In this document: positions 1 through 64,000 of the stretch, in pieces | How the letters are laid out: the number at the start of each line of letters is the position of its first letter | Numbering within the stretch: the first letter of the stretch is position 1 | DNA from: an uncultured beta proteobacterium | GTDB taxonomy: Bacteria > Pseudomonadota > Gammaproteobacteria > Burkholderiales > SG8-39 | Direction of reading: 5' to 3' | Length of the DNA stretch: 64,000 bases | NCBI GenBank assembly: GCA_963747775.1 | Contig: CAVVGT010000003.1 | Coordinates: 641,538 to 705,537 of the forward strand | The notes under the pieces: model-generated | What the model was told of the DNA's origin: nothing | Database searches by the model: none | What the model saw: the letters and a program-made list of their open reading frames with translations, nothing else | Made by a program: the position numbers and the translations under genes

Positions 1-19
1 ACTCGATGCTGAACTTCAT
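1..19 (-). CDS. First 6 codons (MKFSIE) of an unidentified gene that leaves the window
   Basis: AGGAGG lies 5 nt upstream of the ATG at 19-17 on the minus strand. Only 19 nt are visible, so the product is unknown. Confidence 0.3.
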
Positions 20-198
20 AGAGCCTCCTGCGGTTGAGGCAAAGGCATTCTAGCGAGTCCGCGCCTGCGACGCCGAAGTAGTAGTAGAGACCATGAAAGC
101 TTGGCAGATACAGCCGGAACACTCTAGATCCAGCCGAAACTTGGCAGGGACGGCCGGGCGAATATCGCCGGTCGCGTCGCTCGCATCACCGGCCAGAT

Positions 199-663
199 CT
201 AGCCGGGTCCGCCGGCCGATCCCGCTTGCTCCCCGACTACCCGGTCCCCGAGGGCAAGCCGGGTAACGAGCCACCGCGGGGCTTCCCACAACTTGATCTC
301 GCGATGCCATCGTCCGCCCGCATCCAGCACCTGGCGGCGCAGCGCGCGCTCGTCGGGCGCTAGGCGGATCCACACCGGCGCCCACGCCGCGACGGCGTTC
401 CGCGGAGGCGGAGCGCGCCCGCGAAGCGGATCGACATGCGCAATGATCTCGACCGTCGTCACGCGCAGCGCGTTCGCGTCGTCGTAGCGATGACGCACGC
501 ACACGAGCCGGTCGCCAAACTCCAGTGCGAGTCGCCGGGTGCCGTCGTGGCCCGGCGCGAAGGTTTTCGCGATGCGCAGTGCGCGCGCCGTTGCGCCGTG
601 GAACGGCTCTCCGCGGCCGATGGCCGCGCCCACGCTGGGCCCGCTCAGACGGCGCGTGTCCAT
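199..663 (-). CDS. Hypothetical 154-aa protein (MDTRRLSGPS...), third gene of the helicase-exonuclease operon
   Basis: Its ATG (663-661) overlaps the TAA of the upstream exonuclease frame as TAATG, indicating translational coupling. Composition is protein-like. The C-terminal segment IRLAPDERALRRQVLDAGGRWHREIKLWEAP resembles a short 'AGGRW...KLW' module I recall from DNA-metabolism proteins, but I cannot verify that. Confidence 0.55.
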   Translation of the reverse strand: MDTRRLSGPSVGAAIGRGEPFHGATARALRIAKTFAPGHDGTRRLALEFGDRLVCVRHRYDDANALRVTTVEIIAHVDPLRGRAPPPRNAVAAWAPVWIRLAPDERALRRQVLDAGGRWHREIKLWEAPRWLVTRLALGDRVVGEQAGSAGGPG

Positions 664-1576
664 TACGCCGGAAGCGGCGACGGGGCCGCGGGGCTGCGTC
701 TCGCACGCAGCAGCGGCGCCTCGCGCGCCGTCGGATGCGCCAGCACCGCGAGCAGCCCCGCGAGCGAGAGCAGGTCCTCGCGATTGTGGTCCAGGATGCG
801 CGGCAGCGGGCTCGGCGTCGCCGCGCTGCAGCCAGCGCTGCCACGCGGCCGGCACGTCCGCGCCGGGAAGGTCGTCGGTGCGCGCGTAGCCGAGCGCGCG
901 CTCCTCTGCGGTGCGCAGACGGCAGTCGGGCCAGCCTTCGCGCAGGCGGCGGCGCGTGACGTGCAGGAGGTCGAGGTGCTGCGAGCGGCTCGTCGGGCCA
1001 CTCGATGCCGGCGAGCCGGGTGCGGGCGCGCAGCAGCGGCAGGTCGAACGACTTGCCGTTGAAGGTGACGAGGCAGTCGCGCGCTCGCAACGCCGCGACG
1101 AGTTGCTCGAGCAGCGGTCGCTCGCCGGCGAAGCCCGTCATCAGGAGCTGGCGCACGGTGAGCACGTCGTCCCGCACCGACGCAAGGCCAAGCACGAACG
1201 CGGTGGTGCCGGTGCCGCCCGCGAGCCCGCTCGTCTCGGTGTCGAGGAAGAGCATCCCTTCGGCGTCGCGCTCGGCATCGTCGCGGAGCGAGCGCCGCGC
1301 GCCTTCGGCCAATTCGCCCGCCCCGGCGACCCGCGTCGCGCCGTGCGCGAACGGCAGCGGAAAGCTCCGCTCGATCGCAAGGAGCGCCGGCGCGAGGACC
1401 GTACCGCCGAGCCGCTGCGCCAGCTCGCCGTCGGTCGGACGGCGCGCGTTGATTTCGGCCGAACGCGTACGGAGGCGCGCCAGCCGGTCGGCGAGCGACG
1501 GGGGCAGCGGGGCAGGGTCCCGCCGCTCGCCGGGAAGGCGGGACAGTCGGTCCAGCCGCGCGCGCAGGTCGCTCAA
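663..1576 (-). pseudogene. RNase H-like 3'-5' exonuclease (YprB/MrfB-like), interrupted by two single-base insertions
   Basis: The N-terminal frame carries MLFLDTETSGL...CLVTFNGKSFDLPLL. Homology continues in a second frame (HLDLLHV...DVPAAWQRWLQRGDAEP) and a third (LPRILDHNREDLLSLAGLL, stop at 663-665). Each junction (~982 and ~807) is repaired by deleting one base. Confidence 0.7.
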
Positions 1577-4047
1577 CTCACGGGCTCCTCGGTCGCGCCG
1601 GCCGCTCCACGGAGTAGACGCAGAACGCGCAACGCCGCCGCCTTGGGCGTGAGATCGCTCGTCTCGTCGCTCGCCAGTACCGGGCCCACGCAGGCCGGGC
1701 AGCCGTGCTTGCAGGGGCAGTGCGCGACGAGGTCGACGGCGTGTTCGAGCACCCGGTCGCGCAGGTCGAACAGCGGCGCGGCGATGCCGATGCCGCCGGG
1801 GAAGTTGTCATAGAGATAGAGCGTCGGCCGGAACGGCCTGCCACCCGATCCGACGTCCACCGGCGCGCCGTCGAGCCCGCGCGCTTCCGTGCGTCCGTCG
1901 GCGCCTGCAGCGGCGGACCAGGCGCTCTCGGGGCCGCCGTCGCCTACCGCGCGGCCGATGTCGTGCGGCTCGGCGAGCGAGAGGAGGGCGGCGATCCGGT
2001 GCACCGCGCTGGCGGCGCCGAGGAAGCCGTCGAGCGCCGCCTGGCGCGTCGGAAACGCGCGATCGAGCGCCTGCGGCGAGGCCTCCCACCACGCCGCGGT
2101 GGTGTGCATCTCGTGGTCGGGCAGCCGCACGTGCCCGTAGCCGACGTTCTCGTGCGTGTAATAGCGGATCTTCTTGTAGCCGGCCACGCGCCGCACGACG
2201 TGCACCTCGCCATGTGCGGCGCGCGCATCGGCGTGCTCTTCGGCATCGAACTCGTCGAGCTGCTTCAGCTTTGTGTAGTCGATCGCGTCGGTGTAGTAGT
2301 CGGCGCTGGTCTCGCGCACGAACGCCTTGCGCCCGACCCAGTCGAGCTTCTCCACCTGCCACGGCGCGGCCTGCACGAGGTAGATCGCGCCCTCGTACAG
2401 AGTGAGCGCGGCGCTCGAGTAGTCGACCTCCGCGATGACGTTCGTCCTCCCGTCCGTGACGTCGATCACGACGAAGTTGCCCTCGGCGACCGAGCGCAGG
2501 CTCACGCTGTTCGCCGGGTAGCTGTCGGCGATCCAGTGCCAGCGCGCCCCCTCGCGATGCACGACGCCCTGATCGGCGAGGTAGCCGAGCGCCTCGTCGA
2601 GCTTCACGCTCCCGAAGCGCTCGGCTGCGTCGAACGGCAGCTCGAACGCCGCGCAGCGAATGTGGTCCATCAGGATGAGGAGCTGGTCCGGGTCGATGCG
2701 CACGTGTTCCGGGCTCGCGCCGAGGAAAAAGTCGGGGTTCCGGGCGAGGTACTGGTCGAGCGGGTCGCTCGAGCACACGAGTACGCCGACGGCCGTGCGC
2801 TGGCGGCGCCCGGCGCGTCCGAAGCGCTGCAGCGCGCCGGCGACGCTGCCCGGGTAGGCATTCAGCACGCACACGTCGAGGGCGCCGATGTCCATCCCCA
2901 GCTCGAGGGCCGAAGTGGACACGACGCAATCGAGCTGGCCGGCGCGCAGCTTCGCCTCCTTGTCGCGACGCTCGGTGGGCAGGTAGCCGCCGCGATAGGC
3001 GGCGACGCGCGCGGGCTTGCGGGGATCTCGGTCATAGACGTCTTTGAGGTACTTGGTCAGCACCTCGACCTCCAGGCGCGAGTTGGCGAACACGATCGTC
3101 TTGAGTCCCATCCTGATGGCGAGCCGGGCGATGCGCGTCGACTGCGAGCGCGCCGAGGCGCGGATCCCGAGCTCTGCGTTGAGCACCGGAGGGTTCCAGA
3201 TAAGCAGGTGCTTGCGCCCGCTCGGCGCGCCGGACTCGGCGACCGCGGCGACGGGACCGCCGAGCAGCCGCTCGGCAAGCTCGACCGGATTCGCGATCGT
3301 GGCCGAGCAGAAGACGAAGGTCGGGCTCGAGTTGTAGAAGCGGCAGACCCGTTTCAGCCGGCGGAGGAGGTTCGCGACGTGCGAGCCGAACACGCCGCGG
3401 TAGGTGTGCAGCTCGTCGATCACCACGAAGCGCAGCGCCTCGAAGAACTGCGCCCACTTGGTGTGGTGGGGCAGGATGCCCTGGTGGAGCATGTCCGGGT
3501 TGGAGACGACGATGTCGCCTTTCGTGCGCACCGCCTTGCGCGCGTCGCCCGGCGTGTCGCCGTCGAAGGTGTAGGCGCGGATGCCGAGGTTGCCGGCCGC
3601 GTTCAGCTCCAGAATCTCGGCGACCTGGTCCTGCGAGAGCGCCTTGGTCGGGAAGAGATAGAGCGCCTTCGCGCCCGTCTTGAGCGCGGCGTCGATGACC
3701 GGCAGGTTGTAGCAGAGCGTCTTGCCCGAGGCGGTCGGCGTGACCACCACGGTATCGCGGCCGGCGGCGACGTGATCCCACGCCTCGCGCTGGTGGCTGT
3801 ACAGACTGAGGATGCCGCGCTCGCTTAGCGCTCCAGCAAGCCGCGGGTCGAGCCCGGGAGGGAAGTCAGCGTGCCGAGCGTCGCGCGCGGGGACGACGAC
3901 CTCGCCCGCGATCCGGGCGCGATCGTCGCGCTTCAGCCGGTCGACGAGCGCCTCGGCGCCGCGCGCCGCCGGCCGCAGCCGCGCGCGCGGGTCAGCCGTG
4001 TCGTCGAAAAGGTCCAGCGCGCTTTCGAAGAACGCTCCCATTCCCAT
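1573..4047 (-). CDS. DEAD/DEAH-box helicase with a C-terminal DUF1998/MZB zinc domain (MrfA/YprA-like)
   Basis: 824-aa ORF with motif I TPTASGKT, motif II VIDELH, SAT, and the C-terminal Cys cluster CPCKHGCPACVGP. Its stop overlaps the start of the downstream exonuclease. Confidence 0.9.
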   Translation of the reverse strand: MGMGAFFESALDLFDDTADPRARLRPAARGAEALVDRLKRDDRARIAGEVVVPARDARHADFPPGLDPRLAGALSERGILSLYSHQREAWDHVAAGRDTVVVTPTASGKTLCYNLPVIDAALKTGAKALYLFPTKALSQDQVAEILELNAAGNLGIRAYTFDGDTPGDARKAVRTKGDIVVSNPDMLHQGILPHHTKWAQFFEALRFVVIDELHTYRGVFGSHVANLLRRLKRVCRFYNSSPTFVFCSATIANPVELAERLLGGPVAAVAESGAPSGRKHLLIWNPPVLNAELGIRASARSQSTRIARLAIRMGLKTIVFANSRLEVEVLTKYLKDVYDRDPRKPARVAAYRGGYLPTERRDKEAKLRAGQLDCVVSTSALELGMDIGALDVCVLNAYPGSVAGALQRFGRAGRRQRTAVGVLVCSSDPLDQYLARNPDFFLGASPEHVRIDPDQLLILMDHIRCAAFELPFDAAERFGSVKLDEALGYLADQGVVHREGARWHWIADSYPANSVSLRSVAEGNFVVIDVTDGRTNVIAEVDYSSAALTLYEGAIYLVQAAPWQVEKLDWVGRKAFVRETSADYYTDAIDYTKLKQLDEFDAEEHADARAAHGEVHVVRRVAGYKKIRYYTHENVGYGHVRLPDHEMHTTAAWWEASPQALDRAFPTRQAALDGFLGAASAVHRIAALLSLAEPHDIGRAVGDGGPESAWSAAAGADGRTEARGLDGAPVDVGSGGRPFRPTLYLYDNFPGGIGIAAPLFDLRDRVLEHAVDLVAHCPCKHGCPACVGPVLASDETSDLTPKAAALRVLRLLRGAAGATEEPVS

Positions 4048-4136
4048 CCTCTCCGTGTTTCGCCCGAGGAGAAGGATGCGGGGGGCGGTGGCTCACCCGG
4101 TGAGCCCGCTGCGGTGAACCGGCGAGGGGGGCGGAA

Positions 4137-4541
4137 CTACCGGACGACGTCGCGGATGATGTCGAGCACCGTGGAGGTGCGGGCGTCGAGCATCACCAGA
4201 TGCCGCCCGACGATCGCTCGCTCCACGCCTGACGGCACCGTCGAGAGCTGGTTCTCGAGCGACCAGGGCAGGGGCGCTTTGGCGACGTTGCGGGGCAGGC
4301 GATCGGTGGGCGCGAGCTCGCGGTCCACCTGCGGCGGCAGCTTTCCGTCGGGGTCGTATGTGCGGGTGACGTATTCGGGGTAGCGCTTGAACCAGGTGTC
4401 GATGCGTTGCCTATCCTGGCCGGAAAACCGGATCGCCGGCTGCAGCCACTGTGCCGGGTCCAACGGACGGCGCGCGGCGGCAGCGGCGGGATCGGCCGCG
4501 AGCAGCGCGAGCAGGGCGACGAATGGCAGCAGACGACGCAT
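4137..4541 (-). CDS. Secreted or periplasmic hypothetical protein (134 aa)
   Basis: N-terminal signal peptide MRRLLPFVALLALLAADPAAAA followed by a non-repetitive, charged mature part. Confidence 0.55.
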   Translation of the reverse strand: MRRLLPFVALLALLAADPAAAAARRPLDPAQWLQPAIRFSGQDRQRIDTWFKRYPEYVTRTYDPDGKLPPQVDRELAPTDRLPRNVAKAPLPWSLENQLSTVPSGVERAIVGRHLVMLDARTSTVLDIIRDVVR

Positions 4542-4834
4542 GTCTCTCGGGTTCGGTCCTGTCGGGCGCCGGCGACGGCGCGGGCCCGATGGCAGCGACG
4601 CCTGCAGGGATTACGGAACACTGCGCGGGGAACGGCGCGAATGCCTGCGGCGGCCTGAAAGTGGACTGGGGGAAGGCTCCGAAGTTCTCGTACTTACAAA
4701 CTGAAACGTATTCAGCGGGCGAGGCAGATCATACCGGACCGGGACCGGGGCCCGGCGCGCCGGACGCGTCGGGGCGCGGAAACGGTCACGCGCCGGGCGG
4801 TTGCGGGCGCGCCGGCGGGGAATCCTCCACAGGG

Positions 4835-4862
4835 CTTGATTGCGCCGGCCGGGCATCCATCT
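4835..4862 (+). promoter_or_regulatory. Possible sigma-32 type heat-shock promoter for hsp20-lon
   Basis: CTTGAT (4835-4840), a 14-nt spacer, then ATCCATCT (4855-4862). The recalled consensus is CTTGAAA-N13-15-CCCCATNT. It sits about 50 nt upstream of the ATG at 4912. Confidence 0.35.
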
Positions 4863-4911
4863 ACCAGCGAGCGAACAGGCCGACCGGCAACAGGACCGGA
4901 GCGACGAACCC

Positions 4912-5319
4912 ATGCGATCGCGGGACCCGAACCAGTGGATGTGGGCGGAAGCCCTGAAGATGCTCGACGAGGCGAACCGCCTGCAGCGGCGCTTCTTCGA
5001 GGTCAGCGCGCGTCCCGAGGCGGCGCCCAAGTGGGAGCCGCCGGTGGACATCTTCGAGTCCGACGACGAGCTGTGGCTGTTCTACGCGCTCCCGGGCGTC
5101 GCGACCGAGCAGATCGAGGTCGGCCTGGAAGGCCCCGAGCTGGTGGTGCGGGGCGAGCGGCAGCTGCCGCGGGTCGCGCACACCACGAAGATTCGCCGGC
5201 TCGAGCTGCCGCACGGGCGCTTCGAGCGGCGCGTCGCGCTGCCGTCGGGCCGGTTCGAGCTCATCACAAAGCAGCTCGATCGCGGGTGTCTCGTGATCGG
5301 GCTGCGGCGGATTGCGTGA
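4912..5319 (+). CDS. Hsp20/alpha-crystallin family small heat-shock protein
   Basis: Alpha-crystallin-like core PPVDIFESDDELWLFYALPGV...RRLELPHGRFERRVALP. GGAG lies about 10 nt before the ATG at 4912. The longer ORF from 4840 is less likely. Confidence 0.8.
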   Translation: MRSRDPNQWMWAEALKMLDEANRLQRRFFEVSARPEAAPKWEPPVDIFESDDELWLFYALPGVATEQIEVGLEGPELVVRGERQLPRVAHTTKIRRLELPHGRFERRVALPSGRFELITKQLDRGCLVIGLRRIA

Positions 5320-5329
5320 GGTGACAACA

Positions 5330-7738
<2,409 letters not shown>

Positions 7739-7853
7739 CCGTCAACTCGGCGTAGGTCGGCTCGTCATCCCGGCTTCCCTCGGAAAGACGGCGGCCTGGC
7801 GGTGGTTGACCGCCGTCAACGGGGCTCGGCTGCAGGGGCGTAACCTCGTCCTC

Positions 7854-9608
7854 ATGCCCGTCCACAACGCCGACATCGCGCGCGTCTTCGAGGACATCGC
7901 CGATCTGCTCGAGATCGGGGCGGCGAACCCGTTCCGCGTGCGCGCGTACCGCAACGCCGCGCGCACGGTCGGGGATCTGCGCCTCGACCTCGCGGCGGCG
8001 ATCGGGTCCGGGAATGCGCTCCCGAAGCTGCCGGGCATCGGCGAGGATCTCGATGCGAAGATCCACGAGATCGTCGCGACTGGGACCTGTGCGCTGCTCG
8101 AGAAGCTGAAGAAGCAGCTCCCGCCCGCGATCACCGAGCTCCTGAAGATCCCCGGTCTCGGACCCAAGCGGGTGAAGGCGCTGCACGAGGCACTGGACAT
8201 CGACACGCTGCCCCAGCTCCTCGAGGCGGCGCGCAAGGGGACGATCCGCGACCTGCCGGGCTTCGGCGAGAAGACCGAGGCGCACATCCTCGACGCGGTC
8301 CAGGCGCGGCTCGGCCAGGCGAAGCGCTTCAAGCTCGCCGTCGCCGCCCAATACGCGCAGCCGCTCGCGGCATATCTGAAGGGCGCGAAAGGCGCTCGGG
8401 AGGTCGCGATCGCGGGCAGCTACCGGCGGATGAAGGAGACCGTCGGCGACATCGACATCCTCGTCACCGCGGACACCGGCGCGCGGGTGATGGAGCGCTT
8501 CGTGAAGTACCCCGAGGTCCGCGAGGTGCTCTCGAAGGGCGATACGCGCGCGAGCGTCGTGCTGGCGAGCGGGCTGCAGGTCGACGTCCGGGTGGTGCCG
8601 CCGGAGAGCTTCGGCGCGGCCCTGCATTACTTCACCGGTTCGAAGGCCCACAACATCGCGATCCGGCGGCTCGCGCAGGACCGGGGCCTGAAGCTGAACG
8701 AATACGGCGTCTTCAAGGGCAAGAAGCGCGTCGCCGGGGAGACCGAGGAGTCGGTGTTCGCGTCGGTGGATCTGCCGTGGATTCCGCCCGAGCTGCGCGA
8801 GGACCGCGGCGAGATCGAGGCGGCGCGCCGCGGCGAGCTGCCGCGGCTCGTGGTGCTCGATGATCTGCGTGGCGATCTGCATTTGCACACTAAGGCTTCC
8901 GACGGACGGAGCTCGCTCCGCGAGATGGCGCTGGCCGCGAGAGCGCGCGGGCTCGAGTACATCGCCGTCACCGAGCACTCGCAGCGCGAGACGCAAGCGC
9001 ACGGCCTCGATTCGGCCCGGCTCCTGAAGCAGCTCGGCGAGATCGACCGCGCGAACGCCGGGCTGAAAGGCATCGCGATCCTGAAGGGGATCGAGGTCGA
9101 CATCCTGGAGGACGGGTCGCTCGACCTGCCCGACAGCGCGCTCGCGAAGCTCGACGTCGTGGTCGCCGCGGTGCACGCACGCTTCAATCTGCCGCGCGCG
9201 CAGCAGACCGCGCGCATCCTGAAAGCGCTCGATAACCCCTATGTGTCGATCCTCGCGCACCCGAGCGGGCGCCTTATCGACGAGCGCGAGCCGTGCGACA
9301 TCGACATGCAGGCCGTCATCCGGCGTGCCAAGGCGCGCGGGATCGCACTGGAGCTGAACGCGCACCCCGACCGCCTCGATCTCGACGATACTGCGGCGCG
9401 GATGGCGAAGGAAGAGGGCGCGCTGGTCGCGATCAACTCCGACGCGCACAGCGTGCACGACTTCGAGAACCTCGCGTTCGGGGTCGGGCAGGCGCGGCGC
9501 GGGTGGGTCGAGGCGCGGGATGTGCTCAATGCCCGGTCGCTCGACGAGGTTCGCAAGCGGCTCGCCCCGAGGCCGACGGTTCCACGCGGGCGGCGCGCAC
9601 TGTCCTAA
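7854..9608 (+). CDS. polX: Family X DNA polymerase with C-terminal PHP phosphoesterase domain (PolX)
   Basis: HhH motifs (LPGIGEDL, IPGLGPKR), nucleotidyltransferase motif GSYRRMKETVGDIDILV, PHP motifs GDLHLHTKASDG and INSDAHS. Start is uncertain, with an alternative TTG at 7806. Confidence 0.9.
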   Translation: MPVHNADIARVFEDIADLLEIGAANPFRVRAYRNAARTVGDLRLDLAAAIGSGNALPKLPGIGEDLDAKIHEIVATGTCALLEKLKKQLPPAITELLKIPGLGPKRVKALHEALDIDTLPQLLEAARKGTIRDLPGFGEKTEAHILDAVQARLGQAKRFKLAVAAQYAQPLAAYLKGAKGAREVAIAGSYRRMKETVGDIDILVTADTGARVMERFVKYPEVREVLSKGDTRASVVLASGLQVDVRVVPPESFGAALHYFTGSKAHNIAIRRLAQDRGLKLNEYGVFKGKKRVAGETEESVFASVDLPWIPPELREDRGEIEAARRGELPRLVVLDDLRGDLHLHTKASDGRSSLREMALAARARGLEYIAVTEHSQRETQAHGLDSARLLKQLGEIDRANAGLKGIAILKGIEVDILEDGSLDLPDSALAKLDVVVAAVHARFNLPRAQQTARILKALDNPYVSILAHPSGRLIDEREPCDIDMQAVIRRAKARGIALELNAHPDRLDLDDTAARMAKEEGALVAINSDAHSVHDFENLAFGVGQARRGWVEARDVLNARSLDEVRKRLAPRPTVPRGRRALS

Positions 9609-9613
9609 GTGGG

Positions 9614-9808
9614 TCAGCGGTCGCGAGCGCGCGACGGGAGCCCCTGGCGTCGCGCCCAGGCCTTGGCCCTCGCGATCGCGACGCGGATCGCCAAGCCCTC
9701 GTCGTGACCCTCCGCCAGCATGGCGTTCGCGATTTCGATCGCCTTGGCGCGCACGAGCGGCGGCAGGCGCTTCATCGCGGCCGGGTATTGGGACTCTTTC
9801 CAGGGCAT
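9614..9808 (-). CDS. Small hypothetical protein (64 aa), possibly ChaB-like
   Basis: Compact helical-looking ORF MPWKESQYPAAMKRLPPLVRAKAIEIANAML.... The family assignment is from memory only. Confidence 0.45.
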   Translation of the reverse strand: MPWKESQYPAAMKRLPPLVRAKAIEIANAMLAEGHDEGLAIRVAIARAKAWARRQGLPSRARDR

Positions 9809-9921
9809 TGACGGATCCTCGGCGTCCAGGGCATTGAGACACCGTCAGGCGCCGCCGGGTTTGACCGGGGTCAACGGCCCGTGCCAGCCCGGGCATATCG
9901 TACTGATTGAGAGGCGCTCTT

Positions 9922-10392
9922 ATGTCATTACAGCTCAAACTGATGTGGTTGTTTCTTATGGCCCTCGGCGTGGCGGGCAGTGCGGGCGCGCAATTGCCAT
10001 TGCACAGCTCGGATGGCATCCGCTACGCGAGCGGGGGAATCGGCGAAGGCGAGCGGGACGAGCTCGTGCTCATGCTCCCGGACTACAACCTCAAGCTGGT
10101 GGTCGCCGCGCAGGGGACCGGGGCCTTCCTCGCCGACGTGAAGCTGACCGCGGTCGATGCGCGCGGAGCGAAGGTGCTCGAGACCACGCTCGACGGGCCG
10201 TGGTTCGTCGGGCGGTTCCCGCCCGGCCGCTACGAGCTCCAGCTCGCGTACGGGGGGGCGATGCAGAAGCGGTTGGTGACGATTCCCGCGCAGGGCCGTC
10301 GGGTCGAGTACGTCTACTGGACCGACGCCAGCGCCACGACGCTCAAATCGATCGAACAGGCGGAGAAACCGGCCCCCAGCGTCGCGAAGTGA
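9922..10392 (+). CDS. Secreted hypothetical protein (beta-sandwich-like)
   Basis: Signal peptide MSLQLKLMWLFLMALGVAGSAGA. The rest is beta-rich (YELQLAYGG..., VEYVYW). Confidence 0.55.
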   Translation: MSLQLKLMWLFLMALGVAGSAGAQLPLHSSDGIRYASGGIGEGERDELVLMLPDYNLKLVVAAQGTGAFLADVKLTAVDARGAKVLETTLDGPWFVGRFPPGRYELQLAYGGAMQKRLVTIPAQGRRVEYVYWTDASATTLKSIEQAEKPAPSVAK

Positions 10393-10410
10393 CTTCGCAG
10401 TGAGGAATCC

Positions 10411-12177
10411 ATGAACCCCTACGATCTCGACAGCGAGCACACGCCGGTCCTCAACTTCGACCGGATGATGAACGTCGCGCTCTCGCCGTTGTGGCAGGGT
10501 GTCTCGCCGCTCGCGCTCGCCAAGTGCTACCTCGACTGGGGCATGCACCTCGGGATGTCGCCGGGCAAGCAGCAGTGGCTCGCGGCGAAGGCGGCGCGGA
10601 AGCTGCACCGGCTGATGCTCTACGGCGCGGACTGGGCGCGCGCGCAGATCGATCCCAAGGCTGGGCGGGTCGAGCCCTGCATCGCGCCGCTACCGCAGGA
10701 CCAGCGCTTCCGCGACCCGTTGTGGCAGACGTTCCCGTACAACTTCTACTACCAGTCGTTCCTGCTCGCGCAGCAATGGGCGTACAACGCCACGAGCGGC
10801 GTGCGCGGCGTGTCGCGCGGCCACGAAGAGGTCGTGACGTTCGTGACCCGGCAGCTGCTCGACATCATCAGCCCGTCGAACTTCATCGGGTCGAACCCGG
10901 TCGTGACGCAGCGGACGGCGGCGAGCTGGGGCATGAACCTGTGGCAGGGCGCGTACAACTGGTGGGCCGACGCGGTGCGCATCGCGGCGGGGCGCCACGG
11001 CGGGGGCGAACGGCAGTTCGAGGTCGGGAAGAACCTCGCGCTCACGCCCGGGCGGGTCGTGTTCCGGAACAATCTGATCGAGCTGATTCAGTACGCGCCG
11101 GCGACGCCCGAGGTCTGGGCCGAGCCGGTCCTTGTCGTGCCGTCCTGGATCATGAAGTACTACATCCTCGACCTGCAGCCGGCGAACTCGCTCGTCAAGT
11201 ACCTGGTGGACCGTGGCCACACGGTGTTCATGATGTCGTGGAAGAACCCCGACGCGGGTGACCGCGATCTCGGAATGGACGATTACCTGAAGGGCGGAGT
11301 GCTCGCGGCGCTCGACGCGGTGCGGCGGATCATGCCGGAACGGTCGATCCACGCCGCGGGTTACTGCCTCGGCGGCACGCTGCTCGCGATCGCCGCGGCG
11401 GTGCTCGCGCGCGAGGGCGGCGACGGCCGGATCGGCTCGCTGACGCTCTTCGCGGCAGAGACCGATTTCAAAGAACCGGGCGAGCTCGGCCTCTTCATCG
11501 ACGAGTCGCAGATCGCCTACCTCGAGGACCTGATGTGGGAGCAGGGCTACCTCGACGGCAAGCAGATGACCGGTGTATTCCGCCTTCTCAACTCGAAAGA
11601 CCTGGTCTGGTCGCGCATGGTGAACAAGTATTTCATGGGCGAGCGCGAGCCGGCGATGGACCTGATGGCCTGGAACGCGGATGCGACGCGCATGCCCTAC
11701 CGGATGCACAGTGAATATCTGCGCAGCCTCTATCTGAACAACGACCTGGCGGAAGGGCGCTACGCCGTCGACGGCAAGCCGGTGGCGCTGTCCGACATCC
11801 GCGCGCCGCTGTTCGTGGTCGGCACCGAACGCGACCACGTCTCGCCGTGGCGCTCGGTGTACAAGCTCAACCTGATGACCGACGCCGAGCTCACGTTCCT
11901 GCTGACGAGCGGGGGGCACAACGTCGGTGTCGTCAATCCGCCCGCCACGTCGAAGCGGCAATATCGCGTCGCGATCCGGGCCGCGAGCGCAAAGTACGTC
12001 GATCCGGAAACCTGGTTCGCCGCCACGCCGGTGAAGCAGGGATCGTGGTGGCCGGAATGGTGCGACTGGCTGGCGGCGCGCTCGTCGGCGAGGGTCGAGC
12101 CGCCCGAGCTCGGCGCACCCGCGCGCGGATTGCCGCCGCTCGACGCCGCGCCGGGGCGCTACGTGCTGCAGACGTAG
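10411..12177 (+). CDS. phaC: Class I poly(R)-hydroxyalkanoate synthase
   Basis: 588 aa, lipase-box-like GYCLGG with the catalytic Cys. Conserved PhaC N-terminal region and the C-terminal DHV/GGH motifs (ERDHVSPW, SGGHNVG). Confidence 0.9.
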   Translation: MNPYDLDSEHTPVLNFDRMMNVALSPLWQGVSPLALAKCYLDWGMHLGMSPGKQQWLAAKAARKLHRLMLYGADWARAQIDPKAGRVEPCIAPLPQDQRFRDPLWQTFPYNFYYQSFLLAQQWAYNATSGVRGVSRGHEEVVTFVTRQLLDIISPSNFIGSNPVVTQRTAASWGMNLWQGAYNWWADAVRIAAGRHGGGERQFEVGKNLALTPGRVVFRNNLIELIQYAPATPEVWAEPVLVVPSWIMKYYILDLQPANSLVKYLVDRGHTVFMMSWKNPDAGDRDLGMDDYLKGGVLAALDAVRRIMPERSIHAAGYCLGGTLLAIAAAVLAREGGDGRIGSLTLFAAETDFKEPGELGLFIDESQIAYLEDLMWEQGYLDGKQMTGVFRLLNSKDLVWSRMVNKYFMGEREPAMDLMAWNADATRMPYRMHSEYLRSLYLNNDLAEGRYAVDGKPVALSDIRAPLFVVGTERDHVSPWRSVYKLNLMTDAELTFLLTSGGHNVGVVNPPATSKRQYRVAIRAASAKYVDPETWFAATPVKQGSWWPEWCDWLAARSSARVEPPELGAPARGLPPLDAAPGRYVLQT

Positions 12178-12204
12178 AAAAAAAAGACGGCCCGGAGGGC
12201 CGTC
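12178..12204 (-). terminator. Rho-independent terminator oriented for minus-strand transcripts
   Basis: 8-bp stem GACGGCCC/GGGCCGTC with a 3-nt loop (12186-12204). It is preceded on the plus strand by A8 (12178-12185), which reads as hairpin followed by U8 on the minus strand. Confidence 0.6.
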
Positions 12205-12555
12205 AACAGGGAGGAAGAGCGCGATGACCAGCGCTCTCGGAGGTAAGGGGCCGGCCGACGCTGTGCCGAACGGAGGGAATCCTGAACTCCGCGCATTGCA
12301 ACGCCGTGACGGCGATCGATCTCACTATAGAAAAGTGGCAGAGCGTCTTCAACCATGACGTTGTCCTAGGCATTGCCGCCGATTTCCGTGCATCCGTCGG
12401 GGACATCCGCGCGATTGCGCTAACGCATTGCAAAGACGCGGGAAATCGACGCTGCAGCACGAAAGCCGAGCAAGCGCCTCCAAAAGGCATAGGCCATTCG
12501 GCCTAGCTATTTCCAAGCGCGCGGGTCGGCAACCGCGCCGGCCCGGGACCGGGAA

Positions 12556-14259
12556 TCAGGCCGCCGCTTTTGCCTTCGGCGCGTCGCGCAGCTCGCGGCG
12601 CAGGACCTTGCCGACGGGGGTTTTCGGCAGCTCGGTGCGGAACTCGATCAGCTTCGGAATCTTGTAGCCGGTCAGGTGCGCGCGGCAGTGCTTGAGCACG
12701 TCTTCCACCATTAGGCCCGGATCCTTCCTGATGACGACCACCTTCACCGCTTCGCCGGACTTGTCGTCCGGCACGCCGACCGCGGCGCACTCGAGCACGC
12801 CCGGATGCATCGCGACCACGCCTTCGATCTCGTTCGGGTACACGTTGAAGCCGGACACGAGGATCATGTCCTTCTTGCGGTCGGTGATGGTGACGTAGCC
12901 GCGCGCGTCCATGAACCCGACGTCGCCGGTCTTGAGCCACCGGTCCGGCGTGAGCACCTTCACCGTTTCGGCCTCCTGCTTCCAGTACCCCTTCATCACC
13001 TGCGGTCCGCGGATGCAGATCTCGCCGGTGCACGGCTCCGCCGGTCCCTTGCCCCCGTACACCGGCAGCCGCTGCATGTTGTCGCTCATGATCGCGACTT
13101 CGGTGGAGGGGATCGGCAGGCCGATGGTGCCGTTGAACTCGGACCCGAGCGGGTTGATGCACGCGGCGGGCGAGGTCTCGGTGAGCCCGTAGGCCTCGAC
13201 GAGGCGCGTGCCGGTGACCTTCTGCCAGCGCTCGGCGACCGCGCGCTGGACCGCCGTGCCGCCGCCGAGCGAGAACTTCACGCGCTTGAAGTCGAGCTGC
13301 TCGAAACCCGCGGTGTTGAGCAGGCCGTTGAACAGCGTGTTGACCCCGGTCAGCATCGAGAAAGGCTTGCCCGCGAGCGTCTTCACGAAGGCGGGCATGT
13401 CGCGCGGGTTGGTGATCAGGACGTTCTCGCCGCCGAGCTTCATGAACACCAGGCAGTTCGCGGTGAGGCAGAAGATGTGGTACAGCGGCAGCGCGGTGAT
13501 GATGACCTCTTCGCCCTCCTTGAGGTCCTGTCCGATCCACGCCGAGCACTGCTGCAGGTTCGCGACGATGTTGCCGTGCGTGAGCATCGCGCCCTTCGCC
13601 ACGCCGGTGGTGCCGCCGGTGTATTGCAGGAAGGCGGTGTCGTCGTGCGTGAGCGGCACCTCCTTCAACGGGGCGCCAGCGCCGCGGCGCAGCGCCGCGC
13701 GGAACTCGATCGCTCCATCGATGCGCCACGCGGGGACCATCTTTTTCACGTTCTTGACGACGTAGTTGACGATCCAGCGCTTCGGGATCGGGACGAGGTC
13801 GCCGATCTGCGTGGTGACCACCGTCTCGACCGCGGTCTTCTCGAGGACCTGCTGCACGGTGTGGGCGAAGTTCTCGACCACCACGATGGCGCGCGCGCCC
13901 GAGTCCTTGAGCTGGTGTTCGAGCTCGCGGGCGGTGTACAGCGGGTTGACGTTCACGACGGTCATCCCCGCACGGAGCACGCCGAACAGCGCGATCGGGT
14001 ACTGGAGCAGGTTGGGCATCATGATCGCGACGCGCTCGCCCTTCGCGAGACCCGGCATCGACTGCAGGAACGCCGCGAAGTCGCGGCTCAGGCGATCGAG
14101 CTCGCGGTAGGTGAGCGTGACCCCGAGGTTCGAGTAGGCCGGCTTGTCGGCGAAGCGCTGGCAGCTCTTCTCCAGGATGTCCCGCACCGAGGAGAACGCC
14201 TTCATGTCGATCTCCGCAGGCATGCCAGCGGGGTAGCTCTTCAACCAGGGTTTGTCCAC
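12556..14259 (-). CDS. fadD: Long-chain fatty acid-CoA ligase
   Basis: AMP-binding motifs YTGGTTGVAKGA, AYGLTETSP and TGDVGFMD. GTG start at 14259 with GGGAG 7 nt upstream. The 865-aa ORF in the track is an Arg-rich upstream read-through. Confidence 0.9.
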   Translation of the reverse strand: MDKPWLKSYPAGMPAEIDMKAFSSVRDILEKSCQRFADKPAYSNLGVTLTYRELDRLSRDFAAFLQSMPGLAKGERVAIMMPNLLQYPIALFGVLRAGMTVVNVNPLYTARELEHQLKDSGARAIVVVENFAHTVQQVLEKTAVETVVTTQIGDLVPIPKRWIVNYVVKNVKKMVPAWRIDGAIEFRAALRRGAGAPLKEVPLTHDDTAFLQYTGGTTGVAKGAMLTHGNIVANLQQCSAWIGQDLKEGEEVIITALPLYHIFCLTANCLVFMKLGGENVLITNPRDMPAFVKTLAGKPFSMLTGVNTLFNGLLNTAGFEQLDFKRVKFSLGGGTAVQRAVAERWQKVTGTRLVEAYGLTETSPAACINPLGSEFNGTIGLPIPSTEVAIMSDNMQRLPVYGGKGPAEPCTGEICIRGPQVMKGYWKQEAETVKVLTPDRWLKTGDVGFMDARGYVTITDRKKDMILVSGFNVYPNEIEGVVAMHPGVLECAAVGVPDDKSGEAVKVVVIRKDPGLMVEDVLKHCRAHLTGYKIPKLIEFRTELPKTPVGKVLRRELRDAPKAKAAA

Positions 14260-14357
14260 GTCTTCGCTCCCGTTGGTCCGACCGTCGGGCAGGCGCCCGC
14301 GGCGGAGGGGCGAAGCGTAGCCAAGTGGCCTGTCGGGTGCAACCGCCGGACCGGCGG

Positions 14358-15101
14358 TCAGACGCCCTCGGCGTCGAAGGGGCGCGGGTCGGCGGCAAAA
14401 AGGCGGGCGTTGATCCGGGCCTCGCGGGCACCGATAACCGCCAGAAACTCGTCGGCGCCGCGCATGCCGCGGAAGGCCCCGAAGCCGCGCGCGAGGAAGT
14501 CGTGCAGCGCGCCGAGGCCGGCCGCGTGCGCCGGCCCCTCCATCAGCCGCAGGGCGCCCGCGATAAGGGGTTTGCGCGCCAAGCGATCCAGCGCGGTCCC
14601 GATGCGCCCGGTGAGCCAGATCTGCCGCTCGCGCTCCGCAGCCGAGCCCGCGGCGCGGTACGCCTTCGCGTACGCGGTCTCCGAGACCTCGAGCGCGCGC
14701 GCCCCCGGCTGCAGTCGGCGCAGCGCCACGGCCACCTGCTGATCGAGGCCCTCGGCGAGCGCGTCCAGCTCGACCGCGAGGGCGATCGTCTCGAGCGCGC
14801 TCGCCGGGAGCATGCGCGTCATCGTCGGGATGATGCGGGCGACCTCCTCGTCGCGCGCGGAGAAGTCCTTGGGGCCGTACAGGTCGGACAGGAAGAACGC
14901 CGCCGCGGGGCCGTAGCGCGGGCTCGCGAGGAGGTCGGGGTAGGTCCGCGCGAGTCGGTCCGCCTGCCAGGCACGCACCAGCAGCCGGTCCTGCGCGAGC
15001 ACGGGATCGGCGCGGGCCGCGTCGCGCAGCGCGCGCACCCGCGCGACGCCCACGCGCAGCCGCTCTGCGGGGGTGGCCGAACCGGAAGCGCCCGAAGTCA
15101 T
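14358..15101 (-). CDS. Conserved hypothetical protein (247 aa) with an FFLSDLYGPKDF motif
   Basis: Helical, non-repetitive ORF. I recall a family named after an FFLEELY-type motif but cannot verify the match. Confidence 0.6.
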   Translation of the reverse strand: MTSGASGSATPAERLRVGVARVRALRDAARADPVLAQDRLLVRAWQADRLARTYPDLLASPRYGPAAAFFLSDLYGPKDFSARDEEVARIIPTMTRMLPASALETIALAVELDALAEGLDQQVAVALRRLQPGARALEVSETAYAKAYRAAGSAAERERQIWLTGRIGTALDRLARKPLIAGALRLMEGPAHAAGLGALHDFLARGFGAFRGMRGADEFLAVIGAREARINARLFAADPRPFDAEGV

Positions 15102-15214
15102 GCGGCGCGATTATAGGGAGGCGTGCGCGCCGCCAGGCGGCGCGCACCCGCATTAGAGCAAGGGCTCTACGGTCCGGCGCTAAAATCGATCGCGATTCCA
15201 GCCGAGTGCCGCGA

Positions 15215-16652
15215 ATGAACGCCCCCAGCCCGCAGGCTCCCGCTTTCGGCGCCGTGAACCTCGCGCAGCGCTTCGACGCACAGCGTGTTGCGTTCGCGCG
15301 CGCACCCTACCCGGATGCGGCGGCGCGCGATCGGCGCCTCGCCGCGCTGGAGCGATTGCTGTACGACAACGCAGCCGCCATCGCCGACGCGGTGTCGCGG
15401 GATTTCGGACACCGCTCCACGCACGAGACGCGGCTGCTCGAGCTGTTCCCCAGCCTGGAAGCGGTACGCCACGCGCGCCGCCACCTGAGGAAGTGGATGC
15501 GGCCCAAGCGGCGTGCCACCTCGCTGTGGTTCCTGCCCGGGCGAGCGCAAGTGATCGCGCAGCCGCTGGGCGTGGTCGGGATCATCGTTCCCTGGAACTA
15601 TCCGGTCTATCTCGCGATCGGTCCGCTCGTCGCCGCCTTGTCGGCGGGCAACCGTGCGCTCGTGAAGATGTCCGAGCTCGTGCCGGCGACGGGCGCGCTG
15701 CTTGGAGAGCTCGTGCGCGCTGCGTTCGATCCGGAGGAGGTCGCGATCCTAACCGGCGACGCCGAAGTCGGGCGCGCGTTCGCGGCGTTGCCGTTCGACC
15801 ACCTGCTGTTCACCGGCTCGACCGGCGTGGGTCGCGCGGTGATGCGGGCGGCGGCGGAGAACCTCACGCCGGTGACCCTCGAGCTCGGGGGTAAGTCGCC
15901 GGCGATCGTCGGTCCGGACTACCCGATCGAGGCCGCGGCCGAGCGCATCCTGGTCGGGAAGCTGCCTGAACGCCGGTCAGACGTGCATCGCGCCCGACTA
16001 CACGCTCGTTCCCGCGGCGCGGCTGCGCGAATTCGTCGACGCCGCGCGCCGAGTCGTCGCGGCCTGCTATCCGGATCCGCTGCGCTCCCCGGATTACAGC
16101 TCGATCATCGACGCGCGGCACTTCGGGCGCCTCGTCGGCTACATCGACGAGGCGCGCGCGCAGGGCGCGGAGGTGCTCACGCTCGGACCGACCGGCGTGG
16201 CGCCGGACGCCGGCACGCGGCGGATCCCGCCGACGCTCCTCGTCGGTGCCCCCGATTCGTGCCGCGTGATGCGCGAGGAGATCTTCGGGCCGATCCTGCC
16301 GGTGATTGCCTACGCGTCGTTCGACGACGCGCTCGCGTACGTCAATGCGCGGCCGCGGCCGCTCGCGCTCTATTGCTTCGACCGTGACGCATCGCGCATT
16401 CGTCGCGTGCTGACCGAGACCGTCGCCGGCGGGGTGACGATCAACGACACCATTCTGCACATCGCGCAGGACGATCTGCCGTTCGGCGGCGTGGGGCCGA
16501 GCGGGATGGGGCAGTACCACGGCTACGACGGCTTCGTCGCGTTCTCGAAGCAGAAGGGCGTCTTCCGGCAGGCGCGCGTGAACGCGATGACACTCTTCAA
16601 GCCGCCATACGGCAAGACCTTCGAGCGTCTCGTGGACTTCCTCCTGCGTTGA
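15215..16652 (+). pseudogene. Class-3 (coniferyl/fatty) aldehyde dehydrogenase, with a frameshift just before the catalytic Cys
   Basis: PWNYP and ELGGKSP motifs in frame 1. GQTCIAPDY, EEIFGPILPV and the C-terminus are in the +1 frame. An extra C at ~15965 (AAG CTG C CTG AAC) separates them. Confidence 0.8.
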
Positions 16653-17164
16653 TGGTTTCCCGCCGGCAGTTCATCAGGTTCGGAGTCGCCGGCGGTCTGC
16701 TGCTCGCCGCCGCCGGCGCCACGCGGGCGCAGAAAAGCGATCGCGCCGCGACCGGCGCCGACCCGCCCGAAGTGTTGACCGAGAGCGACCGCGAGGTGCT
16801 TGCAGCGGTCGCGCCGGCGATCCTCGCCGGCACCGGGGCGGCGGGCGCGGGCCTCACGGCGATCGTCGGCAGCATCGATCGCGCCGTCGCGGGACTGCCA
16901 CCGCACCTGCAGGCGGAGGTGAAGGACCTTCTCGCGCTTCTCGCGTCGTGGCCCGGGCGGCGCCTGCTCGCGGGCGTGAGCGCCGCGTGGCCGCAGGCTT
17001 CGCCGGCCGACATCACGGCATTCCTGGAGCGGTGGCGGTTCAGCCGCTGGGCCCTGCTCCAGCAGGCGTATCACGCGCTGCACGAGCTCGTCCTCGCGGC
17101 GTGGTACGCGCGGCCGGACAGCTGGCCGGCGATCGGCTATCCCGGCCCACCGGCGCTCGGATGA
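16652..17164 (+). CDS. Tat-signal small subunit (gluconate 2-dehydrogenase subunit-3-like) of the flavoprotein dehydrogenase
   Basis: Twin-arginine motif SRRQFIRFG plus an h-region ending AAAGATRAQ. Its stop overlaps the next start as ATGA. Confidence 0.7.
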   Translation: MVSRRQFIRFGVAGGLLLAAAGATRAQKSDRAATGADPPEVLTESDREVLAAVAPAILAGTGAAGAGLTAIVGSIDRAVAGLPPHLQAEVKDLLALLASWPGRRLLAGVSAAWPQASPADITAFLERWRFSRWALLQQAYHALHELVLAAWYARPDSWPAIGYPGPPALG

Positions 17165-18771
17165 TCCGCGACCCGATCCGCGCAGGGCTCGCGTCGGGCT
17201 GGAAGATCATCGACGCTTCGGCACTCGAGCGCGACCTCGTCCTCGATGCGGACGTCGCGATCGTCGGCACCGGCGCGGGCGGCGGCGTGACCGCGGAGAT
17301 CCTTGCGGCGGCGGGGCTTGACGTCGTGCTCGTCGAGGAGGGGCCGCTCAAGAGCTCATCCGACTTTCGCATGCTGGAGGCCGAGGCTTACCCGCAGCTC
17401 TACCAGGAGTCGGCGGCGCGCAAGACGCTCGACAAGGCGATCACGATCCTGCAGGGCCGCAATGTGGGCGGCTCGACGACGGTGAACTGGACCTCGAGCT
17501 TTCGCACGCCCGAGGCGACGCTCGCGTATTGGCGCGAACGCTTCGGTCTGAGCGAGCTCACCGCCCCGGCGCTCGCGCCGTGGTTCGAGCGCATGGAGCG
17601 GCGCCTGGCGATCGCGCCCTGGACGGTGCCGGCGAACGAGAACAACGAAGTGCTTCGCCGCGGCGGGGCGAAGCTCGGCATCGCGACCGCGACGATCCGC
17701 CGCAACGTCAGCGGCTGCCTGAACCTCGGCTATTGCGGCATGGGGTGCCCGACGAACGCGAAACAGTCGATGCTGGTGACGACGATTCCGGCGGCGCTCG
17801 ATCGAGGCGCGCGCCTCGTCTGCCTCGCGCGCGCAGAGCGTCTGCACCTGAGCCGAGGGCGTGCGGACGTGCTCGAGTGCCGCGCGCTGGACGCGCGCGG
17901 CGTGCATCCGACCGGGCGGCGCATCACGGTGCGTGCGCGCCACTATGTCATCGCGGCGGGCGGCATCGGCTCTCCGGCGCTGCTCCTGCGCAGCGGGGCG
18001 CCCGACCCGTACCGCGTGCTCGGGTTCCGCACGTTCCTGCACCCGACGGTGATCTCCGCTGCGGTGATGCACGGCCCGGTGCGGGGCTATGCCGGCGCCC
18101 CGCAGACGGTCTACACGGACCACTTCCTCGAGCGCGGCCCCCTTGACGGCCCGGTCGGGTTCAAGCTCGAGGCGGCGCCGCTGCACCCGGTGCTGTTCGG
18201 CATGACGCTGCAGGGGTTCGGTGCACGGCACGCCGGGCTGATGAAGTCGTTCCCCGATTCCCAGGTCCTGCTGGCGCTGCTGCGCGACGGATTCCATTCC
18301 GACAGTCCCGGTGGCAACGTCGGACTGCGCGACGACGGATCGCCCGTGCTCGCGTACCCGCTCACGCCGTATCTCTGGGACGGGGTCCGGCGGGCGCTGC
18401 TCGCCATGGCCGAGATCCAGTTCGCCGCGGGCGCGCGCGAGGTCCTGCCGGTGCACGAGCGTGCGGCGCCGTACGGTTCCTGGGCCGCGGCGAAGGCGGG
18501 CATCGACGCCTTGCCGCTCGAGCCCCTGCTCGCGCGTGTGGTGTCGGCGCACGTCATGGGTGGCTGCGCCATGGCCGACCGGCCGCAGCGCGGCGTGGTC
18601 GACGCCAACGGGCGGCACTTCCAGATCGGGAACCTCTCCGTGCACGACGGCTCCGTCTTCCCGACCAGCCTTGGGGTCAACCCGCAGCTCTCGATCTACG
18701 CGCTGATCGCGCGCAACGCTACGGTGCTCGCCGGTGCGCTGACCGCCAAACCCGTTCCCCAGGGCGCGTGA
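17161..18771 (+). CDS. GMC-family FAD-dependent oxidoreductase (alcohol/polyol dehydrogenase type)
   Basis: N-terminal FAD fold DVAIVGTGAGGG and GMC C-terminal region HVMGGCAM...NLSVHDGSVFP. Coupled to both neighbours by 4-nt overlaps. Confidence 0.85.
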   Translation: MIRDPIRAGLASGWKIIDASALERDLVLDADVAIVGTGAGGGVTAEILAAAGLDVVLVEEGPLKSSSDFRMLEAEAYPQLYQESAARKTLDKAITILQGRNVGGSTTVNWTSSFRTPEATLAYWRERFGLSELTAPALAPWFERMERRLAIAPWTVPANENNEVLRRGGAKLGIATATIRRNVSGCLNLGYCGMGCPTNAKQSMLVTTIPAALDRGARLVCLARAERLHLSRGRADVLECRALDARGVHPTGRRITVRARHYVIAAGGIGSPALLLRSGAPDPYRVLGFRTFLHPTVISAAVMHGPVRGYAGAPQTVYTDHFLERGPLDGPVGFKLEAAPLHPVLFGMTLQGFGARHAGLMKSFPDSQVLLALLRDGFHSDSPGGNVGLRDDGSPVLAYPLTPYLWDGVRRALLAMAEIQFAAGAREVLPVHERAAPYGSWAAAKAGIDALPLEPLLARVVSAHVMGGCAMADRPQRGVVDANGRHFQIGNLSVHDGSVFPTSLGVNPQLSIYALIARNATVLAGALTAKPVPQGA

Positions 18772-19703
18772 GCGGCACGCTCGCTCGCGCGCTGCGCCGC
18801 CTCCTCGCGCTGGAGCTCGGGCTCTATGTCCTCGTGGGCGCATGGCTCGTCGGCGCGTGGGACCGGAGCGCCGGAGACGCGGTGCTCCTCGCCATTGGGT
18901 GCGCGCTGGTCCTGCGCATCGGCTTCGGTCTCGCCACCTACGCGTTTGCATGGTGGTGGCACAGCGCGGTGCCCGCCGCGTTCCGGATCGGTCCGATCGC
19001 GCTGATCCGCCACGCGGTCGTGGAGATCGCCGCAATCGTCGCGGCCTACGCGATCCTGCAGCCATTCGAACGCTCGTGGATGGGCGCGGCGGGACCGTCG
19101 CCTCAATCCGGCACGCGGCTGCCGGTGCTTCTGGTGCACGGATACGTCTGCAACCGCGCGGTGTGGTGGCCCCTTGTGCGCGCACTCAATGCGCGGGGCG
19201 AGTTCGTCTACGCAACGAGCTTCGAGCCGATCTACGGCTCCATCGACCTGTGGGTGCCGCAGCTCGCGGCGTGCATCGACGAGTTGCTCGCCGTCACCGG
19301 GCGGCAACGGGTCGTGGTCGTCACGCACAGCATGGGCGGCCTGGCGGCGCGCGCGTACCTACGCACCCACGGCGGGGCGAAGGTGGCGCGCGCGATCACC
19401 CTCGGCGCGCCCCATCACGGCAGCCTGCATGCGCATCTCGGGGCCGGCGAGAACGCGCGTCAGATGGAGCCGGGTTCGCCCTGGCTCGCGGCGCTCGCGG
19501 CGGCCGAAGGCGGCGGGGTCGCGGCGCCGCTCGTCTCGATCTACTCGCATCACGACGACTTCGTCGCGCCGCAGGCGAGCGCCGCGCATCCGCAGGCGCG
19601 CAACATCGCGCTCGCCGGCGTCGGGCACCTTGCAATGCTCTTCTCGCATCCCGTGCGCGAACTGATCACGCGGGAGATCGACGCCGCGAACACCTCGCGC
19701 TAG
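18768..19703 (+). CDS. Membrane-anchored alpha/beta hydrolase (lipase/esterase-like)
   Basis: Hydrophobic N-terminal segments, nucleophile elbow HSMGG, downstream Asp/His candidates (HHDDFV, GVGHLAM). GTGA overlap with the GMC gene. Confidence 0.75.
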   Translation: MSGTLARALRRLLALELGLYVLVGAWLVGAWDRSAGDAVLLAIGCALVLRIGFGLATYAFAWWWHSAVPAAFRIGPIALIRHAVVEIAAIVAAYAILQPFERSWMGAAGPSPQSGTRLPVLLVHGYVCNRAVWWPLVRALNARGEFVYATSFEPIYGSIDLWVPQLAACIDELLAVTGRQRVVVVTHSMGGLAARAYLRTHGGAKVARAITLGAPHHGSLHAHLGAGENARQMEPGSPWLAALAAAEGGGVAAPLVSIYSHHDDFVAPQASAAHPQARNIALAGVGHLAMLFSHPVRELITREIDAANTSR

Positions 19704-19767
19704 GATCGACCTAGCTCGCATGGACGCGGTCCCGCATCGCGGGATCGCGGTGACCCGCCGGGGAGCG

Positions 19768-21756
19768 TTAGAAATGGATCCCGCGCATCAGGTTCGACAC
19801 CGCGATCATGTCCGGTGTGGCCGCCGGCGTGGTCTCGTCCTTCTTGCCTTGTGCCGCGGACGAATCGGGGAACATGCGGAAGGTCGTGTTCATGATGATC
19901 TGGGCGATGCGCGGCAGCAGCGCGTGCAGCACCTCGCCGAAGACGCCGAGCCGCGTGGCGATCCGCACCGGCTTGTACACGATTCCCTCCACGACCATGT
20001 CGGCCGCCTCGTCCGGGTTGAGGGTCGGAACCTGGTTGTAGATCTTGGTCGGCGCGATCATCGGCGTCTTCACGAGCGGCATGTTGATGGTCGTGAACTG
20101 GATGCCCATGTCGGCGAACTCGGAGGAGGCGCAGCGCGTCCAGGCGTCCATCGCGGCCTTTGACGCGACGTATGCCGAGAAGCGGGGCGCGTTCGTGAGC
20201 ACGCCGATCGACGAGATGTTGATCACGTGACCGCGGCGCTTCTTGATCATCATCGGCAGCAGGCCGAGCGTGAGCCGCAGCGCGCCGTAATAGTTCACCG
20301 ACATCGTGCGTTCGAAGTCGTGGTAGCGGTCGAACGAGTTCTCGATCGCCCGTCGGATGGAGCGGCCCGCGTTGTTCACCAGGATGTCGACGCCCCCGTG
20401 GACGTCCTCGAGCTTGCGCACCAGCTCCTCGCACTGGCTCGCGTCCGACACGTCGGCGGAGTAGGTGACGACGGAGTGGCCTTTCGCCTCGATCTCCTTC
20501 TTCGCCGCGGCGAGCTTCTCGGGGTCGCGCGCGATAATAATCGTCGTCGCGCCGGCTGCGGCGACCTTGTGCGCGGTCGCGAGCCCGATCCCGGAGGAGC
20601 CACCGGTAATCAGGACCACCTTGCCCTTCACGGTGCCCTTCAGCGTGCGGTCGATGAGGAGGTCGGGGTCGAGATGCCGCTCCCAGTAGTCCCAGAGGCG
20701 CCACGCATAGGTCTCCAGCGCCGGGACCTCGATGCCCGAGCCCTTCAGCGCCGCGGCGGCTTCGCGGCAATCAAAGCGCGTCGGGTAGTTGACGAAAGTG
20801 AGAATGTCCTCGGGCAGGCCGAGATCCCTCATGACCGCCTTCTGGATCCGCCGCACGGGCGTGAGCGCCATGAGCCCCTTCTTGATGCCCTTCGGGATAA
20901 AGCCGAAGAGTGCGGCGTTCACGTACAGCGACATGGACGGCGCATGCCCCGCCTTCGCGAAGATGTTCAGAACCTCGCCGACGCGCTTCGGCGACGGGTC
21001 GACGAGATGAAAGCACTTGCCGTCGAGGCCCTTCTTGTGGGCGATGTGGTCCATCGCGTCGACCACGAAATCGACCGGGACGATATTGATCCGCCCGCCC
21101 TCCAGGCCCACCGTCGGCATCCACGGCGGGAGCAGCTGCCGCAGGCGCTGGATCAGCTTGAAGAAGTAGTAGGGCCCGTCGATCTTGTCCATCTCGCCGG
21201 AGCGCGAGTCGCCGACGACGAGTCCCGGGCGGTAGACCCGCCAGGGCACCTGGCAGTCCTGGCGCACCAGCTTCTCGGACTCGTGCTTGGTCGCGAAATA
21301 GGGATGGTCGAGACCCTCGGCCTCCTCGAACATGTCCTCGCGAAACGCGCCTTCGTAGAGGCCGGCGGCGGCGATCGAGCTGGCATGGTGAAAGCAGCCG
21401 GCGCCGATCTCGTTCGCGAAGAGGACCGTGTGCTTCGTCCCCTCGATGTTCGCGATGCGCTGGGACTCCTCGTCCGCCTTGAGGTCGTACACGGCGGCGA
21501 GGTGGAAGAAATGCTTGATCTTGCCCTCGAGCTTCTTCCGCTCCGCGGCGGTGATGCCGAGGCCGGGCAAGGCGAGATCGCCGCGAACCGGAACGGCGCG
21601 GGTCTCGTCCACGCCCCAGTAGTCGAGGAGATCGGTGCTGCGCTTGGCCGATCGATCGCGCACCAGGAAATGGACCACCGTGCCCTTGCGTTCGAGGATC
21701 TTGCGGACGAGGCGCTTGCCGATGAAGCCGGTCGCGCCGGTGACGAAATAATGCAT
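19768..21756 (-). CDS. Two-domain fatty acyl-CoA/aldehyde reductase (Marinobacter FAR-like, 662 aa)
   Basis: The N-terminal extended-SDR reductase domain has VTGATGFIGKRL. The C-terminal classical SDR has ITGGSSGIG, NNAG and YVASKAA. Architecture and length match the ~660-aa bacterial FAR as I recall it. Confidence 0.8.
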   Translation of the reverse strand: MHYFVTGATGFIGKRLVRKILERKGTVVHFLVRDRSAKRSTDLLDYWGVDETRAVPVRGDLALPGLGITAAERKKLEGKIKHFFHLAAVYDLKADEESQRIANIEGTKHTVLFANEIGAGCFHHASSIAAAGLYEGAFREDMFEEAEGLDHPYFATKHESEKLVRQDCQVPWRVYRPGLVVGDSRSGEMDKIDGPYYFFKLIQRLRQLLPPWMPTVGLEGGRINIVPVDFVVDAMDHIAHKKGLDGKCFHLVDPSPKRVGEVLNIFAKAGHAPSMSLYVNAALFGFIPKGIKKGLMALTPVRRIQKAVMRDLGLPEDILTFVNYPTRFDCREAAAALKGSGIEVPALETYAWRLWDYWERHLDPDLLIDRTLKGTVKGKVVLITGGSSGIGLATAHKVAAAGATTIIIARDPEKLAAAKKEIEAKGHSVVTYSADVSDASQCEELVRKLEDVHGGVDILVNNAGRSIRRAIENSFDRYHDFERTMSVNYYGALRLTLGLLPMMIKKRRGHVINISSIGVLTNAPRFSAYVASKAAMDAWTRCASSEFADMGIQFTTINMPLVKTPMIAPTKIYNQVPTLNPDEAADMVVEGIVYKPVRIATRLGVFGEVLHALLPRIAQIIMNTTFRMFPDSSAAQGKKDETTPAATPDMIAVSNLMRGIHF

Positions 21757-21898
21757 GCTCGATCCTCCTTGTACCGCCCTGCGGCGGGGGTGCGCGGTCG
21801 CGGCGCCGCACGTGTGCCGCCGCGTGCGCCGGGGCGGCGGATTATAGATCCTGGGGAATCGGGTGGTGCCCGGGACGCAGACGGTTTTAGGGTGTCGG

Positions 21899-21919
21899 TT
21901 CTAGGCAGAGGACCTAGAA
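21899..21919. promoter_or_regulatory. Candidate operator palindrome upstream of the phasin gene
   Basis: TTCTAGG-N7-CCTAGAA, a 7-bp perfect inverted repeat. It lies 77-97 nt upstream of the phasin ATG in the FAR/phasin divergent region. Confidence 0.35.
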
Positions 21920-21995
21920 TGGCTCTTGAGCGCCGGCGGCAAGACCGGCGCGGCGGCGGCCCCCGGTCGCCGGCCATCGAGAACGGGAGACACAC

Positions 21996-22451
21996 ATGGT
22001 CAAGAAGCTCAAGGCAATCGCGGAAGGCGCTGGCGACAACCAGCTCGCCGCGACGGTGCGCGAATCGGCGCAGCAGATCTGGCTGGCCGGACTGGGCGCC
22101 TTCGGAAAAACGCAGGAGGAGGGGGCGAAAGTGTTCGACGCCCTGGTGAAGGAGGGCCGCAACCTCGAGTCGCGGACCCGGAAGTTCGCGCAAACGCGAA
22201 TGGGATCGGTCACCGGTCAGGTCGGCCAGGCGGCGACCAAGGCGACCGCCCGGGCGACCGCGACGTGGGACAAGCTCGAGCAGGTGTTCGAGGATCGCGT
22301 CGCACGCGCGCTGAACAAGCTCGGGGTCCCGACGAATCGCGACATCCAGAACCTCTCGAAGCGCGTCGAGGAGCTGACCGCGAGCGTGCGCAGGCTCGAC
22401 GGCGCGCGCGCCAAAGGGGCGAAGCGCCCGAAGCGTGCGGCGAAGAAGTAG
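21996..22451 (+). CDS. Phasin-family PHA granule-associated protein (PhaF/PhaI-like)
   Basis: IWLAGLGAFGKTQEEGAKVFDALVKEG... and LGVPTNRDIQNLSKRVEELT are typical of that family. Basic C-terminal tail. Confidence 0.8.
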   Translation: MVKKLKAIAEGAGDNQLAATVRESAQQIWLAGLGAFGKTQEEGAKVFDALVKEGRNLESRTRKFAQTRMGSVTGQVGQAATKATARATATWDKLEQVFEDRVARALNKLGVPTNRDIQNLSKRVEELTASVRRLDGARAKGAKRPKRAAKK

Positions 22452-22518
22452 CCGCGAGCGCGCCGGTGGGATATAGCCTTCCCTGCCGCGTCGAACGCGG
22501 CGTGCCGGACGTGTGCCG

Positions 22519-23763
22519 ATGACCGAGCGCACGCACCGAACGGGGTCGCCGGGCAGGCCCGCCAAAGTGGGCGTCGCGCTCGCCGGGGGCGGCCCCCTGG
22601 GCGGCATCTATGAAGTGGGCGCGCTCGCCGCTCTCGCCGAATGCCTGGAGGGGATCGATTTCACGGACCTCGACGTCTACGTCGGGGTCAGCTCAGGCAG
22701 CTTCATCGCGGCGGGTCTCGCGAACGGCATCGCGCCGCTCGAGATGTGCCGGATGTTCATCGAGAGCGAGTCGCATCGCGAGCCGTTCGGGCCGGACATC
22801 TTCCTGCGTCCGGCGTTCCGGGAGTTCGCGCGGCGCGCGGCCTCGCTTCCGCCCCTGCTCGTCGCATCGGCCTGGCGCTTTGTCACCCAGCCCGGCGCGC
22901 ATGCGTTCATGGAGTCCTTCGCGCAGGTGGGCCGGGCGATCCCGACGGGGCTGTTCGACAACGACGCGATCGATCGCTACCTGCGCCGCCTTTTCGCTGC
23001 TCCCGGCCGGTCGAACGACTTTCGCACGCTGAAGCGCAGGCTGTTCCTGGTCGCGACCGACCTCGATTCGGGCGTTTGGGTCGAGTTCGGTGCGCCGGGG
23101 TTCGATCATGTCCCGATCTCGCGCGCGGTCGAGGCGAGCGCGGCGCTGCCCGGGCTGTTCCCGCCCGTGGAGATCGACGGACGTTTCTACGTCGACGGCG
23201 CGCTCAAGCGCACGCTCCACGCGTCGGTCGCGCTGGAGCAGGGCGTGAAGCTCCTGCTCTGCATCAATCCGCTCGTCCCCTACGACAGCCGCATTCCGGT
23301 CGTCGACCCGCACGCGCCGCGGCGGCTCGTCGACGGCGGCCTGCCGGTCGTGCTGGCGCAGACGCTGCGCGCAATGGTGTACTCGCGCATGCAGGTCGGG
23401 ATGCAGCGTTACAAGCGCGAGTTCCGCGACGCGGACGTGGTGCTGTTCGAGCCGAACAAGCACGACGCGGACATGTTCTTCACCAACATGTTCAGCTATG
23501 CGAGCCGGCGCCACCTCGCGGAACACGCCTACCAAAAGACGCGCAAGGAGCTGTTCGCCCGTCGCCATGCGCTCGCGTCGATCCTCGCCCGCCACGGCGT
23601 CGGGCTCCGCATCGACGCCCTCACCGATCCCGACCGGCATCTCGTCCGGGGCATGCGCAGGCGCCGGCTCCTCAGCGCGGCGACGGCGACCACCGCGCGG
23701 CTTACCGAGTCGCTAGACGACCTCGAGCGCTGGCTCGCGAGCACCGCCACTGCAGCGGGCTGA
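22519..23763 (+). CDS. Patatin-like phospholipase/lipase
   Basis: Oxyanion GGGPLGG, nucleophile GVSSGS (GxSxG) and catalytic Asp in YVDGALK. Confidence 0.85.
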   Translation: MTERTHRTGSPGRPAKVGVALAGGGPLGGIYEVGALAALAECLEGIDFTDLDVYVGVSSGSFIAAGLANGIAPLEMCRMFIESESHREPFGPDIFLRPAFREFARRAASLPPLLVASAWRFVTQPGAHAFMESFAQVGRAIPTGLFDNDAIDRYLRRLFAAPGRSNDFRTLKRRLFLVATDLDSGVWVEFGAPGFDHVPISRAVEASAALPGLFPPVEIDGRFYVDGALKRTLHASVALEQGVKLLLCINPLVPYDSRIPVVDPHAPRRLVDGGLPVVLAQTLRAMVYSRMQVGMQRYKREFRDADVVLFEPNKHDADMFFTNMFSYASRRHLAEHAYQKTRKELFARRHALASILARHGVGLRIDALTDPDRHLVRGMRRRRLLSAATATTARLTESLDDLERWLASTATAAG

Positions 23764-23812
23764 CCGCGCCGAGGGGCGTGCTATCCTTCGCGGCCCGCAC
23801 GAGGCCCATGGA

Positions 23813-24460
23813 ATGGAGCGCAAGCCGAAGCGCCGCACGCGCGAGCGCATCCTCGAGACGAGCCTGAGGCTCTTCAACGGCTTCGGCGAACCGAACGTCA
23901 CCACCACCTTCATCGCCGACGAGCTGGACATCAGCCCCGGCAACCTCTACTACCACTTCCGCAGCAAGGACGAGATCGTCAACACGATCTTCGGCGCGTT
24001 CGAGCGCGAGATCGAGGGCGTGCTCGCGGCGCCGTCGGCGCGACAGGCCGACGTCGAGGACATGTGGCTGTTCCTGCACGTGCTGTTCGAGGCGGTCTGG
24101 AAGTACCGCTTCCTGTACCGCGACCTCAACGACTTGCTGTCCCGCAACCGGCTGCTCGAGATCCACTTCAAGCGACTGCTCGAGCAGAAGGTGCGAACCG
24201 CGACCGCGCTGTGCGAAGGTCTCGCCGCGAGCGGGGAGTTGCGCGCGCAGCACGGCGAGGTCGCCGCGCTCGCGACCAACATGGTCGTGGTCGCAACCTA
24301 CTGGCTGTCCTACGAGTACGTGCGCAACCCGCGCAATCTGCAGGAAGGCGAGATGATCGCGCGCGGCGCCTACCAGGCGATGTCGCTCGTGGCGCCGTTC
24401 CTCGCCGATCGCTCGCGCGCGCTGTTCGAGCGGCTCGCCGCGGCCTACGTGTCATCCTGA
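23813..24460 (+). CDS. TetR/AcrR-family transcriptional regulator
   Basis: N-terminal HTH RILETSLRLFNGFGEPNVTTTFIADELDISPGNLYYHF. Confidence 0.85.
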   Translation: MERKPKRRTRERILETSLRLFNGFGEPNVTTTFIADELDISPGNLYYHFRSKDEIVNTIFGAFEREIEGVLAAPSARQADVEDMWLFLHVLFEAVWKYRFLYRDLNDLLSRNRLLEIHFKRLLEQKVRTATALCEGLAASGELRAQHGEVAALATNMVVVATYWLSYEYVRNPRNLQEGEMIARGAYQAMSLVAPFLADRSRALFERLAAAYVSS

Positions 24461-24475
24461 TAAGGAGGAGAGTCG

Positions 24476-25258
24476 ATGGCGAAGTCGAGCTGGGCGAAAT
24501 TTCCCCATCCCGAGAAAGCGTACGGCTACGACGGTCCGAACCTGAAGCGGCACTGGGATCGGCTGCACCGCGGGGACTGCGAGCCGTTCCCGAAGGACGA
24601 AGCCGTTCAGGATGCGTGGCGCGCCTATCACCAGGGTGATTTCGGGCGCGCGATCGAGGCGGGGCTGGCGGCTGGCGCCGACGGCGCCAACGTCGCGAAC
24701 AAGTCGCAGGCGATCTACGCGACCTACCTCGAGAAGGCTGGGCCGCGGAAGGCGAAGCTATTCCAGGAGGCGATGGAGCGCGGCGAAGCGGCGATTCGGG
24801 AGCGGCCGCGCGACGCGAATGCCCACTACTTCTTCGCGATGGCGGCCGGCCGCTACGGCCAGGAGATCTCGATCGCGAAGGCGCTCGCGCAGGGCCTCGG
24901 CGGAAAGATCAAGGAAGCGCTCGACAAGGCGATCAAGCTCCAACCGAAGCACGCCGATGCGCAGATCGCGCTCGGCACATGGCACGCCGAGATCATCGGC
25001 AAAGTCGGCGCCATGGTCGGCAAGCTCACCTACGGTGCATCCAAGGATGCGGCCGTCGAGCACTTCCAGAAGGCGCTCAAGCTCAATCCGGACTCGGCGA
25101 TCGCGCGCATCGAGTTCGCGAATGGACTCGTGCTGCTTTTCGGCAAGGACAGGATGAAGGAGGCGGAGAAGCTCTACGCCGAGGCGGCAAAGCAGAAACC
25201 GCTGGATGCGATGGAGCGCCTCGACGTCGAGGCGGCGAAGGCCGAGCTCGAGGACTAA
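24476..25258 (+). CDS. TPR-like helical repeat protein of unknown function (260 aa)
   Basis: Intact ORF 16 nt after TetR with GGAG upstream. Repeated helical hairpins (AIKLQPKHADAQIALG, ALKLNPDSAIARIEFA). Confidence 0.6.
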   Translation: MAKSSWAKFPHPEKAYGYDGPNLKRHWDRLHRGDCEPFPKDEAVQDAWRAYHQGDFGRAIEAGLAAGADGANVANKSQAIYATYLEKAGPRKAKLFQEAMERGEAAIRERPRDANAHYFFAMAAGRYGQEISIAKALAQGLGGKIKEALDKAIKLQPKHADAQIALGTWHAEIIGKVGAMVGKLTYGASKDAAVEHFQKALKLNPDSAIARIEFANGLVLLFGKDRMKEAEKLYAEAAKQKPLDAMERLDVEAAKAELED

Positions 25259-25355
25259 GCAAACGCTGCAAGAAGGGCCACAGTCCCTCTTGCGTCGCCT
25301 CAAGCTCAGGCAGGAGCGCTCCTGAGAGCGGCGTTCTGCAAGGATTCGCTGAGGA

Positions 25356-26864
25356 TCAGGCGGCGGATCTCGCCGACTGCCGTTTGACGGTGCGCTTCCC
25401 GCGCCGTGCCGCCGTGCCGAGTTCGCGCTCGACGAGCGCGGGGTCGCGCTGCATGTCCCACGGCTCCATCAGGATGGTCATCAGCAGGCGGTCGAATTCG
25501 GGCCGGAAGTGCGCGATGACGTGCTCCGGGTCGGGCACGCGGGCGGCATCGGTAATGAGGCCGAACTGCACGCCGCCGTTATAGGAGAGGATCGAGACGC
25601 CCATGCCGATGTCGCCCGACTGCGGCACCCAGAACATGAACTGCCGGAGCCGGGCCCCGGCCAAGTAGAGCTGCTCCTGCGGGCCGGGAACGTTGGTCAT
25701 CACCGCAGTCGCCTTGTTCGCGAGCAGGTCGAGCATCTGCTGCTGCACGACCCTGGGCGCCAGGCCGGCCGCCCCGAGGAGCGCGAACGCGATCGCCGCC
25801 TGGTAGGAGCCCTTCAGCGCTTCCATGCGGTGATGCACCTCGTAGAGCCGCGCGAGCGGGTTGGCGATGCCGATCGGCAGGAGGAGGGTCACGAGCCCGA
25901 ACCGGTTCCCGAGCTTGATCTCCGCCTCGTTGGCGCGCAGGTTGACCGGCACCATCGCGCGCAGCTCGAGCCCTTCGGTGGGGTCGCCCTTCTCGACGAG
26001 GTAGCGCCGCAGCGCCCCCGCGACCGTGGCGAGCAGCACGTCGTTCACGGAGCAGTCGAGCACCTTGCCGACGGCTTTCACCTCGTCGAGGGAGAGGGGG
26101 TCGGTCCATGCGACGCGCTTCTCGCCCCCCGCCTTGCCCTTGTAGCGGGTGCGCGAGTCGTCGGGCATCGTCGCGAGCTGCGCGACCTCCCCGGCGACGC
26201 TTCCGGCGACGCGCGCATATGCGACGAGCTTCTCCGGGTTGAGGAGAGCCTCCATCCCCTTCTCGGCGACCTCGCCGGAGACGCGCAGCGCCTGGCTCGC
26301 CAGGCCCGACAGCGGCTCGAAGAGCTGCCCGAGGAGTCCGCCGGGGTCCGCGCGCGGGGTGGAGCCCCGACGCGACCGGGCTTCGCCCGCCGCCACCGGC
26401 GTGTCGCGCGAAGTGTCGGTGAGGGAGAGCATGACGCGGATCAGGGCGATGCCGTCGGCGTAGCTGTGGTGGATCCGCGCGACCACCGCCGACCCGCCGT
26501 CATAGCCGTCGACGAGCGTGAAGTCCCACCAGGGGCGGCGCGCATCGAAGGGCCGCGCGACGAGCTTTGCGACGAAGCGTTTCAGCGCCGCGGCGCCGCC
26601 CTTGCCGGGGAGGCGCGTCCGCCGCACGTGTCGCTCCAGGCTGAAGCGCGGCGCCTCCTCCCACCATGCCCCGGTCGCGTCCTCGACGGGGCGGCAGCGA
26701 AAGCGGTCGAAACGCATGAAGCGCGCCGCGAACGTGGCCAGCAGGCGATCGTAGTCGACCGCCTGGTCGAACAGCAGCACCCCGACGATCACCATCCGGT
26801 TGGTCGGCCGGTCCATGCGCAGCCAGGCGGTGTCGACGCTCGACATGCGGCTGCGGCTTGGCAT
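25356..26864 (-). CDS. Wax ester synthase/acyl-CoA:diacylglycerol acyltransferase (WS/DGAT)
   Basis: Active-site HHxxxDG motif present as IHHSYADGIAL. N-terminal DTAWLRMDRPTN and a typical length of 502 aa. Confidence 0.9.
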   Translation of the reverse strand: MPSRSRMSSVDTAWLRMDRPTNRMVIVGVLLFDQAVDYDRLLATFAARFMRFDRFRCRPVEDATGAWWEEAPRFSLERHVRRTRLPGKGGAAALKRFVAKLVARPFDARRPWWDFTLVDGYDGGSAVVARIHHSYADGIALIRVMLSLTDTSRDTPVAAGEARSRRGSTPRADPGGLLGQLFEPLSGLASQALRVSGEVAEKGMEALLNPEKLVAYARVAGSVAGEVAQLATMPDDSRTRYKGKAGGEKRVAWTDPLSLDEVKAVGKVLDCSVNDVLLATVAGALRRYLVEKGDPTEGLELRAMVPVNLRANEAEIKLGNRFGLVTLLLPIGIANPLARLYEVHHRMEALKGSYQAAIAFALLGAAGLAPRVVQQQMLDLLANKATAVMTNVPGPQEQLYLAGARLRQFMFWVPQSGDIGMGVSILSYNGGVQFGLITDAARVPDPEHVIAHFRPEFDRLLMTILMEPWDMQRDPALVERELGTAARRGKRTVKRQSARSAA

Positions 26865-26903
26865 TTGACGGCTCGTCTACGCGATGGGGATCCGGGGGCT
26901 CCC

Positions 26904-26909
26904 TATAAT
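26904..26909 (+). promoter_or_regulatory. Perfect TATAAT box 38 nt upstream of the ACBP start
   Basis: A perfect -10 hexamer in very GC-rich DNA. There is no convincing -35 element. Confidence 0.25.
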
Positions 26910-26946
26910 AGCCGAGCGCGCGGGGCCGACCCCCCGGCGGATCGTC

Positions 26947-27216
26947 ATGGAGGCGAGAGTGAGCGACCTGAAGAAGAAGTTCGAGGACGCCGCGGCCGCG
27001 GTGAAGAAGCTGAAGGAGGACCCGGGCAACGACGCGAAGCTGCAGCTCTACGCGCTGTTCAAGCAGGGCAGCGAAGGCGACGTGGGGGGCAAACGGCCCG
27101 GATTCACCGACATGATCGGGCGCGCGAAGTACGACGCGTGGGCGAAGACGAAGGGGATGTCGAAAGACGAGGCGATGAAGAAGTACATCGACTTCGTCAA
27201 GTCGCTGGGCGGGTAG
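26947..27216 (+). CDS. Acyl-CoA-binding protein (ACBP)
   Basis: 89 aa with KLQLYALFKQGSEGDV...GRAKYDAWAKTKGMSKDEAMKKY, the canonical ACBP signature. Confidence 0.85.
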   Translation: MEARVSDLKKKFEDAAAAVKKLKEDPGNDAKLQLYALFKQGSEGDVGGKRPGFTDMIGRAKYDAWAKTKGMSKDEAMKKYIDFVKSLGG

Positions 27217-27225
27217 AGGCCTCGT

Positions 27226-27588
27226 TCAGGTCCGTTTCTTTGCGGGCGCCTTCGCGGGCGCAGTCTTTTTCGTCGGCGCGCCCTTCTTACCAGGCGCGGC
27301 CTTCGCGGCGGGCGGGGCGAAGTACTTGTCGAACTGCTCGTCGATCTCCTGCTCGATGCGCGGCCGGAGGAAGGCGAGCAGGAAGCTGAGCTTGGCCTCA
27401 AGATGCACGTCGTGATCGGTGACGTGCAGCTCGCCGTGCACGCCGGTCCGCTCGAAGTGCAGGACGTGGCGTTTCCAGGCGTACTCGAGGTCGAAGTCCT
27501 TCTTCAGCCGTTCCGCGACCTTCTCGGCCGCCTTGCGCGCCTCCTCGAGCGGCAGCGAGTGGTTGCGGCGCACTTTGATGTCGCTCAT
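27226..27588 (-). CDS. Polyhydroxyalkanoic acid system (PHA granule region) protein with a histone-H1-like AKP-rich tail
   Basis: The N-terminal ~90 aa (IKVRRNHSLPLEEARKAAEKVAERL...LEAKLSFLLAFLRPRIEQEI) match the small PHA-system family as I recall it. The C-terminus is PPAAKAAPGKKGAPTKKTAPAKAPAKK. Confidence 0.7.
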   Translation of the reverse strand: MSDIKVRRNHSLPLEEARKAAEKVAERLKKDFDLEYAWKRHVLHFERTGVHGELHVTDHDVHLEAKLSFLLAFLRPRIEQEIDEQFDKYFAPPAAKAAPGKKGAPTKKTAPAKAPAKKRT

Positions 27589-27813
27589 TGCGGCGTCTCC
27601 GGACCGATGGCGCCCCGCCGGCGCCGAGGCGACCGATTCTAGATGGGCCGGCGACCCTCCGCCATCCGGCGGGCTGGTGCGCCGCGGGGGCCGGTGTAAT
27701 ATTGGCCGGTGAACCCCTGAGTAGACCCGCGTCCACGGGTTAGTTTCCTGAAGCAGAGGGGCCGTCGAGGGGGCCCTTGATCAGCGTCTCGTTAACGTGT
27801 CTGCCGGCAGGAG

Positions 27814-29079
27814 GTGGTCATGTTGCTTGAGAGCAGTCTTGGAAAGCTGGTGGGGAGCGTCCGCGGCGGTCGCGTCGTGGAGAGTCGTCTCGCCAGGGTC
27901 ACCGAGCGCATTCGCTCGACCGAACCGGTGCCGTTGCGCATCCGCCTGTGGACCGGCCGGAGCTATGAGCTCGGGCCCGATCCGGCGGTGACGCTGACCG
28001 TGCCGACCCCGACCGCGCTTCGCTACTTCGGGTCCCCCGACCTGATGACGCTCGGCGAGGCGTACGTCGAGGGACACATCGGCCTGGAAGGGCGGATCTC
28101 GGAGGCGTTCCGGGTCTGCGAGCGCTTCACCCGTGCGGTCGGCCGGAGCAGCGCATTCGCGCCGCTGAAGCGGGCGATCCATACGCGGGGGCGCGACAAG
28201 AAGGCGATCGAGTTCCATTACGACGTCTCGAACGATTTCTACCGGCTGTTCCTCGACCGCAACATGGTCTACTCGTGCGCGTACTACCGCACCGAGGGAG
28301 ACAGCCTGGACGCCGCTCAGGAGCAGAAGCTCGATCACATCCTGTCCAAGCTGCAGTTGCGGCCGGAGGAGCGGCTACTCGACATCGGCTGCGGCTGGGG
28401 CGCGCTGATCTTCCGCGCGGTCGAGAAGTTCGGCGCGCACGCGGTCGGCATCACGCTCTCCAAGAACCAGCACGAGCACGTGCGCGAGCAGATTCGCGCG
28501 CGCGGTCTGGCCGACCGTTGCGAGGTGCGCCTGCAGGACTATCGCGACGTCCCGGAGCAGGGCGGCTACGACAAAATCGCGAGCGTCGGCATGTTCGAGC
28601 ACGTCGGGCTGAACAACTTAGTGGCGTATTTCAGGCAGATCCAGCGCCTCCTAAGGGACGGGGGGCTGGCGCTCAACCACGGGATCACCTCCGTCGATCC
28701 GGAGAGCCGCGTGGTCGGATTGGGCGCGAGCGACTTCATCGAGCGGTACGTCTTTCCGCACGGCGAGCTGCCGCACATCGGGCTGGCGCTGCGCGAGATG
28801 GCGGCGGCCGGGCTCGAGGTGGTGGACGTCGAGTCGCTGCGCCGGCACTACGCGAAGACCTGCACCGAGTGGGCAAGCCGCCTCGAGGCGCACGCGGACC
28901 GCGCGCGCGCAATCGCGGGCGAGCGGCGCTTCCGGATCTGGTCGATCTATCTCGCAGGCTGTGCGTACGGGTTCACGCACAACTGGATGAGCATCTACCA
29001 GGCGCTCGCCTGCAAGCAGGGTGGCCCCGGGATGAATCCGCTGCCGCTCACCCGCGAGTTCATGTACCGGGGCAGTTGA
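27814..29079 (+). CDS. cfa: Cyclopropane-fatty-acyl-phospholipid synthase family methyltransferase
   Basis: HYDVSNDFY, SAM motif LLDIGCGWGAL, and MFEHVG. Confidence 0.85.
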   Translation: MVMLLESSLGKLVGSVRGGRVVESRLARVTERIRSTEPVPLRIRLWTGRSYELGPDPAVTLTVPTPTALRYFGSPDLMTLGEAYVEGHIGLEGRISEAFRVCERFTRAVGRSSAFAPLKRAIHTRGRDKKAIEFHYDVSNDFYRLFLDRNMVYSCAYYRTEGDSLDAAQEQKLDHILSKLQLRPEERLLDIGCGWGALIFRAVEKFGAHAVGITLSKNQHEHVREQIRARGLADRCEVRLQDYRDVPEQGGYDKIASVGMFEHVGLNNLVAYFRQIQRLLRDGGLALNHGITSVDPESRVVGLGASDFIERYVFPHGELPHIGLALREMAAAGLEVVDVESLRRHYAKTCTEWASRLEAHADRARAIAGERRFRIWSIYLAGCAYGFTHNWMSIYQALACKQGGPGMNPLPLTREFMYRGS

Positions 29080-29207
29080 CCGCATGGCGCGCGTTCGGCA
29101 CACTGACGCCGTGAACATCCACCTCGTCATGGTCCGACGCCGCCCCGCGGCGTTTGCAACGCGTCCGTACGCGCGACGACGGTAGCTTCGGCGCCCAATC
29201 CTTCTGC

Positions 29208-29243
29208 GAAGGCCACAGGCGCTCCCTGTGGCCTTCGTCTTTT
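29208..29243 (+). terminator. Rho-independent terminator downstream of cfa
   Basis: 12-bp stem GAAGGCCACAGG/CCTGTGGCCTTC with loop CGCTC, followed by GTCTTTT. Confidence 0.7.
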
Positions 29244-29268
29244 CCCCATTGCGACCGAGGATCCGACC

Positions 29269-30453
29269 ATGCAACTCGCCGACTTCCCGCTGCATGCCCT
29301 GATGGAGATCACGGCGCGGCCGCCGCTCGTCTTCCTGCGCGGCGAGGGCGCATGGCTGTGGGACCACGAAGGACGCCGCTACCTCGACTTCGTCCAGGGC
29401 TGGGCGGTGAACGCGCTCGGGCACTGCCCGAAGGCGATCGCCGACGCGCTCGCGGCGCAGGCCGCCACGCTGATCAACCCGAGTCCCGCCTTCTGGAACG
29501 CGCCGAGCGCCCGGCTCGCGCAGCGCCTGGTCGACCATTCGTGCTTCGACCGCGTGTTCTTCGCCAACAGCGGCGCCGAGGCGAACGAGGGCGCGATCAA
29601 GCTCGCCCGGAAATGGGGCGCCCGGCACCGCGGCGGGGGCTACGAGATCATCACCTTCGACCACGCGTTCCACGGGCGCACGCTGGCGACCATGTCGGCG
29701 TCGGGCAAGCCCGGCTGGGACACGCTGTTCGAGCCCAAGGTGCCCGGTTTCCCGAAGGCGACGCTGAACGATCTCGGCTCGGTCGAGCAGTTGATCACCG
29801 ATCGCACGGTCGCGGTGTTGCTGGAGCCCATCCAAGGGGAGGCGGGCGTGCTGTGCGCGTCCGACGACTTCATGCGTGCGCTGCGCGCGCTCACGCACGC
29901 TCGGGGGCTGCTGCTGATCGTCGACGAAGTGCAGACCGGCATGGGCCGAACCGGCACGCTGTTCGGATACGAGCACGCGGGCATCGAGCCGGACATGATG
30001 ACTCTTGGCAAGGGCATCGGCGGGGGCGTGCCGCTCGCCGCGCTGCTGGCGCGCGAGGCAGCCTGCTGTTTCGAGCACGGCGATCAGGGCGGGACCTACA
30101 ACGGCAATCCGCTCATGACCGCGGCCGGCGCGGCGGTGCTGGAGGCGCTGCTTGCCCCCGGGTTCCTGCAAGGTGTCGTGGCCCGGGGCGAGCAACTCGC
30201 GCGGGGCCTGGCGGCGCTGTCGCGCAAACGCAGCCTCGGCGAGGTGCGCGGTCGCGGGTTGCTGATGGCCCTCGATCTCGGCCGCGACGCGGGCGCGAGA
30301 GTCGTGGAGCATGCGCGCGCGAACGGGCTGCTGCTGAACTCGCCGCGGCCGGAAACCCTGCGCTTCATGCCGGCGCTCAACGTCACGGCGGAGGAGATCG
30401 AGCTGATGCTCGCCGGACTCGACGGGGCGCTCGCAGCGACGCTCGGTCAGTGA
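29269..30453 (+). CDS. argD: Class-III PLP aminotransferase (acetylornithine/succinylornithine aminotransferase-like)
   Basis: [14 protein letters not shown] and the PLP-lysine region [11 protein letters not shown]. 394 aa. Confidence 0.8.
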
Positions 30454-30986
30454 GCGCGGGCGCCGGGGCGGGCGAGCAGCGCCTCGAACCGCTGGCGGGC
30501 GTCGACGAGGTGCGGGTTCACCCGCAGCGCGGCGTCGAAGGCGAACACCGCGGCATCCGCTCGCCCGTTCGCGACGCACAGCTCGGCGAATGCGAGCATC
30601 GCGCCGTAGTGTCGGGGCTCGAGCACGAGGGTGCGGTGAAAGTCGCTGACGCTCTCGTCGTCGCGTCCCTGCAGGTAGTAGAGGGTGGCGCGCTTGTGCC
30701 ACGCCTCGGCGAATCCGGGATGCAGCGCGACGAGCCGCCGCAAGATCGCCTCGGCGGTCGGGTAATCCTGGGCGACGATCGCCCGCGTGGCGCGCTCGAG
30801 CTCGGCGGCCGCCGCGACGTTCGGATACCGCATCCAGAGCGCCCAGACCGCGTCCTCGGTGCGGTCCGCGCGCGGTGCCGCCACGTCGGCGAGCCGGCGC
30901 AGCAGCGCGTCGAGCGCCCGCTGCAGGCGCGGCGACGGTCGTCGCCGCGGCCCGGTGGCGATGAGCTTGAGCGTCTCGGTATACAT
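30447..30986 (-). CDS. TPR protein, paralog 1 (179 aa)
   Basis: Starts MYTETLKL at ATG 30986. Shares [37 protein letters not shown]...[11 protein letters not shown] with the adjacent gene. Confidence 0.6.
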
Positions 30987-31014
30987 GTGCCGCAGTCTAG
31001 CCCCGGCGCCGGTT

Positions 31015-31557
31015 CTACTGCACGGGGCCGTCGCGCTCGTCCGAGAGTTCTTGCACGGCGGCGCGGATGCTTCCGAGGTGCGGGTTGACGCGCAGGGCCG
31101 CGTCGAAGGCGAACAGCGCCGCGGCGCGGTCGCGGTGCCGCAGGCAGATCTGCCCGAAGCCGCAGATCGCGCCGAAATGGCGCGGCTCGAGCTCCAACAC
31201 GCGGCGGATGTCTGCAATGCTCTCGGAGTCGCGCCGCTGCAGGAAGTACAGCGTCGCGCGCTTGTTCCACGCCTCGGCGTAGTCCGGTTGCAGCGCGACT
31301 AGGGCGTCCAGGATCGCCTCGGCTTCGTCCAGCTCCCGGGCCGCGATTGCACGCGTCGCCTGCTGGAGCGCGTCCTCCGCGTCGGGATCGTCGTGCGACA
31401 TCCAGACGTCCCAGATGACGTCCTCGATCTGGCTCGCCTCGACGGGGGCCGCGGCGGCCGCGAGACGGTGAAACAGCTCGGCCAGGCGCTTGGGCATGCA
31501 GCCTGCGGGCGCGCGCTCGCCGAGCGAGAGGATGAGCTTGAGGGTGTCGTCGAACAC
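31015..31557 (-). CDS. TPR protein, paralog 2 (180 aa)
   Basis: MFDDTLKL...AEAWNKRATLYFLQRRDSESIADIRRVLELEPRHFGA...[11 protein letters not shown]. Colinear with paralog 1. Confidence 0.6.
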   Translation of the reverse strand: MFDDTLKLILSLGERAPAGCMPKRLAELFHRLAAAAAPVEASQIEDVIWDVWMSHDDPDAEDALQQATRAIAARELDEAEAILDALVALQPDYAEAWNKRATLYFLQRRDSESIADIRRVLELEPRHFGAICGFGQICLRHRDRAAALFAFDAALRVNPHLGSIRAAVQELSDERDGPVQ

Positions 31558-31655
31558 GGCGCCAGTTTACGCCGGCCGTTGCGGACGTTCGCCCTCTCCC
31601 TCGAAGGTGAGGGAGTGGGGGCAGCGCGCCGATCGGGTGCGGTGCGAGGCGCGCG

Positions 31656-34600
31656 CTAGTGGAAGTCGCGCGAGCGGGTGAGAAGTCGCCCGAGCAGCGT
31701 GCTGTGATCGGCCAGGCGCCGCGCAACGAGATGCACCACCGCGCCTTCGCGCTCGATCGTGCCCTGTACCGCCAGCAGGCGTGCCCCGAGCAGCTCGCGC
31801 CGCTGGCGCTCGACGAGGGTCGACCAGACGACCACGTTCACGTATCCGGTTTCATCCTCGAGCGTCACGAACACTACGCCTGAGGCGGTGTCGGGACGCT
31901 GCCGTCCGGTCACGATTCCGCACGCGCTCAGGGTCTGCCCGTGTGCCGCCGCGCGGACCTCCACGGCGGTCGCGAGGCCCATGCCGCGCAGCCGATCCCG
32001 CAGCAGCGCGAGCGGGTGGCGGCCGAGGGTGAGGCCGAGGCTCGCGAAGTCGGCGACGAGGTCTTCGCCCTCGGTGGGCGCCGCGAGCGCCGGCGCCGCC
32101 TCGCGGACCGGCGCCTCCCGCAGGAGGTGCGGCCGCGTCTCGATCCCGGCGACGTCCCAGTACGCGCGGCGGCGATGCTCGGCGAGCGCGTTGAGGGCGC
32201 CGGCAGCGGCGAGGCACTTCAGATCGCGCGCCTCGAGCCGCGCGCGACGGGCGAGATCCGCGACGCTCGCGAAAGGCGCCGCGGCACGCGCGGCGGCGAC
32301 CCGGCGGGCGCCCGCCTCGGAGAGGCCTTTGACCATCAGCATGCCCAAGCGGACGGCGGGCGGCTCACGGCCTTCCAGCGTGCACTCCCACTCGCTCGTG
32401 CACACGTCCACCGGCCGCACCTCCACCCCGTGCCGCTGCGCGTCCTGCACGAGCTGCGACGGCGCGTAGAAGCCCATCGGCTGGCTGTTGAGCAGCGCGG
32501 CGAGGAACGCGGCCGGCTCGTGGCGCTTGATCCACGACGACACGTAGACGAGCAGCGCGAAGCTCGCCGAGTGCGACTCGGGAAAGCCGTACTCGCCGAA
32601 GCCGAGGATCTGGCGAAAAATCTGGTCGGCGAACTCGCCCGAGTAGCCGCGCTCGCGCATGCCGTCCTTGAGGCGGCGCTCGAACGGCTCCAGCCCGCCC
32701 TTGCGCCGCCACGCCGCCATCGCGCGGCGGAGCCGGTCGGCCTCGCCGGGGGTGAAGCCGGCGGCGACCACCGCGAGGCTCATGACCTGCTCCTGGAAGA
32801 TCGGCACGCCGAGCGTCCGCTCGAGCACCGACCGGACCGCTGCGCTCGGGTAGGTCACCGGTTCTTCGCCGTTGCGGCGCCGCAGATACGGATGCACCAT
32901 GCCGCCCTGGATCGGCCCGGGGCGCACGATCGCGACCTCGATCACGAGGTCGTAGAAGCGCGCCGGCGCGAGGCGCGGCAGCATCGACATCTGCGCGCGC
33001 GACTCGATCTGGAACACGCCCATCGTGTCGGCGCGCCGGATCATCTCGTAGATCGCGGGGTCCTCCGGCGGCACGTCGGACAGCGCGAACGGCCGGCCGT
33101 GCCGCGCGGCGATCAGGTCGAGCGCGCGCCGGATCGCCGAGAGCATGCCGAGCGCGAGCACGTCCACTTTGAGCAGGCCGAGCGCGTCGAGGTCGTCCTT
33201 GTCCCATTCGATGACCGTGCGGTCGGGCATCGCGGCGTTCTCGATCGGCACGAGCCGCGAGAGCCGGTCGCGCGCGATCACGAATCCGCCGACGTGCTGC
33301 GAGAGGTGGCGCGGGAAGCCGATCAGAGTGCCCGCGAGCTCGAGGAGCTGCACGACCTGCCCGCTCGCGGGATCGAGCCCGGCCTCACGCATGCGCTCGG
33401 GCAGCGCGCTGCGACCGTCCCACCACGCGAGCGAGCCGGCCAGGCGGTCGACCTGGTCCGCATCGAGTCCGAGCGCCTTGCCCGCGTCGCGCACCGCGCT
33501 CTTGGCGCGATAGGTGATGACGGTGGCGGCGATCGCGGCGCGGTCGCGGCCGTATTTCGCGTAGAGGTACTGGATCACCTCCTCGCGCCGCTGGTGCTCG
33601 AAGTCGACGTCGATGTCGGGCGGCTCGTTGCGCTCCTTCGAGATGAAGCGCTCGAACAGCATCGTCATGCGTGCCGGATCGACCTCGGTGATGCCGAGCG
33701 CGTAGCACACCGCCGAGTTCGCCGCCGAGCCGCGGCCCTGGCAGAGGATGCGCCGCTCGCGCGCGAAGCGCACGATGTCGTGCACGGTGAGGAAGTAGGG
33801 CTCGTAGGCGAGCTCGGCGATCAGCGCGAGCTCGTGCTCGACGAGCTGGCGGACGTTATCGGGCGCGCCCTGCGGGAAGCGCCATCCCAGGCCTGCCTCG
33901 GTGAGCTTGCGCAGCCACGACGCCGGCGTCTCGCCGGCGGGCACGAGCTCTTCCGGGTATTCGTAGCGCAGCTCGTCGAGCGAGAAGCGGCACGCTCGCG
34001 CGAGGCGCAGCGTCTCGGCGAGCAGCTCGGGCGGATAGAGCTTCGCGAGCCGCATCCGCAGCCGCAGATGGCGCTCGCCGTTCGGATGGAGCGCCCGGCC
34101 GCAGGCGGCGACCGGCCTGCCCAGGCGCATCGCGGTGAGCATGTCCTGCAGCCGGCGCCGCGAGCGCACGTGCATGTGCACGTCGCCGGCCGCGACGAGC
34201 GGCAGGCCGGAGCTGCGCGAGAGCTCGCGCAGGGCATCGAGCTGGGCGCGGTCGTTCGGGCCGCACAGAAGCTCCGACCGCGATCCAGGCGCGATCCGGG
34301 AAGCGCGCTGCGAGCCAGTGCGCATCCACCAGGCAAGCAGGAAGCAGGGAGGCCGCAGGGATCAACAGCGCGAGGCAGCCGGCCAGGCCGCCGTCGAGGT
34401 CGGCGCGGGTCAGGCGATAGCTGCCCTTGGTGCGCGCTGCGCCGGCCCGTGGTGATCAGCTCGGAGAGATTGCCGTAGCCGTCGCGGTCGGTGGCGAGCA
34501 GCACCAGCTTCGGGCCGTCGTCGAGCCGGATCTCGGTGCCGATGATGAGCGGCAGCCCGAGACTCCTTCGCGGCAACGTGCGCGCGCACCACGCCGGCGA

Positions 34601-34742
34601 GCGAGCATTCGTCGGTGATCGCGAGCGCCGCGTAGCCGAGTCGCATGCGCCCGTTCGACCAGTTCCTCCGGGTGCGAAGCGCCGCGCAGGAAGGTGAAGT
34701 TCGACAGGCAGTGCAGCTCGGCGTAAGCGGGGGCGGAAACAC
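31656..34742 (-). pseudogene. dnaE2: Error-prone DNA polymerase III alpha DnaE2 (ImuC). The 3' 2.67 kb is intact and the 5' ~470 nt carries 5 frameshifts
   Basis: An 889-aa intact frame covers PHP, polymerase and OB regions. N-terminal homology (PAYAELHCLSNFTFLRGASHPEELV / LGYAALAITDECSLAGV / LPLIIGTEIRLDDGPKLVLLATDRDGYGNLSELIT / KGSYRLTRADLDGG...AWIAV / ELLCGPNDR) hops between frames. There are single extra bases at ~34641, ~34560, ~34431 and ~34275, and a likely missing G in the G5 run at 34729-34733. Confidence 0.85.
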
Positions 34743-34749
34743 GGTTCCA

Positions 34750-36206
34750 GGCGAAAAGCCCGTGCGAGGATACGCATACCCACCGGCAGCCGTCGCGCGC
34801 GCGCGGTAGATCCAGACCAGCGCATCGCTCAGGCGTGCGCGCGACGAAGTAGTCGCGCGCGATGTCGTCGCCGTCCCACCAGCCGGACTCGATGCGCTCC
34901 GGACCGGCGAGCAGCGTGAGCGGGCCGTCGTAGTGCGGCACGGCTCCGACCTCCGGAATCGGCCGCGGCGCGTCGAGCAGCCAGAACGGCCGCGCGCCGA
35001 CCTTCCCTCTTCCGCTTTCTCCCTTCCCCGCGCGAGCGGAGCTCGCACGCCCGCGACGCGTACTCCGGCCGATGCTCTGCGGCGCTGCCACGCCGTGCAC
35101 CGCTTGCCGTGCCCAGCCGCGCCCGCAGGCGCTCGATCGAGCTGCTGCCAGTCCTGCCGGTCGTGCCGCGTTTCGTCGGGGAACAGGGCAAGCGGCTCGC
35201 CGACAAGCGGCACGATGTCTGCCGCGGCGAGGGCGAGGGCGCGCACCGGCTCGCGCGAGCGCCATCGCTCCCGAGCCGCTCGCGCGCGAGCAGGGTGAAG
35301 TGACTCGGCATCGCGGCAAGGCGCGACGAGGCCGATCGGCGATTACGGTCGGTGTCGCCTCGCGATGGAAGAGGCGCAGCTCGAAGCCGTCTGCACGCCG
35401 CCGGCGCGCGCGGCGAGGAAACCCTCCAGCTGCACGAACAGCCGCCGCGCCGCGAACAGCAGCGCTCTCGGCCTGCGTGACCTCGGCCGGCAGCTCGAGG
35501 CGGGCATGGAATCTCGGCGGCGGGACGTAAAACGCGCGCGGGTCGGGCGGTCGCCCGTGGGCGCGATCCAGGTCGTCGAGCAAGCGCCTGGCCGAAGCGG
35601 CGTGCGAGCCCGTCGCGCGGCAGCGCGGCAGATCGCCCACCGTCGCGGGCGCCGATTGCGTGCAACGCTTCGAGCGTGTCCGCCGCGCGCACGGCGATGC
35701 CCAGCGGGACGGCGGCGAGCGCGGACTCGAGGGATCGGCGTGCTCGATGACATGGTGCCACGCCGGCACGCGCCAGCCACGCGGCGCCGCGCGCGGTGGG
35801 CGCGCATGCGGCGAGGGCGGTGAAGCCCATCCGCGCGCAGCCCGCGAGGAGGGATGCGCGCAGGCGATCGACGCCGCCGAAGAGCCTCAGGCTGCCCGAG
35901 ATCTCGAGCACGAGCGCATCGGGGGACTCGTGCGCCACATTCGGCGTGAACTGCACCGCCCAGCCGGCGACTCCGAGCAGCGCTTCGGTCTCCTCGGCCG
36001 AATCACGCGGCCGGACGACGAGGTCGTGCGCGAGTGCGCGCGCGGCGGGGACGGCGATGCCCGGCCGCACGCCGCGTGCGCACGCCTTCCGGTCGCAGGC
36101 CACGACCCGCTGCGTGCTCCGCGACCGCCTGCGGCTCAGGCGTCGCAAGGCTGCGCGGGAGTGCTTCGAGCGGCAGGTCGGGCAGGTGGAGCGCGATCCA
36201 CTGCAC
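34750..36206 (-). pseudogene. imuB: ImuB (Y-family polymerase-like TLS accessory protein), with about a dozen frame changes
   Basis: Recognisable ImuB segments are spread over all three minus frames: MQWIALHLPDLPLEAL, VVACDRKACARGVRPG, FTPNV...LVLEISGSLRLFGG, LPRDGLARRFG, LLDDLDRAHG, ALLFAARRLFVQLEGFL, RPFWLLDAPRP, ERIESGWWDGD, HGLFA. Confidence 0.8.
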
Positions 36207-36849
36207 GTGGTGTTCCGATGTTCACGAGGACAGGCCGCTCGCAGACGGCGCCGCGGCGTTTGAGGATCCGCACCGCCAGAGCGCCGGCGGCGGTGTGCGA
36301 GCGCGAGGCGCAGCGCCGCGGGCGAGGCTTCGCCGGCGACGTACGGCGTGCGGAACAGCACGACGAGCGCGCGCGCCTTCTTCGGCGGCGAGCTGCAGGC
36401 GGCGCAGCTCCGCATATTTGACCCTGCCGGGCCAGACGAGCACTGCCCCGCAAGCGGCGGAGGCGAGCGCCTGCTCGGCGGCCCACAGCGTGTCGCGCGC
36501 CGAGCCCGTCCTGACGATCAGAAGGTGGGTGAGGGCGATACCTGCGGCGTCGAGCGCCGGCGCGTAGGGAAGATGAGGCGGCGCGATCCAGGCGAGCCGC
36601 TTGCCTGTGCGCGAGAGTGCGGCGAGCGCCGGGCCGAGGATGCGCAGCTCGCCGATGCCTTCGTGCGCGGGCAGGATCTCGGTGAGGCAGCCGGTCGGCC
36701 AGCCGCCACCAGGCAGCTCCGCGTCGAGGGCCGCGAAGCCGGTCGGTACGCTCGGGCTCGCCACCGAGCGAGCGCGTCGCCGCGCCGGATGTCGGGTGCG
36801 GGCGAGCAAGAGCGGCGAAGCGGAGCGCCGGGGTCGGCGAGCCGACCAT
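36136..36849 (-). pseudogene. imuA: ImuA (RecA/SulA-like TLS protein), with at least 3 frame changes
   Basis: VPTGFAALDAELPGGGWPTGCLTEIL...LAWIAPPHLPYAPAL...LWAAEQALASAACGAVLVW lies in one frame. ALVVLFRTP...EASPAALRLAL and LAVRILKRRG lie in the two others. The N-terminus is also split. Confidence 0.75.
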
Positions 36850-36880
36850 TGCAAGACCCGATGCGGGCGTGGGTGCGATT

Positions 36881-37483
36881 TCAAAGCGTGCGGTTGCGGA
36901 TCACGCCGACGGCGATGCCTTCGATCGGCGAGCGGCGTCTCGCGCGTAGTCGATCACGATCGGCTTGAAGTCCGGGTTCTCCGGCAGGAGCTCGATGGTG
37001 GCACCGCGGCGGCGCAGGCGCTTCACCGTCACTTCGTCATGCAGGCGCGCGACGACGACCTGCCCCGAGCGCGCATCCACGGTCCGGTGCACGGCGAGCA
37101 GGTCGCCGTCGAGGATGCCGGCGTCGCGCATGCTCATGCCGCGCACCTTGCAGCAGATAGTCGGCGCGCGGTCGGAAGAGGTTCGGATCGACCGGGTATC
37201 GGCCGACGATGTGCTCCTCGGCGAGGATCGGCGAGCCGGCGGCGACGCGGCCGATGAGCGGCAGCCCGAGGGCCTCCGTGAGCCGTAGGCCGCGCGCGGT
37301 GCCGTCGAGGATCTCGATCGCGCCCTTGCGCTCGAGCGCGCGCAGGTGCTCCTCGGCCGCGTTGGGGGAGGCGAAGCCGAGCATGCGCGCGATCTCGATG
37401 CGCGTCGGCGGGAAGCCGGTCTCCTCGATCGTGTCGCGGATGATCTGGAGGATCTCGGCCTGACGGGGAGTGAGTTCTTTCAT
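36881..37483 (-). pseudogene. lexA: LexA repressor, with two frameshifts (~37150 and ~36925-36945)
   Basis: N-terminal w[35 protein letters not shown] and cleavage site VAAGSP. The [12 protein letters not shown]...TVKRL catalytic core is in a second frame, after an extra base in CTGCTG-C-AAGGTG. The C-terminal [15 protein letters not shown] is back in the first frame. Confidence 0.8.
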
Positions 37484-37492
37484 CGCGTGCTC

Positions 37493-37912
37493 CTAGGCGT
37501 GCGCCGAGTACTGCGGTCCGGCCGGCTCGCGCGCCTGCATGCCGTTGGCGATCGCCCGGACGCCGGCGGGCATCGGCACCCGTCCGAACCGTGCGAGCCG
37601 CGCCTCGATCGCGAGCCGGCTGCGCGCGTGCGCGCCGGCGAGATCGTCGATCGACTGGCCCCGGTCGAAGGCGCCGAGCAGGCGCTCGTCCTCGTCCTTC
37701 GACCACGGCTTGCCCGAATTGCCGCCCGCGGGGCGCGCGGCCTGCCGCTTCTGCGCGGCGACCGCGCTTTCCATCGCCCGCACCGCCTGGAAGAGCGCCC
37801 GTACGACGTCCGGATGCTGGTACGAACTGTCGGCGGGGAACGGCTTGCCGGTGAACGGATCGCTGCCGTTCGACAGGTTCTGCAGGATGCCCAGGGCTTT
37901 TTCATGATCCAT
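37493..37912 (-). CDS. Hypothetical 139-aa protein with a SANT/Myb-like HTH segment, first gene of the lexA-imuAB-dnaE2 string
   Basis: Intact ORF whose stop lies 9 nt before the lexA start. The segment GKPWSKDEDERLLGAFDRGQSIDDLAGAHARSRLAIEARL looks like a Myb/SANT-type three-helix motif. Confidence 0.6.
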   Translation of the reverse strand: MDHEKALGILQNLSNGSDPFTGKPFPADSSYQHPDVVRALFQAVRAMESAVAAQKRQAARPAGGNSGKPWSKDEDERLLGAFDRGQSIDDLAGAHARSRLAIEARLARFGRVPMPAGVRAIANGMQAREPAGPQYSAHA

Positions 37913-38016
37913 GACTGCCTCCAGAAGCGGAGCTGTTATAGGTATCGCGGATTGAGCGACGGCTTGCCGTCCGCCCCAATCCGCGGGACTGGCGCCTCAA
38001 TGTGCGCGGCGCTTTA

Positions 38017-38032
38017 CTGCATTTATATACAG
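38017..38032. promoter_or_regulatory. Candidate LexA (SOS) box CTGC-N8-ACAG
   Basis: CTGCATTTATATACAG has one mismatch to the beta/gamma-proteobacterial CTGT-N8-ACAG consensus and an AT-rich spacer. It lies 105-120 nt upstream of the orf139 start. Confidence 0.5.
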
Positions 38033-38205
38033 GCCTGAACAAAAATGCAAGGCCCCAGTCCCAGCCGGGCGGAAGTTTTTGTTTTTCAAAGGATCGCCTG
38101 CGTCGGTCGGCGTGCTGCCGGACGACGCGGTGCGGCAGCGAGCGCGCGTCCAAGCCGCATGCGCGGGTATAATCCGCCGCGTCCGTTCACCATCCCCTCA
38201 CGACC

Positions 38206-38409
38206 ATGTTCGGCAAGAAGATCAAGAGCGACTACGAGTCCGACGCGACGCGCCTCATCCGCGACCTGCTGCACGAGCAGCCGCAGCTCGCGGACGAGCA
38301 GGCGAAAGGCCGCGCGCTGTGGTGGGATCGCAAACTCGACCTCGACCAGCAGCAGCGTGTCCAGGACTCGCGCGTCCGGCAGAAGGGCTACGTCTATCAG
38401 AACGACTGA
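38206..38409 (+). CDS. Small conserved protein (67 aa), DUF3460-like
   Basis: MFGKKIKSDYESDATRLIRDLLHEQPQLADEQAKGRALWWDRKLDLDQQQR...KGYVYQ. It matches my recollection of the beta-proteobacterial DUF3460 pattern. Confidence 0.65.
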   Translation: MFGKKIKSDYESDATRLIRDLLHEQPQLADEQAKGRALWWDRKLDLDQQQRVQDSRVRQKGYVYQND

Positions 38410-39145
38410 GCTCCGGCGCACCGCCGCGGCGCTCGTGCTGTTGGCGGCGCTTGCGGGCTGCATGTCGCCCGCGGCCCAGCTGTTGATCGGCCTCCTCCCC
38501 GAGGGCACGTTCACCACGCTGCTCAACAACATGAAGGGCGTGAGCGAGCCGAACCGCGACCGGCTCTCCGCTCTCGAGGAGAAGGGCGACTGGAACGGCA
38601 TCGCGCAGTTCGCGCAGGAGAACATCGCGATCGACCCGACCAACCCCGACTGGCGCGTGGTGGCGGGCTATGCCTACACGCAGCTCGGGCAGTACGAGCG
38701 CGCGGCCGATCAGTTCCAGCATGCGGTGCGCGTCAGCCCGGACGACATCGCGGCCTGGAACCTGCTCGCGCAGTCCTATCGCGCGATGGGGCAGCCCGAG
38801 CGCGCGATCCGCACGCTGGACAGCGCGCTGCGCATCAACCAGGACTCGGCGGTGACCTACTTCCTGCTCGGCGAGAGCTTCAGCGACTTGAAGCGGCCCG
38901 ACCGCGCGGTCGTCTTCTACGAGCAGGCGCTGCAGCGCAATCCGCAGTTCGCGGAGGCCCTCTTCGGCGCCGGGGTCGCGTACGCGCGGCTCGGCCGCCG
39001 GACCGAATGGGAGATCGCCGTGCAGCGGTTGCGCAAGATGAATCCGCCGCTTGCGGAACGGCTCGCCAGCCTGCCGCCGCAGGCCGCGCCGGCGACGGCG
39101 GGCGGGGTGCCGAACCTGCCGACCGAGCGGCTCAGCCCGCGGTGA
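38357..39145 (+). CDS. TPR-repeat lipoprotein
   Basis: Lipobox LLAALAGC followed by at least 4 TPR units (AGYAYTQLGQYERAADQFQHAVRVSPDD...). Start is uncertain. The only in-frame start upstream of the signal peptide is the GTG at 38357, overlapping the previous gene. Confidence 0.6.
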   Translation: MSRTRASGRRATSIRTTELRRTAAALVLLAALAGCMSPAAQLLIGLLPEGTFTTLLNNMKGVSEPNRDRLSALEEKGDWNGIAQFAQENIAIDPTNPDWRVVAGYAYTQLGQYERAADQFQHAVRVSPDDIAAWNLLAQSYRAMGQPERAIRTLDSALRINQDSAVTYFLLGESFSDLKRPDRAVVFYEQALQRNPQFAEALFGAGVAYARLGRRTEWEIAVQRLRKMNPPLAERLASLPPQAAPATAGGVPNLPTERLSPR

Positions 39146-39149
39146 TTAG

Positions 39150-39282
39150 GGAAGGTCTGAAAGAGGGCCACGGGGTGTCGCGAGGCAGCGCGGCTGGGAC
39201 GAGCGCGGACAACGCGAAGCAACGCCTTACACCGTAAAGAACTGGCGATCCCATTGGCCGATAGTCCTTATTCAGGGCTTTC
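39150..39282 (+). repeat. Dispersed intergenic repeat, copy A (~130 bp)
   Basis: The core GGCCACGGGGTGTCGCGAGGCAGCGCGGCTGGGACGAGCGCGGAC is nearly identical to the reverse complement of 54045-54100. Weaker similarity continues for about 70 bp. Confidence 0.7.
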
Positions 39283-40035
39283 TCAGAGGGTCAACCCGTC
39301 GTCGGCGGCGATGACCGCGCCGTTGACGAACCCGGAGTGCTCGGAGGCGAGCAGCAGCAGCAGCCCGTCGAGGTCCGCGGGCTTGCCGACGCGGCGCCGC
39401 GGCAGCATGCCGATCAGCTTTCTCCCGCCGTCGGTTTCCCAGTAGTCGCGGTTGATCTCGGTCTCGATGTACCCGGGACAGAGCGCGTTGACGTTGATCC
39501 CGTAGCGGCCCCACTCCAGGGCGAGCGCACGCGTCAGGTGGATCACCGCCGCCTTCGACATGCAGTACACCGACAGCTGGCCGAGCGCGCGCAGGCCCGC
39601 AGCGGAGGCGATGTTGATGATGCGCCCGGGCCGCTTGGTGGCGAGCATCGCGCGCCCGGCCGCCTGCGCCACGAAGAACGCGCCCTTCGCGTTGGTGTCC
39701 ATCACGAAATCGTAGTCGGCCTCCTCGACCTCGCCGGCGCGCTTGGTGACGCTCACCCCGGAATTGTTCACGAGGATGTCGAGCGGACCGAGCGCCGCCT
39801 CGGCCGCGGCCACGCCGGCGCGCACCGAGGCGACATCGGTGACGTCCAGCGCCACGGCGTGCGCTCGGCCGCCGGTGCGTTCGATCTCGGCCTTGAGCGT
39901 CTCGAGGCGGTCGGTGCGCCGTGCCGCCACGGCGACGCGTGCACCGGCTGCCGCGAGGGTGGTCGCGAAGCGCCAGCCGAGCCCGGAGGAGGCGCCAGTG
40001 ACGAGCGCGTTCTTGGCGTCGAGTCGCAGCTCCAT
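39283..40035 (-). CDS. Short-chain dehydrogenase/reductase (3-oxoacyl-ACP reductase-like)
   Basis: VTGASSGLG, NNSG and YCMSKAA. The ATG at 40035 has GGAGA 7 nt upstream. An alternative ATG is at 40047. Confidence 0.85.
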   Translation of the reverse strand: MELRLDAKNALVTGASSGLGWRFATTLAAAGARVAVAARRTDRLETLKAEIERTGGRAHAVALDVTDVASVRAGVAAAEAALGPLDILVNNSGVSVTKRAGEVEEADYDFVMDTNAKGAFFVAQAAGRAMLATKRPGRIINIASAAGLRALGQLSVYCMSKAAVIHLTRALALEWGRYGINVNALCPGYIETEINRDYWETDGGRKLIGMLPRRRVGKPADLDGLLLLLASEHSGFVNGAVIAADDGLTL

Positions 40036-40117
40036 GGGGATCTCCATGATGGGGTGCTGCGATTATGGCGCGCGCGGGCTACACTCGCGCGGCCCAGTTC
40101 GGCCGGACCTCCGCCAG

Positions 40118-40209
40118 ATGACGCCCCTTCTGCGCACCTACGACCGCGGCGTGCTTCGCGTGACGATCAGCCGTCCGGGGAGCGCAACGCGCTGCTGCGG
40201 CGGAGCTGA
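40118..40209 (+). pseudogene. Remnant of an enoyl-CoA hydratase/crotonase N-terminus (~30 codons)
   Basis: MTPLLRTYDRGVLRVTISRPG in one frame continues as ERNALLRRS-stop in another. This is the canonical crotonase start (..RPEKRNAL..), but nothing follows it. Confidence 0.4.
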
Positions 40210-40227
40210 GGCGGCGCCGCCTGCTCT

Positions 40228-40857
40228 TCAGGCCTGCACGCGCTTGTCGTTGCGGCACTCGACGAGGTGCCACATGCCGAGCGGCTTGACGCGCTCGTCG
40301 CGCAGCTTGGCGAGGGGCAGCCCGTCGAGCACCTGACCGACCGAGAGGTCGGTGCGGAAGCCGAGATGGATGCAGAGCGGCGAGACCACGCGCTCACACG
40401 CTGCGAGCACCGGCGAACCGTTGACGAAGTGGTTGAGCAGCAGGATGCGCCCGCCCGGGCGGACCACCCGCACCATCTCGCTCATTACGGTCCGGTGGTC
40501 GGGCACCGCGGTGACGACGTACGCCGCCGCCGCGATGTCGAAGGAGTTGTCGGCGAAGCTCATCGCGCCCGCGTCCATGCGCTCGAGCGTGACATCCGGC
40601 AAGCCGAGCTGCTCGACCCGCTCGCGCGCTTTGTCGAGCATCCCTGCGGACAGGTCGATGCCGGTGATGCGGCAGCGACCGGCATAGAGAGGAAGCAGCA
40701 GGCCGGTGCCGACCCCGACCTCGAGAACGCTCTGTCCAGGGCGCGCTTCGATCGCCGCGGCGAGCGCGATGCGCGAGTCCTGGAAGACTCGCCCGAATAC
40801 GCGGTCATACACCCGCGAATACGCGGAGTAGACCCGCTCGATGTATTCGGCGTCCAA
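40228..40857 (-). CDS. Class I SAM-dependent methyltransferase (PmtA/UbiE-like)
   Basis: SAM motif VLEVGVGTG, plus DIAAAAYV and RVVRPGGRILLL. TTG start at 40857 with GGGAGG 5 nt upstream. Confidence 0.8.
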   Translation of the reverse strand: MDAEYIERVYSAYSRVYDRVFGRVFQDSRIALAAAIEARPGQSVLEVGVGTGLLLPLYAGRCRITGIDLSAGMLDKARERVEQLGLPDVTLERMDAGAMSFADNSFDIAAAAYVVTAVPDHRTVMSEMVRVVRPGGRILLLNHFVNGSPVLAACERVVSPLCIHLGFRTDLSVGQVLDGLPLAKLRDERVKPLGMWHLVECRNDKRVQA

Positions 40858-40975
40858 TCGATCCTCCCTTGCAGCGGTGCGCGAGCCGCTAATGTTAAAG
40901 CGTCGGCAGCGTTTGTCTAGACTGGTGTGCGATCTCCGCGCACTGTCGGCAGTGCGTGACGCAACCACTGCGCGG

Positions 40976-43900
40976 TCAGCTTCTCCTGCAGCGAGTCTGC
41001 CGCAGCCGCTCGGAGAGGGCGTGGAAATCCACGCAGTCGAGCGGCTGGTCCTGGTTGAAGCACGAGAACACGTAGCGCGTCTCGCCGGTCTGCGGATCGC
41101 GGTGCGGCTGGAGGCACTGCGCGCAGATCTCCTTCATCATGCACTGCATCGGCGAGTTGATGGAGCCGATTGCGAAATGGTGCGGTTTGAGATACGGCTC
41201 CAGCACCGCATGGCGCGCGCGCGCCACTGCCGCCATCATGCGGTCCGATCCGATTGCGATGATCCGGTCGGCGTTGGCCATCTTCAGCGTTGTCGCACCC
41301 AGGCGGCCGGAGGCGTACGCCTCCATCGCCTGTACGATGTTGCCCACGAACGCGAGGTCCTGGGGGCGGCTCGGCTCGAAGCCGGGCGCCTCGTCGCAAC
41401 ACCAGATCACGACGTCCGCCGCCGCCTCGATCTCCTCGACCTTGTAGCGGTCGATGATCTTCTTGTAGCCGGCGAAGTAGAGCACTTTCGAGCCGGCCGC
41501 GCGAAACGCCTGGCCGATCGAGAAGAGCACCGCGTTGCCGAGGCCGCCGCCCGCGAACAGGACCGTCTCGCCCGGCGCGATGTGTGTCGGCGCGCCGGTC
41601 GGCCCCATGAGCACCACCGGTTCGCCGGGTTGCAGGATCGCGCACAGGTCGCTGGAGCCGCCCATCTCCAGCACGATCGTGGACACCAGGCCGCGCGCCC
41701 GATCGACCCAGGCTCCGGTCAGCGCGAGGCCTTCCATTTGCATGCGGGTCCCGTCCGCGACGGGCGCGAGCGTTTCGAAGTTCTGCAGGCGATAGAACTG
41801 TCCAGGCGCGAAGCGCCGCGCCGCGGCCGGCGCCTTGACCACGACCTCGACGATGGTGGGGGTGAGGCGCTTCACCTCGTGCACGGTCGGGCGCAGGTCG
41901 GCGTCCAGCCGGCGCAGGAAAGCGGCGTCCGACTCGGTGTTCGCGGGCGCGTGCTTCGCGAGCACGCGCGAGATCACGGGGAAACCCTGCTTGGTCGACC
42001 CGAGCGCCTTGACGACGTTGCCGAAGTACGACGGATGGAGATCGCCGAAGAAGGACACGAAGCGCCCGTCGGGCAGGCGCGACAGGAGCACGTCGGCCCG
42101 CGCCGGCTTCGACAGCGAGAACTCCGGCTTGACCGGGTTCCCGTCCTCGTCGCAGGCGCGGAAGTACTTGCCGTCGAGCTGAAAGTGCGCCGCGTCTTCG
42201 CGCGCGAGCACGGTGTTCGGCTGCGTGCCGGCGGCGATGAACACCGTGCAAGCGGGCAAGCGCAGCTCGCCCGCGCTCTGCCATTTTCCGTCCGCGCCGC
42301 GCGTCTGCCGGGTGAAGCGGATCCCGCTTACCGCGCCGTAGTCGTCGACCTCGACGGCGAGGGGCGTGAGCCCCTCGGCGAAGACGATGCCTTCCTCGAG
42401 CGCCTTCTCGACCTCTTCGTGGTTGAGCGTGTAGGAGGGGCTGTCGACGAGGCGCCGCCGGTAGCCGATCGTGACGCCGCCCCAGTGGCGCAGCAGCTCG
42501 GAGATGCGCGGGGCGCGGCCCTCCGCGGCCGCCTTGCGGCGCTCGCTGCGGATCGCGCGGGCGTGCGACAGGAACTCCTCGGCGATCTCGCGCTCCTCGG
42601 GGTTCCAGCGGTCGCGCACCGCGTCGTGCCCCGCGTCGAGCGCGAGCGCCTCGTAGCGCTCGAGGAACTTCTCGACCTGGACCACGTAGTAGGCGAGCGA
42701 CTCGGTGGCCGTGTCGATCGCGGTGAGCCCGCCGCCGATCACGACCGCCGGCAGCCGCAGCTGCATGTTCGCGATCGAATCGCGCTTGGCGGCACCGGTG
42801 AGCTGCAGCGCCATCAGGAAATCCGAGGCGGTGCGCACGCCACGCGCGAGACCGTTCGGGATGTCGAGCGTGGTCGGCTTGCCGGCCCCCATGCAGAGCG
42901 CGACGTGGTCGAAGCCGGCAATTAACGCGTCGTCGAGCGTGAGCGTGCCGCCGAAGCGCACGCCGCCGAACAAGGCGAACTCGCGGCGACGCTGGAGCAG
43001 CAGCCGGATCAGCTTCAGGAAGTTCTTGTCCCAACGCACGGTGATCCCGTACTCGGCGACGCCCCCGAATCCGGCCATCGTGCGCTCATCGAGCGATTCG
43101 TACAGGTTCATTGCGTCGCGGACGGGCGCGAAAGGCGCGCGGCCGCCGTCGGCGCTCACGCCCGCGAGCTCGGCCGGCAGCGGCTCGATCTTGAGCCCGT
43201 CGATGCCGACCACCACGTGGCCGTCGTTCATGAGCTGGTGCGCGAGGCTGAACCCGGCGGGACCCATGCCGACCACCAGCACGCGGCGCCCGCTCCGCGG
43301 CAACGGCAGCGGCCGGCGGAAGTTGAGCGGGTTCCAGCGGGTGAGCAGGCTGTAGATCTCGAAGCCCCAAGGCAGCAGCAGCACGTCCTTGAGCGTGCGC
43401 GTCTCGACCTGCGGGATGTCGACCGGCTCCTGCTTCTGGTAAATGCAGGCCTTCATGCAGTCGTTGCAGATCCGGTGGCCGGTGGCGGCGACCATCGGGT
43501 TGTCGACGGCGATGATCGCAAGCGCGGCAATCGCCAGGCCCTGCGTCTTCGCGGTATGGAACTCGGAGATCTTCTCGTCGAGGGGGCAGCCGGCGAGCGT
43601 GACCCCGAAGGCGCTCTTCTTGTAGATGATCCGGTCGGGGGCATCGGCCGGCGGCTTTTCCTTCAGGCCCTTCGCACACGAATCCTTGCCCTGCGCATGG
43701 CACCAGATGCAGTAGTTCGCCTGGTCGAGCGCACCGACCAGGCTGGTACCGGAATCGGTGAGCTTGAAGCCCTCGCGACGCCGGAGGTGATCGGGCCTGA
43801 TCCGGAAGGCGGGGGCGCCGTGGAGGTCGAACTGCTCCGCGTGCGCGAGCAGATGATAGGGGTCGGTCTTGCCGGGCGCCTTGAACAGCACGCCGGTGCG

Positions 43901-44450
43901 CACGTGCTCGCGGCCCTCGTCGGTGTGCAGCGCCCATGCCGCGTAGCGGAGCGCGAGGTCGAGCTCCCGCTGGTTGTTCACCGCGGGCTGGGCCTGCTCC
44001 TGCGCGAGCCAGCGCGTGACGTGCTGAGCGTAGGTGAGCTCGTCGAAGCGTCCGCCGAACAGGCGGCGCAGGTCGCGTTCCAGCGCGGGCCCGTCGAGCG
44101 CCCGGGCGTCCTCGGGCTTGATCTTGGTCGCGGCGCGGCGCTGCACGAACTGGCGTTTCACCGCGTAGAGCGGCGCGCTCTCGTCGTGACGGCGCGCGAG
44201 CGCGAGGACCTCGTCGCCGATGCCGAAGAGTTGCGCGAGAGAAGCGGTCGAGGTGTGGCGCGAGCGCCAGGATCAGCGCCGACTCGTCCTTGGATGCGAT
44301 GGCGTCCGACGCGATGCGGGCGGCGGCCAACTGGTCGCGCAGCGTGGGGTCGGCCGTGCCCAGGACGTCGACGAAATGCCGGTCGAGCCGGACGAGGCCC
44401 TCGCGGCGGTACAGGTCCTCGAAGGCGAGTCCGTGAGCGAGCTTCAGCAT
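40976..44450 (-). pseudogene. ~1150-aa multidomain Fe-S flavoprotein (GltD-like pyridine-nucleotide oxidoreductase fused to a PyrK-like FAD/NAD(P)/2Fe-2S module), with a single frameshift near codon 70
   Basis: The 1061-aa frame contains Cys clusters CIWCHAQGKDSC and CNDCMKAC, dinucleotide folds VLVVGMGPAG and VVIGGGLTAID, a PyrK-like part (FYRLQNFE, VLFAGGGLGNA) and a C-terminal CMMKEICAQC. The true N-terminus MLKLAHGLAFEDLYR...HLDRF is in another frame, with an extra T at ~44240. Confidence 0.8.
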
Positions 44451-44490
44451 GGCGTCCAGGTCACGGCGTGGAGCGCTGCCCTCCCGGCGG

Positions 44491-44814
44491 TCAGCGCTCG
44501 AGAAGCTGCTTCTTCTCGCGCACGTCCTTGAACGCTTCGGCCGTGGCGAGGGGGTCCTTCTTGTCGGTGAGCACCGGCCAGACCTTGGTGAGCTCGGCGT
44601 TGAGCGCGAGCCATTCCTTCTGATCCGCGGGCACGTCCTCCTCCGCGTAGATCGCGTTGACCGGGCACTCGGGGATGCACACCGCGCAGTCGATGCACTC
44701 GTCCGGGTCGATGACGAGCATGTTCGGCCCTTCGTGGAAACAGTCGACCGGACAGACGTCGACGCAGTCGGTGTACTTGCACTTGATGCAGCTCTCGGTG
44801 ACGATGTGGGTCAT
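44491..44814 (-). CDS. fdxA: 7Fe ferredoxin (FdxA type)
   Basis: [51 protein letters not shown]. 107 aa. Confidence 0.9.
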
Positions 44815-44853
44815 CGCGGATCCTCGCGCGGGGCCATGCTCGCAAAGCCGCGC

Positions 44854-44859
44854 ATTATA
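44854..44859 (-). promoter_or_regulatory. Perfect TATAAT (minus strand) 40 nt upstream of fdxA
   Basis: GGTATAATGCG when read on the minus strand. There is no good -35 element. Confidence 0.25.
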
Positions 44860-44934
44860 CCGGCGCGCGCCCCCGCGCCGGTGTGCGCCGGCTCGAAACG
44901 TGGGCCCGACCGACGACGGCTCGGTCGATGCGGG

Positions 44935-44998
44935 TTTCAATCCACGCTAGTCTCAATCCACGCTAGTCTCAATCCACGCTGGTTTCAATCCACCTTGC
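44935..44998. repeat. Tandem repeat, 4 copies of a 16-bp unit TYTCAATCCACGCTRG
   Basis: Units at 44935-50, 44951-66, 44967-82 and 44983-98 (the last is degenerate). The last unit overlaps the final codons and stop of the nitroreductase gene. The array lies 121-184 nt upstream of fdxA. Confidence 0.85.
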
Positions 44999-45734
44999 TC
45001 TCGTCGCGATACATCACCTGGTGGCGTTTCTCGCGCACCCACTCGTCGATCTGCCCGGGCGTCATGTAGTTCGCGGCGTTGAACCGGTCCCAAGACATGA
45101 TCTCGGGCAGGGACTTCTTCCAGCGCTTGTATGGCGGCTTCGCCGGCGGTCCGAAGCAGAAGATGTCGACGACGGCGAGGTCGTCGGGAATGCCGAGGAG
45201 CGGCTTCAGCGCATTCTGGGCGTTCTCCTGCCCGATCGCCGTGACCCACCAAACGTTGTACCCAAGCGCGGCGGCCGCCAGATGGGCCGACATGGTCGAA
45301 GCGGCCACCGACTGCAGCAGGATGCGCTCGGCATTTTCCTGGTACTGGCGGTCGAGGGCGGAGCCGTCGTTCAGCACCGGGAACGCACGCGTCCAGCGGA
45401 AGTCGCTCGCGATCACGATGAAGCCCGGCGCGGTCTCCAGCCCGCGATAGTTCGGCGTCGGGAACTTCATGTGCAGCTTCGCGCGGCTCCGCGCCTCGTC
45501 CACGAAATAGTCGGCGATCGCCCTCTTGATGGCCACCTCGGTGATCACGACGTAGTGCCAGGGCTGCGCATTGGCGCCGGACGGCGCGTGCCGCGCGGCC
45601 TCCAGAATGAGCTCGTAATGCTCCAGCGGAACGACGTACGACGGGTCGAACTGGCGCGTCGTCATGCGGTTGCGGACCACGTCCATCAGCGCGTCGTAGC
45701 GCGCGCGCTGGTCGTAACGGGCAGCGATTTCCAT
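44985..45734 (-). CDS. Nitroreductase-family flavoprotein
   Basis: RMTTRQFD, HAPSGANAQPWHY and a typical length of 249 aa. Confidence 0.85.
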   Translation of the reverse strand: MEIAARYDQRARYDALMDVVRNRMTTRQFDPSYVVPLEHYELILEAARHAPSGANAQPWHYVVITEVAIKRAIADYFVDEARSRAKLHMKFPTPNYRGLETAPGFIVIASDFRWTRAFPVLNDGSALDRQYQENAERILLQSVAASTMSAHLAAAALGYNVWWVTAIGQENAQNALKPLLGIPDDLAVVDIFCFGPPAKPPYKRWKKSLPEIMSWDRFNAANYMTPGQIDEWVREKRHQVMYRDESKVD

Positions 45735-45810
45735 TCGGGCCTCCTCGAAGGTTCCGCATCGATGATCCGGGGTCGCGGCCCGGAGTGCAAGCGATGGCTA
45801 AAGGCGTGCC

Positions 45811-45870
45811 CGCTGGTTGTAGGGCCGCTGGTTGTAGGGGCGCTGGTTGTATGGCCGCTGGCCTTCGGCT
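45811..45870. repeat. Tandem repeat, about 3.5 copies of a 15-bp unit CGCTGGTTGTAGGGS
   Basis: Units at 45811-25, 45826-40 and 45841-55, plus a degenerate unit at 45856-70. The array lies in the divergent region between the nitroreductase and the molybdo-hydroxylase FAD subunit. Confidence 0.85.
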
Positions 45871-45907
45871 ACAGTCGGTCGACCCTTTGGCCACCGCCTG
45901 CGCATCG

Positions 45908-46756
45908 ATGGGAAGCTACCTCCGCCCGAGCGTGCTCGACGACGCGCTGCGCGCCCGCGCGGCCGGGCCGTGCACGGTGCTCGCGGGCGGCACCGACTTC
46001 TATCCTGCACGGGTCGGCCGGACGATCGACGAGGATGTCCTCGACATCACCGCGATCGCCGACCTGCGCGGCGTGCGGGAGGAGTCCGCGCACTTCCGTA
46101 TCGGCGCGCTCACGACCTGGATCGAGCTCGTCGCGGCGCCGCTGCCCGCATGGTTCGATGCGGTGAAGCTCGCCGCCCGAGAAGTCGGCGGCGTCCAGAT
46201 TCAGAACGCGGGGACCGTTGCCGGCAATCTCTGCAACGCTTCGCCGGCGGCTGACGGCGTGCCGCCCCTGCTCGCGCTCGGCGCCAAGGTGGAGTTGCGG
46301 TCCGTGCGCGGCGCGCGGACGCTTCCGCTCGGCGAGTTCGTGCTCGGCAACCGGCTGACCGCGTGCGCGCCCGACGAGCTGATGACCGCGGTGTTGGTCT
46401 CCAAATGGGGCGGGCGCGCACGGTCGACCTTTCTCAAGCTCGGCGCGCGCCGGTACCTCGTGATCTCGATCGCGATGGTCGCGGCGGCGGCCGAGACCGA
46501 TGCGCGCGGGGCGATCGCGCGCTGCGGCGTTGCCGTCGGCGCGTGCTCATCGGCCGCACAGCGCCTGCCGGCGCTGGAGGCCGCACTCGTGGGCCGCACT
46601 CTGGCGCCGGGCATCGGCGCAACGGTGGCACCGGCGCACCTTGCGTCGCTTGCGCCGATCACCGACATCCGCGCGAGCTCGGCGTATCGCGGCGACGCGG
46701 TTGCGACGCTCGTTGCTCGGGCGCTCGAGAGACTGGCGCATGAACAGGCCGCTTGA
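45908..46756 (+). CDS. FAD-binding subunit of a xanthine dehydrogenase-family molybdo-hydroxylase (CoxM-like)
   Basis: VLAGGTDFYP, and AGNLCNASPAADG in the FAD-binding domain. 282 aa from the ATG at 45908. Confidence 0.85.
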   Translation: MGSYLRPSVLDDALRARAAGPCTVLAGGTDFYPARVGRTIDEDVLDITAIADLRGVREESAHFRIGALTTWIELVAAPLPAWFDAVKLAAREVGGVQIQNAGTVAGNLCNASPAADGVPPLLALGAKVELRSVRGARTLPLGEFVLGNRLTACAPDELMTAVLVSKWGGRARSTFLKLGARRYLVISIAMVAAAAETDARGAIARCGVAVGACSSAAQRLPALEAALVGRTLAPGIGATVAPAHLASLAPITDIRASSAYRGDAVATLVARALERLAHEQAA

Positions 46757-49506
46757 TCTATCCACGGTCGCGTTCACGCTGAACGGCGAGCCGCAGCGCG
46801 TCGCCGCGCGGCCGGCCGAGCGCCTGTCCGACGTCCTGCGCGAGGCGCTGGGCCTGACCGGGACGAAGGTCGGCTGCAACGCCGGGGACTGCGGCGCATG
46901 CACGGTGCTCGTCGATGGACGCCAGGTCTGCGCCTGCCTGACCGCGGTCGCGCAGGTGGAAGGGCGGGTGGTGCAAACGGTGGAAGGCCTGGCGCATGGG
47001 GCGAGGCTCGATCCGCTGCAGCGATCGTTTCTCGCGCACGGCGCCGCGCAATGCGGCATCTGCACGCCGGGGATGCTGATGGCGTCGCGCGAGCTGCTTG
47101 GGCGCAATGCGAATCCGAGCGAGAGCGAGGTGTGCGACGCGCTCGGCGGCGTGCTGTGCCGGTGCACCGGCTATCGCAAGATCGTCGATGCGGTGCTCGC
47201 GGCGGGGCGCGGAGAGGCGGCGCTCGCGGAGCCCGCGGTCGGGGCGGCGGTCGGTGCTCGAGCCCCCAAGACCGACGGCGCACCGAAGGTCACCGGGAGG
47301 GAGCGTTACGGCGCCGACCACTGGCCCGACGGCGCGCTCTGGTTGCACGTGATCCGCTCGCCGCACGCCAAGGCGCGCTTCGAGATCGGCGATCTCGCGC
47401 CGCTGTTCGCGCGGCACCCCGGGCTAGTAGACGTCGTGACCGCGCGCGACGTGCCCGTGAACGCTTTCGGGATCTTCCCCGACGTCAAGGACCAGCCGGT
47501 GCTGGCGGACGGCCGAGTCCGCTTCCGCGGCGAGGCGGTGCTGGGCCTGGTCGGCGAGATGGACGCGGTGCTCCGGATCCCGGAGCCGGACATTCCGATC
47601 CGCTGGATGCCCGAGGTCGCGCAGACCGAGGTGGAGGACGCGCTCGCGCACGTCGCCGATCCCCTGCACGCGCGCAATCCCGACAACGTCCTCGTCCGCG
47701 GGCGCGTCGTGAAGGGCGACGTCGAGGCGGCGCTCGCCGCCGCGACGCACGTTGCAGAAGGCGAGTTCACGACCAGCTTCGTCGAGCACGCGTACATCGA
47801 GCCCGAGGCGGGGTTCGCAGAGCGGGTGGGAGAGCGCATCCGGATCTTCGCGTGCACCCAGACCCCGTACATGGACCGCGAGGAGGTGGCGCGCGTCCTC
47901 GGCATCGAGGACGTGCAGGTGCACATCGTGCCGTCGGCGGTGGGCGGGGGGTTCGGCGGCAAGCTCGACATCTCGATCCAGCCGCTCCTTGCGGTCGCCG
48001 CCTGGAAGCTGAAACGTCCGGTGCGCGGCGCCTATACGCGCCCGGAGTCGATGGCGTCGACGACGAAGCGCCATCCGGCACGCATGCGGCGCGCGCTTCG
48101 GGTGCGACGCCGAGGGCCGCCTCGTCGCGGCGGATTTCTCCGGCGACTTCAATACGGGCGCGTACGCGTCCTGGGGGAACACCGTCGCGAACCGGGTGCC
48201 GATCCACGCGTCGGGGCCGTACGCCGTGCCGAACGTGCGGGCGCTGACGCGTGCGGTGTACACCAACGGACCGATCGCCGGGGCATTCCGCGGCTTCGGC
48301 GTGCCGCAGTCGACGATCGTGCACGAGGCGCTGCTCGACGAGCTGGCGGAGCGGGTCGGCCTCGACAAGCTCGAGTTCCGTCATCGCAACGCGATCCGCG
48401 CCGGGCAGGCCACGGCGACGGGACAGGTCCTTAAGGCGAGCGCGGGGTTGGCGCAGTGCCTCGACGCGCTGAGACCGCACTGGCAGGAGGCGGTGCTCGG
48501 TGCAGAAGCGTTCAACCGCCGCGCGGGAGCGGCCGGCCGACTGAAGGGCACTCGACGCGGCGCCGGTCTCGCCTGCATGTGGTACGGGATCGGCAACACG
48601 GTGATCGCCAATCCGTCCACGATGCGCGTCGGCCTTAAGCCGGACGGTCGCGTGATGTTCTACAACGGCGCGGTCGACATCGGGCAGGGCTCGAACACAA
48701 TATTGGTCCAGTTGCTAGCGGATGCGCTCGGCCTGCCGATGGCGGCGATCGACTATGTGATGGGCGACACGGATCTGACAGCCGATGCGGGAAAGACGTC
48801 GGCGTCGCGCCAGGCCTTCGTGTCGGGCAATGCGACGCACCTGGCCGGCACCGAGCTGCGGCGCAGGATGATTGCGCTCGCCGAGGCGCGTGCGAATGCG
48901 ACGCTGCGACTCGAGGACGGGGCGCTGATCGCGAGCGACGCCGACGGCGAGCATCGTATCGACCTCGCCGAGCTGCCGCGTGACGGGCGCGGCGACGTGC
49001 TTTCGGCCGACGGGCACTTCAACCCCCCGACCGTCCCGCTCGACAAGGACGGTCAGGGCGTGCCGTACGCCACCTACGGCTTCGGCGCGCAGCTAGCGGA
49101 GCTGGAAGTCGACCTCGAGCTCGGCACGGTGCAGCTGCTGCGCATCGTCGCCGCGCACGACGTGGGGCGCGCGCTCAACCCGACACAGGTCGAGGGCCAG
49201 ATCCACGGCGGCATCGCACAAGGCATCGGCCTCGCGCTGATGGAGGAGTACCACGCCGGCAAGACCGAAAACCTGCACGACTACCTGATCCCCACGATCG
49301 GCGACGTGCCTCCGCTCGAGGTCATTCTCGTCGAGGATCCCGAGCCGCTGGGGCCGCACGGCGCGAAGGGCGTCGGCGAGCCGGCGCTCATCCCGACCGC
49401 GCCGGCGATCTTCAATGCGATTCACCACGCGACGGGTGTGCGGCTGCGTCATGCGCCGGCCACGCCGGATCGCGTGCGCGCGGCGCTGCTCGCGGCGCAG
49501 GGATGA
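46740..49506 (+). pseudogene. Fused [2Fe-2S] + molybdopterin-binding subunit of the molybdo-hydroxylase, with a single frameshift at ~48090
   Basis: CNAGDCGACTV, CGICTPG and CRCTGY 2Fe-2S motifs, followed by the aldehyde oxidase/XDH a/b-hammerhead and Moco domains. Homology continues in the +1 frame after CGC ATG CGG C GCG CGC TTC (ARFGCDAEGRL...GQGS...GEPA). Confidence 0.85.
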
Positions 49507-49507
49507 A

Positions 49508-50287
49508 ATGACGGCGCGACCGCCCGTCGCATTCGTCACCGGTGCCCGGCGCGGGATCGGTCGCGGCATCGCGTATGCGCTGGCCGATGCCGGGTTCGAT
49601 CTCGTTCTGAACGACGTCGTCGACGACGCGGCAACGGGCGAGACACTTCAGGCGGTGCGCGCAAGAGGGCGGCGTGTGACGTTCCTGCCGGGTTCGATCG
49701 CGGAGCTCGCCGGCCATCCATCGACGGTCGAAAAGGCGTTCGGCGCCTACGGCACGGTCGACTGCCTGGTCAACAACGCGGGCATTCAGGTCAAGGTCCG
49801 GGGCGATGTCCTCGACGTGCAGCCCGAGAGCTTCGATGCGTTGCTCGCGGTCAACCTCCGTGGCACCTTCTTCCTGACCCAGGCGGTGGCGAAGCGGATG
49901 CTCGCGGAGTCGCGGGGGGCGGGCGATCCGCTGCGCTCGATCGTGACGATCTCCTCGGCGAACGCGCGTATCGTCGGGCCGAACCGCGCGGAGTACTGCT
50001 TCGCCAAGACCGGGCTCGCGATGATGAACCAGCTCTTTGCGGTGCGGCTGGCGGATGCCGGCATCATGTGCTTCGAAATCCGGCCGGGCATCATTCGCAC
50101 CGACATGACGGCCCCGGCGCAGGCGCGTTATGACAAGCTGATCGCCGAAGGTTTCACGCCGGTACGGCGCTGGGGCGAGCCCGCCGACGTCGGGCGCACG
50201 GTCGCCGCGCTCGCGAGCGGGGCGCTGCCGTTCAACACCGGCGACGCGTTCCACGTCGACGGCGGGCTGCACATCCAGCACTTCTGA
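49508..50287 (+). CDS. Short-chain dehydrogenase/reductase
   Basis: VTGARRGIGRGIA, NNAG and YCFAKTG. The ATG lies 2 nt after the preceding stop. Confidence 0.85.
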   Translation: MTARPPVAFVTGARRGIGRGIAYALADAGFDLVLNDVVDDAATGETLQAVRARGRRVTFLPGSIAELAGHPSTVEKAFGAYGTVDCLVNNAGIQVKVRGDVLDVQPESFDALLAVNLRGTFFLTQAVAKRMLAESRGAGDPLRSIVTISSANARIVGPNRAEYCFAKTGLAMMNQLFAVRLADAGIMCFEIRPGIIRTDMTAPAQARYDKLIAEGFTPVRRWGEPADVGRTVAALASGALPFNTGDAFHVDGGLHIQHF

Positions 50288-50290
50288 GCC

Positions 50291-51802
50291 ATGACGACGC
50301 ACGCCGACCCGTTGAGCGAATCTCCCGGCGAGGACGCCCTCCGGGCGCAGCCGGGCAAGATCGTCTGCAACGCGTGCCCGGTGCTGTGTCAGATCAGCGC
50401 CGGTCGCGCCGGGGCGTGCGATCGCTACACGAACGTCGGGGGTGCGCTGACGCGCGTCGATCCGCTGCTCTTGATGGCGCGGACGCTGGACGAGCACGGC
50501 GCCGTGGTGCCCTTCGCCGACGGCCAGCCGTGGAACGGAAGCGTGACGGCGGAGGCGCCGCTGTTCGTGACCGGCGTCGGCTCGGGCACGACCTACCCGG
50601 ACTACAAACCGGCACCGTTCATCGTGTCCTCGCAGCAGGCCGGCGTCGACATGGTGACGGTCGTCACCGAGGGGATCTTCAGCTACTGCAGCTTCAAGGT
50701 GAAGATCGACACCGACCGCTATCTCGGCCCGGAGTGCGCGCCGGTGCGCTGCCAGGGCGAGGTGGTCGGTCACGTCACCACAATGGAGTACGGCTCGCAG
50801 ATGCTGTCGCTCGGCGGGGTGCACCACCTCACCGGCGGCAGTAAGAAGGAGGGCCGCGTCACCTGCGAAGTCATGCTCGCGCTCGGCAACCGCCAGCCGG
50901 TGGAGATGCAGATCGAGGGCGGCACGCAACTCGTCGTGCAGGCCGGCCGGGCCCCGGTGATCAACGACGTCGAGGAAAAGCGCATGCGTGTCGGCTGCGG
51001 GTCGGCGACGATCGGCATCTTCGCCCAGCAGTGGCACGGCCACGTCGACGAGGTGGTGGTGGTCGACGATCACATCACCGGCGTGCTCTCCGAGCACCAG
51101 GCCGGTCGCTTCCTCGACATGCGGCCGGGCGGAATCAAGGTGATCGGTCGCAAATCGACCCCGGGTCGCTACTTCCAGGTCGCGAATCCGGGCCTCGGCT
51201 GGGGCGGCACCGACGTCACCGATCCGTTGAAGATCATCAAGTCGATCGACCGTCGCGAGGCGTGGCCCGGCGAGCGCATCCTCATGGTCTCGACGACCGG
51301 CGAGGACTACGCGTACTTCGTGCTGGACGAGGCGCTGCGCATGGTGCCGGCGGAAATCCCCGCGCCGGTGATGAAGGTCGTCGAGCGCATCGGCGAGAAC
51401 TGCGAGCCGGCGCTGTGCACCGTGCTCTTCCTCGGGGGCGCGGGCGGCAGCCTGCGCGCCGGCGTGACCGAGAACCCGATCGCGCTGACCCGGTCGATCA
51501 AGGATCTGCTCACGCGCGTGACCTGCGGCGGCGCCCCGGCGTACGTGTGGCCCGGCGGCGGGATCATGGTGATGGCGGACGTGACGCGCATGCCGGCAAA
51601 CGCCTTCGGCTGGGTGCCGACGCCCGCGATCGTCGCGCCGATCGAATTCACGCTGCGCCGCGCCGATTACGCCGCGCTCGGCGGGCACATGGACCGCGTG
51701 CGCCCCTTCGCCGACATCCTGGAGCACGAGCGACATCGCGTCGTCGGCTGGGATGCGGCGAACCCCTGGCCGCTCGATGGGCCCGACGCGCGCGCGCCTT
51801 GA
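50291..51802 (+). CDS. 6-hydroxynicotinate reductase-like Fe-S protein (503 aa)
   Basis: N-terminal Cys cluster CNACPVLCQISAGRAGAC. Overall length and sequence recall proteobacterial proteins annotated as 6-hydroxynicotinate reductase. This is memory-based and needs an HMM check. Confidence 0.7.
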   Translation: MTTHADPLSESPGEDALRAQPGKIVCNACPVLCQISAGRAGACDRYTNVGGALTRVDPLLLMARTLDEHGAVVPFADGQPWNGSVTAEAPLFVTGVGSGTTYPDYKPAPFIVSSQQAGVDMVTVVTEGIFSYCSFKVKIDTDRYLGPECAPVRCQGEVVGHVTTMEYGSQMLSLGGVHHLTGGSKKEGRVTCEVMLALGNRQPVEMQIEGGTQLVVQAGRAPVINDVEEKRMRVGCGSATIGIFAQQWHGHVDEVVVVDDHITGVLSEHQAGRFLDMRPGGIKVIGRKSTPGRYFQVANPGLGWGGTDVTDPLKIIKSIDRREAWPGERILMVSTTGEDYAYFVLDEALRMVPAEIPAPVMKVVERIGENCEPALCTVLFLGGAGGSLRAGVTENPIALTRSIKDLLTRVTCGGAPAYVWPGGGIMVMADVTRMPANAFGWVPTPAIVAPIEFTLRRADYAALGGHMDRVRPFADILEHERHRVVGWDAANPWPLDGPDARAP

Positions 51803-52646
51803 CGCACGACGCTGGCACTTCCAGCACGGGCCGATCGACCTCGTGTTGGAGGCGTTCGGCGCCGAGGCGACCATCGACGCCGCATATGCGCGTGCGTGGC
51901 GGCGCTTTGCCACGGTGCTCGACGAACTGGTGTCCGAGCTGCCGGCGTTGCGCGGCGAAGTCGCGCGCGCCGTCGGCCTGAGGGGCACCGTCGCGCGCCG
52001 GATGGTCGCGGCCTGCCTGCCGTACCGCGACGTCTTCATCACGCCGATGGCGGCCGTGGCCGGGGCGGTGGCCGAGGAGATCCTGGATGCGATGATCGGC
52101 GTCGGCGAACCGACCAAGGCATACGTGAACAACGGCGGCGACATCGCGCTGCACCTCGGTGTCGGCGAGTCGACCCGGATCGGATTGGTCGCGGACGTCG
52201 ACCGGACGACGCGGCACGGTCACCGCGTCGCCGTCGACGGGACCTTCGAGGTGACGCATGCATTGCCGGTGCGCGGTGTCGCGACGAGCGGCTGGCGCGG
52301 GCGCAGCTGGAGCCTCGGCATCGCGGACAGCGTAACCGTGCTGGCGGCGACCGCCGCGGCGGCCGACGCGGCGGCGACGATGGTCGCGAATGCCGTGAAC
52401 GTCGATCACCCGGCGATCCGGCGTCGACCCGCAGGGGAGGTGGACGACAACACCGACCTCGGCCGGATGCCGGTGACCGTGGAAGTCGGCCCGCTGCCGG
52501 AGGACGCGGTCGCGGCGGCGCTCGCGAACGGCGCGCAGCGCGCCGAAGCGCTGCTCGCCCGCGGCCTCGTCTGGGGCGCAGTGATCGTGCTGCAATCGCG
52601 CGTGCGCGTCGTCGGCGGGGTCGCGGCGGCGGCGCGACTGCACTGA
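51777..52646 (+). CDS. UPF0280-family (ApbE-like fold) protein
   Basis: WHFQHGPIDLVL...ITPMAAVAGAVAEEI...VNNGGDIAL...RGVATSGWRGRSWSLGIADSVTV. The start (51777 or 51753) overlaps the end of the previous gene. Confidence 0.7.
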   Translation: MGPTRARLDARRWHFQHGPIDLVLEAFGAEATIDAAYARAWRRFATVLDELVSELPALRGEVARAVGLRGTVARRMVAACLPYRDVFITPMAAVAGAVAEEILDAMIGVGEPTKAYVNNGGDIALHLGVGESTRIGLVADVDRTTRHGHRVAVDGTFEVTHALPVRGVATSGWRGRSWSLGIADSVTVLAATAAAADAAATMVANAVNVDHPAIRRRPAGEVDDNTDLGRMPVTVEVGPLPEDAVAAALANGAQRAEALLARGLVWGAVIVLQSRVRVVGGVAAAARLH

Positions 52647-52716
52647 CGACGGACACCGGCGCGCACACTATGTATAGTGCGGCCCTCGGGCGGCGGCGAA
52701 AGCGGAGGAGGAGAAC

Positions 52717-53925
52717 ATGATGGTGCGCAAGCAATGGCTGATCGGTGCGGGGGTCCTGGCGGTCGCGGCGAGCGTGACCGGGCCGGTCGCGGCACAGGGG
52801 TCGATCAAGCTCGGCGAGATGAACAGCTACAAGACGTTCCCGGCGTTCCTGGAGCCCTACAAGAAGGGCTGGGAGCTTGCGGTGGACGAGGTCAACGCGG
52901 CCGGCGGCGTGTTCGGCCGCAAGCTCGAGGTCGTCTCGCGCGACGACAACGGCAACCCGGGCGAGGCGGTGCGGATCGCCGAGGAACTGCTCACGCGCGA
53001 GAACGTGCACTTCATCATGGGCACGTTCGCCTCGAACGTCGGACTGGCGGTGTCCGACTTCGCGAAGCAGAAGAAAGTGCTCTTCATCGCGGCCGAGCCG
53101 CTGACCGACAAGATCGTCTGGGACAGCGGCAACAAATACACCTTCCGCCTGCGTCCCTCGACGTACATGCAGACGGCGATGCTGGTGCCCGATGCCGCGA
53201 AGCTGAAGAAGAAGCGCTGGGCGATCGTCTACCCGAACTACGAGTACGGCCAGTCGGCGACGCGCGCGTTCAAGGATCTGCTCAAGAAGGCCCAGCCCGA
53301 CGTGGAGTTCGTCACCGAGCAGGCGGTGCCGCTCGGCAAGATCGACGCCGGCGCGGTGGTGCAGGCGATCGCCGACGCGAAGCCCGACGCGATCTTCTCT
53401 TCGCTGTTCGGTGCGGACCTGACCCGCTTCGTGCGCGAGGGCAACACGCGCGGTCTGTTCAAGGGGCGCGAGGTCTTCAACCTGCTCGCCGGCGAGCCCG
53501 AGTACCTCGATCCGCTCAAGGACGAGACGCCGAACGGCTGGTACGTGACCGGCTACCCGTGGAACGCGATCAACACGTCGGAGCACAAGAAGTTCCTCGC
53601 GGCGTACCAGAAGAAGTGGAACGACTACCCGCGGCTCGGTTCGATCGTCGGTTACTCCACCGTGATGACCGCGGTCGCCGCGATGAAGAAGTCCGGCAGC
53701 CTCGACAACGAGAAGCTCGTCGCCGCGATGAAGGGGCTGCAGGTGGACACGCCGTTCGGGAAGATCCTCTACCGACCGATCGACAACCAGTCGACCATGG
53801 GCGCGTACGTCGGTAGGATCGGCCTGAAGGACGGCAAGGGCGTCATGACCTCGTGGACGTACGCCGACGGCGCGAAATTCCTGCCCTCGGACGCCGAGGT
53901 GAAGAAGCTGCGTCCGGCGGACTGA
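52717..53925 (+). CDS. ABC transporter periplasmic substrate-binding protein (Leu/Ile/Val-binding protein family)
   Basis: Signal peptide MMVRKQWLIGAGVLAVAASVTGPVAA and a type-I PBP fold sequence (IKLGEMNSY..., GTFASNVGLAV). GGAGGAGGAG RBS. Confidence 0.9.
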   Translation: MMVRKQWLIGAGVLAVAASVTGPVAAQGSIKLGEMNSYKTFPAFLEPYKKGWELAVDEVNAAGGVFGRKLEVVSRDDNGNPGEAVRIAEELLTRENVHFIMGTFASNVGLAVSDFAKQKKVLFIAAEPLTDKIVWDSGNKYTFRLRPSTYMQTAMLVPDAAKLKKKRWAIVYPNYEYGQSATRAFKDLLKKAQPDVEFVTEQAVPLGKIDAGAVVQAIADAKPDAIFSSLFGADLTRFVREGNTRGLFKGREVFNLLAGEPEYLDPLKDETPNGWYVTGYPWNAINTSEHKKFLAAYQKKWNDYPRLGSIVGYSTVMTAVAAMKKSGSLDNEKLVAAMKGLQVDTPFGKILYRPIDNQSTMGAYVGRIGLKDGKGVMTSWTYADGAKFLPSDAEVKKLRPAD

Positions 53926-53947
53926 TCGCGCCGCGCCCGACTACAGA

Positions 53948-53972
53948 GGGACAGGTCCGCCTGTCCCTTTTT
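53948..53972 (+). terminator. Intra-operon Rho-independent terminator/attenuator after the binding-protein gene
   Basis: Stem GGGACAGG/CCTGTCCC, loop TCCG, followed by T5. Confidence 0.7.
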
Positions 53973-53974
53973 CG

Positions 53975-54113
53975 TTAACGAAGCTCTCACCAGGGTCTTC
54001 CGACGAATGCCGGAGCGAGTTCGCAGCGACGCAGATCGCTGCCTCATGTCGTCCACGCTCGTCCAGCTGCGCTGCCTCGCGATACCCCGTGGCCGAGATT
54101 CAGGCCTTTCCCG
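53975..54113 (-). repeat. Dispersed intergenic repeat, copy B (inverted relative to copy A)
   Basis: The reverse complement of 54045-54100 reads GGCCACGGGGTATCGCGAGGCAGCGCAGCTGGACGAGCGTGGAC, nearly identical to 39165-39210. Confidence 0.7.
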
Positions 54114-55997
54114 ATGCTCTCGTCCATCTTCATCCAATTCCTGAACGGGCTGGCGAGCGCGTCCACCCTGTTCCTGATCGCGGTCGGGCTGTCGCTGATC
54201 TTCGGCGTCACCCGCATCGTCAACTTCGCGCACGGCTCGCTGTACATGCTCGGGTTGTACGTCGCCTACACCCTGATCGAGAAGCTCGGCGTGACACCGC
54301 TCGGTTTCTGGGGCGGCATCGCCGGCGCGGCGCTCGCAGTAGCGGCGGTCGGTGCCGCGATCGAGATCCTCATCCTCCGGCGCATCTACCACGCGCCAGA
54401 ACTCTTCCAGCTCCTCGCAACCTTCGCGCTGACGCTCGTCATCAAGGACGCGGTGCTGTGGGGCTGGGGCGCGGAGGACCTGCTCGGGCCGCGCGCGCCG
54501 GGGCTGCGCGGGTCGGTGGAGTTCTTCGGCAAGCCGTTCCCGGAGTACGATCTCGCGCTGATCGCGATCGGTCCGCTCGTTCTGGGCGCACTGTGGCTGC
54601 TGCTCAACCGGACGCGCTGGGGTACGCTCGTGCGCGCCGCGACGCAGGACCGCGAGATGGTGGGCGCCCTCGGGGTCAATCAGAAATGGCTCTTCACCGG
54701 CGTCTTCGCGCTCGGCGCGTTCCTCGCGGGGCTCGGCGGGGCGCTCCAGATCCCGCGCGAGCCGGCGCAGCTCTTCCTCGACCTGACCGCGATCTCCGAC
54801 GCGTTCGTTGTGGTCGTGGTCGGCGGCCTGGGCAGCATTCCTGGCGCGTTCCTCGCCGCGCTGCTGATCGGCGTCATCAAAGCCTTCTGCGTCGGCATCG
54901 GCACGGTCGAAGCGTTCGGCACGACGTTCTCCTTCTCCAAGCTCACGCTCGTGGTCGAGTTCCTCGTGATGGCGATCGTGCTGATCCTGCGGCCGCAGGG
55001 CCTCCTCGGTCGGCCGCAGGGCGTCCAGCGCGCCGCCGCGGAGTTCGTCGAGCAGCCGCTGCGGCCGGCCGGACGGGCGCTCCGGACCGGCGCGATCGTG
55101 CTGGTCGCGGCGCTTGCCGCGCTCCCGCTCGCCACCACCGGCTACACGCTCGTCCTGCTGATCGACATCCTGGTGTTCGCGCTGTTCGCGACGAGCCTGC
55201 ACTTCATCATGGGGCCCGGCGGAATGGTGTCGTTCGGCCACGCGGCGTACCTCGGCCTCGGCGCGTACGGTGGCGGGCTCCTGCTGAAGGCCGCGGGCTG
55301 GCCCATGGAAGCGGCGCTCGTCGCGGCGCCGGTGGTCGCCGGGATCGGGGCCCTGGTCTTCGGGTGGTTCTGCGTGCGCCTCTCGGGGGTGTACCTCGCG
55401 ATGCTGACGCTCGCCTTCGCCCAGATCGCGTGGTCGATTGTGTTCCAGTGGGACGGGTTTACCGGCGGCTCGAACGGCATCGTCGGCGTGTGGCCTGCGC
55501 CGTGGCTCGCGCCAAAGCCCGCGTACTACCTGCTCGCCCTCGTGCTGTGCGGCGGGGCGATTTGGCTGCTGCGGCGGATGCTGTTCGCGCCGTTCGGCTA
55601 CGCGCTGCGCGCCGGACGCGATTCGCCCTTGCGTGCCGACGCGATCGGCATCGACGTCCGGCGCCTGCAGTGGGCCGCGTTCGTCGTCGCGGGGGCGTTC
55701 GCCGGCCTGGCGGGCGGCCTCTATGCCTTCTCCAAGGGAAGCATCTCGCCCGACTCGACCATGGCGGTGTCGCGCTCGATCGACGCGCTGGTGATGGTGC
55801 TCCTTGGCGGCGTGCAGACGCTCAGCGGCCCGGTGGTCGGCGCAGCGCTCTTCACCTGGCTGCAAGACACGATCGCCCGCGGCACGGACTACTGGCGCGC
55901 GGTACTGGGCCTCACGATCCTCGTGCTGGTGCTCGTGTTCCCGCAGGGGATCGTGGGCGCCCTGCGCGGCTGGTTCGACAAGAAGGAACCGGAGTGA
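54114..55997 (+). CDS. Fused LivH/LivM-type ABC permease (627 aa)
   Basis: Two branched-chain-amino-acid-type permease halves with many TM segments. TGATG overlap with the next gene. Confidence 0.9.
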   Translation: MLSSIFIQFLNGLASASTLFLIAVGLSLIFGVTRIVNFAHGSLYMLGLYVAYTLIEKLGVTPLGFWGGIAGAALAVAAVGAAIEILILRRIYHAPELFQLLATFALTLVIKDAVLWGWGAEDLLGPRAPGLRGSVEFFGKPFPEYDLALIAIGPLVLGALWLLLNRTRWGTLVRAATQDREMVGALGVNQKWLFTGVFALGAFLAGLGGALQIPREPAQLFLDLTAISDAFVVVVVGGLGSIPGAFLAALLIGVIKAFCVGIGTVEAFGTTFSFSKLTLVVEFLVMAIVLILRPQGLLGRPQGVQRAAAEFVEQPLRPAGRALRTGAIVLVAALAALPLATTGYTLVLLIDILVFALFATSLHFIMGPGGMVSFGHAAYLGLGAYGGGLLLKAAGWPMEAALVAAPVVAGIGALVFGWFCVRLSGVYLAMLTLAFAQIAWSIVFQWDGFTGGSNGIVGVWPAPWLAPKPAYYLLALVLCGGAIWLLRRMLFAPFGYALRAGRDSPLRADAIGIDVRRLQWAAFVVAGAFAGLAGGLYAFSKGSISPDSTMAVSRSIDALVMVLLGGVQTLSGPVVGAALFTWLQDTIARGTDYWRAVLGLTILVLVLVFPQGIVGALRGWFDKKEPE

Positions 55998-56746
55998 TGG
56001 CCGTCCTCGCGGTCGAGCACCTGGAAAAATCGTTCGGCGGAGTCCAAGCGGTCCGCGGCGTGAGCTTCGAGGTCGCCGCCGGGGAGCTGCTCGCCCTGAT
56101 CGGTCCGAACGGCGCGGGCAAGACCACCTGCTTCAACATGCTGAACGGCCAGCTTCCGGCCGATACGGGGAGCGTCCGCTTCGAATCGCGCGAGATCCTC
56201 GGCATGCAGCCGCGCGAGGTCTGGCGCCTCGGCGTCGGGCGAACTTTTCAGATTACCGCGACCTTCGCGTCGATGACGGTGCGCGAGAACGTTCAGATGG
56301 CGCTGCTCGCCCACCACCGCCGCTTGCGCGAGTGGTGGCGGCCGGCCGCGCGGCTCCATCGGGACGAGGCCGATCGCCTGCTCGCGCGGGTCGGGATGAA
56401 CGAGCAGGCGGAGCGCGCGTGCTCGGTGCTCGCATACGGCGATCTCAAGCGGGTGGAGCTGGCGGTGGCGCTGGCGAACGAGCCGCGGCTGCTGCTGATG
56501 GACGAGCCGACCGCGGGCATGGCGCCCAAGGAGCGCATCGCGCTCATGGCCCTCACCGCCGAGATCGTCCGCGAGCGCCGCATCGCGGTGCTCTTCACCG
56601 AGCACGACATGGACGTCGTGTTCGCGCACGCCGACCGCATCATCGTGCTCAACCGCGGGCGGCTCATCGCCACGGGCAAGCCGGCTACGGTCAGGGCAAG
56701 CGCGGAGGTGCAGCAGGTGTATCTCGGATCGCGGGGGGTGCTCTGA
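55997..56746 (+). CDS. ABC transporter ATP-binding protein (LivG-like)
   Basis: Walker A GPNGAGKTT, signature-like YGDLKRVEL, Walker B LLLMDEP. Confidence 0.9.
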   Translation: MAVLAVEHLEKSFGGVQAVRGVSFEVAAGELLALIGPNGAGKTTCFNMLNGQLPADTGSVRFESREILGMQPREVWRLGVGRTFQITATFASMTVRENVQMALLAHHRRLREWWRPAARLHRDEADRLLARVGMNEQAERACSVLAYGDLKRVELAVALANEPRLLLMDEPTAGMAPKERIALMALTAEIVRERRIAVLFTEHDMDVVFAHADRIIVLNRGRLIATGKPATVRASAEVQQVYLGSRGVL

Positions 56747-57447
56747 TGCTGTCGGTCCGGAAGCTCGAGACCTACTACGGGCGGGCGCACATCCTGAGCG
56801 ACCTGTCGCTCGAGGTCGGGAAGGGTGAAGTGGTCGTGCTGCTCGGACGCAACGGCGCCGGCAAGTCGACGACGCTGAAGAGCATCATGGGTCTGGTACG
56901 TCCGGCCCGCGGGGAGGTGAGCTTTGCAGACCGGCGCATCGACCGCCTCGAGCCCTACGAGATCGCGGAGCTCGGCCTCGGCTACGTTCCGGAGGATCGG
57001 CGCATCTTCACCGAGCTGACGGTGATGGAGAACCTCGAAGTCGGCCGGCAGGTGGCGCGCGCCGGTGCGCCGACCTGGACGCCGGAGCGGCTGTTCAAGC
57101 TGTTCCCGAACCTCGCCGAGATGACCGACCGCCCCGGCGGCCGCACCTCCGGGGGCGAGCAGCAGATGCTGACCATCGCGCGCACGCTGATGGGCAACCC
57201 GTCGTGCATCCTGCTCGACGAGCCGTCCGAGGGTCTCGCGCCGTTGATCGTCGACCAGATGGCCGCCGCGATCCGCGCGCTGAAGGCCGAGGGACTGTCG
57301 GTGCTGCTGTCGGAGCAGAACCTGCGCTTCGCGACCGAGGTCTCGGACCGCGCGTATATCATCGAGAAGGGCCGCATCCGTTTCTCCGGCACGATGGCGG
57401 AGCTGGCGGCGAACGAGGACGTGCGGGCGCAATATTTGGCGGTATGA
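56746..57447 (+). CDS. ABC transporter ATP-binding protein (LivF-like)
   Basis: Walker A GRNGAGKST, signature SGGEQQML, Walker B ILLDEP. Confidence 0.9.
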   Translation: MLSVRKLETYYGRAHILSDLSLEVGKGEVVVLLGRNGAGKSTTLKSIMGLVRPARGEVSFADRRIDRLEPYEIAELGLGYVPEDRRIFTELTVMENLEVGRQVARAGAPTWTPERLFKLFPNLAEMTDRPGGRTSGGEQQMLTIARTLMGNPSCILLDEPSEGLAPLIVDQMAAAIRALKAEGLSVLLSEQNLRFATEVSDRAYIIEKGRIRFSGTMAELAANEDVRAQYLAV

Positions 57448-59474
57448 CCCGGATCGCAGGCATCGACGTCGGCGGCACCTTCACCGATCTCGTCCTCGTC
57501 GACGAGGCGACGGGCGAGGTGCGCCTCGCGAAGGTTCCGACGACGCCCGACAACCAGGCCTTTGGCGTGCTGGCGGCGCTGGAGCAGACGGGTGTCGGGC
57601 TCACGAAGCTCGGCGCGATCGTGCACGGCACGACGACGACCACCAATGCGATGCTCGAGCGCAAGATCGCACGCGTGGGCCTGATCACGACGCGCGGGTT
57701 CCGCGACATCCTCGAGCTCGGCCGGCGCACGCGGCCACACCCCTACGGCCTGATCGGGGCCTTCCACCCCCTGATCGAGCGCGAGCTGCGCCTCGAGGTC
57801 GACGAGCGCATGGACTCGGACGGCGCGGTGGTGCGTCCGCTCGACGAGGCAGCCGCGGATCGGGCCGCGCGGCGGCTGCTCGAGCTCGGCGCCGAGTCGC
57901 TCGTGATCCACTTTCTGCACAGCTACATCAACCCGGCGCACGAGAACCGCGCCGCCGAGATCGCCCGGCGTCTGTGGCCGAACGGCCACGTGACGGTCGG
58001 TCACGCGATCCTGTCCGAGTATCGCGAGTACGAGCGCGGCGTCACTGCAACCGTCAACGCGGCGATTCAACCGGTGCTCCATCGCTATCTCGAGCGTCTC
58101 CAGGGCGAGCTCGCGAAGCGCGGCTTCGGCGCCGAGCTGCTGGTCATGCAAGGGAACGGCGGCACCGTCGCCGCGAGCATCGCCGCCGAGGCGGCGGTGA
58201 ACACCGTGATGTCGGGCCCCGCGTCGGGCGTCATCGCCGCGGCGTACACCGCGACCCGCTCGGGGATTCCGAACGTCGTCACCTACGACATGGGCGGGAC
58301 CTCGACCGACGTCGCGCTCATCCAGGACGGCCTGCCGGAGGTCTCGACCGAACTCGAGCTCGAGTACGCGCTGCCGATCCACGTGCCGATGGTGGACGTG
58401 CACACGATCGGGGCGGGCGGCGGCTCGATCGCGCGCATCAACGAGGCCGGCATGCTCCAGGTCGGGCCGGAGAGCGCCGGCGCCGCGCCGGGACCGATCT
58501 GTTACGGCCGCGGCGGCGAGCGCGTGACGATCACCGACGCGAACCTGGCACTGGGCCGCCTCAACCCGAAGGGCCTGCTCGCAGTCGAACGCCCCGTTCC
58601 GATGGAGCGACTGCGCGCCATGATCGCGAGCCAGGTCGGCAAGCCGCTCGGCCTGAGCGCCGACCAGGCGGCCGCGGCGGTGCTGCGCATCGCGAACGAC
58701 CGGATGGCAGGCGCGATCCGCATGGTGAGCCTCGCGCGCGGCCACGATCCGCGCGATTTCGCGCTGTTCGCGTTCGGCGGTGCCGGGCCGCTGCATGCGG
58801 TTGCGCTCGCGCGCGAGCTCGCGATTCCGAAGGTCCTGATCCCGGCGCGCCCGGGTCTCACCAACGCGCTCGGCTGCGCGGTCGCGGACGTGCGGCACGA
58901 CTTCGTGCGCACCGTGAACCGCCTGCTGCCGGAGGTCGCCGACGATCTGGTGGGGCGCGTCCTGGACGAACAGGTCGCGGAAGGCCGGGCGACCATCGCG
59001 CGCGAGCGCGTGAGCGTCGAGCGCATCGACTTCGTGCACCGCGCCGACATGCAGTTCCAGGGGCAGAGCCATATCCTCACCGTGCCGCTGCCGGGCCGCG
59101 ACGTCCCGCGCGACGCGTTGCATCGGCTGTTCGAAGCGGCCTACTGGCAGCGATTCCAGGTCGAGCTCAAGGAGATCCGCCCGGTGCTGGTCAGCCTCCA
59201 TACCGCCGCGATCGGGCGGCGGCGCCCGGTCTCGCTCGAGGCCGTCGCGCAGGGCGAGCCGCGCGCGACGTTGCGGGAGGCGGAGGTCGAGCGGCGCAGC
59301 GTGTGGTTCGACGCCGGCTGGACCGAAACGCCGGTGTATCGGCGCGAGTGGCTGCCTCCTAGCGCGACGTTCGACGGTCCTGCGGTGATCGAGCAGCTCG
59401 ATTGCACGACCCTGATCGAGCCGGGTTGCCGGGTGGAGCGCGACCGGCTCGGCAATCTCATCATCACCGTCTGA
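57444..59474 (+). CDS. hyuA: Hydantoinase/oxoprolinase family, A (beta) subunit
   Basis: N-terminal GIDVGGTFTDLVL and a second ASKHA-type motif YDMGGTSTDV. ATGA overlap with the upstream ATPase gene. Confidence 0.9.
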   Translation: MTRIAGIDVGGTFTDLVLVDEATGEVRLAKVPTTPDNQAFGVLAALEQTGVGLTKLGAIVHGTTTTTNAMLERKIARVGLITTRGFRDILELGRRTRPHPYGLIGAFHPLIERELRLEVDERMDSDGAVVRPLDEAAADRAARRLLELGAESLVIHFLHSYINPAHENRAAEIARRLWPNGHVTVGHAILSEYREYERGVTATVNAAIQPVLHRYLERLQGELAKRGFGAELLVMQGNGGTVAASIAAEAAVNTVMSGPASGVIAAAYTATRSGIPNVVTYDMGGTSTDVALIQDGLPEVSTELELEYALPIHVPMVDVHTIGAGGGSIARINEAGMLQVGPESAGAAPGPICYGRGGERVTITDANLALGRLNPKGLLAVERPVPMERLRAMIASQVGKPLGLSADQAAAAVLRIANDRMAGAIRMVSLARGHDPRDFALFAFGGAGPLHAVALARELAIPKVLIPARPGLTNALGCAVADVRHDFVRTVNRLLPEVADDLVGRVLDEQVAEGRATIARERVSVERIDFVHRADMQFQGQSHILTVPLPGRDVPRDALHRLFEAAYWQRFQVELKEIRPVLVSLHTAAIGRRRPVSLEAVAQGEPRATLREAEVERRSVWFDAGWTETPVYRREWLPPSATFDGPAVIEQLDCTTLIEPGCRVERDRLGNLIITV

Positions 59475-59480
59475 CGCACC

Positions 59481-61223
59481 GTGCCCGCAATCGATCCCGT
59501 CACGCTCGCCGTCATCCAGAACGGACTGCAGCAGGTCTGCAACGAGATGGACCTCGCGTTCTGCCGCGCGGCGTTCAGCCCGGTGATCTCCGAGACGATG
59601 GACCGCTCCGACGGGATCTACCACCGCGACTCGGGCGAGCTGATATCGCAGGGGGAGCTCGGACTGCCGGTGTTCGTCGGGACGATGCAGTTCTCGACGC
59701 AGGCCGTGATCGACCGGGTGCGCGCGGACCGCGTGAAGCTCGACGCGGGCGACGTGTTCATCGTGAACGACCCGTATCTGGGCGGCACGCACCTGATGGA
59801 CGTGAAGTTCGTCAAGCCGTTCTTCTACCGCGGCGCGCCGTGGTGCTGGCTCGCAAACACCGGCCACTGGCCCGATGTCGGCGGCATCGTGCCGGGCGGC
59901 TTCTCGGCCAACGCCACCGAGGTGGAGCAGGAGGGACTGCGCCTGCCGCCGGTGAAGCTCTACAAGCGCGGTGAGCTCGACCAGGAAATCCTCTCGATCA
60001 TCCTGTCGAACATCCGCATTGCCGACCAGCGCATCGGCGACATCAAGGCGCAGGCCGCGGCGCTCGCAATCGGCGAGCGCCGGCTCACGGCGCTGCTCGA
60101 TCGCTACGGGGCGGACACGGTCGACGCCGCGATCGGCGAGCTCAAGGCGCGGGCGGCGCAACAGATGCGCGCGAAGATCGGGGCGATTCCGGACGGCGAG
60201 TACGAAGGCGAGGCGTTCGTCGACTCTGACGGGGTCGTCAACGAGCCCTTGCGCATCGCGATGAAGGTCGCAAAGCGCGGCGAGACGCTCACCTTCGACA
60301 TGTCCGGTTCCTCGCCGCCGTGCCGCGGCCCCATGAACAGCGTGCTCGCGACCACCAAGTCGTCGATTTACCTCGCGATCAAGCACGTGTTCCCGGACGT
60401 ACCCATCAACTCGGGAACCTTCGAGCCGCTCGAGATCGTCGATCCGGAGGGGACGTTCCTCTACGCGAAGTACCCCCGTCCGGTGTCGGGCTGCGCGGCC
60501 GAGGTGAGCCAGCGCATCGCCGAGGCGGTGTTCGGTGCGCTCGTCAAGGCGATCCCCGACCAGTTGTTTGCGGCGCCGGCGGGGACCTCCGGCAACCTGT
60601 CGGTCGGCGGATACGATCCGGTGCGCCAGCGCTCGTACGTGATGTACGTGATCTCGGGCGGCGGCTACGGCGGGTCGGCGCACGGCGACGGGATCTCGAA
60701 CGGCTGCTCGACCATCGGCATCTCCAAGACCACCCCCATCGAGGTGATGGAGCAGTACTACCCGGTGCTGTTCGAGGAGTATTCGCTGCACGAGGGCTCC
60801 GGCGGGCCCGGCGAGCAGCGCGGCGGGTTCGGCGTCAACTACAAGTTCCGGCTCCGGCGCGGCGAAGCCCGCGCCTCGATGGTGATGGACCACGGCCGGT
60901 ACGGCCCGCAGGGCGCGCGCGGCGGGCGCGACGGCGGGGTCAACCGGGTGCGGGTCCTCCACGACACGAGCGCGTACGAGCCGCCCCACCTGTCGAAAGA
61001 CCAGGACATCCACCTCGACGCGGGCGATGTCATCGAGGTGTCGACGCCCGGCGGCGGGGGGTTCGGCGATCCGTTCCGTCGCGCGCTGGACCGCGTCGCA
61101 CGGGACGTGGCGCGGGGCTACTACACCCGCGCGCAAGCGGCGAACTGGTTCGGCGTCGCGTTGTCAGAGGACGGGAGCGTCGACGCCGCCGGGACCGCGC
61201 GGCTGCGCGCCGGTGCCGTATGA
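59481..61223 (+). CDS. hyuB: Hydantoinase B/oxoprolinase family subunit
   Basis: 580 aa with VNDPYLGGTHLMD and typical HyuB conservation throughout. Confidence 0.9.
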   Translation: MPAIDPVTLAVIQNGLQQVCNEMDLAFCRAAFSPVISETMDRSDGIYHRDSGELISQGELGLPVFVGTMQFSTQAVIDRVRADRVKLDAGDVFIVNDPYLGGTHLMDVKFVKPFFYRGAPWCWLANTGHWPDVGGIVPGGFSANATEVEQEGLRLPPVKLYKRGELDQEILSIILSNIRIADQRIGDIKAQAAALAIGERRLTALLDRYGADTVDAAIGELKARAAQQMRAKIGAIPDGEYEGEAFVDSDGVVNEPLRIAMKVAKRGETLTFDMSGSSPPCRGPMNSVLATTKSSIYLAIKHVFPDVPINSGTFEPLEIVDPEGTFLYAKYPRPVSGCAAEVSQRIAEAVFGALVKAIPDQLFAAPAGTSGNLSVGGYDPVRQRSYVMYVISGGGYGGSAHGDGISNGCSTIGISKTTPIEVMEQYYPVLFEEYSLHEGSGGPGEQRGGFGVNYKFRLRRGEARASMVMDHGRYGPQGARGGRDGGVNRVRVLHDTSAYEPPHLSKDQDIHLDAGDVIEVSTPGGGGFGDPFRRALDRVARDVARGYYTRAQAANWFGVALSEDGSVDAAGTARLRAGAV

Positions 61224-61381
61224 ACGCCGGCGGGGCTTGCCTTGCGGCGCGGTTTAGCCTAACTTCGCGCCCGCGCCGGGCGCCTCGATGTCCAGTGGCC
61301 TCCGCCACCGGGCGGTGACGCAGGCGCCCGGTCCCGCCGCACTCCCGGACCGTCCAAACCGATCCAGTACCAAGGAGCACG

Positions 61382-62365
61382 ATGATCAACGTCGAGAACC
61401 TGACCCGCACGTTCGGGCCGAAGACCGCGGTCGACCGCGTGTCGTTCCAGGTCGGGCGCGGCGAGGTGCTCGGCTTCCTCGGGCCGAACGGTGCCGGCAA
61501 GTCCACGACGATGCGGATGATCACGGGCTACATCCCGCCGACCGCCGGGCGCGTCACGGTCTGCGGGTTCGACGTGGCCGAACGGCCGATCGAGGCGCGC
61601 CGCCGCATCGGCTACCTGCCGGAGTCCGCGCCGTCCTACCACGACATGAGCGTCGAGTCGTTCCTCGGCTTCGCGGCGGAGATGCGCGGGTTCCGCGGCG
61701 ACGCGAAGAAGCACGCGGTCGGGAAGGCCGTCGAGACCTGCTTCCTGCAACCGGTGCTGCACCAGAGCATCGACACGTTGTCGAAAGGCTTCCGCCATCG
61801 CACCTGCCTCGCGCAAGCACTGATCCACGACCCCGAGGTGCTGATCCTCGACGAGCCGACCGACGGTCTGGATCCGAACCAGAAGCACGAGATCCGGTCG
61901 CTGATCAAGCGCATGGGGGCGAACAAGGCGATCGTCTTCTCGACCCACATCCTGGAAGAGGTGGAGGCGGTCTGCAGCCGTGCCATCATCATCGATCGCG
62001 GTGCGATCGTTGCGAACGGCACCCCGGACGAGCTGAAGGCGCGCTCGGATCGCGCCGGCGCTGTGTTGCTGACGCTGCGCGGGCCGCAGGCGGACGCGGT
62101 CCGCGAAGCGTTCGCCCGTCTGCCCGGCGTGGGGCGCGCGGAGATCCTGTCGGACGAGGGCGGCAAGGTGGCGGTCCGGGCCTACCCGGACCAGACGCAA
62201 CTCGACTCGGCCTTCGCAGCGCACGTCGCGCAGGAGATCATGAGCCGGTGGAGCTGGACGATCGAGGAGCTGCACACCGAAGCGGGGCGCCTCGACGACG
62301 TGTTCCGCGCCATCACCCGGCCCGATACGCTCCGTGACGCTAAAGCGCCTGCGGAGGCGGCATGA
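61382..62365 (+). CDS. ABC-2 type transporter ATP-binding protein (GldA-like)
   Basis: Walker A GPNGAGKST, signature LSKGFRHR, Walker B LILDEPT. AAGGAG RBS. Confidence 0.9.
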   Translation: MINVENLTRTFGPKTAVDRVSFQVGRGEVLGFLGPNGAGKSTTMRMITGYIPPTAGRVTVCGFDVAERPIEARRRIGYLPESAPSYHDMSVESFLGFAAEMRGFRGDAKKHAVGKAVETCFLQPVLHQSIDTLSKGFRHRTCLAQALIHDPEVLILDEPTDGLDPNQKHEIRSLIKRMGANKAIVFSTHILEEVEAVCSRAIIIDRGAIVANGTPDELKARSDRAGAVLLTLRGPQADAVREAFARLPGVGRAEILSDEGGKVAVRAYPDQTQLDSAFAAHVAQEIMSRWSWTIEELHTEAGRLDDVFRAITRPDTLRDAKAPAEAA

Positions 62366-63105
62366 GCGCCTGGACCAACATCCGTACGGTAACGAAGCGC
62401 GAGCTCGCGGCGTACTTCGACTCGCCGGTCGCCTACGTCTTCATCGTCATCTTCCTTCTGCTCGCGGGCTTCTTCACGTTCACCTTCGGCGCGTTCTTCG
62501 ACCGCGGCGAGGCCTCGCTCGGGGCCTTCTTCATGTGGCTGCCGTGGCTGTTCCTCTTCCTCGTCCCGGCGGTGGGGATGCGGCTGTGGTCCGAGGAGCG
62601 TCGCAGCGGCACCATGGAGCTGCTGCTCACCTTCCCGATCACGACCTGGCAGGCGATCGTCGCCAAGTTCCTGGCCTCGTGGCTCTTTCTCGGCATCGCG
62701 CTCGCGCTCACCGTCCCGGTGTGGCTCACGGTGAACCTCCTCGGCGATCCGGACAACGGCGTGATCGTCGCCGGCTATATCGGGAGCTTTCTCCTGGCGG
62801 GCGCCTATCTCGCGATCAGCTCCGCGACCTCGGCGATGACGCGCAATCAGGTGGTGAGCTTTATCCTGTCGGTGGTGATCTGCCTGCTTCTCGTCCTGGT
62901 CGGGTTCCAGCCGGTGACCGATCTCGTCGGGCGCTGGGCCGCGCCGCGGTTCGTGGAAAGCGTCGCGTCGTTCAGCGTGCTCACCCATTTCGACGGCTTC
63001 CAGAAGGGCGTGATCGACTCGCGCGACCTGGTGTTCTTCGCGTCGCTGATCGGCTTTGCGCTGTTCGTGACGGGCGTCGTGCTGCGCGGCCAGCGCGCCG
63101 GATAG
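62362..63105 (+). CDS. ABC-2 type transporter permease (GldF-like)
   Basis: Six predicted TM segments and a 4-nt overlap with the ATPase gene. Confidence 0.85.
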   Translation: MSAWTNIRTVTKRELAAYFDSPVAYVFIVIFLLLAGFFTFTFGAFFDRGEASLGAFFMWLPWLFLFLVPAVGMRLWSEERRSGTMELLLTFPITTWQAIVAKFLASWLFLGIALALTVPVWLTVNLLGDPDNGVIVAGYIGSFLLAGAYLAISSATSAMTRNQVVSFILSVVICLLLVLVGFQPVTDLVGRWAAPRFVESVASFSVLTHFDGFQKGVIDSRDLVFFASLIGFALFVTGVVLRGQRAG

Positions 63106-63112
63106 GTCGACC

Positions 63113-64000
63113 ATGAAGAAAAACACGGAACGCTGGGTGTACTCGATCGCCGGCGTGCTCGCGGTCTTCGCGGGCATCGTCGCGCTCAACTTCATTCTCG
63201 GGGCGGTGCCGGCGCGGGTCGATCTGACCGAGGGCCATCTCTATACGCTCTCCGACGGGACGAAGAAGCTGCTCGGTAAGCTCGAGGCGCCGGTGCGGGT
63301 GCGCTACTATTTCAACTCCGGCGACGCGAACGTTCCGGTGCCGATCCGCGCCTTCGCGGGCCGCGTGGACGACCTGCTGCGCGAGTTCCGGTCGGCGGCG
63401 AACGGCAAGGTCCTGATCGAAAAGCTCAACCCGCAGCCGGATTCCGACGCCGAGGACTCGGCGAACGTCGACGGCGTCGAGGCGCAGGTGGCGCCCTCGG
63501 GCGAGAAGTTCTACCTCGGGCTCGCGGTCAGCCAGGCCGACCAGAAGATCGCCATTCCGGCCCTCGCGCCCGATCGCGAGCGGCTGCTCGAATACGACCT
63601 GCTGCGCGCGATCGGACGCGTGACCAAGACCGACAAGCCGGTGGTGGGCGTGATGAGCGGATTGCCGGTGTTCGGGATGCCGGCCAACCCGATGTTCGGC
63701 ATGCAGGGTTCCGAGCCGCAGGTCTTCGTCCTCGAGCTCCAGCGCGACTTCGACGTGAAGCGCGTCGGGATGGACGTCGACCAGATCGACGACGCGATCA
63801 AGACGCTGGTCGTCATCCACCCGAAGAACATCGGCGAACAGGCCCAGTTTGCCCTCGACCAGTTCGTGCTGCGCGGTGGCAAGCTCGTCGTCTTCCTCGA
63901 CCCGTACGCCTACTTCGACCAGCAGCCGGGCCCGATGGCCGCAATGGGGCCGAGCTCGTCCAACCTCGACCGGCTGCTCAAGGGCTGGGGGCTGCAGTTC
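63113..64000 (+). CDS. GldG-like ABC-transporter auxiliary protein, 5' part (open at window end)
   Basis: Not in the ORF track because no stop is reached. The ATG at 63113 gives MKKNTERWVYSIAGVLAVFAGIVALNFILGAVPARVDLTEGHLYTLSDGTKKLL...VRYYF..., the typical GldG-family N-terminus. The frame is open to 64000. Confidence 0.75.
   Translation, partial: MKKNTERWVYSIAGVLAVFAGIVALNFILGAVPARVDLTEGHLYTLSDGTKKLLGKLEAPVRVRYYFNSGDANVPVPIRAFAGRVDDLLREFRSAANGKVLIEKLNPQPDSDAEDSANVDGVEAQVAPSGEKFYLGLAVSQADQKIAIPALAPDRERLLEYDLLRAIGRVTKTDKPVVGVMSGLPVFGMPANPMFGMQGSEPQVFVLELQRDFDVKRVGMDVDQIDDAIKTLVVIHPKNIGEQAQFALDQFVLRGGKLVVFLDPYAYFDQQPGPMAAMGPSSSNLDRLLKGWGLQF

Follow-up and report, generated by a model that had tools for sequence, protein, structure and literature searches.

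A putative nicotinate catabolic cluster of a beta proteobacterium in which a HyuAB-type ATP-dependent lactamase appears to replace enamidase

The cluster for nicotinate fermentation in Eubacterium barkeri, said to have been described by Alhapel et al. in 2006, reportedly encodes the nicotinate dehydrogenase NdhFSLM, the 6-hydroxynicotinate reductase Hnr and an enamidase. The same work is said to have found a covalent flavin in Hnr. In E. barkeri and in Azorhizobium caulinodans nicotinate is hydroxylated, the ring is reduced, and it is then opened hydrolytically (PMC9304392). Nicotinate catabolism is thus the published role of such clusters (PMC3511419, PMC9304392), and a strain with a cluster orthologous to the one analyzed here grows on nicotinate via 6-hydroxynicotinate (PMC3511419). 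The nic cluster of Pseudomonas putida (NicAB, NicC, NicX; maleamate pathway) also starts with a molybdenum-dependent hydroxylation of nicotinate, but after 6-hydroxynicotinate it proceeds oxidatively via 2,5-dihydroxypyridine and dioxygenase cleavage, whereas in the route proposed here the ring would be reduced and then hydrolyzed. A further group of relevant enzymes are the ATP-dependent lactamases of the HyuAB family, i.e., the caprolactamase CapAB (PDB 6YRA), the valerolactamase OplBA of P. putida, 5-oxoprolinase and N-methylhydantoinase, which are built from a Hydantoinase_A and a Hydantoinase_B subunit. They open five- to seven-membered lactams, and activity on six-membered rings has been described (PMC6838509, PMC11033972).

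The locus lies in a stretch of 64 kb from an uncultured beta proteobacterium, the whole of which was analyzed and is called the window (Table 1). It shares with the E. barkeri cluster an XDH-family hydroxylase, for which the Ndh chains were the closest solved structures per residue, a reductase of the Hnr family, predicted to form 1,4,5,6-tetrahydro-6-oxonicotinate (THON), and, in the proposed pathway, a hydrolysis of the C-N bond that opens the ring and sets ammonia free (PMC9304392). In contrast, HyuAB is encoded in place of enamidase, the molybdopterin protein is one chain fused with the 2Fe-2S domain instead of being split into L and M, the B12-dependent downstream genes are absent, and the aerobic proteobacterial host has a dedicated ferredoxin and reductase as well as an ABC importer. 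The clusters of A. caulinodans, Bradyrhizobium and strain SG-6C (PMC3511419) and the enamidase-type loci of Burkholderiales (e.g., CP099606) are closer, because they share the core of Hnr and UPF0280, an orthologous Liv-type importer, the molybdenum hydroxylase and the ferredoxin/reductase neighbors. However, they contain an enamidase and usually two AA_synth genes (PF06684), which are present in most clusters; the window has neither, but HyuAB and an SDR. The initial annotation had viewed the locus as an undescribed kind of cluster. As the route from nicotinate via 6-hydroxynicotinate to THON has been characterized in E. barkeri and A. caulinodans (PMC9304392) and orthologous clusters exist, this view could not be upheld. 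Instead, we favor, with moderate confidence, a THON-type nicotinate (6-hydroxynicotinate) catabolic cluster that would include ring opening by HyuAB.

Table 1. Features of the cluster and of its upstream region (positions in the window)
Feature	Position	Strand	Basis
1061-aa fusion of an NfnB-like (GltD-type FAD/4Fe-4S) and an NfnA-like (PyrK-type) oxidoreductase	40976..44161	-	Pfam Pyr_redox_2 + Fer4_20
FdxA-type 7Fe ferredoxin	44491..44814	-	NCBIfam FdxA_Protbact, 163 bits (cut-off 135); Pfam Fer4 + DUF3470
Nitroreductase-family protein	44985..45734	-	Pfam Nitroreductase, 90 bits
15-nt tandem repeat CCGCTGGTTGTAGGG, 3.5 copies	45810..45861	.	Divergent promoter region; TRF score 90
g1, FAD-binding subunit of molybdenum hydroxylase, putative nicotinate dehydrogenase	45908..46756	+	Pfam FAD_binding_5 + CO_deh_flav_C
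g2, fused 2Fe-2S and molybdopterin subunit, 921 aa once repaired	46740..49506	+	Pfam Fer2, Fer2_2, Ald_Xan_dh_C, MoCoBD_1/2
g3, SDR oxidoreductase, PRK12745 type	49508..50287	+	NCBIfam NF009386, 365 bits (cut-off 250)
g4, 6-hydroxynicotinate reductase (Hnr) family, 503 aa, N-terminal CxxCxxxC...C	50291..51802	+	Named homologs
g5, UPF0280 protein, ApbE-like (flavin transferase) fold	51777..52646	+	NCBIfam NF003322, 377 bits (cut-off 290)
Promoter-like site CGGACA-17-TATAGT, overlapping the palindrome CACTATGTATAGTG	52650..52678	+	Just 5' of the binding-protein gene
g6, periplasmic substrate-binding protein	52717..53925	+	Pfam Peripla_BP_6, 246 bits
11-bp GC-rich hairpin followed by TTTTT	53945..53970	+	Centroid fold, -18.3 kcal/mol
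g7, fused LivH-LivM-type permease, 627 aa	54114..55997	+	Two Pfam BPD_transp_2 stretches
g8, LivG/UrtD-type ATPase	55997..56746	+	Pfam, NCBIfam
g9, LivF/UrtE-type ATPase	56746..57447	+	Pfam, NCBIfam
g10, HyuA, putative ATP-binding subunit of ATP-dependent lactamase	57444..59474	+	Pfam Hydant_A_N / Hydantoinase_A / Hydant_A_C, 307 + 186 bits
g11, HyuB, putative metal-dependent hydrolytic subunit	59481..61223	+	Pfam Hydantoinase_B, 552 bits

Eleven co-directional and tightly packed genes had been proposed for the region 45908-61223. Their coordinates and domain assignments (Pfam, NCBIfam) were all reproduced, and most junctions are overlapping or only 1-6 nt long, but the packing is not unbroken. 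Two genuine intergenic gaps flank the binding-protein gene, one of 70 nt on its 5' side, which contains a promoter-like TATAGT, and one of 188 nt on its 3' side, where a strong hairpin and the T-run behind it are predicted to act as an attenuator or terminator. Therefore, more than one transcript is likely. The TATAGT/TATATT element recurs in four related loci (L001, L002, L007, L010), and the 15-nt repeats upstream of the first gene, which are kept in L001, are possible regulator binding sites. The same gene order was found in 18 other genome loci, and a rearranged version in cultured Alphaproteobacteria, which speaks against a chance arrangement.

The XDH-family domains are complete across the first two genes (Pfam), of which the FAD-subunit gene has orthologs in 33 loci. 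The fused subunit matched the chains S, L, and M of the E. barkeri nicotinate dehydrogenase (3hrd) with 132, 244, and 224 bits, respectively, the best values per aligned residue among solved structures, while the hydroxylase stayed below every curated equivalog cut-off of NCBIfam. The proposed fused 2Fe-2S/molybdopterin hydroxylase was thus retained with respect to its domains, but not as an intact open reading frame, as a 1-nt insertion had been overlooked. The gene g2 is distributed over two frames, with a surplus C at 48090 (ATGCGG[C]GCGCGC) and a frame switch at 48066-48091, and none of 11 related loci has this C. Several frameshifts were also noted in the window's dnaE2/imuB region. It is conceivable, albeit rather improbable, that the cluster is decaying in this organism, so that the hydroxylase has been lost and at most 6-hydroxynicotinate is used, or the pathway is dead. 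This would be in accord with an insertion that is unique to the window, with low coding scores in g1 and at the beginning of g2, and with the multiple frameshifts in dnaE2/imuB. However, the ten other genes show no disruption and share 91-97% identity with those of the related locus L001, the insertion is located in a GC-repeat tract, and in L001 different genes carry 1-nt indels, as is typical of assembly errors from long reads.

The assignment of the 503-aa protein to the Hnr family was substantiated. Its best homologs carry the name 6-hydroxynicotinate reductase (NCBI, JGI), and it is 60-68% identical to the products of annotated hnr genes on plasmids; the assignment rests on these source names and plasmid genes. 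No match was obtained in Pfam, NCBIfam or the PDB. Cysteines 26, 29, 33, 43, 133, 192, 236, and 371 are invariant. For another Hnr homolog, from a Bradyrhizobiaceae cluster of the same type, 42% identity to the E. barkeri enzyme was reported (PMC3511419). The adjoining UPF0280 protein yielded an AF2 model with a pLDDT of 87, for which Foldseek retrieved DVU1097 (E=3e-11) and then about 38 ApbE/Ftp/FmnB chains. In 59 of the 81 loci a UPF0280 gene was called adjacent to Hnr; tblastn located it beside Hnr wherever the downstream sequence was long enough. Hnr and the ApbE-fold UPF0280 are the invariant core of this cluster type. Because of this adjacency and the modeled fold, UPF0280 is probably a maturation factor that flavinylates Hnr.

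The ferredoxin and reductase genes upstream of the array had been overlooked by the initial annotation. FdxA, the likely electron donor for Hnr, is encoded beside the cluster in 38 of the 81 loci. A gene for the Nfn-like fusion adjoins FdxA in 19 loci, and elsewhere an Fpr-type ferredoxin-NADP reductase is found instead. The best PDB matches of the fusion protein were both NfnI subunits (5vj7, 5jca_L, 5jca_S, 4ylf_A); in NCBIfam it matched PRK06567 with 688 bits, under the cut-off of this model, and also PRK12778. It is a candidate for the NAD(P)H:ferredoxin reductase that would feed Hnr. The nitroreductase-family gene was present in only four loci, the window and its closest relatives L001, L002, and L004, and its participation in the system is uncertain.

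The importer had been described as a complete LivKHMGF-type system. The binding protein, both permease domains and the pair of ATPases of such a HAAT importer were indeed found, but LivH and LivM are not separate; they are fused in one protein with a UrtB-like N-terminal and a UrtC/LivM-like C-terminal half (NCBIfam). The binding protein, orthologs of which occur in 63 loci, reached 91 bits compared with LivK/UrtA cut-offs of 477-495, and thus is no equivalog of the branched-chain amino acid or urea proteins. It is putatively specific for nicotinate or 6-hydroxynicotinate, and an importer of this type has been named a putative nicotinate ABC transporter (PMC3511419).

The last two genes encode adjacent Hydantoinase_A and Hydantoinase_B subunits, and they share the motifs for ATP binding as well as the Asp-His-Asp-His metal site with known ATP-dependent lactamases. 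The ASKHA ATP motifs of subunit A and the metal site of subunit B were used as defined for CapAB (PMC8453981). In HyuA the motifs D8VGGTFTD, D282MGGT, and G346AAPGP are intact, and all three are kept in 16 of 16 full-length orthologs; in HyuB the tetrad D41/H104/D107/H129 is present. The best PDB matches were 7hk5 (435 bits) and 6yra_A (387 bits) for HyuA and 6yra_B (E=3e-83) for HyuB. An identity as caprolactamase CapAB was not supported, since HyuA and HyuB scored 499 and 333 bits against the equivalogs NF050156 / NF050157 with cut-offs of 1000, i.e., a half and a third; no equivalog of any named HyuAB enzyme was reached in NCBIfam. The identity of HyuB is at least 62% within its group and at most 44% to the next one, and this drop marks a distinct subfamily. 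HyuAB orthologs with 59-63% identity also exist without Hnr; their neighbors are AA_synth, nucleoside hydrolases and a hydrolase of the isochorismatase family in S. medicae, and an aminotransferase and a TRAP transporter in Rhizobium sp. Q54, and therefore the subfamily is not exclusive to the nicotinate pathway.

The absence of an enamidase, the bifunctional amidohydrolase that acts on THON, had been stated before and was verified for the 64-kb window with tblastn, using six enamidase orthologs (E=3e-108 to PDB 2VUN) as queries, none of which had a match at E<=1e-3. In a survey that covered 10 kb on either side of each locus, or one replicon per plasmid, enamidase and HyuAB excluded each other. 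Among 81 Hnr loci enamidase alone occurred in 28, HyuAB alone in 19, and both in none; the respective numbers were 19, 15, and 0 for the 40 loci with full flanks (neither in 6), and 16, 10, and 0 for 26 complete Hnr-bearing plasmids (neither in 0), with the Fisher tests on these counts ignoring phylogeny. On the Hnr tree HyuAB was found in three or more separate clades, and it occurred in Alpha- as well as Betaproteobacteria; cultured strains of the HyuAB type are, e.g., Sagittula stellata E-37 and Neorhizobium sp. NCHU2750. In seven loci enamidase directly follows LivF, the slot that is held here by HyuAB. The earlier suggestion that HyuAB could stand in for enamidase thus gained weight from the complementary distribution, the repeated appearance and the shared slot, and a takeover of ring opening appears well supported by comparative genomics. 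Alternatively, HyuAB might be an unrelated passenger, e.g., for 5-oxoproline or hydantoin utilization, while another part of the genome encodes the enamidase or other hydrolase that opens the ring. Genes for HyuAB are common and occur in many different contexts, including the orthologs without Hnr, and the survey was one of local context only. Nevertheless, we hold this to be unlikely, as the importer ATPase and HyuA genes are translationally coupled by an ATGA overlap, the linkage of HyuAB and Hnr is kept across two proteobacterial classes, enamidase co-occurred in none of the 81 loci and 26 plasmids, no Hnr plasmid lacked both, and HyuAB is no equivalog of a named enzyme.

A role for the SDR would be offered by another scheme, in which it reduces the C=C bond of THON to 6-oxopiperidine-3-carboxylate, and HyuAB opens this stable delta-lactam to 2-(aminomethyl)glutarate. 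The known HyuAB substrates 5-oxoproline, valerolactam and caprolactam are saturated (PMC8453981), the best Pfam score of the SDR was obtained with adh_short_C2, an enoyl-reductase-type model, and SDRs of this type were confined to loci with HyuAB or with neither enzyme, none being located between the molybdopterin and Hnr genes of enamidase loci. They were present between these two genes in L001, L004, L005, L006, L008, L016, L018-L022, L028, L037, and L045. However, they are absent from the HyuAB-type loci L002, L007, L009, L010, and L012 and from the clusters of Sagittula, Neorhizobium and Methylobacterium, and the product would require a transaminase, which no locus encodes. Hence only a slim chance is given to the saturated lactam. 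The absence of class-III aminotransferases from all 83 loci is expected if the ring-opened product is an enamine that hydrolyzes by itself.

The substrate had been left open, but orthologous loci encode a nicotinamidase (PncA, 206 bits, cut-off 174) and a nicotinate phosphoribosyltransferase (PncB, 584 bits, cut-off 379), and therefore it is most likely nicotinate or 6-hydroxynicotinate. Also encoded in such loci are NicAB-like hydroxylases, in some related loci with a cytochrome c domain, and an ortholog of enamidase (E=3e-108 to PDB 2VUN); genes for PncA, PncB, and a NicAB-like hydroxylase are absent from the window. That another N-heterocyclic carboxylate (picolinate, isonicotinate, pyrazine-2-carboxylate) is degraded by an analogous sequence of hydroxylation, reduction and opening, for which the missing nicotinamidase and PncB genes, the scores of hydroxylase and binding protein under all curated equivalog cut-offs, and the limits of sequence in revealing specificity could be adduced, is very improbable, because the core proteins are 53-97% identical to those of clusters with PncA, PncB, NicAB-like hydroxylases and a true enamidase and are orthologous to those of the strain that uses nicotinate via 6-hydroxynicotinate (PMC3511419).

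In the favored nicotinate pathway, the Liv-type ABC importer would bring in nicotinate or 6-hydroxynicotinate, and the FAD/2Fe-2S/molybdopterin hydroxylase would convert the former to the latter. Hnr, probably flavinylated by the adjoining UPF0280 and probably supplied with electrons by FdxA, itself reduced by the Nfn-like fusion, would then form THON. HyuAB instead of enamidase would open the cyclic enamide at the expense of ATP; if the subunits share the work as in caprolactamase, the lactam would be activated by HyuA and then hydrolyzed at the metal site of HyuB. The resulting enamine would spontaneously lose ammonia and yield 2-formylglutarate. The known lactamases are a precedent with respect to ring size, whereas the family is not known to act on an unsaturated, carboxylated delta-lactam. 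Even odds are given to the wider proposal that THON is hydrolyzed at the expense of ATP by a distinct HyuAB subfamily, which has repeatedly displaced enamidase in Alpha- and Betaproteobacteria and makes ring opening energy-driven and irreversible, next to a reductase that in aerobes needs the UPF0280 flavin transferase and a ferredoxin reduced by an Nfn-like protein or FNR.

The hydroxylation-reduction cluster for nicotinate is known, and no account of a HyuAB-type variant was found in the literature; judged by gene content, the exchange of enamidase for HyuAB, recurring in many bacteria, appears to be the new element. If HyuAB opens THON, this would be a new reaction for ATP-dependent lactamases, relevant to lactam and nylon biocatalysis, and it would account for the many genes of soil and marine Proteobacteria that are annotated as "N-methylhydantoinase". 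It would also show clearly that an enzyme of vitamin B3 catabolism has been displaced more than once by a non-orthologous one. In addition, roles are proposed for two widespread, uncharacterized proteins: UPF0280 may flavinylate Hnr, and the Nfn-like fusion may supply the electrons for the ferredoxin.

It was verified with a position-specific log-odds coding-potential caller and an ORF list that the eleven plus-strand genes of the cluster lie where the initial annotation had placed them. Searches of Pfam and NCBIfam confirmed the FAD subunit, every domain of the fused 2Fe-2S/Moco subunit, the importer proteins (a Peripla_BP_6 binding protein, a fused LivH+LivM permease, and LivG- and LivF-like ATPases), and the HyuA and HyuB assignments. 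The third gene was identified as an SDR (PRK12745, 365 bits at a cut-off of 250) and the fifth as UPF0280 (NF003322, 377 bits at a cut-off of 290). The window has a G+C content of about 70%, and the genes are tightly arranged. The FAD and Moco genes overlap by 17 nt, 1 nt separates the Moco and SDR genes and 3 nt the SDR gene and the gene of the 503-aa 6-hydroxynicotinate reductase (Hnr) family protein, which overlaps the UPF0280 gene. The permease gene and the first ATPase gene have one base in common (TGATG), as have the two ATPase genes, ATGA is common to the second ATPase gene and hyuA, and hyuA and hyuB are 6 nt apart.

The array contains two gaps, one of 70 nt upstream and one of 188 nt downstream of the binding-protein gene. 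The first includes a promoter-like CGGACA-17-TATAGT sequence and the palindrome CACTATGTATAGTG, and the TATAGT/TATATT element is also present in relatives. The second includes an 11-bp GC-rich hairpin followed by a T-run, which was confirmed by folding; a terminator scan returned no sites and missed this clear hairpin, and no Rfam family and no tRNA was detected in the window. A 135-bp segment between the hairpin and the permease gene is missing from L001, the closest relative (95% identical). The nitroreductase gene was rejected as a part of the system, because it is present in four close relatives only; the two short tandem repeats that flank it may be regulator binding sites. Directly downstream of the cluster an unrelated ABC-2 exporter-like set was found. 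The coordinates are compiled in the table.

Features of the window and of compared loci
Feature	Location	Strand	Remarks
Cluster	window 45908-61223	+	eleven genes
imuA/imuB/dnaE2-type error-prone polymerase cassette	window 31656-36900	-	
Nfn-like gene	window 40976-44161		
FdxA gene	window 44491-44814		
Tandem repeat	window 44937-44993		intergenic; 16-nt unit, 3.6 copies; one copy fewer in L001
Tandem repeat	window 45810-45861		intergenic; 15-nt unit, 3.5 copies; conserved in L001
135-bp segment	window 53979-54113		
ABC-2 exporter-like set	window 61382-64000		ATPase, ABC-2 permease, ABC_transp_aux/DUF7088 protein (last one cut by window end)
hyuB frameshift	L001 ~19055-21000		two extra bases opposite window 60268-60270
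AA_synth example	L066 12480-13142		
AA_synth example	L081 14464-15728		
Rieske-type alpha subunit, example	L082 7104-8174		
S. medicae HyuA-HyuB without Hnr or UPF0280	L084 (WSM419 pSMED01), L087 (ml29 pMl3), 7929-20351		
Sagittula stellata E-37		one strand	MarR, ABC importer, Rieske protein, two AA_synth, UPF0280, Hnr, FNR
Sagittula stellata E-37		other strand	FAD, Moco, HyuA, HyuB
Neorhizobium sp. NCHU2750			nicB, fpr, hnr, UPF0280, two AA_synth, hyuA, hyuB
Methylobacterium aquaticum		all one strand	importer, HyuA, HyuB, Hnr, UPF0280, AA_synth

While the fused domains of the Moco gene were as annotated, it turned out not to be a single ORF, because one extra C at about position 48090 shifts the reading frame. 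None of the 11 aligned relatives has this base. In the alignment of the window with L001, single-base indels were found in both sequences and within several genes. L001 itself has a frameshift in hyuB, and its Nfn-like and nitroreductase genes contain 1-nt indels. These differences show that the assemblies are indel-prone. In the polymerase cassette of the window the main dnaE2 ORF (889 aa) is intact, and the coding sequences of its N-terminal approximately 150 residues and of imuB are distributed among three or more frames. Several frameshifts are thereby implied, due either to pseudogenes or to assembly indel errors. The indel pattern fits a long-read assembly error also in the Moco gene, and a real pseudogene may be the alternative cause.

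A genome scan yielded 80 loci with Hnr at 66–95% identity, mostly from Burkholderiales metagenome-assembled genomes; genes were called in all of them, the proteins were clustered into families, and the local context was surveyed. Most loci had an orthologous ABC importer. The accessory families that recurred were enamidase (E=3e-108 to PDB 2VUN), nicotinamidase PncA (206 bits, cut-off 174), nicotinate phosphoribosyltransferase PncB (584 bits, cut-off 379), NicAB-like 2Fe-2S/Moco-cytochrome c hydroxylases, and the ferredoxin FdxA (163 bits, cut-off 135), which has as its neighbour an Fpr-type ferredoxin-NADP reductase in some loci and in others a 1061-aa protein, the two halves of which match the two NfnI subunits. 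The AA_synth family (PF06684, "amino acid synthesis family") was found in one or two copies after UPF0280 in most Hnr clusters, of the enamidase and the HyuAB type, and is missing from the clade of the window. Per aligned residue, the solved structures closest to the Moco subunit were the three chains of the E. barkeri nicotinate dehydrogenase. This likeness and the accessory families place the cluster within the nicotinate/1,4,5,6-tetrahydro-6-oxonicotinate (THON) pathway family; the proposal of an undescribed kind of cluster is not supported. In the reductive route nicotinate is converted via 6-hydroxynicotinate to THON, the ring of which is opened hydrolytically by a bifunctional enamidase (PMC9304392). 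Judged from the comparative context, the system would extend upstream to the divergently transcribed FdxA and Nfn-like genes. Enamidase, AA_synth, PncA, FNR and PncB were sought across the 64 kb of the window, and none was found.

The Hnr-family protein had no match in Pfam, NCBIfam or the PDB, and its predicted structure gave no PDB match at E≤0.001 with Foldseek, the AlphaFold model being poor (pLDDT 64, pTM 0.54). Its family is very large (at least 8000 matches), and members are named 6-hydroxynicotinate reductase by NCBI and JGI. For a homolog from the Bradyrhizobiaceae, 42% identity to the E. barkeri enzyme has been reported, and this homolog lies in a cluster that is also conserved among further Proteobacteria, including A. 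caulinodans (2012 paper, PMC3511419). The UPF0280 model was confident (pLDDT 87) and matched DVU1097 and then about 38 ApbE/Ftp/FmnB flavin-transferase chains; the family is named "ApbE superfamily" by JGI, and a few members match PF02424. In work of 2006, the E. barkeri Hnr was reportedly found to contain a covalently bound flavin. Taken together with the ApbE-like fold and the invariant adjacency to Hnr, this suggests that UPF0280 might flavinylate Hnr. The literature searched held nothing relevant on UPF0280.

The two candidate ring-opening enzymes had a complementary distribution. Hnr and UPF0280 were adjacent wherever sequence was available, and HyuAB and enamidase never occurred together in the loci and replicons compared. 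Among 81 loci, 28 had only enamidase, 19 only HyuAB (the window and 18 others), none had both, and 34 had neither, many of the latter being truncated. For the 40 loci in which Hnr is flanked by 9 kb or more on each side, the numbers were 19, 15, 0 and 6, respectively, with a Fisher p of 1e-6, phylogeny being ignored. In the Hnr tree, the HyuAB-type loci form three or more clades, which are set apart from each other by enamidase-type clades between them. The slot after the second ATPase gene is occupied by enamidase in seven loci and by HyuAB in the window. Complete plasmids and chromids served as an independent data set. An enamidase ortholog was found near Hnr in 16 of the 26 replicons with Hnr and a HyuB ortholog (62–70% identity) within about 10 kb in the other 10, while no replicon had both or neither. 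The HyuAB-type replicons include cultured Alphaproteobacteria (see table). The genes concerned are ABFK29_RS21845-21910 on a plasmid of Sagittula stellata E-37 and NCHU2750_46320-46370 in Neorhizobium sp. NCHU2750; Methylobacterium aquaticum MA-22A and Rhizobium lusitanum are likewise cultured and of the HyuAB type. The central idea of the initial annotation, that HyuAB could open the ring in place of enamidase, is well supported by comparative evidence.

The HyuAB proteins themselves were also inspected. The identity of HyuB falls abruptly from 62% to 44% outside the Hnr-linked group, which defines a subfamily. Three ATP-binding motifs are kept in HyuA, and HyuB has kept the Asp-His-Asp-His metal site, which mutagenesis has shown to be essential in caprolactamase (PMC8453981). 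The closest solved structures are N-methylhydantoinase and caprolactamase. The suggested relation to caprolactamase held at the family level, but both proteins fall far short of the equivalog cut-offs for caprolactamase, which makes HyuAB another enzyme within that family. Hydrolysis of six-membered lactams is already represented in the HyuAB family (PMC6838509, PMC11033972). THON is a cyclic enamide, and opening of its amide bond should yield an enamine, from which ammonia should then be lost spontaneously. The absence of a class-III aminotransferase from all 83 loci examined is in line with such a spontaneous loss. The SDR is variably present among the clusters, and an obligatory module of SDR and HyuAB was rejected, because several HyuAB-type loci have no SDR.

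HyuAB orthologs without Hnr exist at 59–63% identity in S. medicae and Rhizobium sp. Q54, and therefore the subfamily may accept more than one lactam. The Rhizobium sp. Q54 ortholog adjoins a TRAP transporter and an aminotransferase. The S. medicae genes are accompanied by AA_synth, a MarR regulator, an isochorismatase-family hydrolase, two nucleoside hydrolases and a BMP-type nucleoside ABC importer, and this locus may serve the catabolism of pyridine or pyrimidine nucleosides. In a subset of the Hnr clusters a Rieske-type ring-hydroxylating oxygenase alpha subunit is inserted, in L016, L018-L020, L022, L025, L026 and L028 between AA_synth and the binding-protein gene, and is in some loci accompanied by f33, a family of a 337-aa protein without a Pfam match. 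In several of the Rieske/f33 loci both enamidase and HyuAB are missing from the surrounding 10 kb, and these insertions hint at further pathway variants.

Nothing relevant was found in the literature searched on HyuAB with 6-hydroxynicotinate or on hydantoinase with nicotinate, and the variant with HyuAB instead of enamidase is undescribed in the literature that could be searched. Taken together, nicotinate is likely the substrate of the window cluster, and the HyuAB-for-enamidase variant of the pathway is widespread among the gene contexts compared here.
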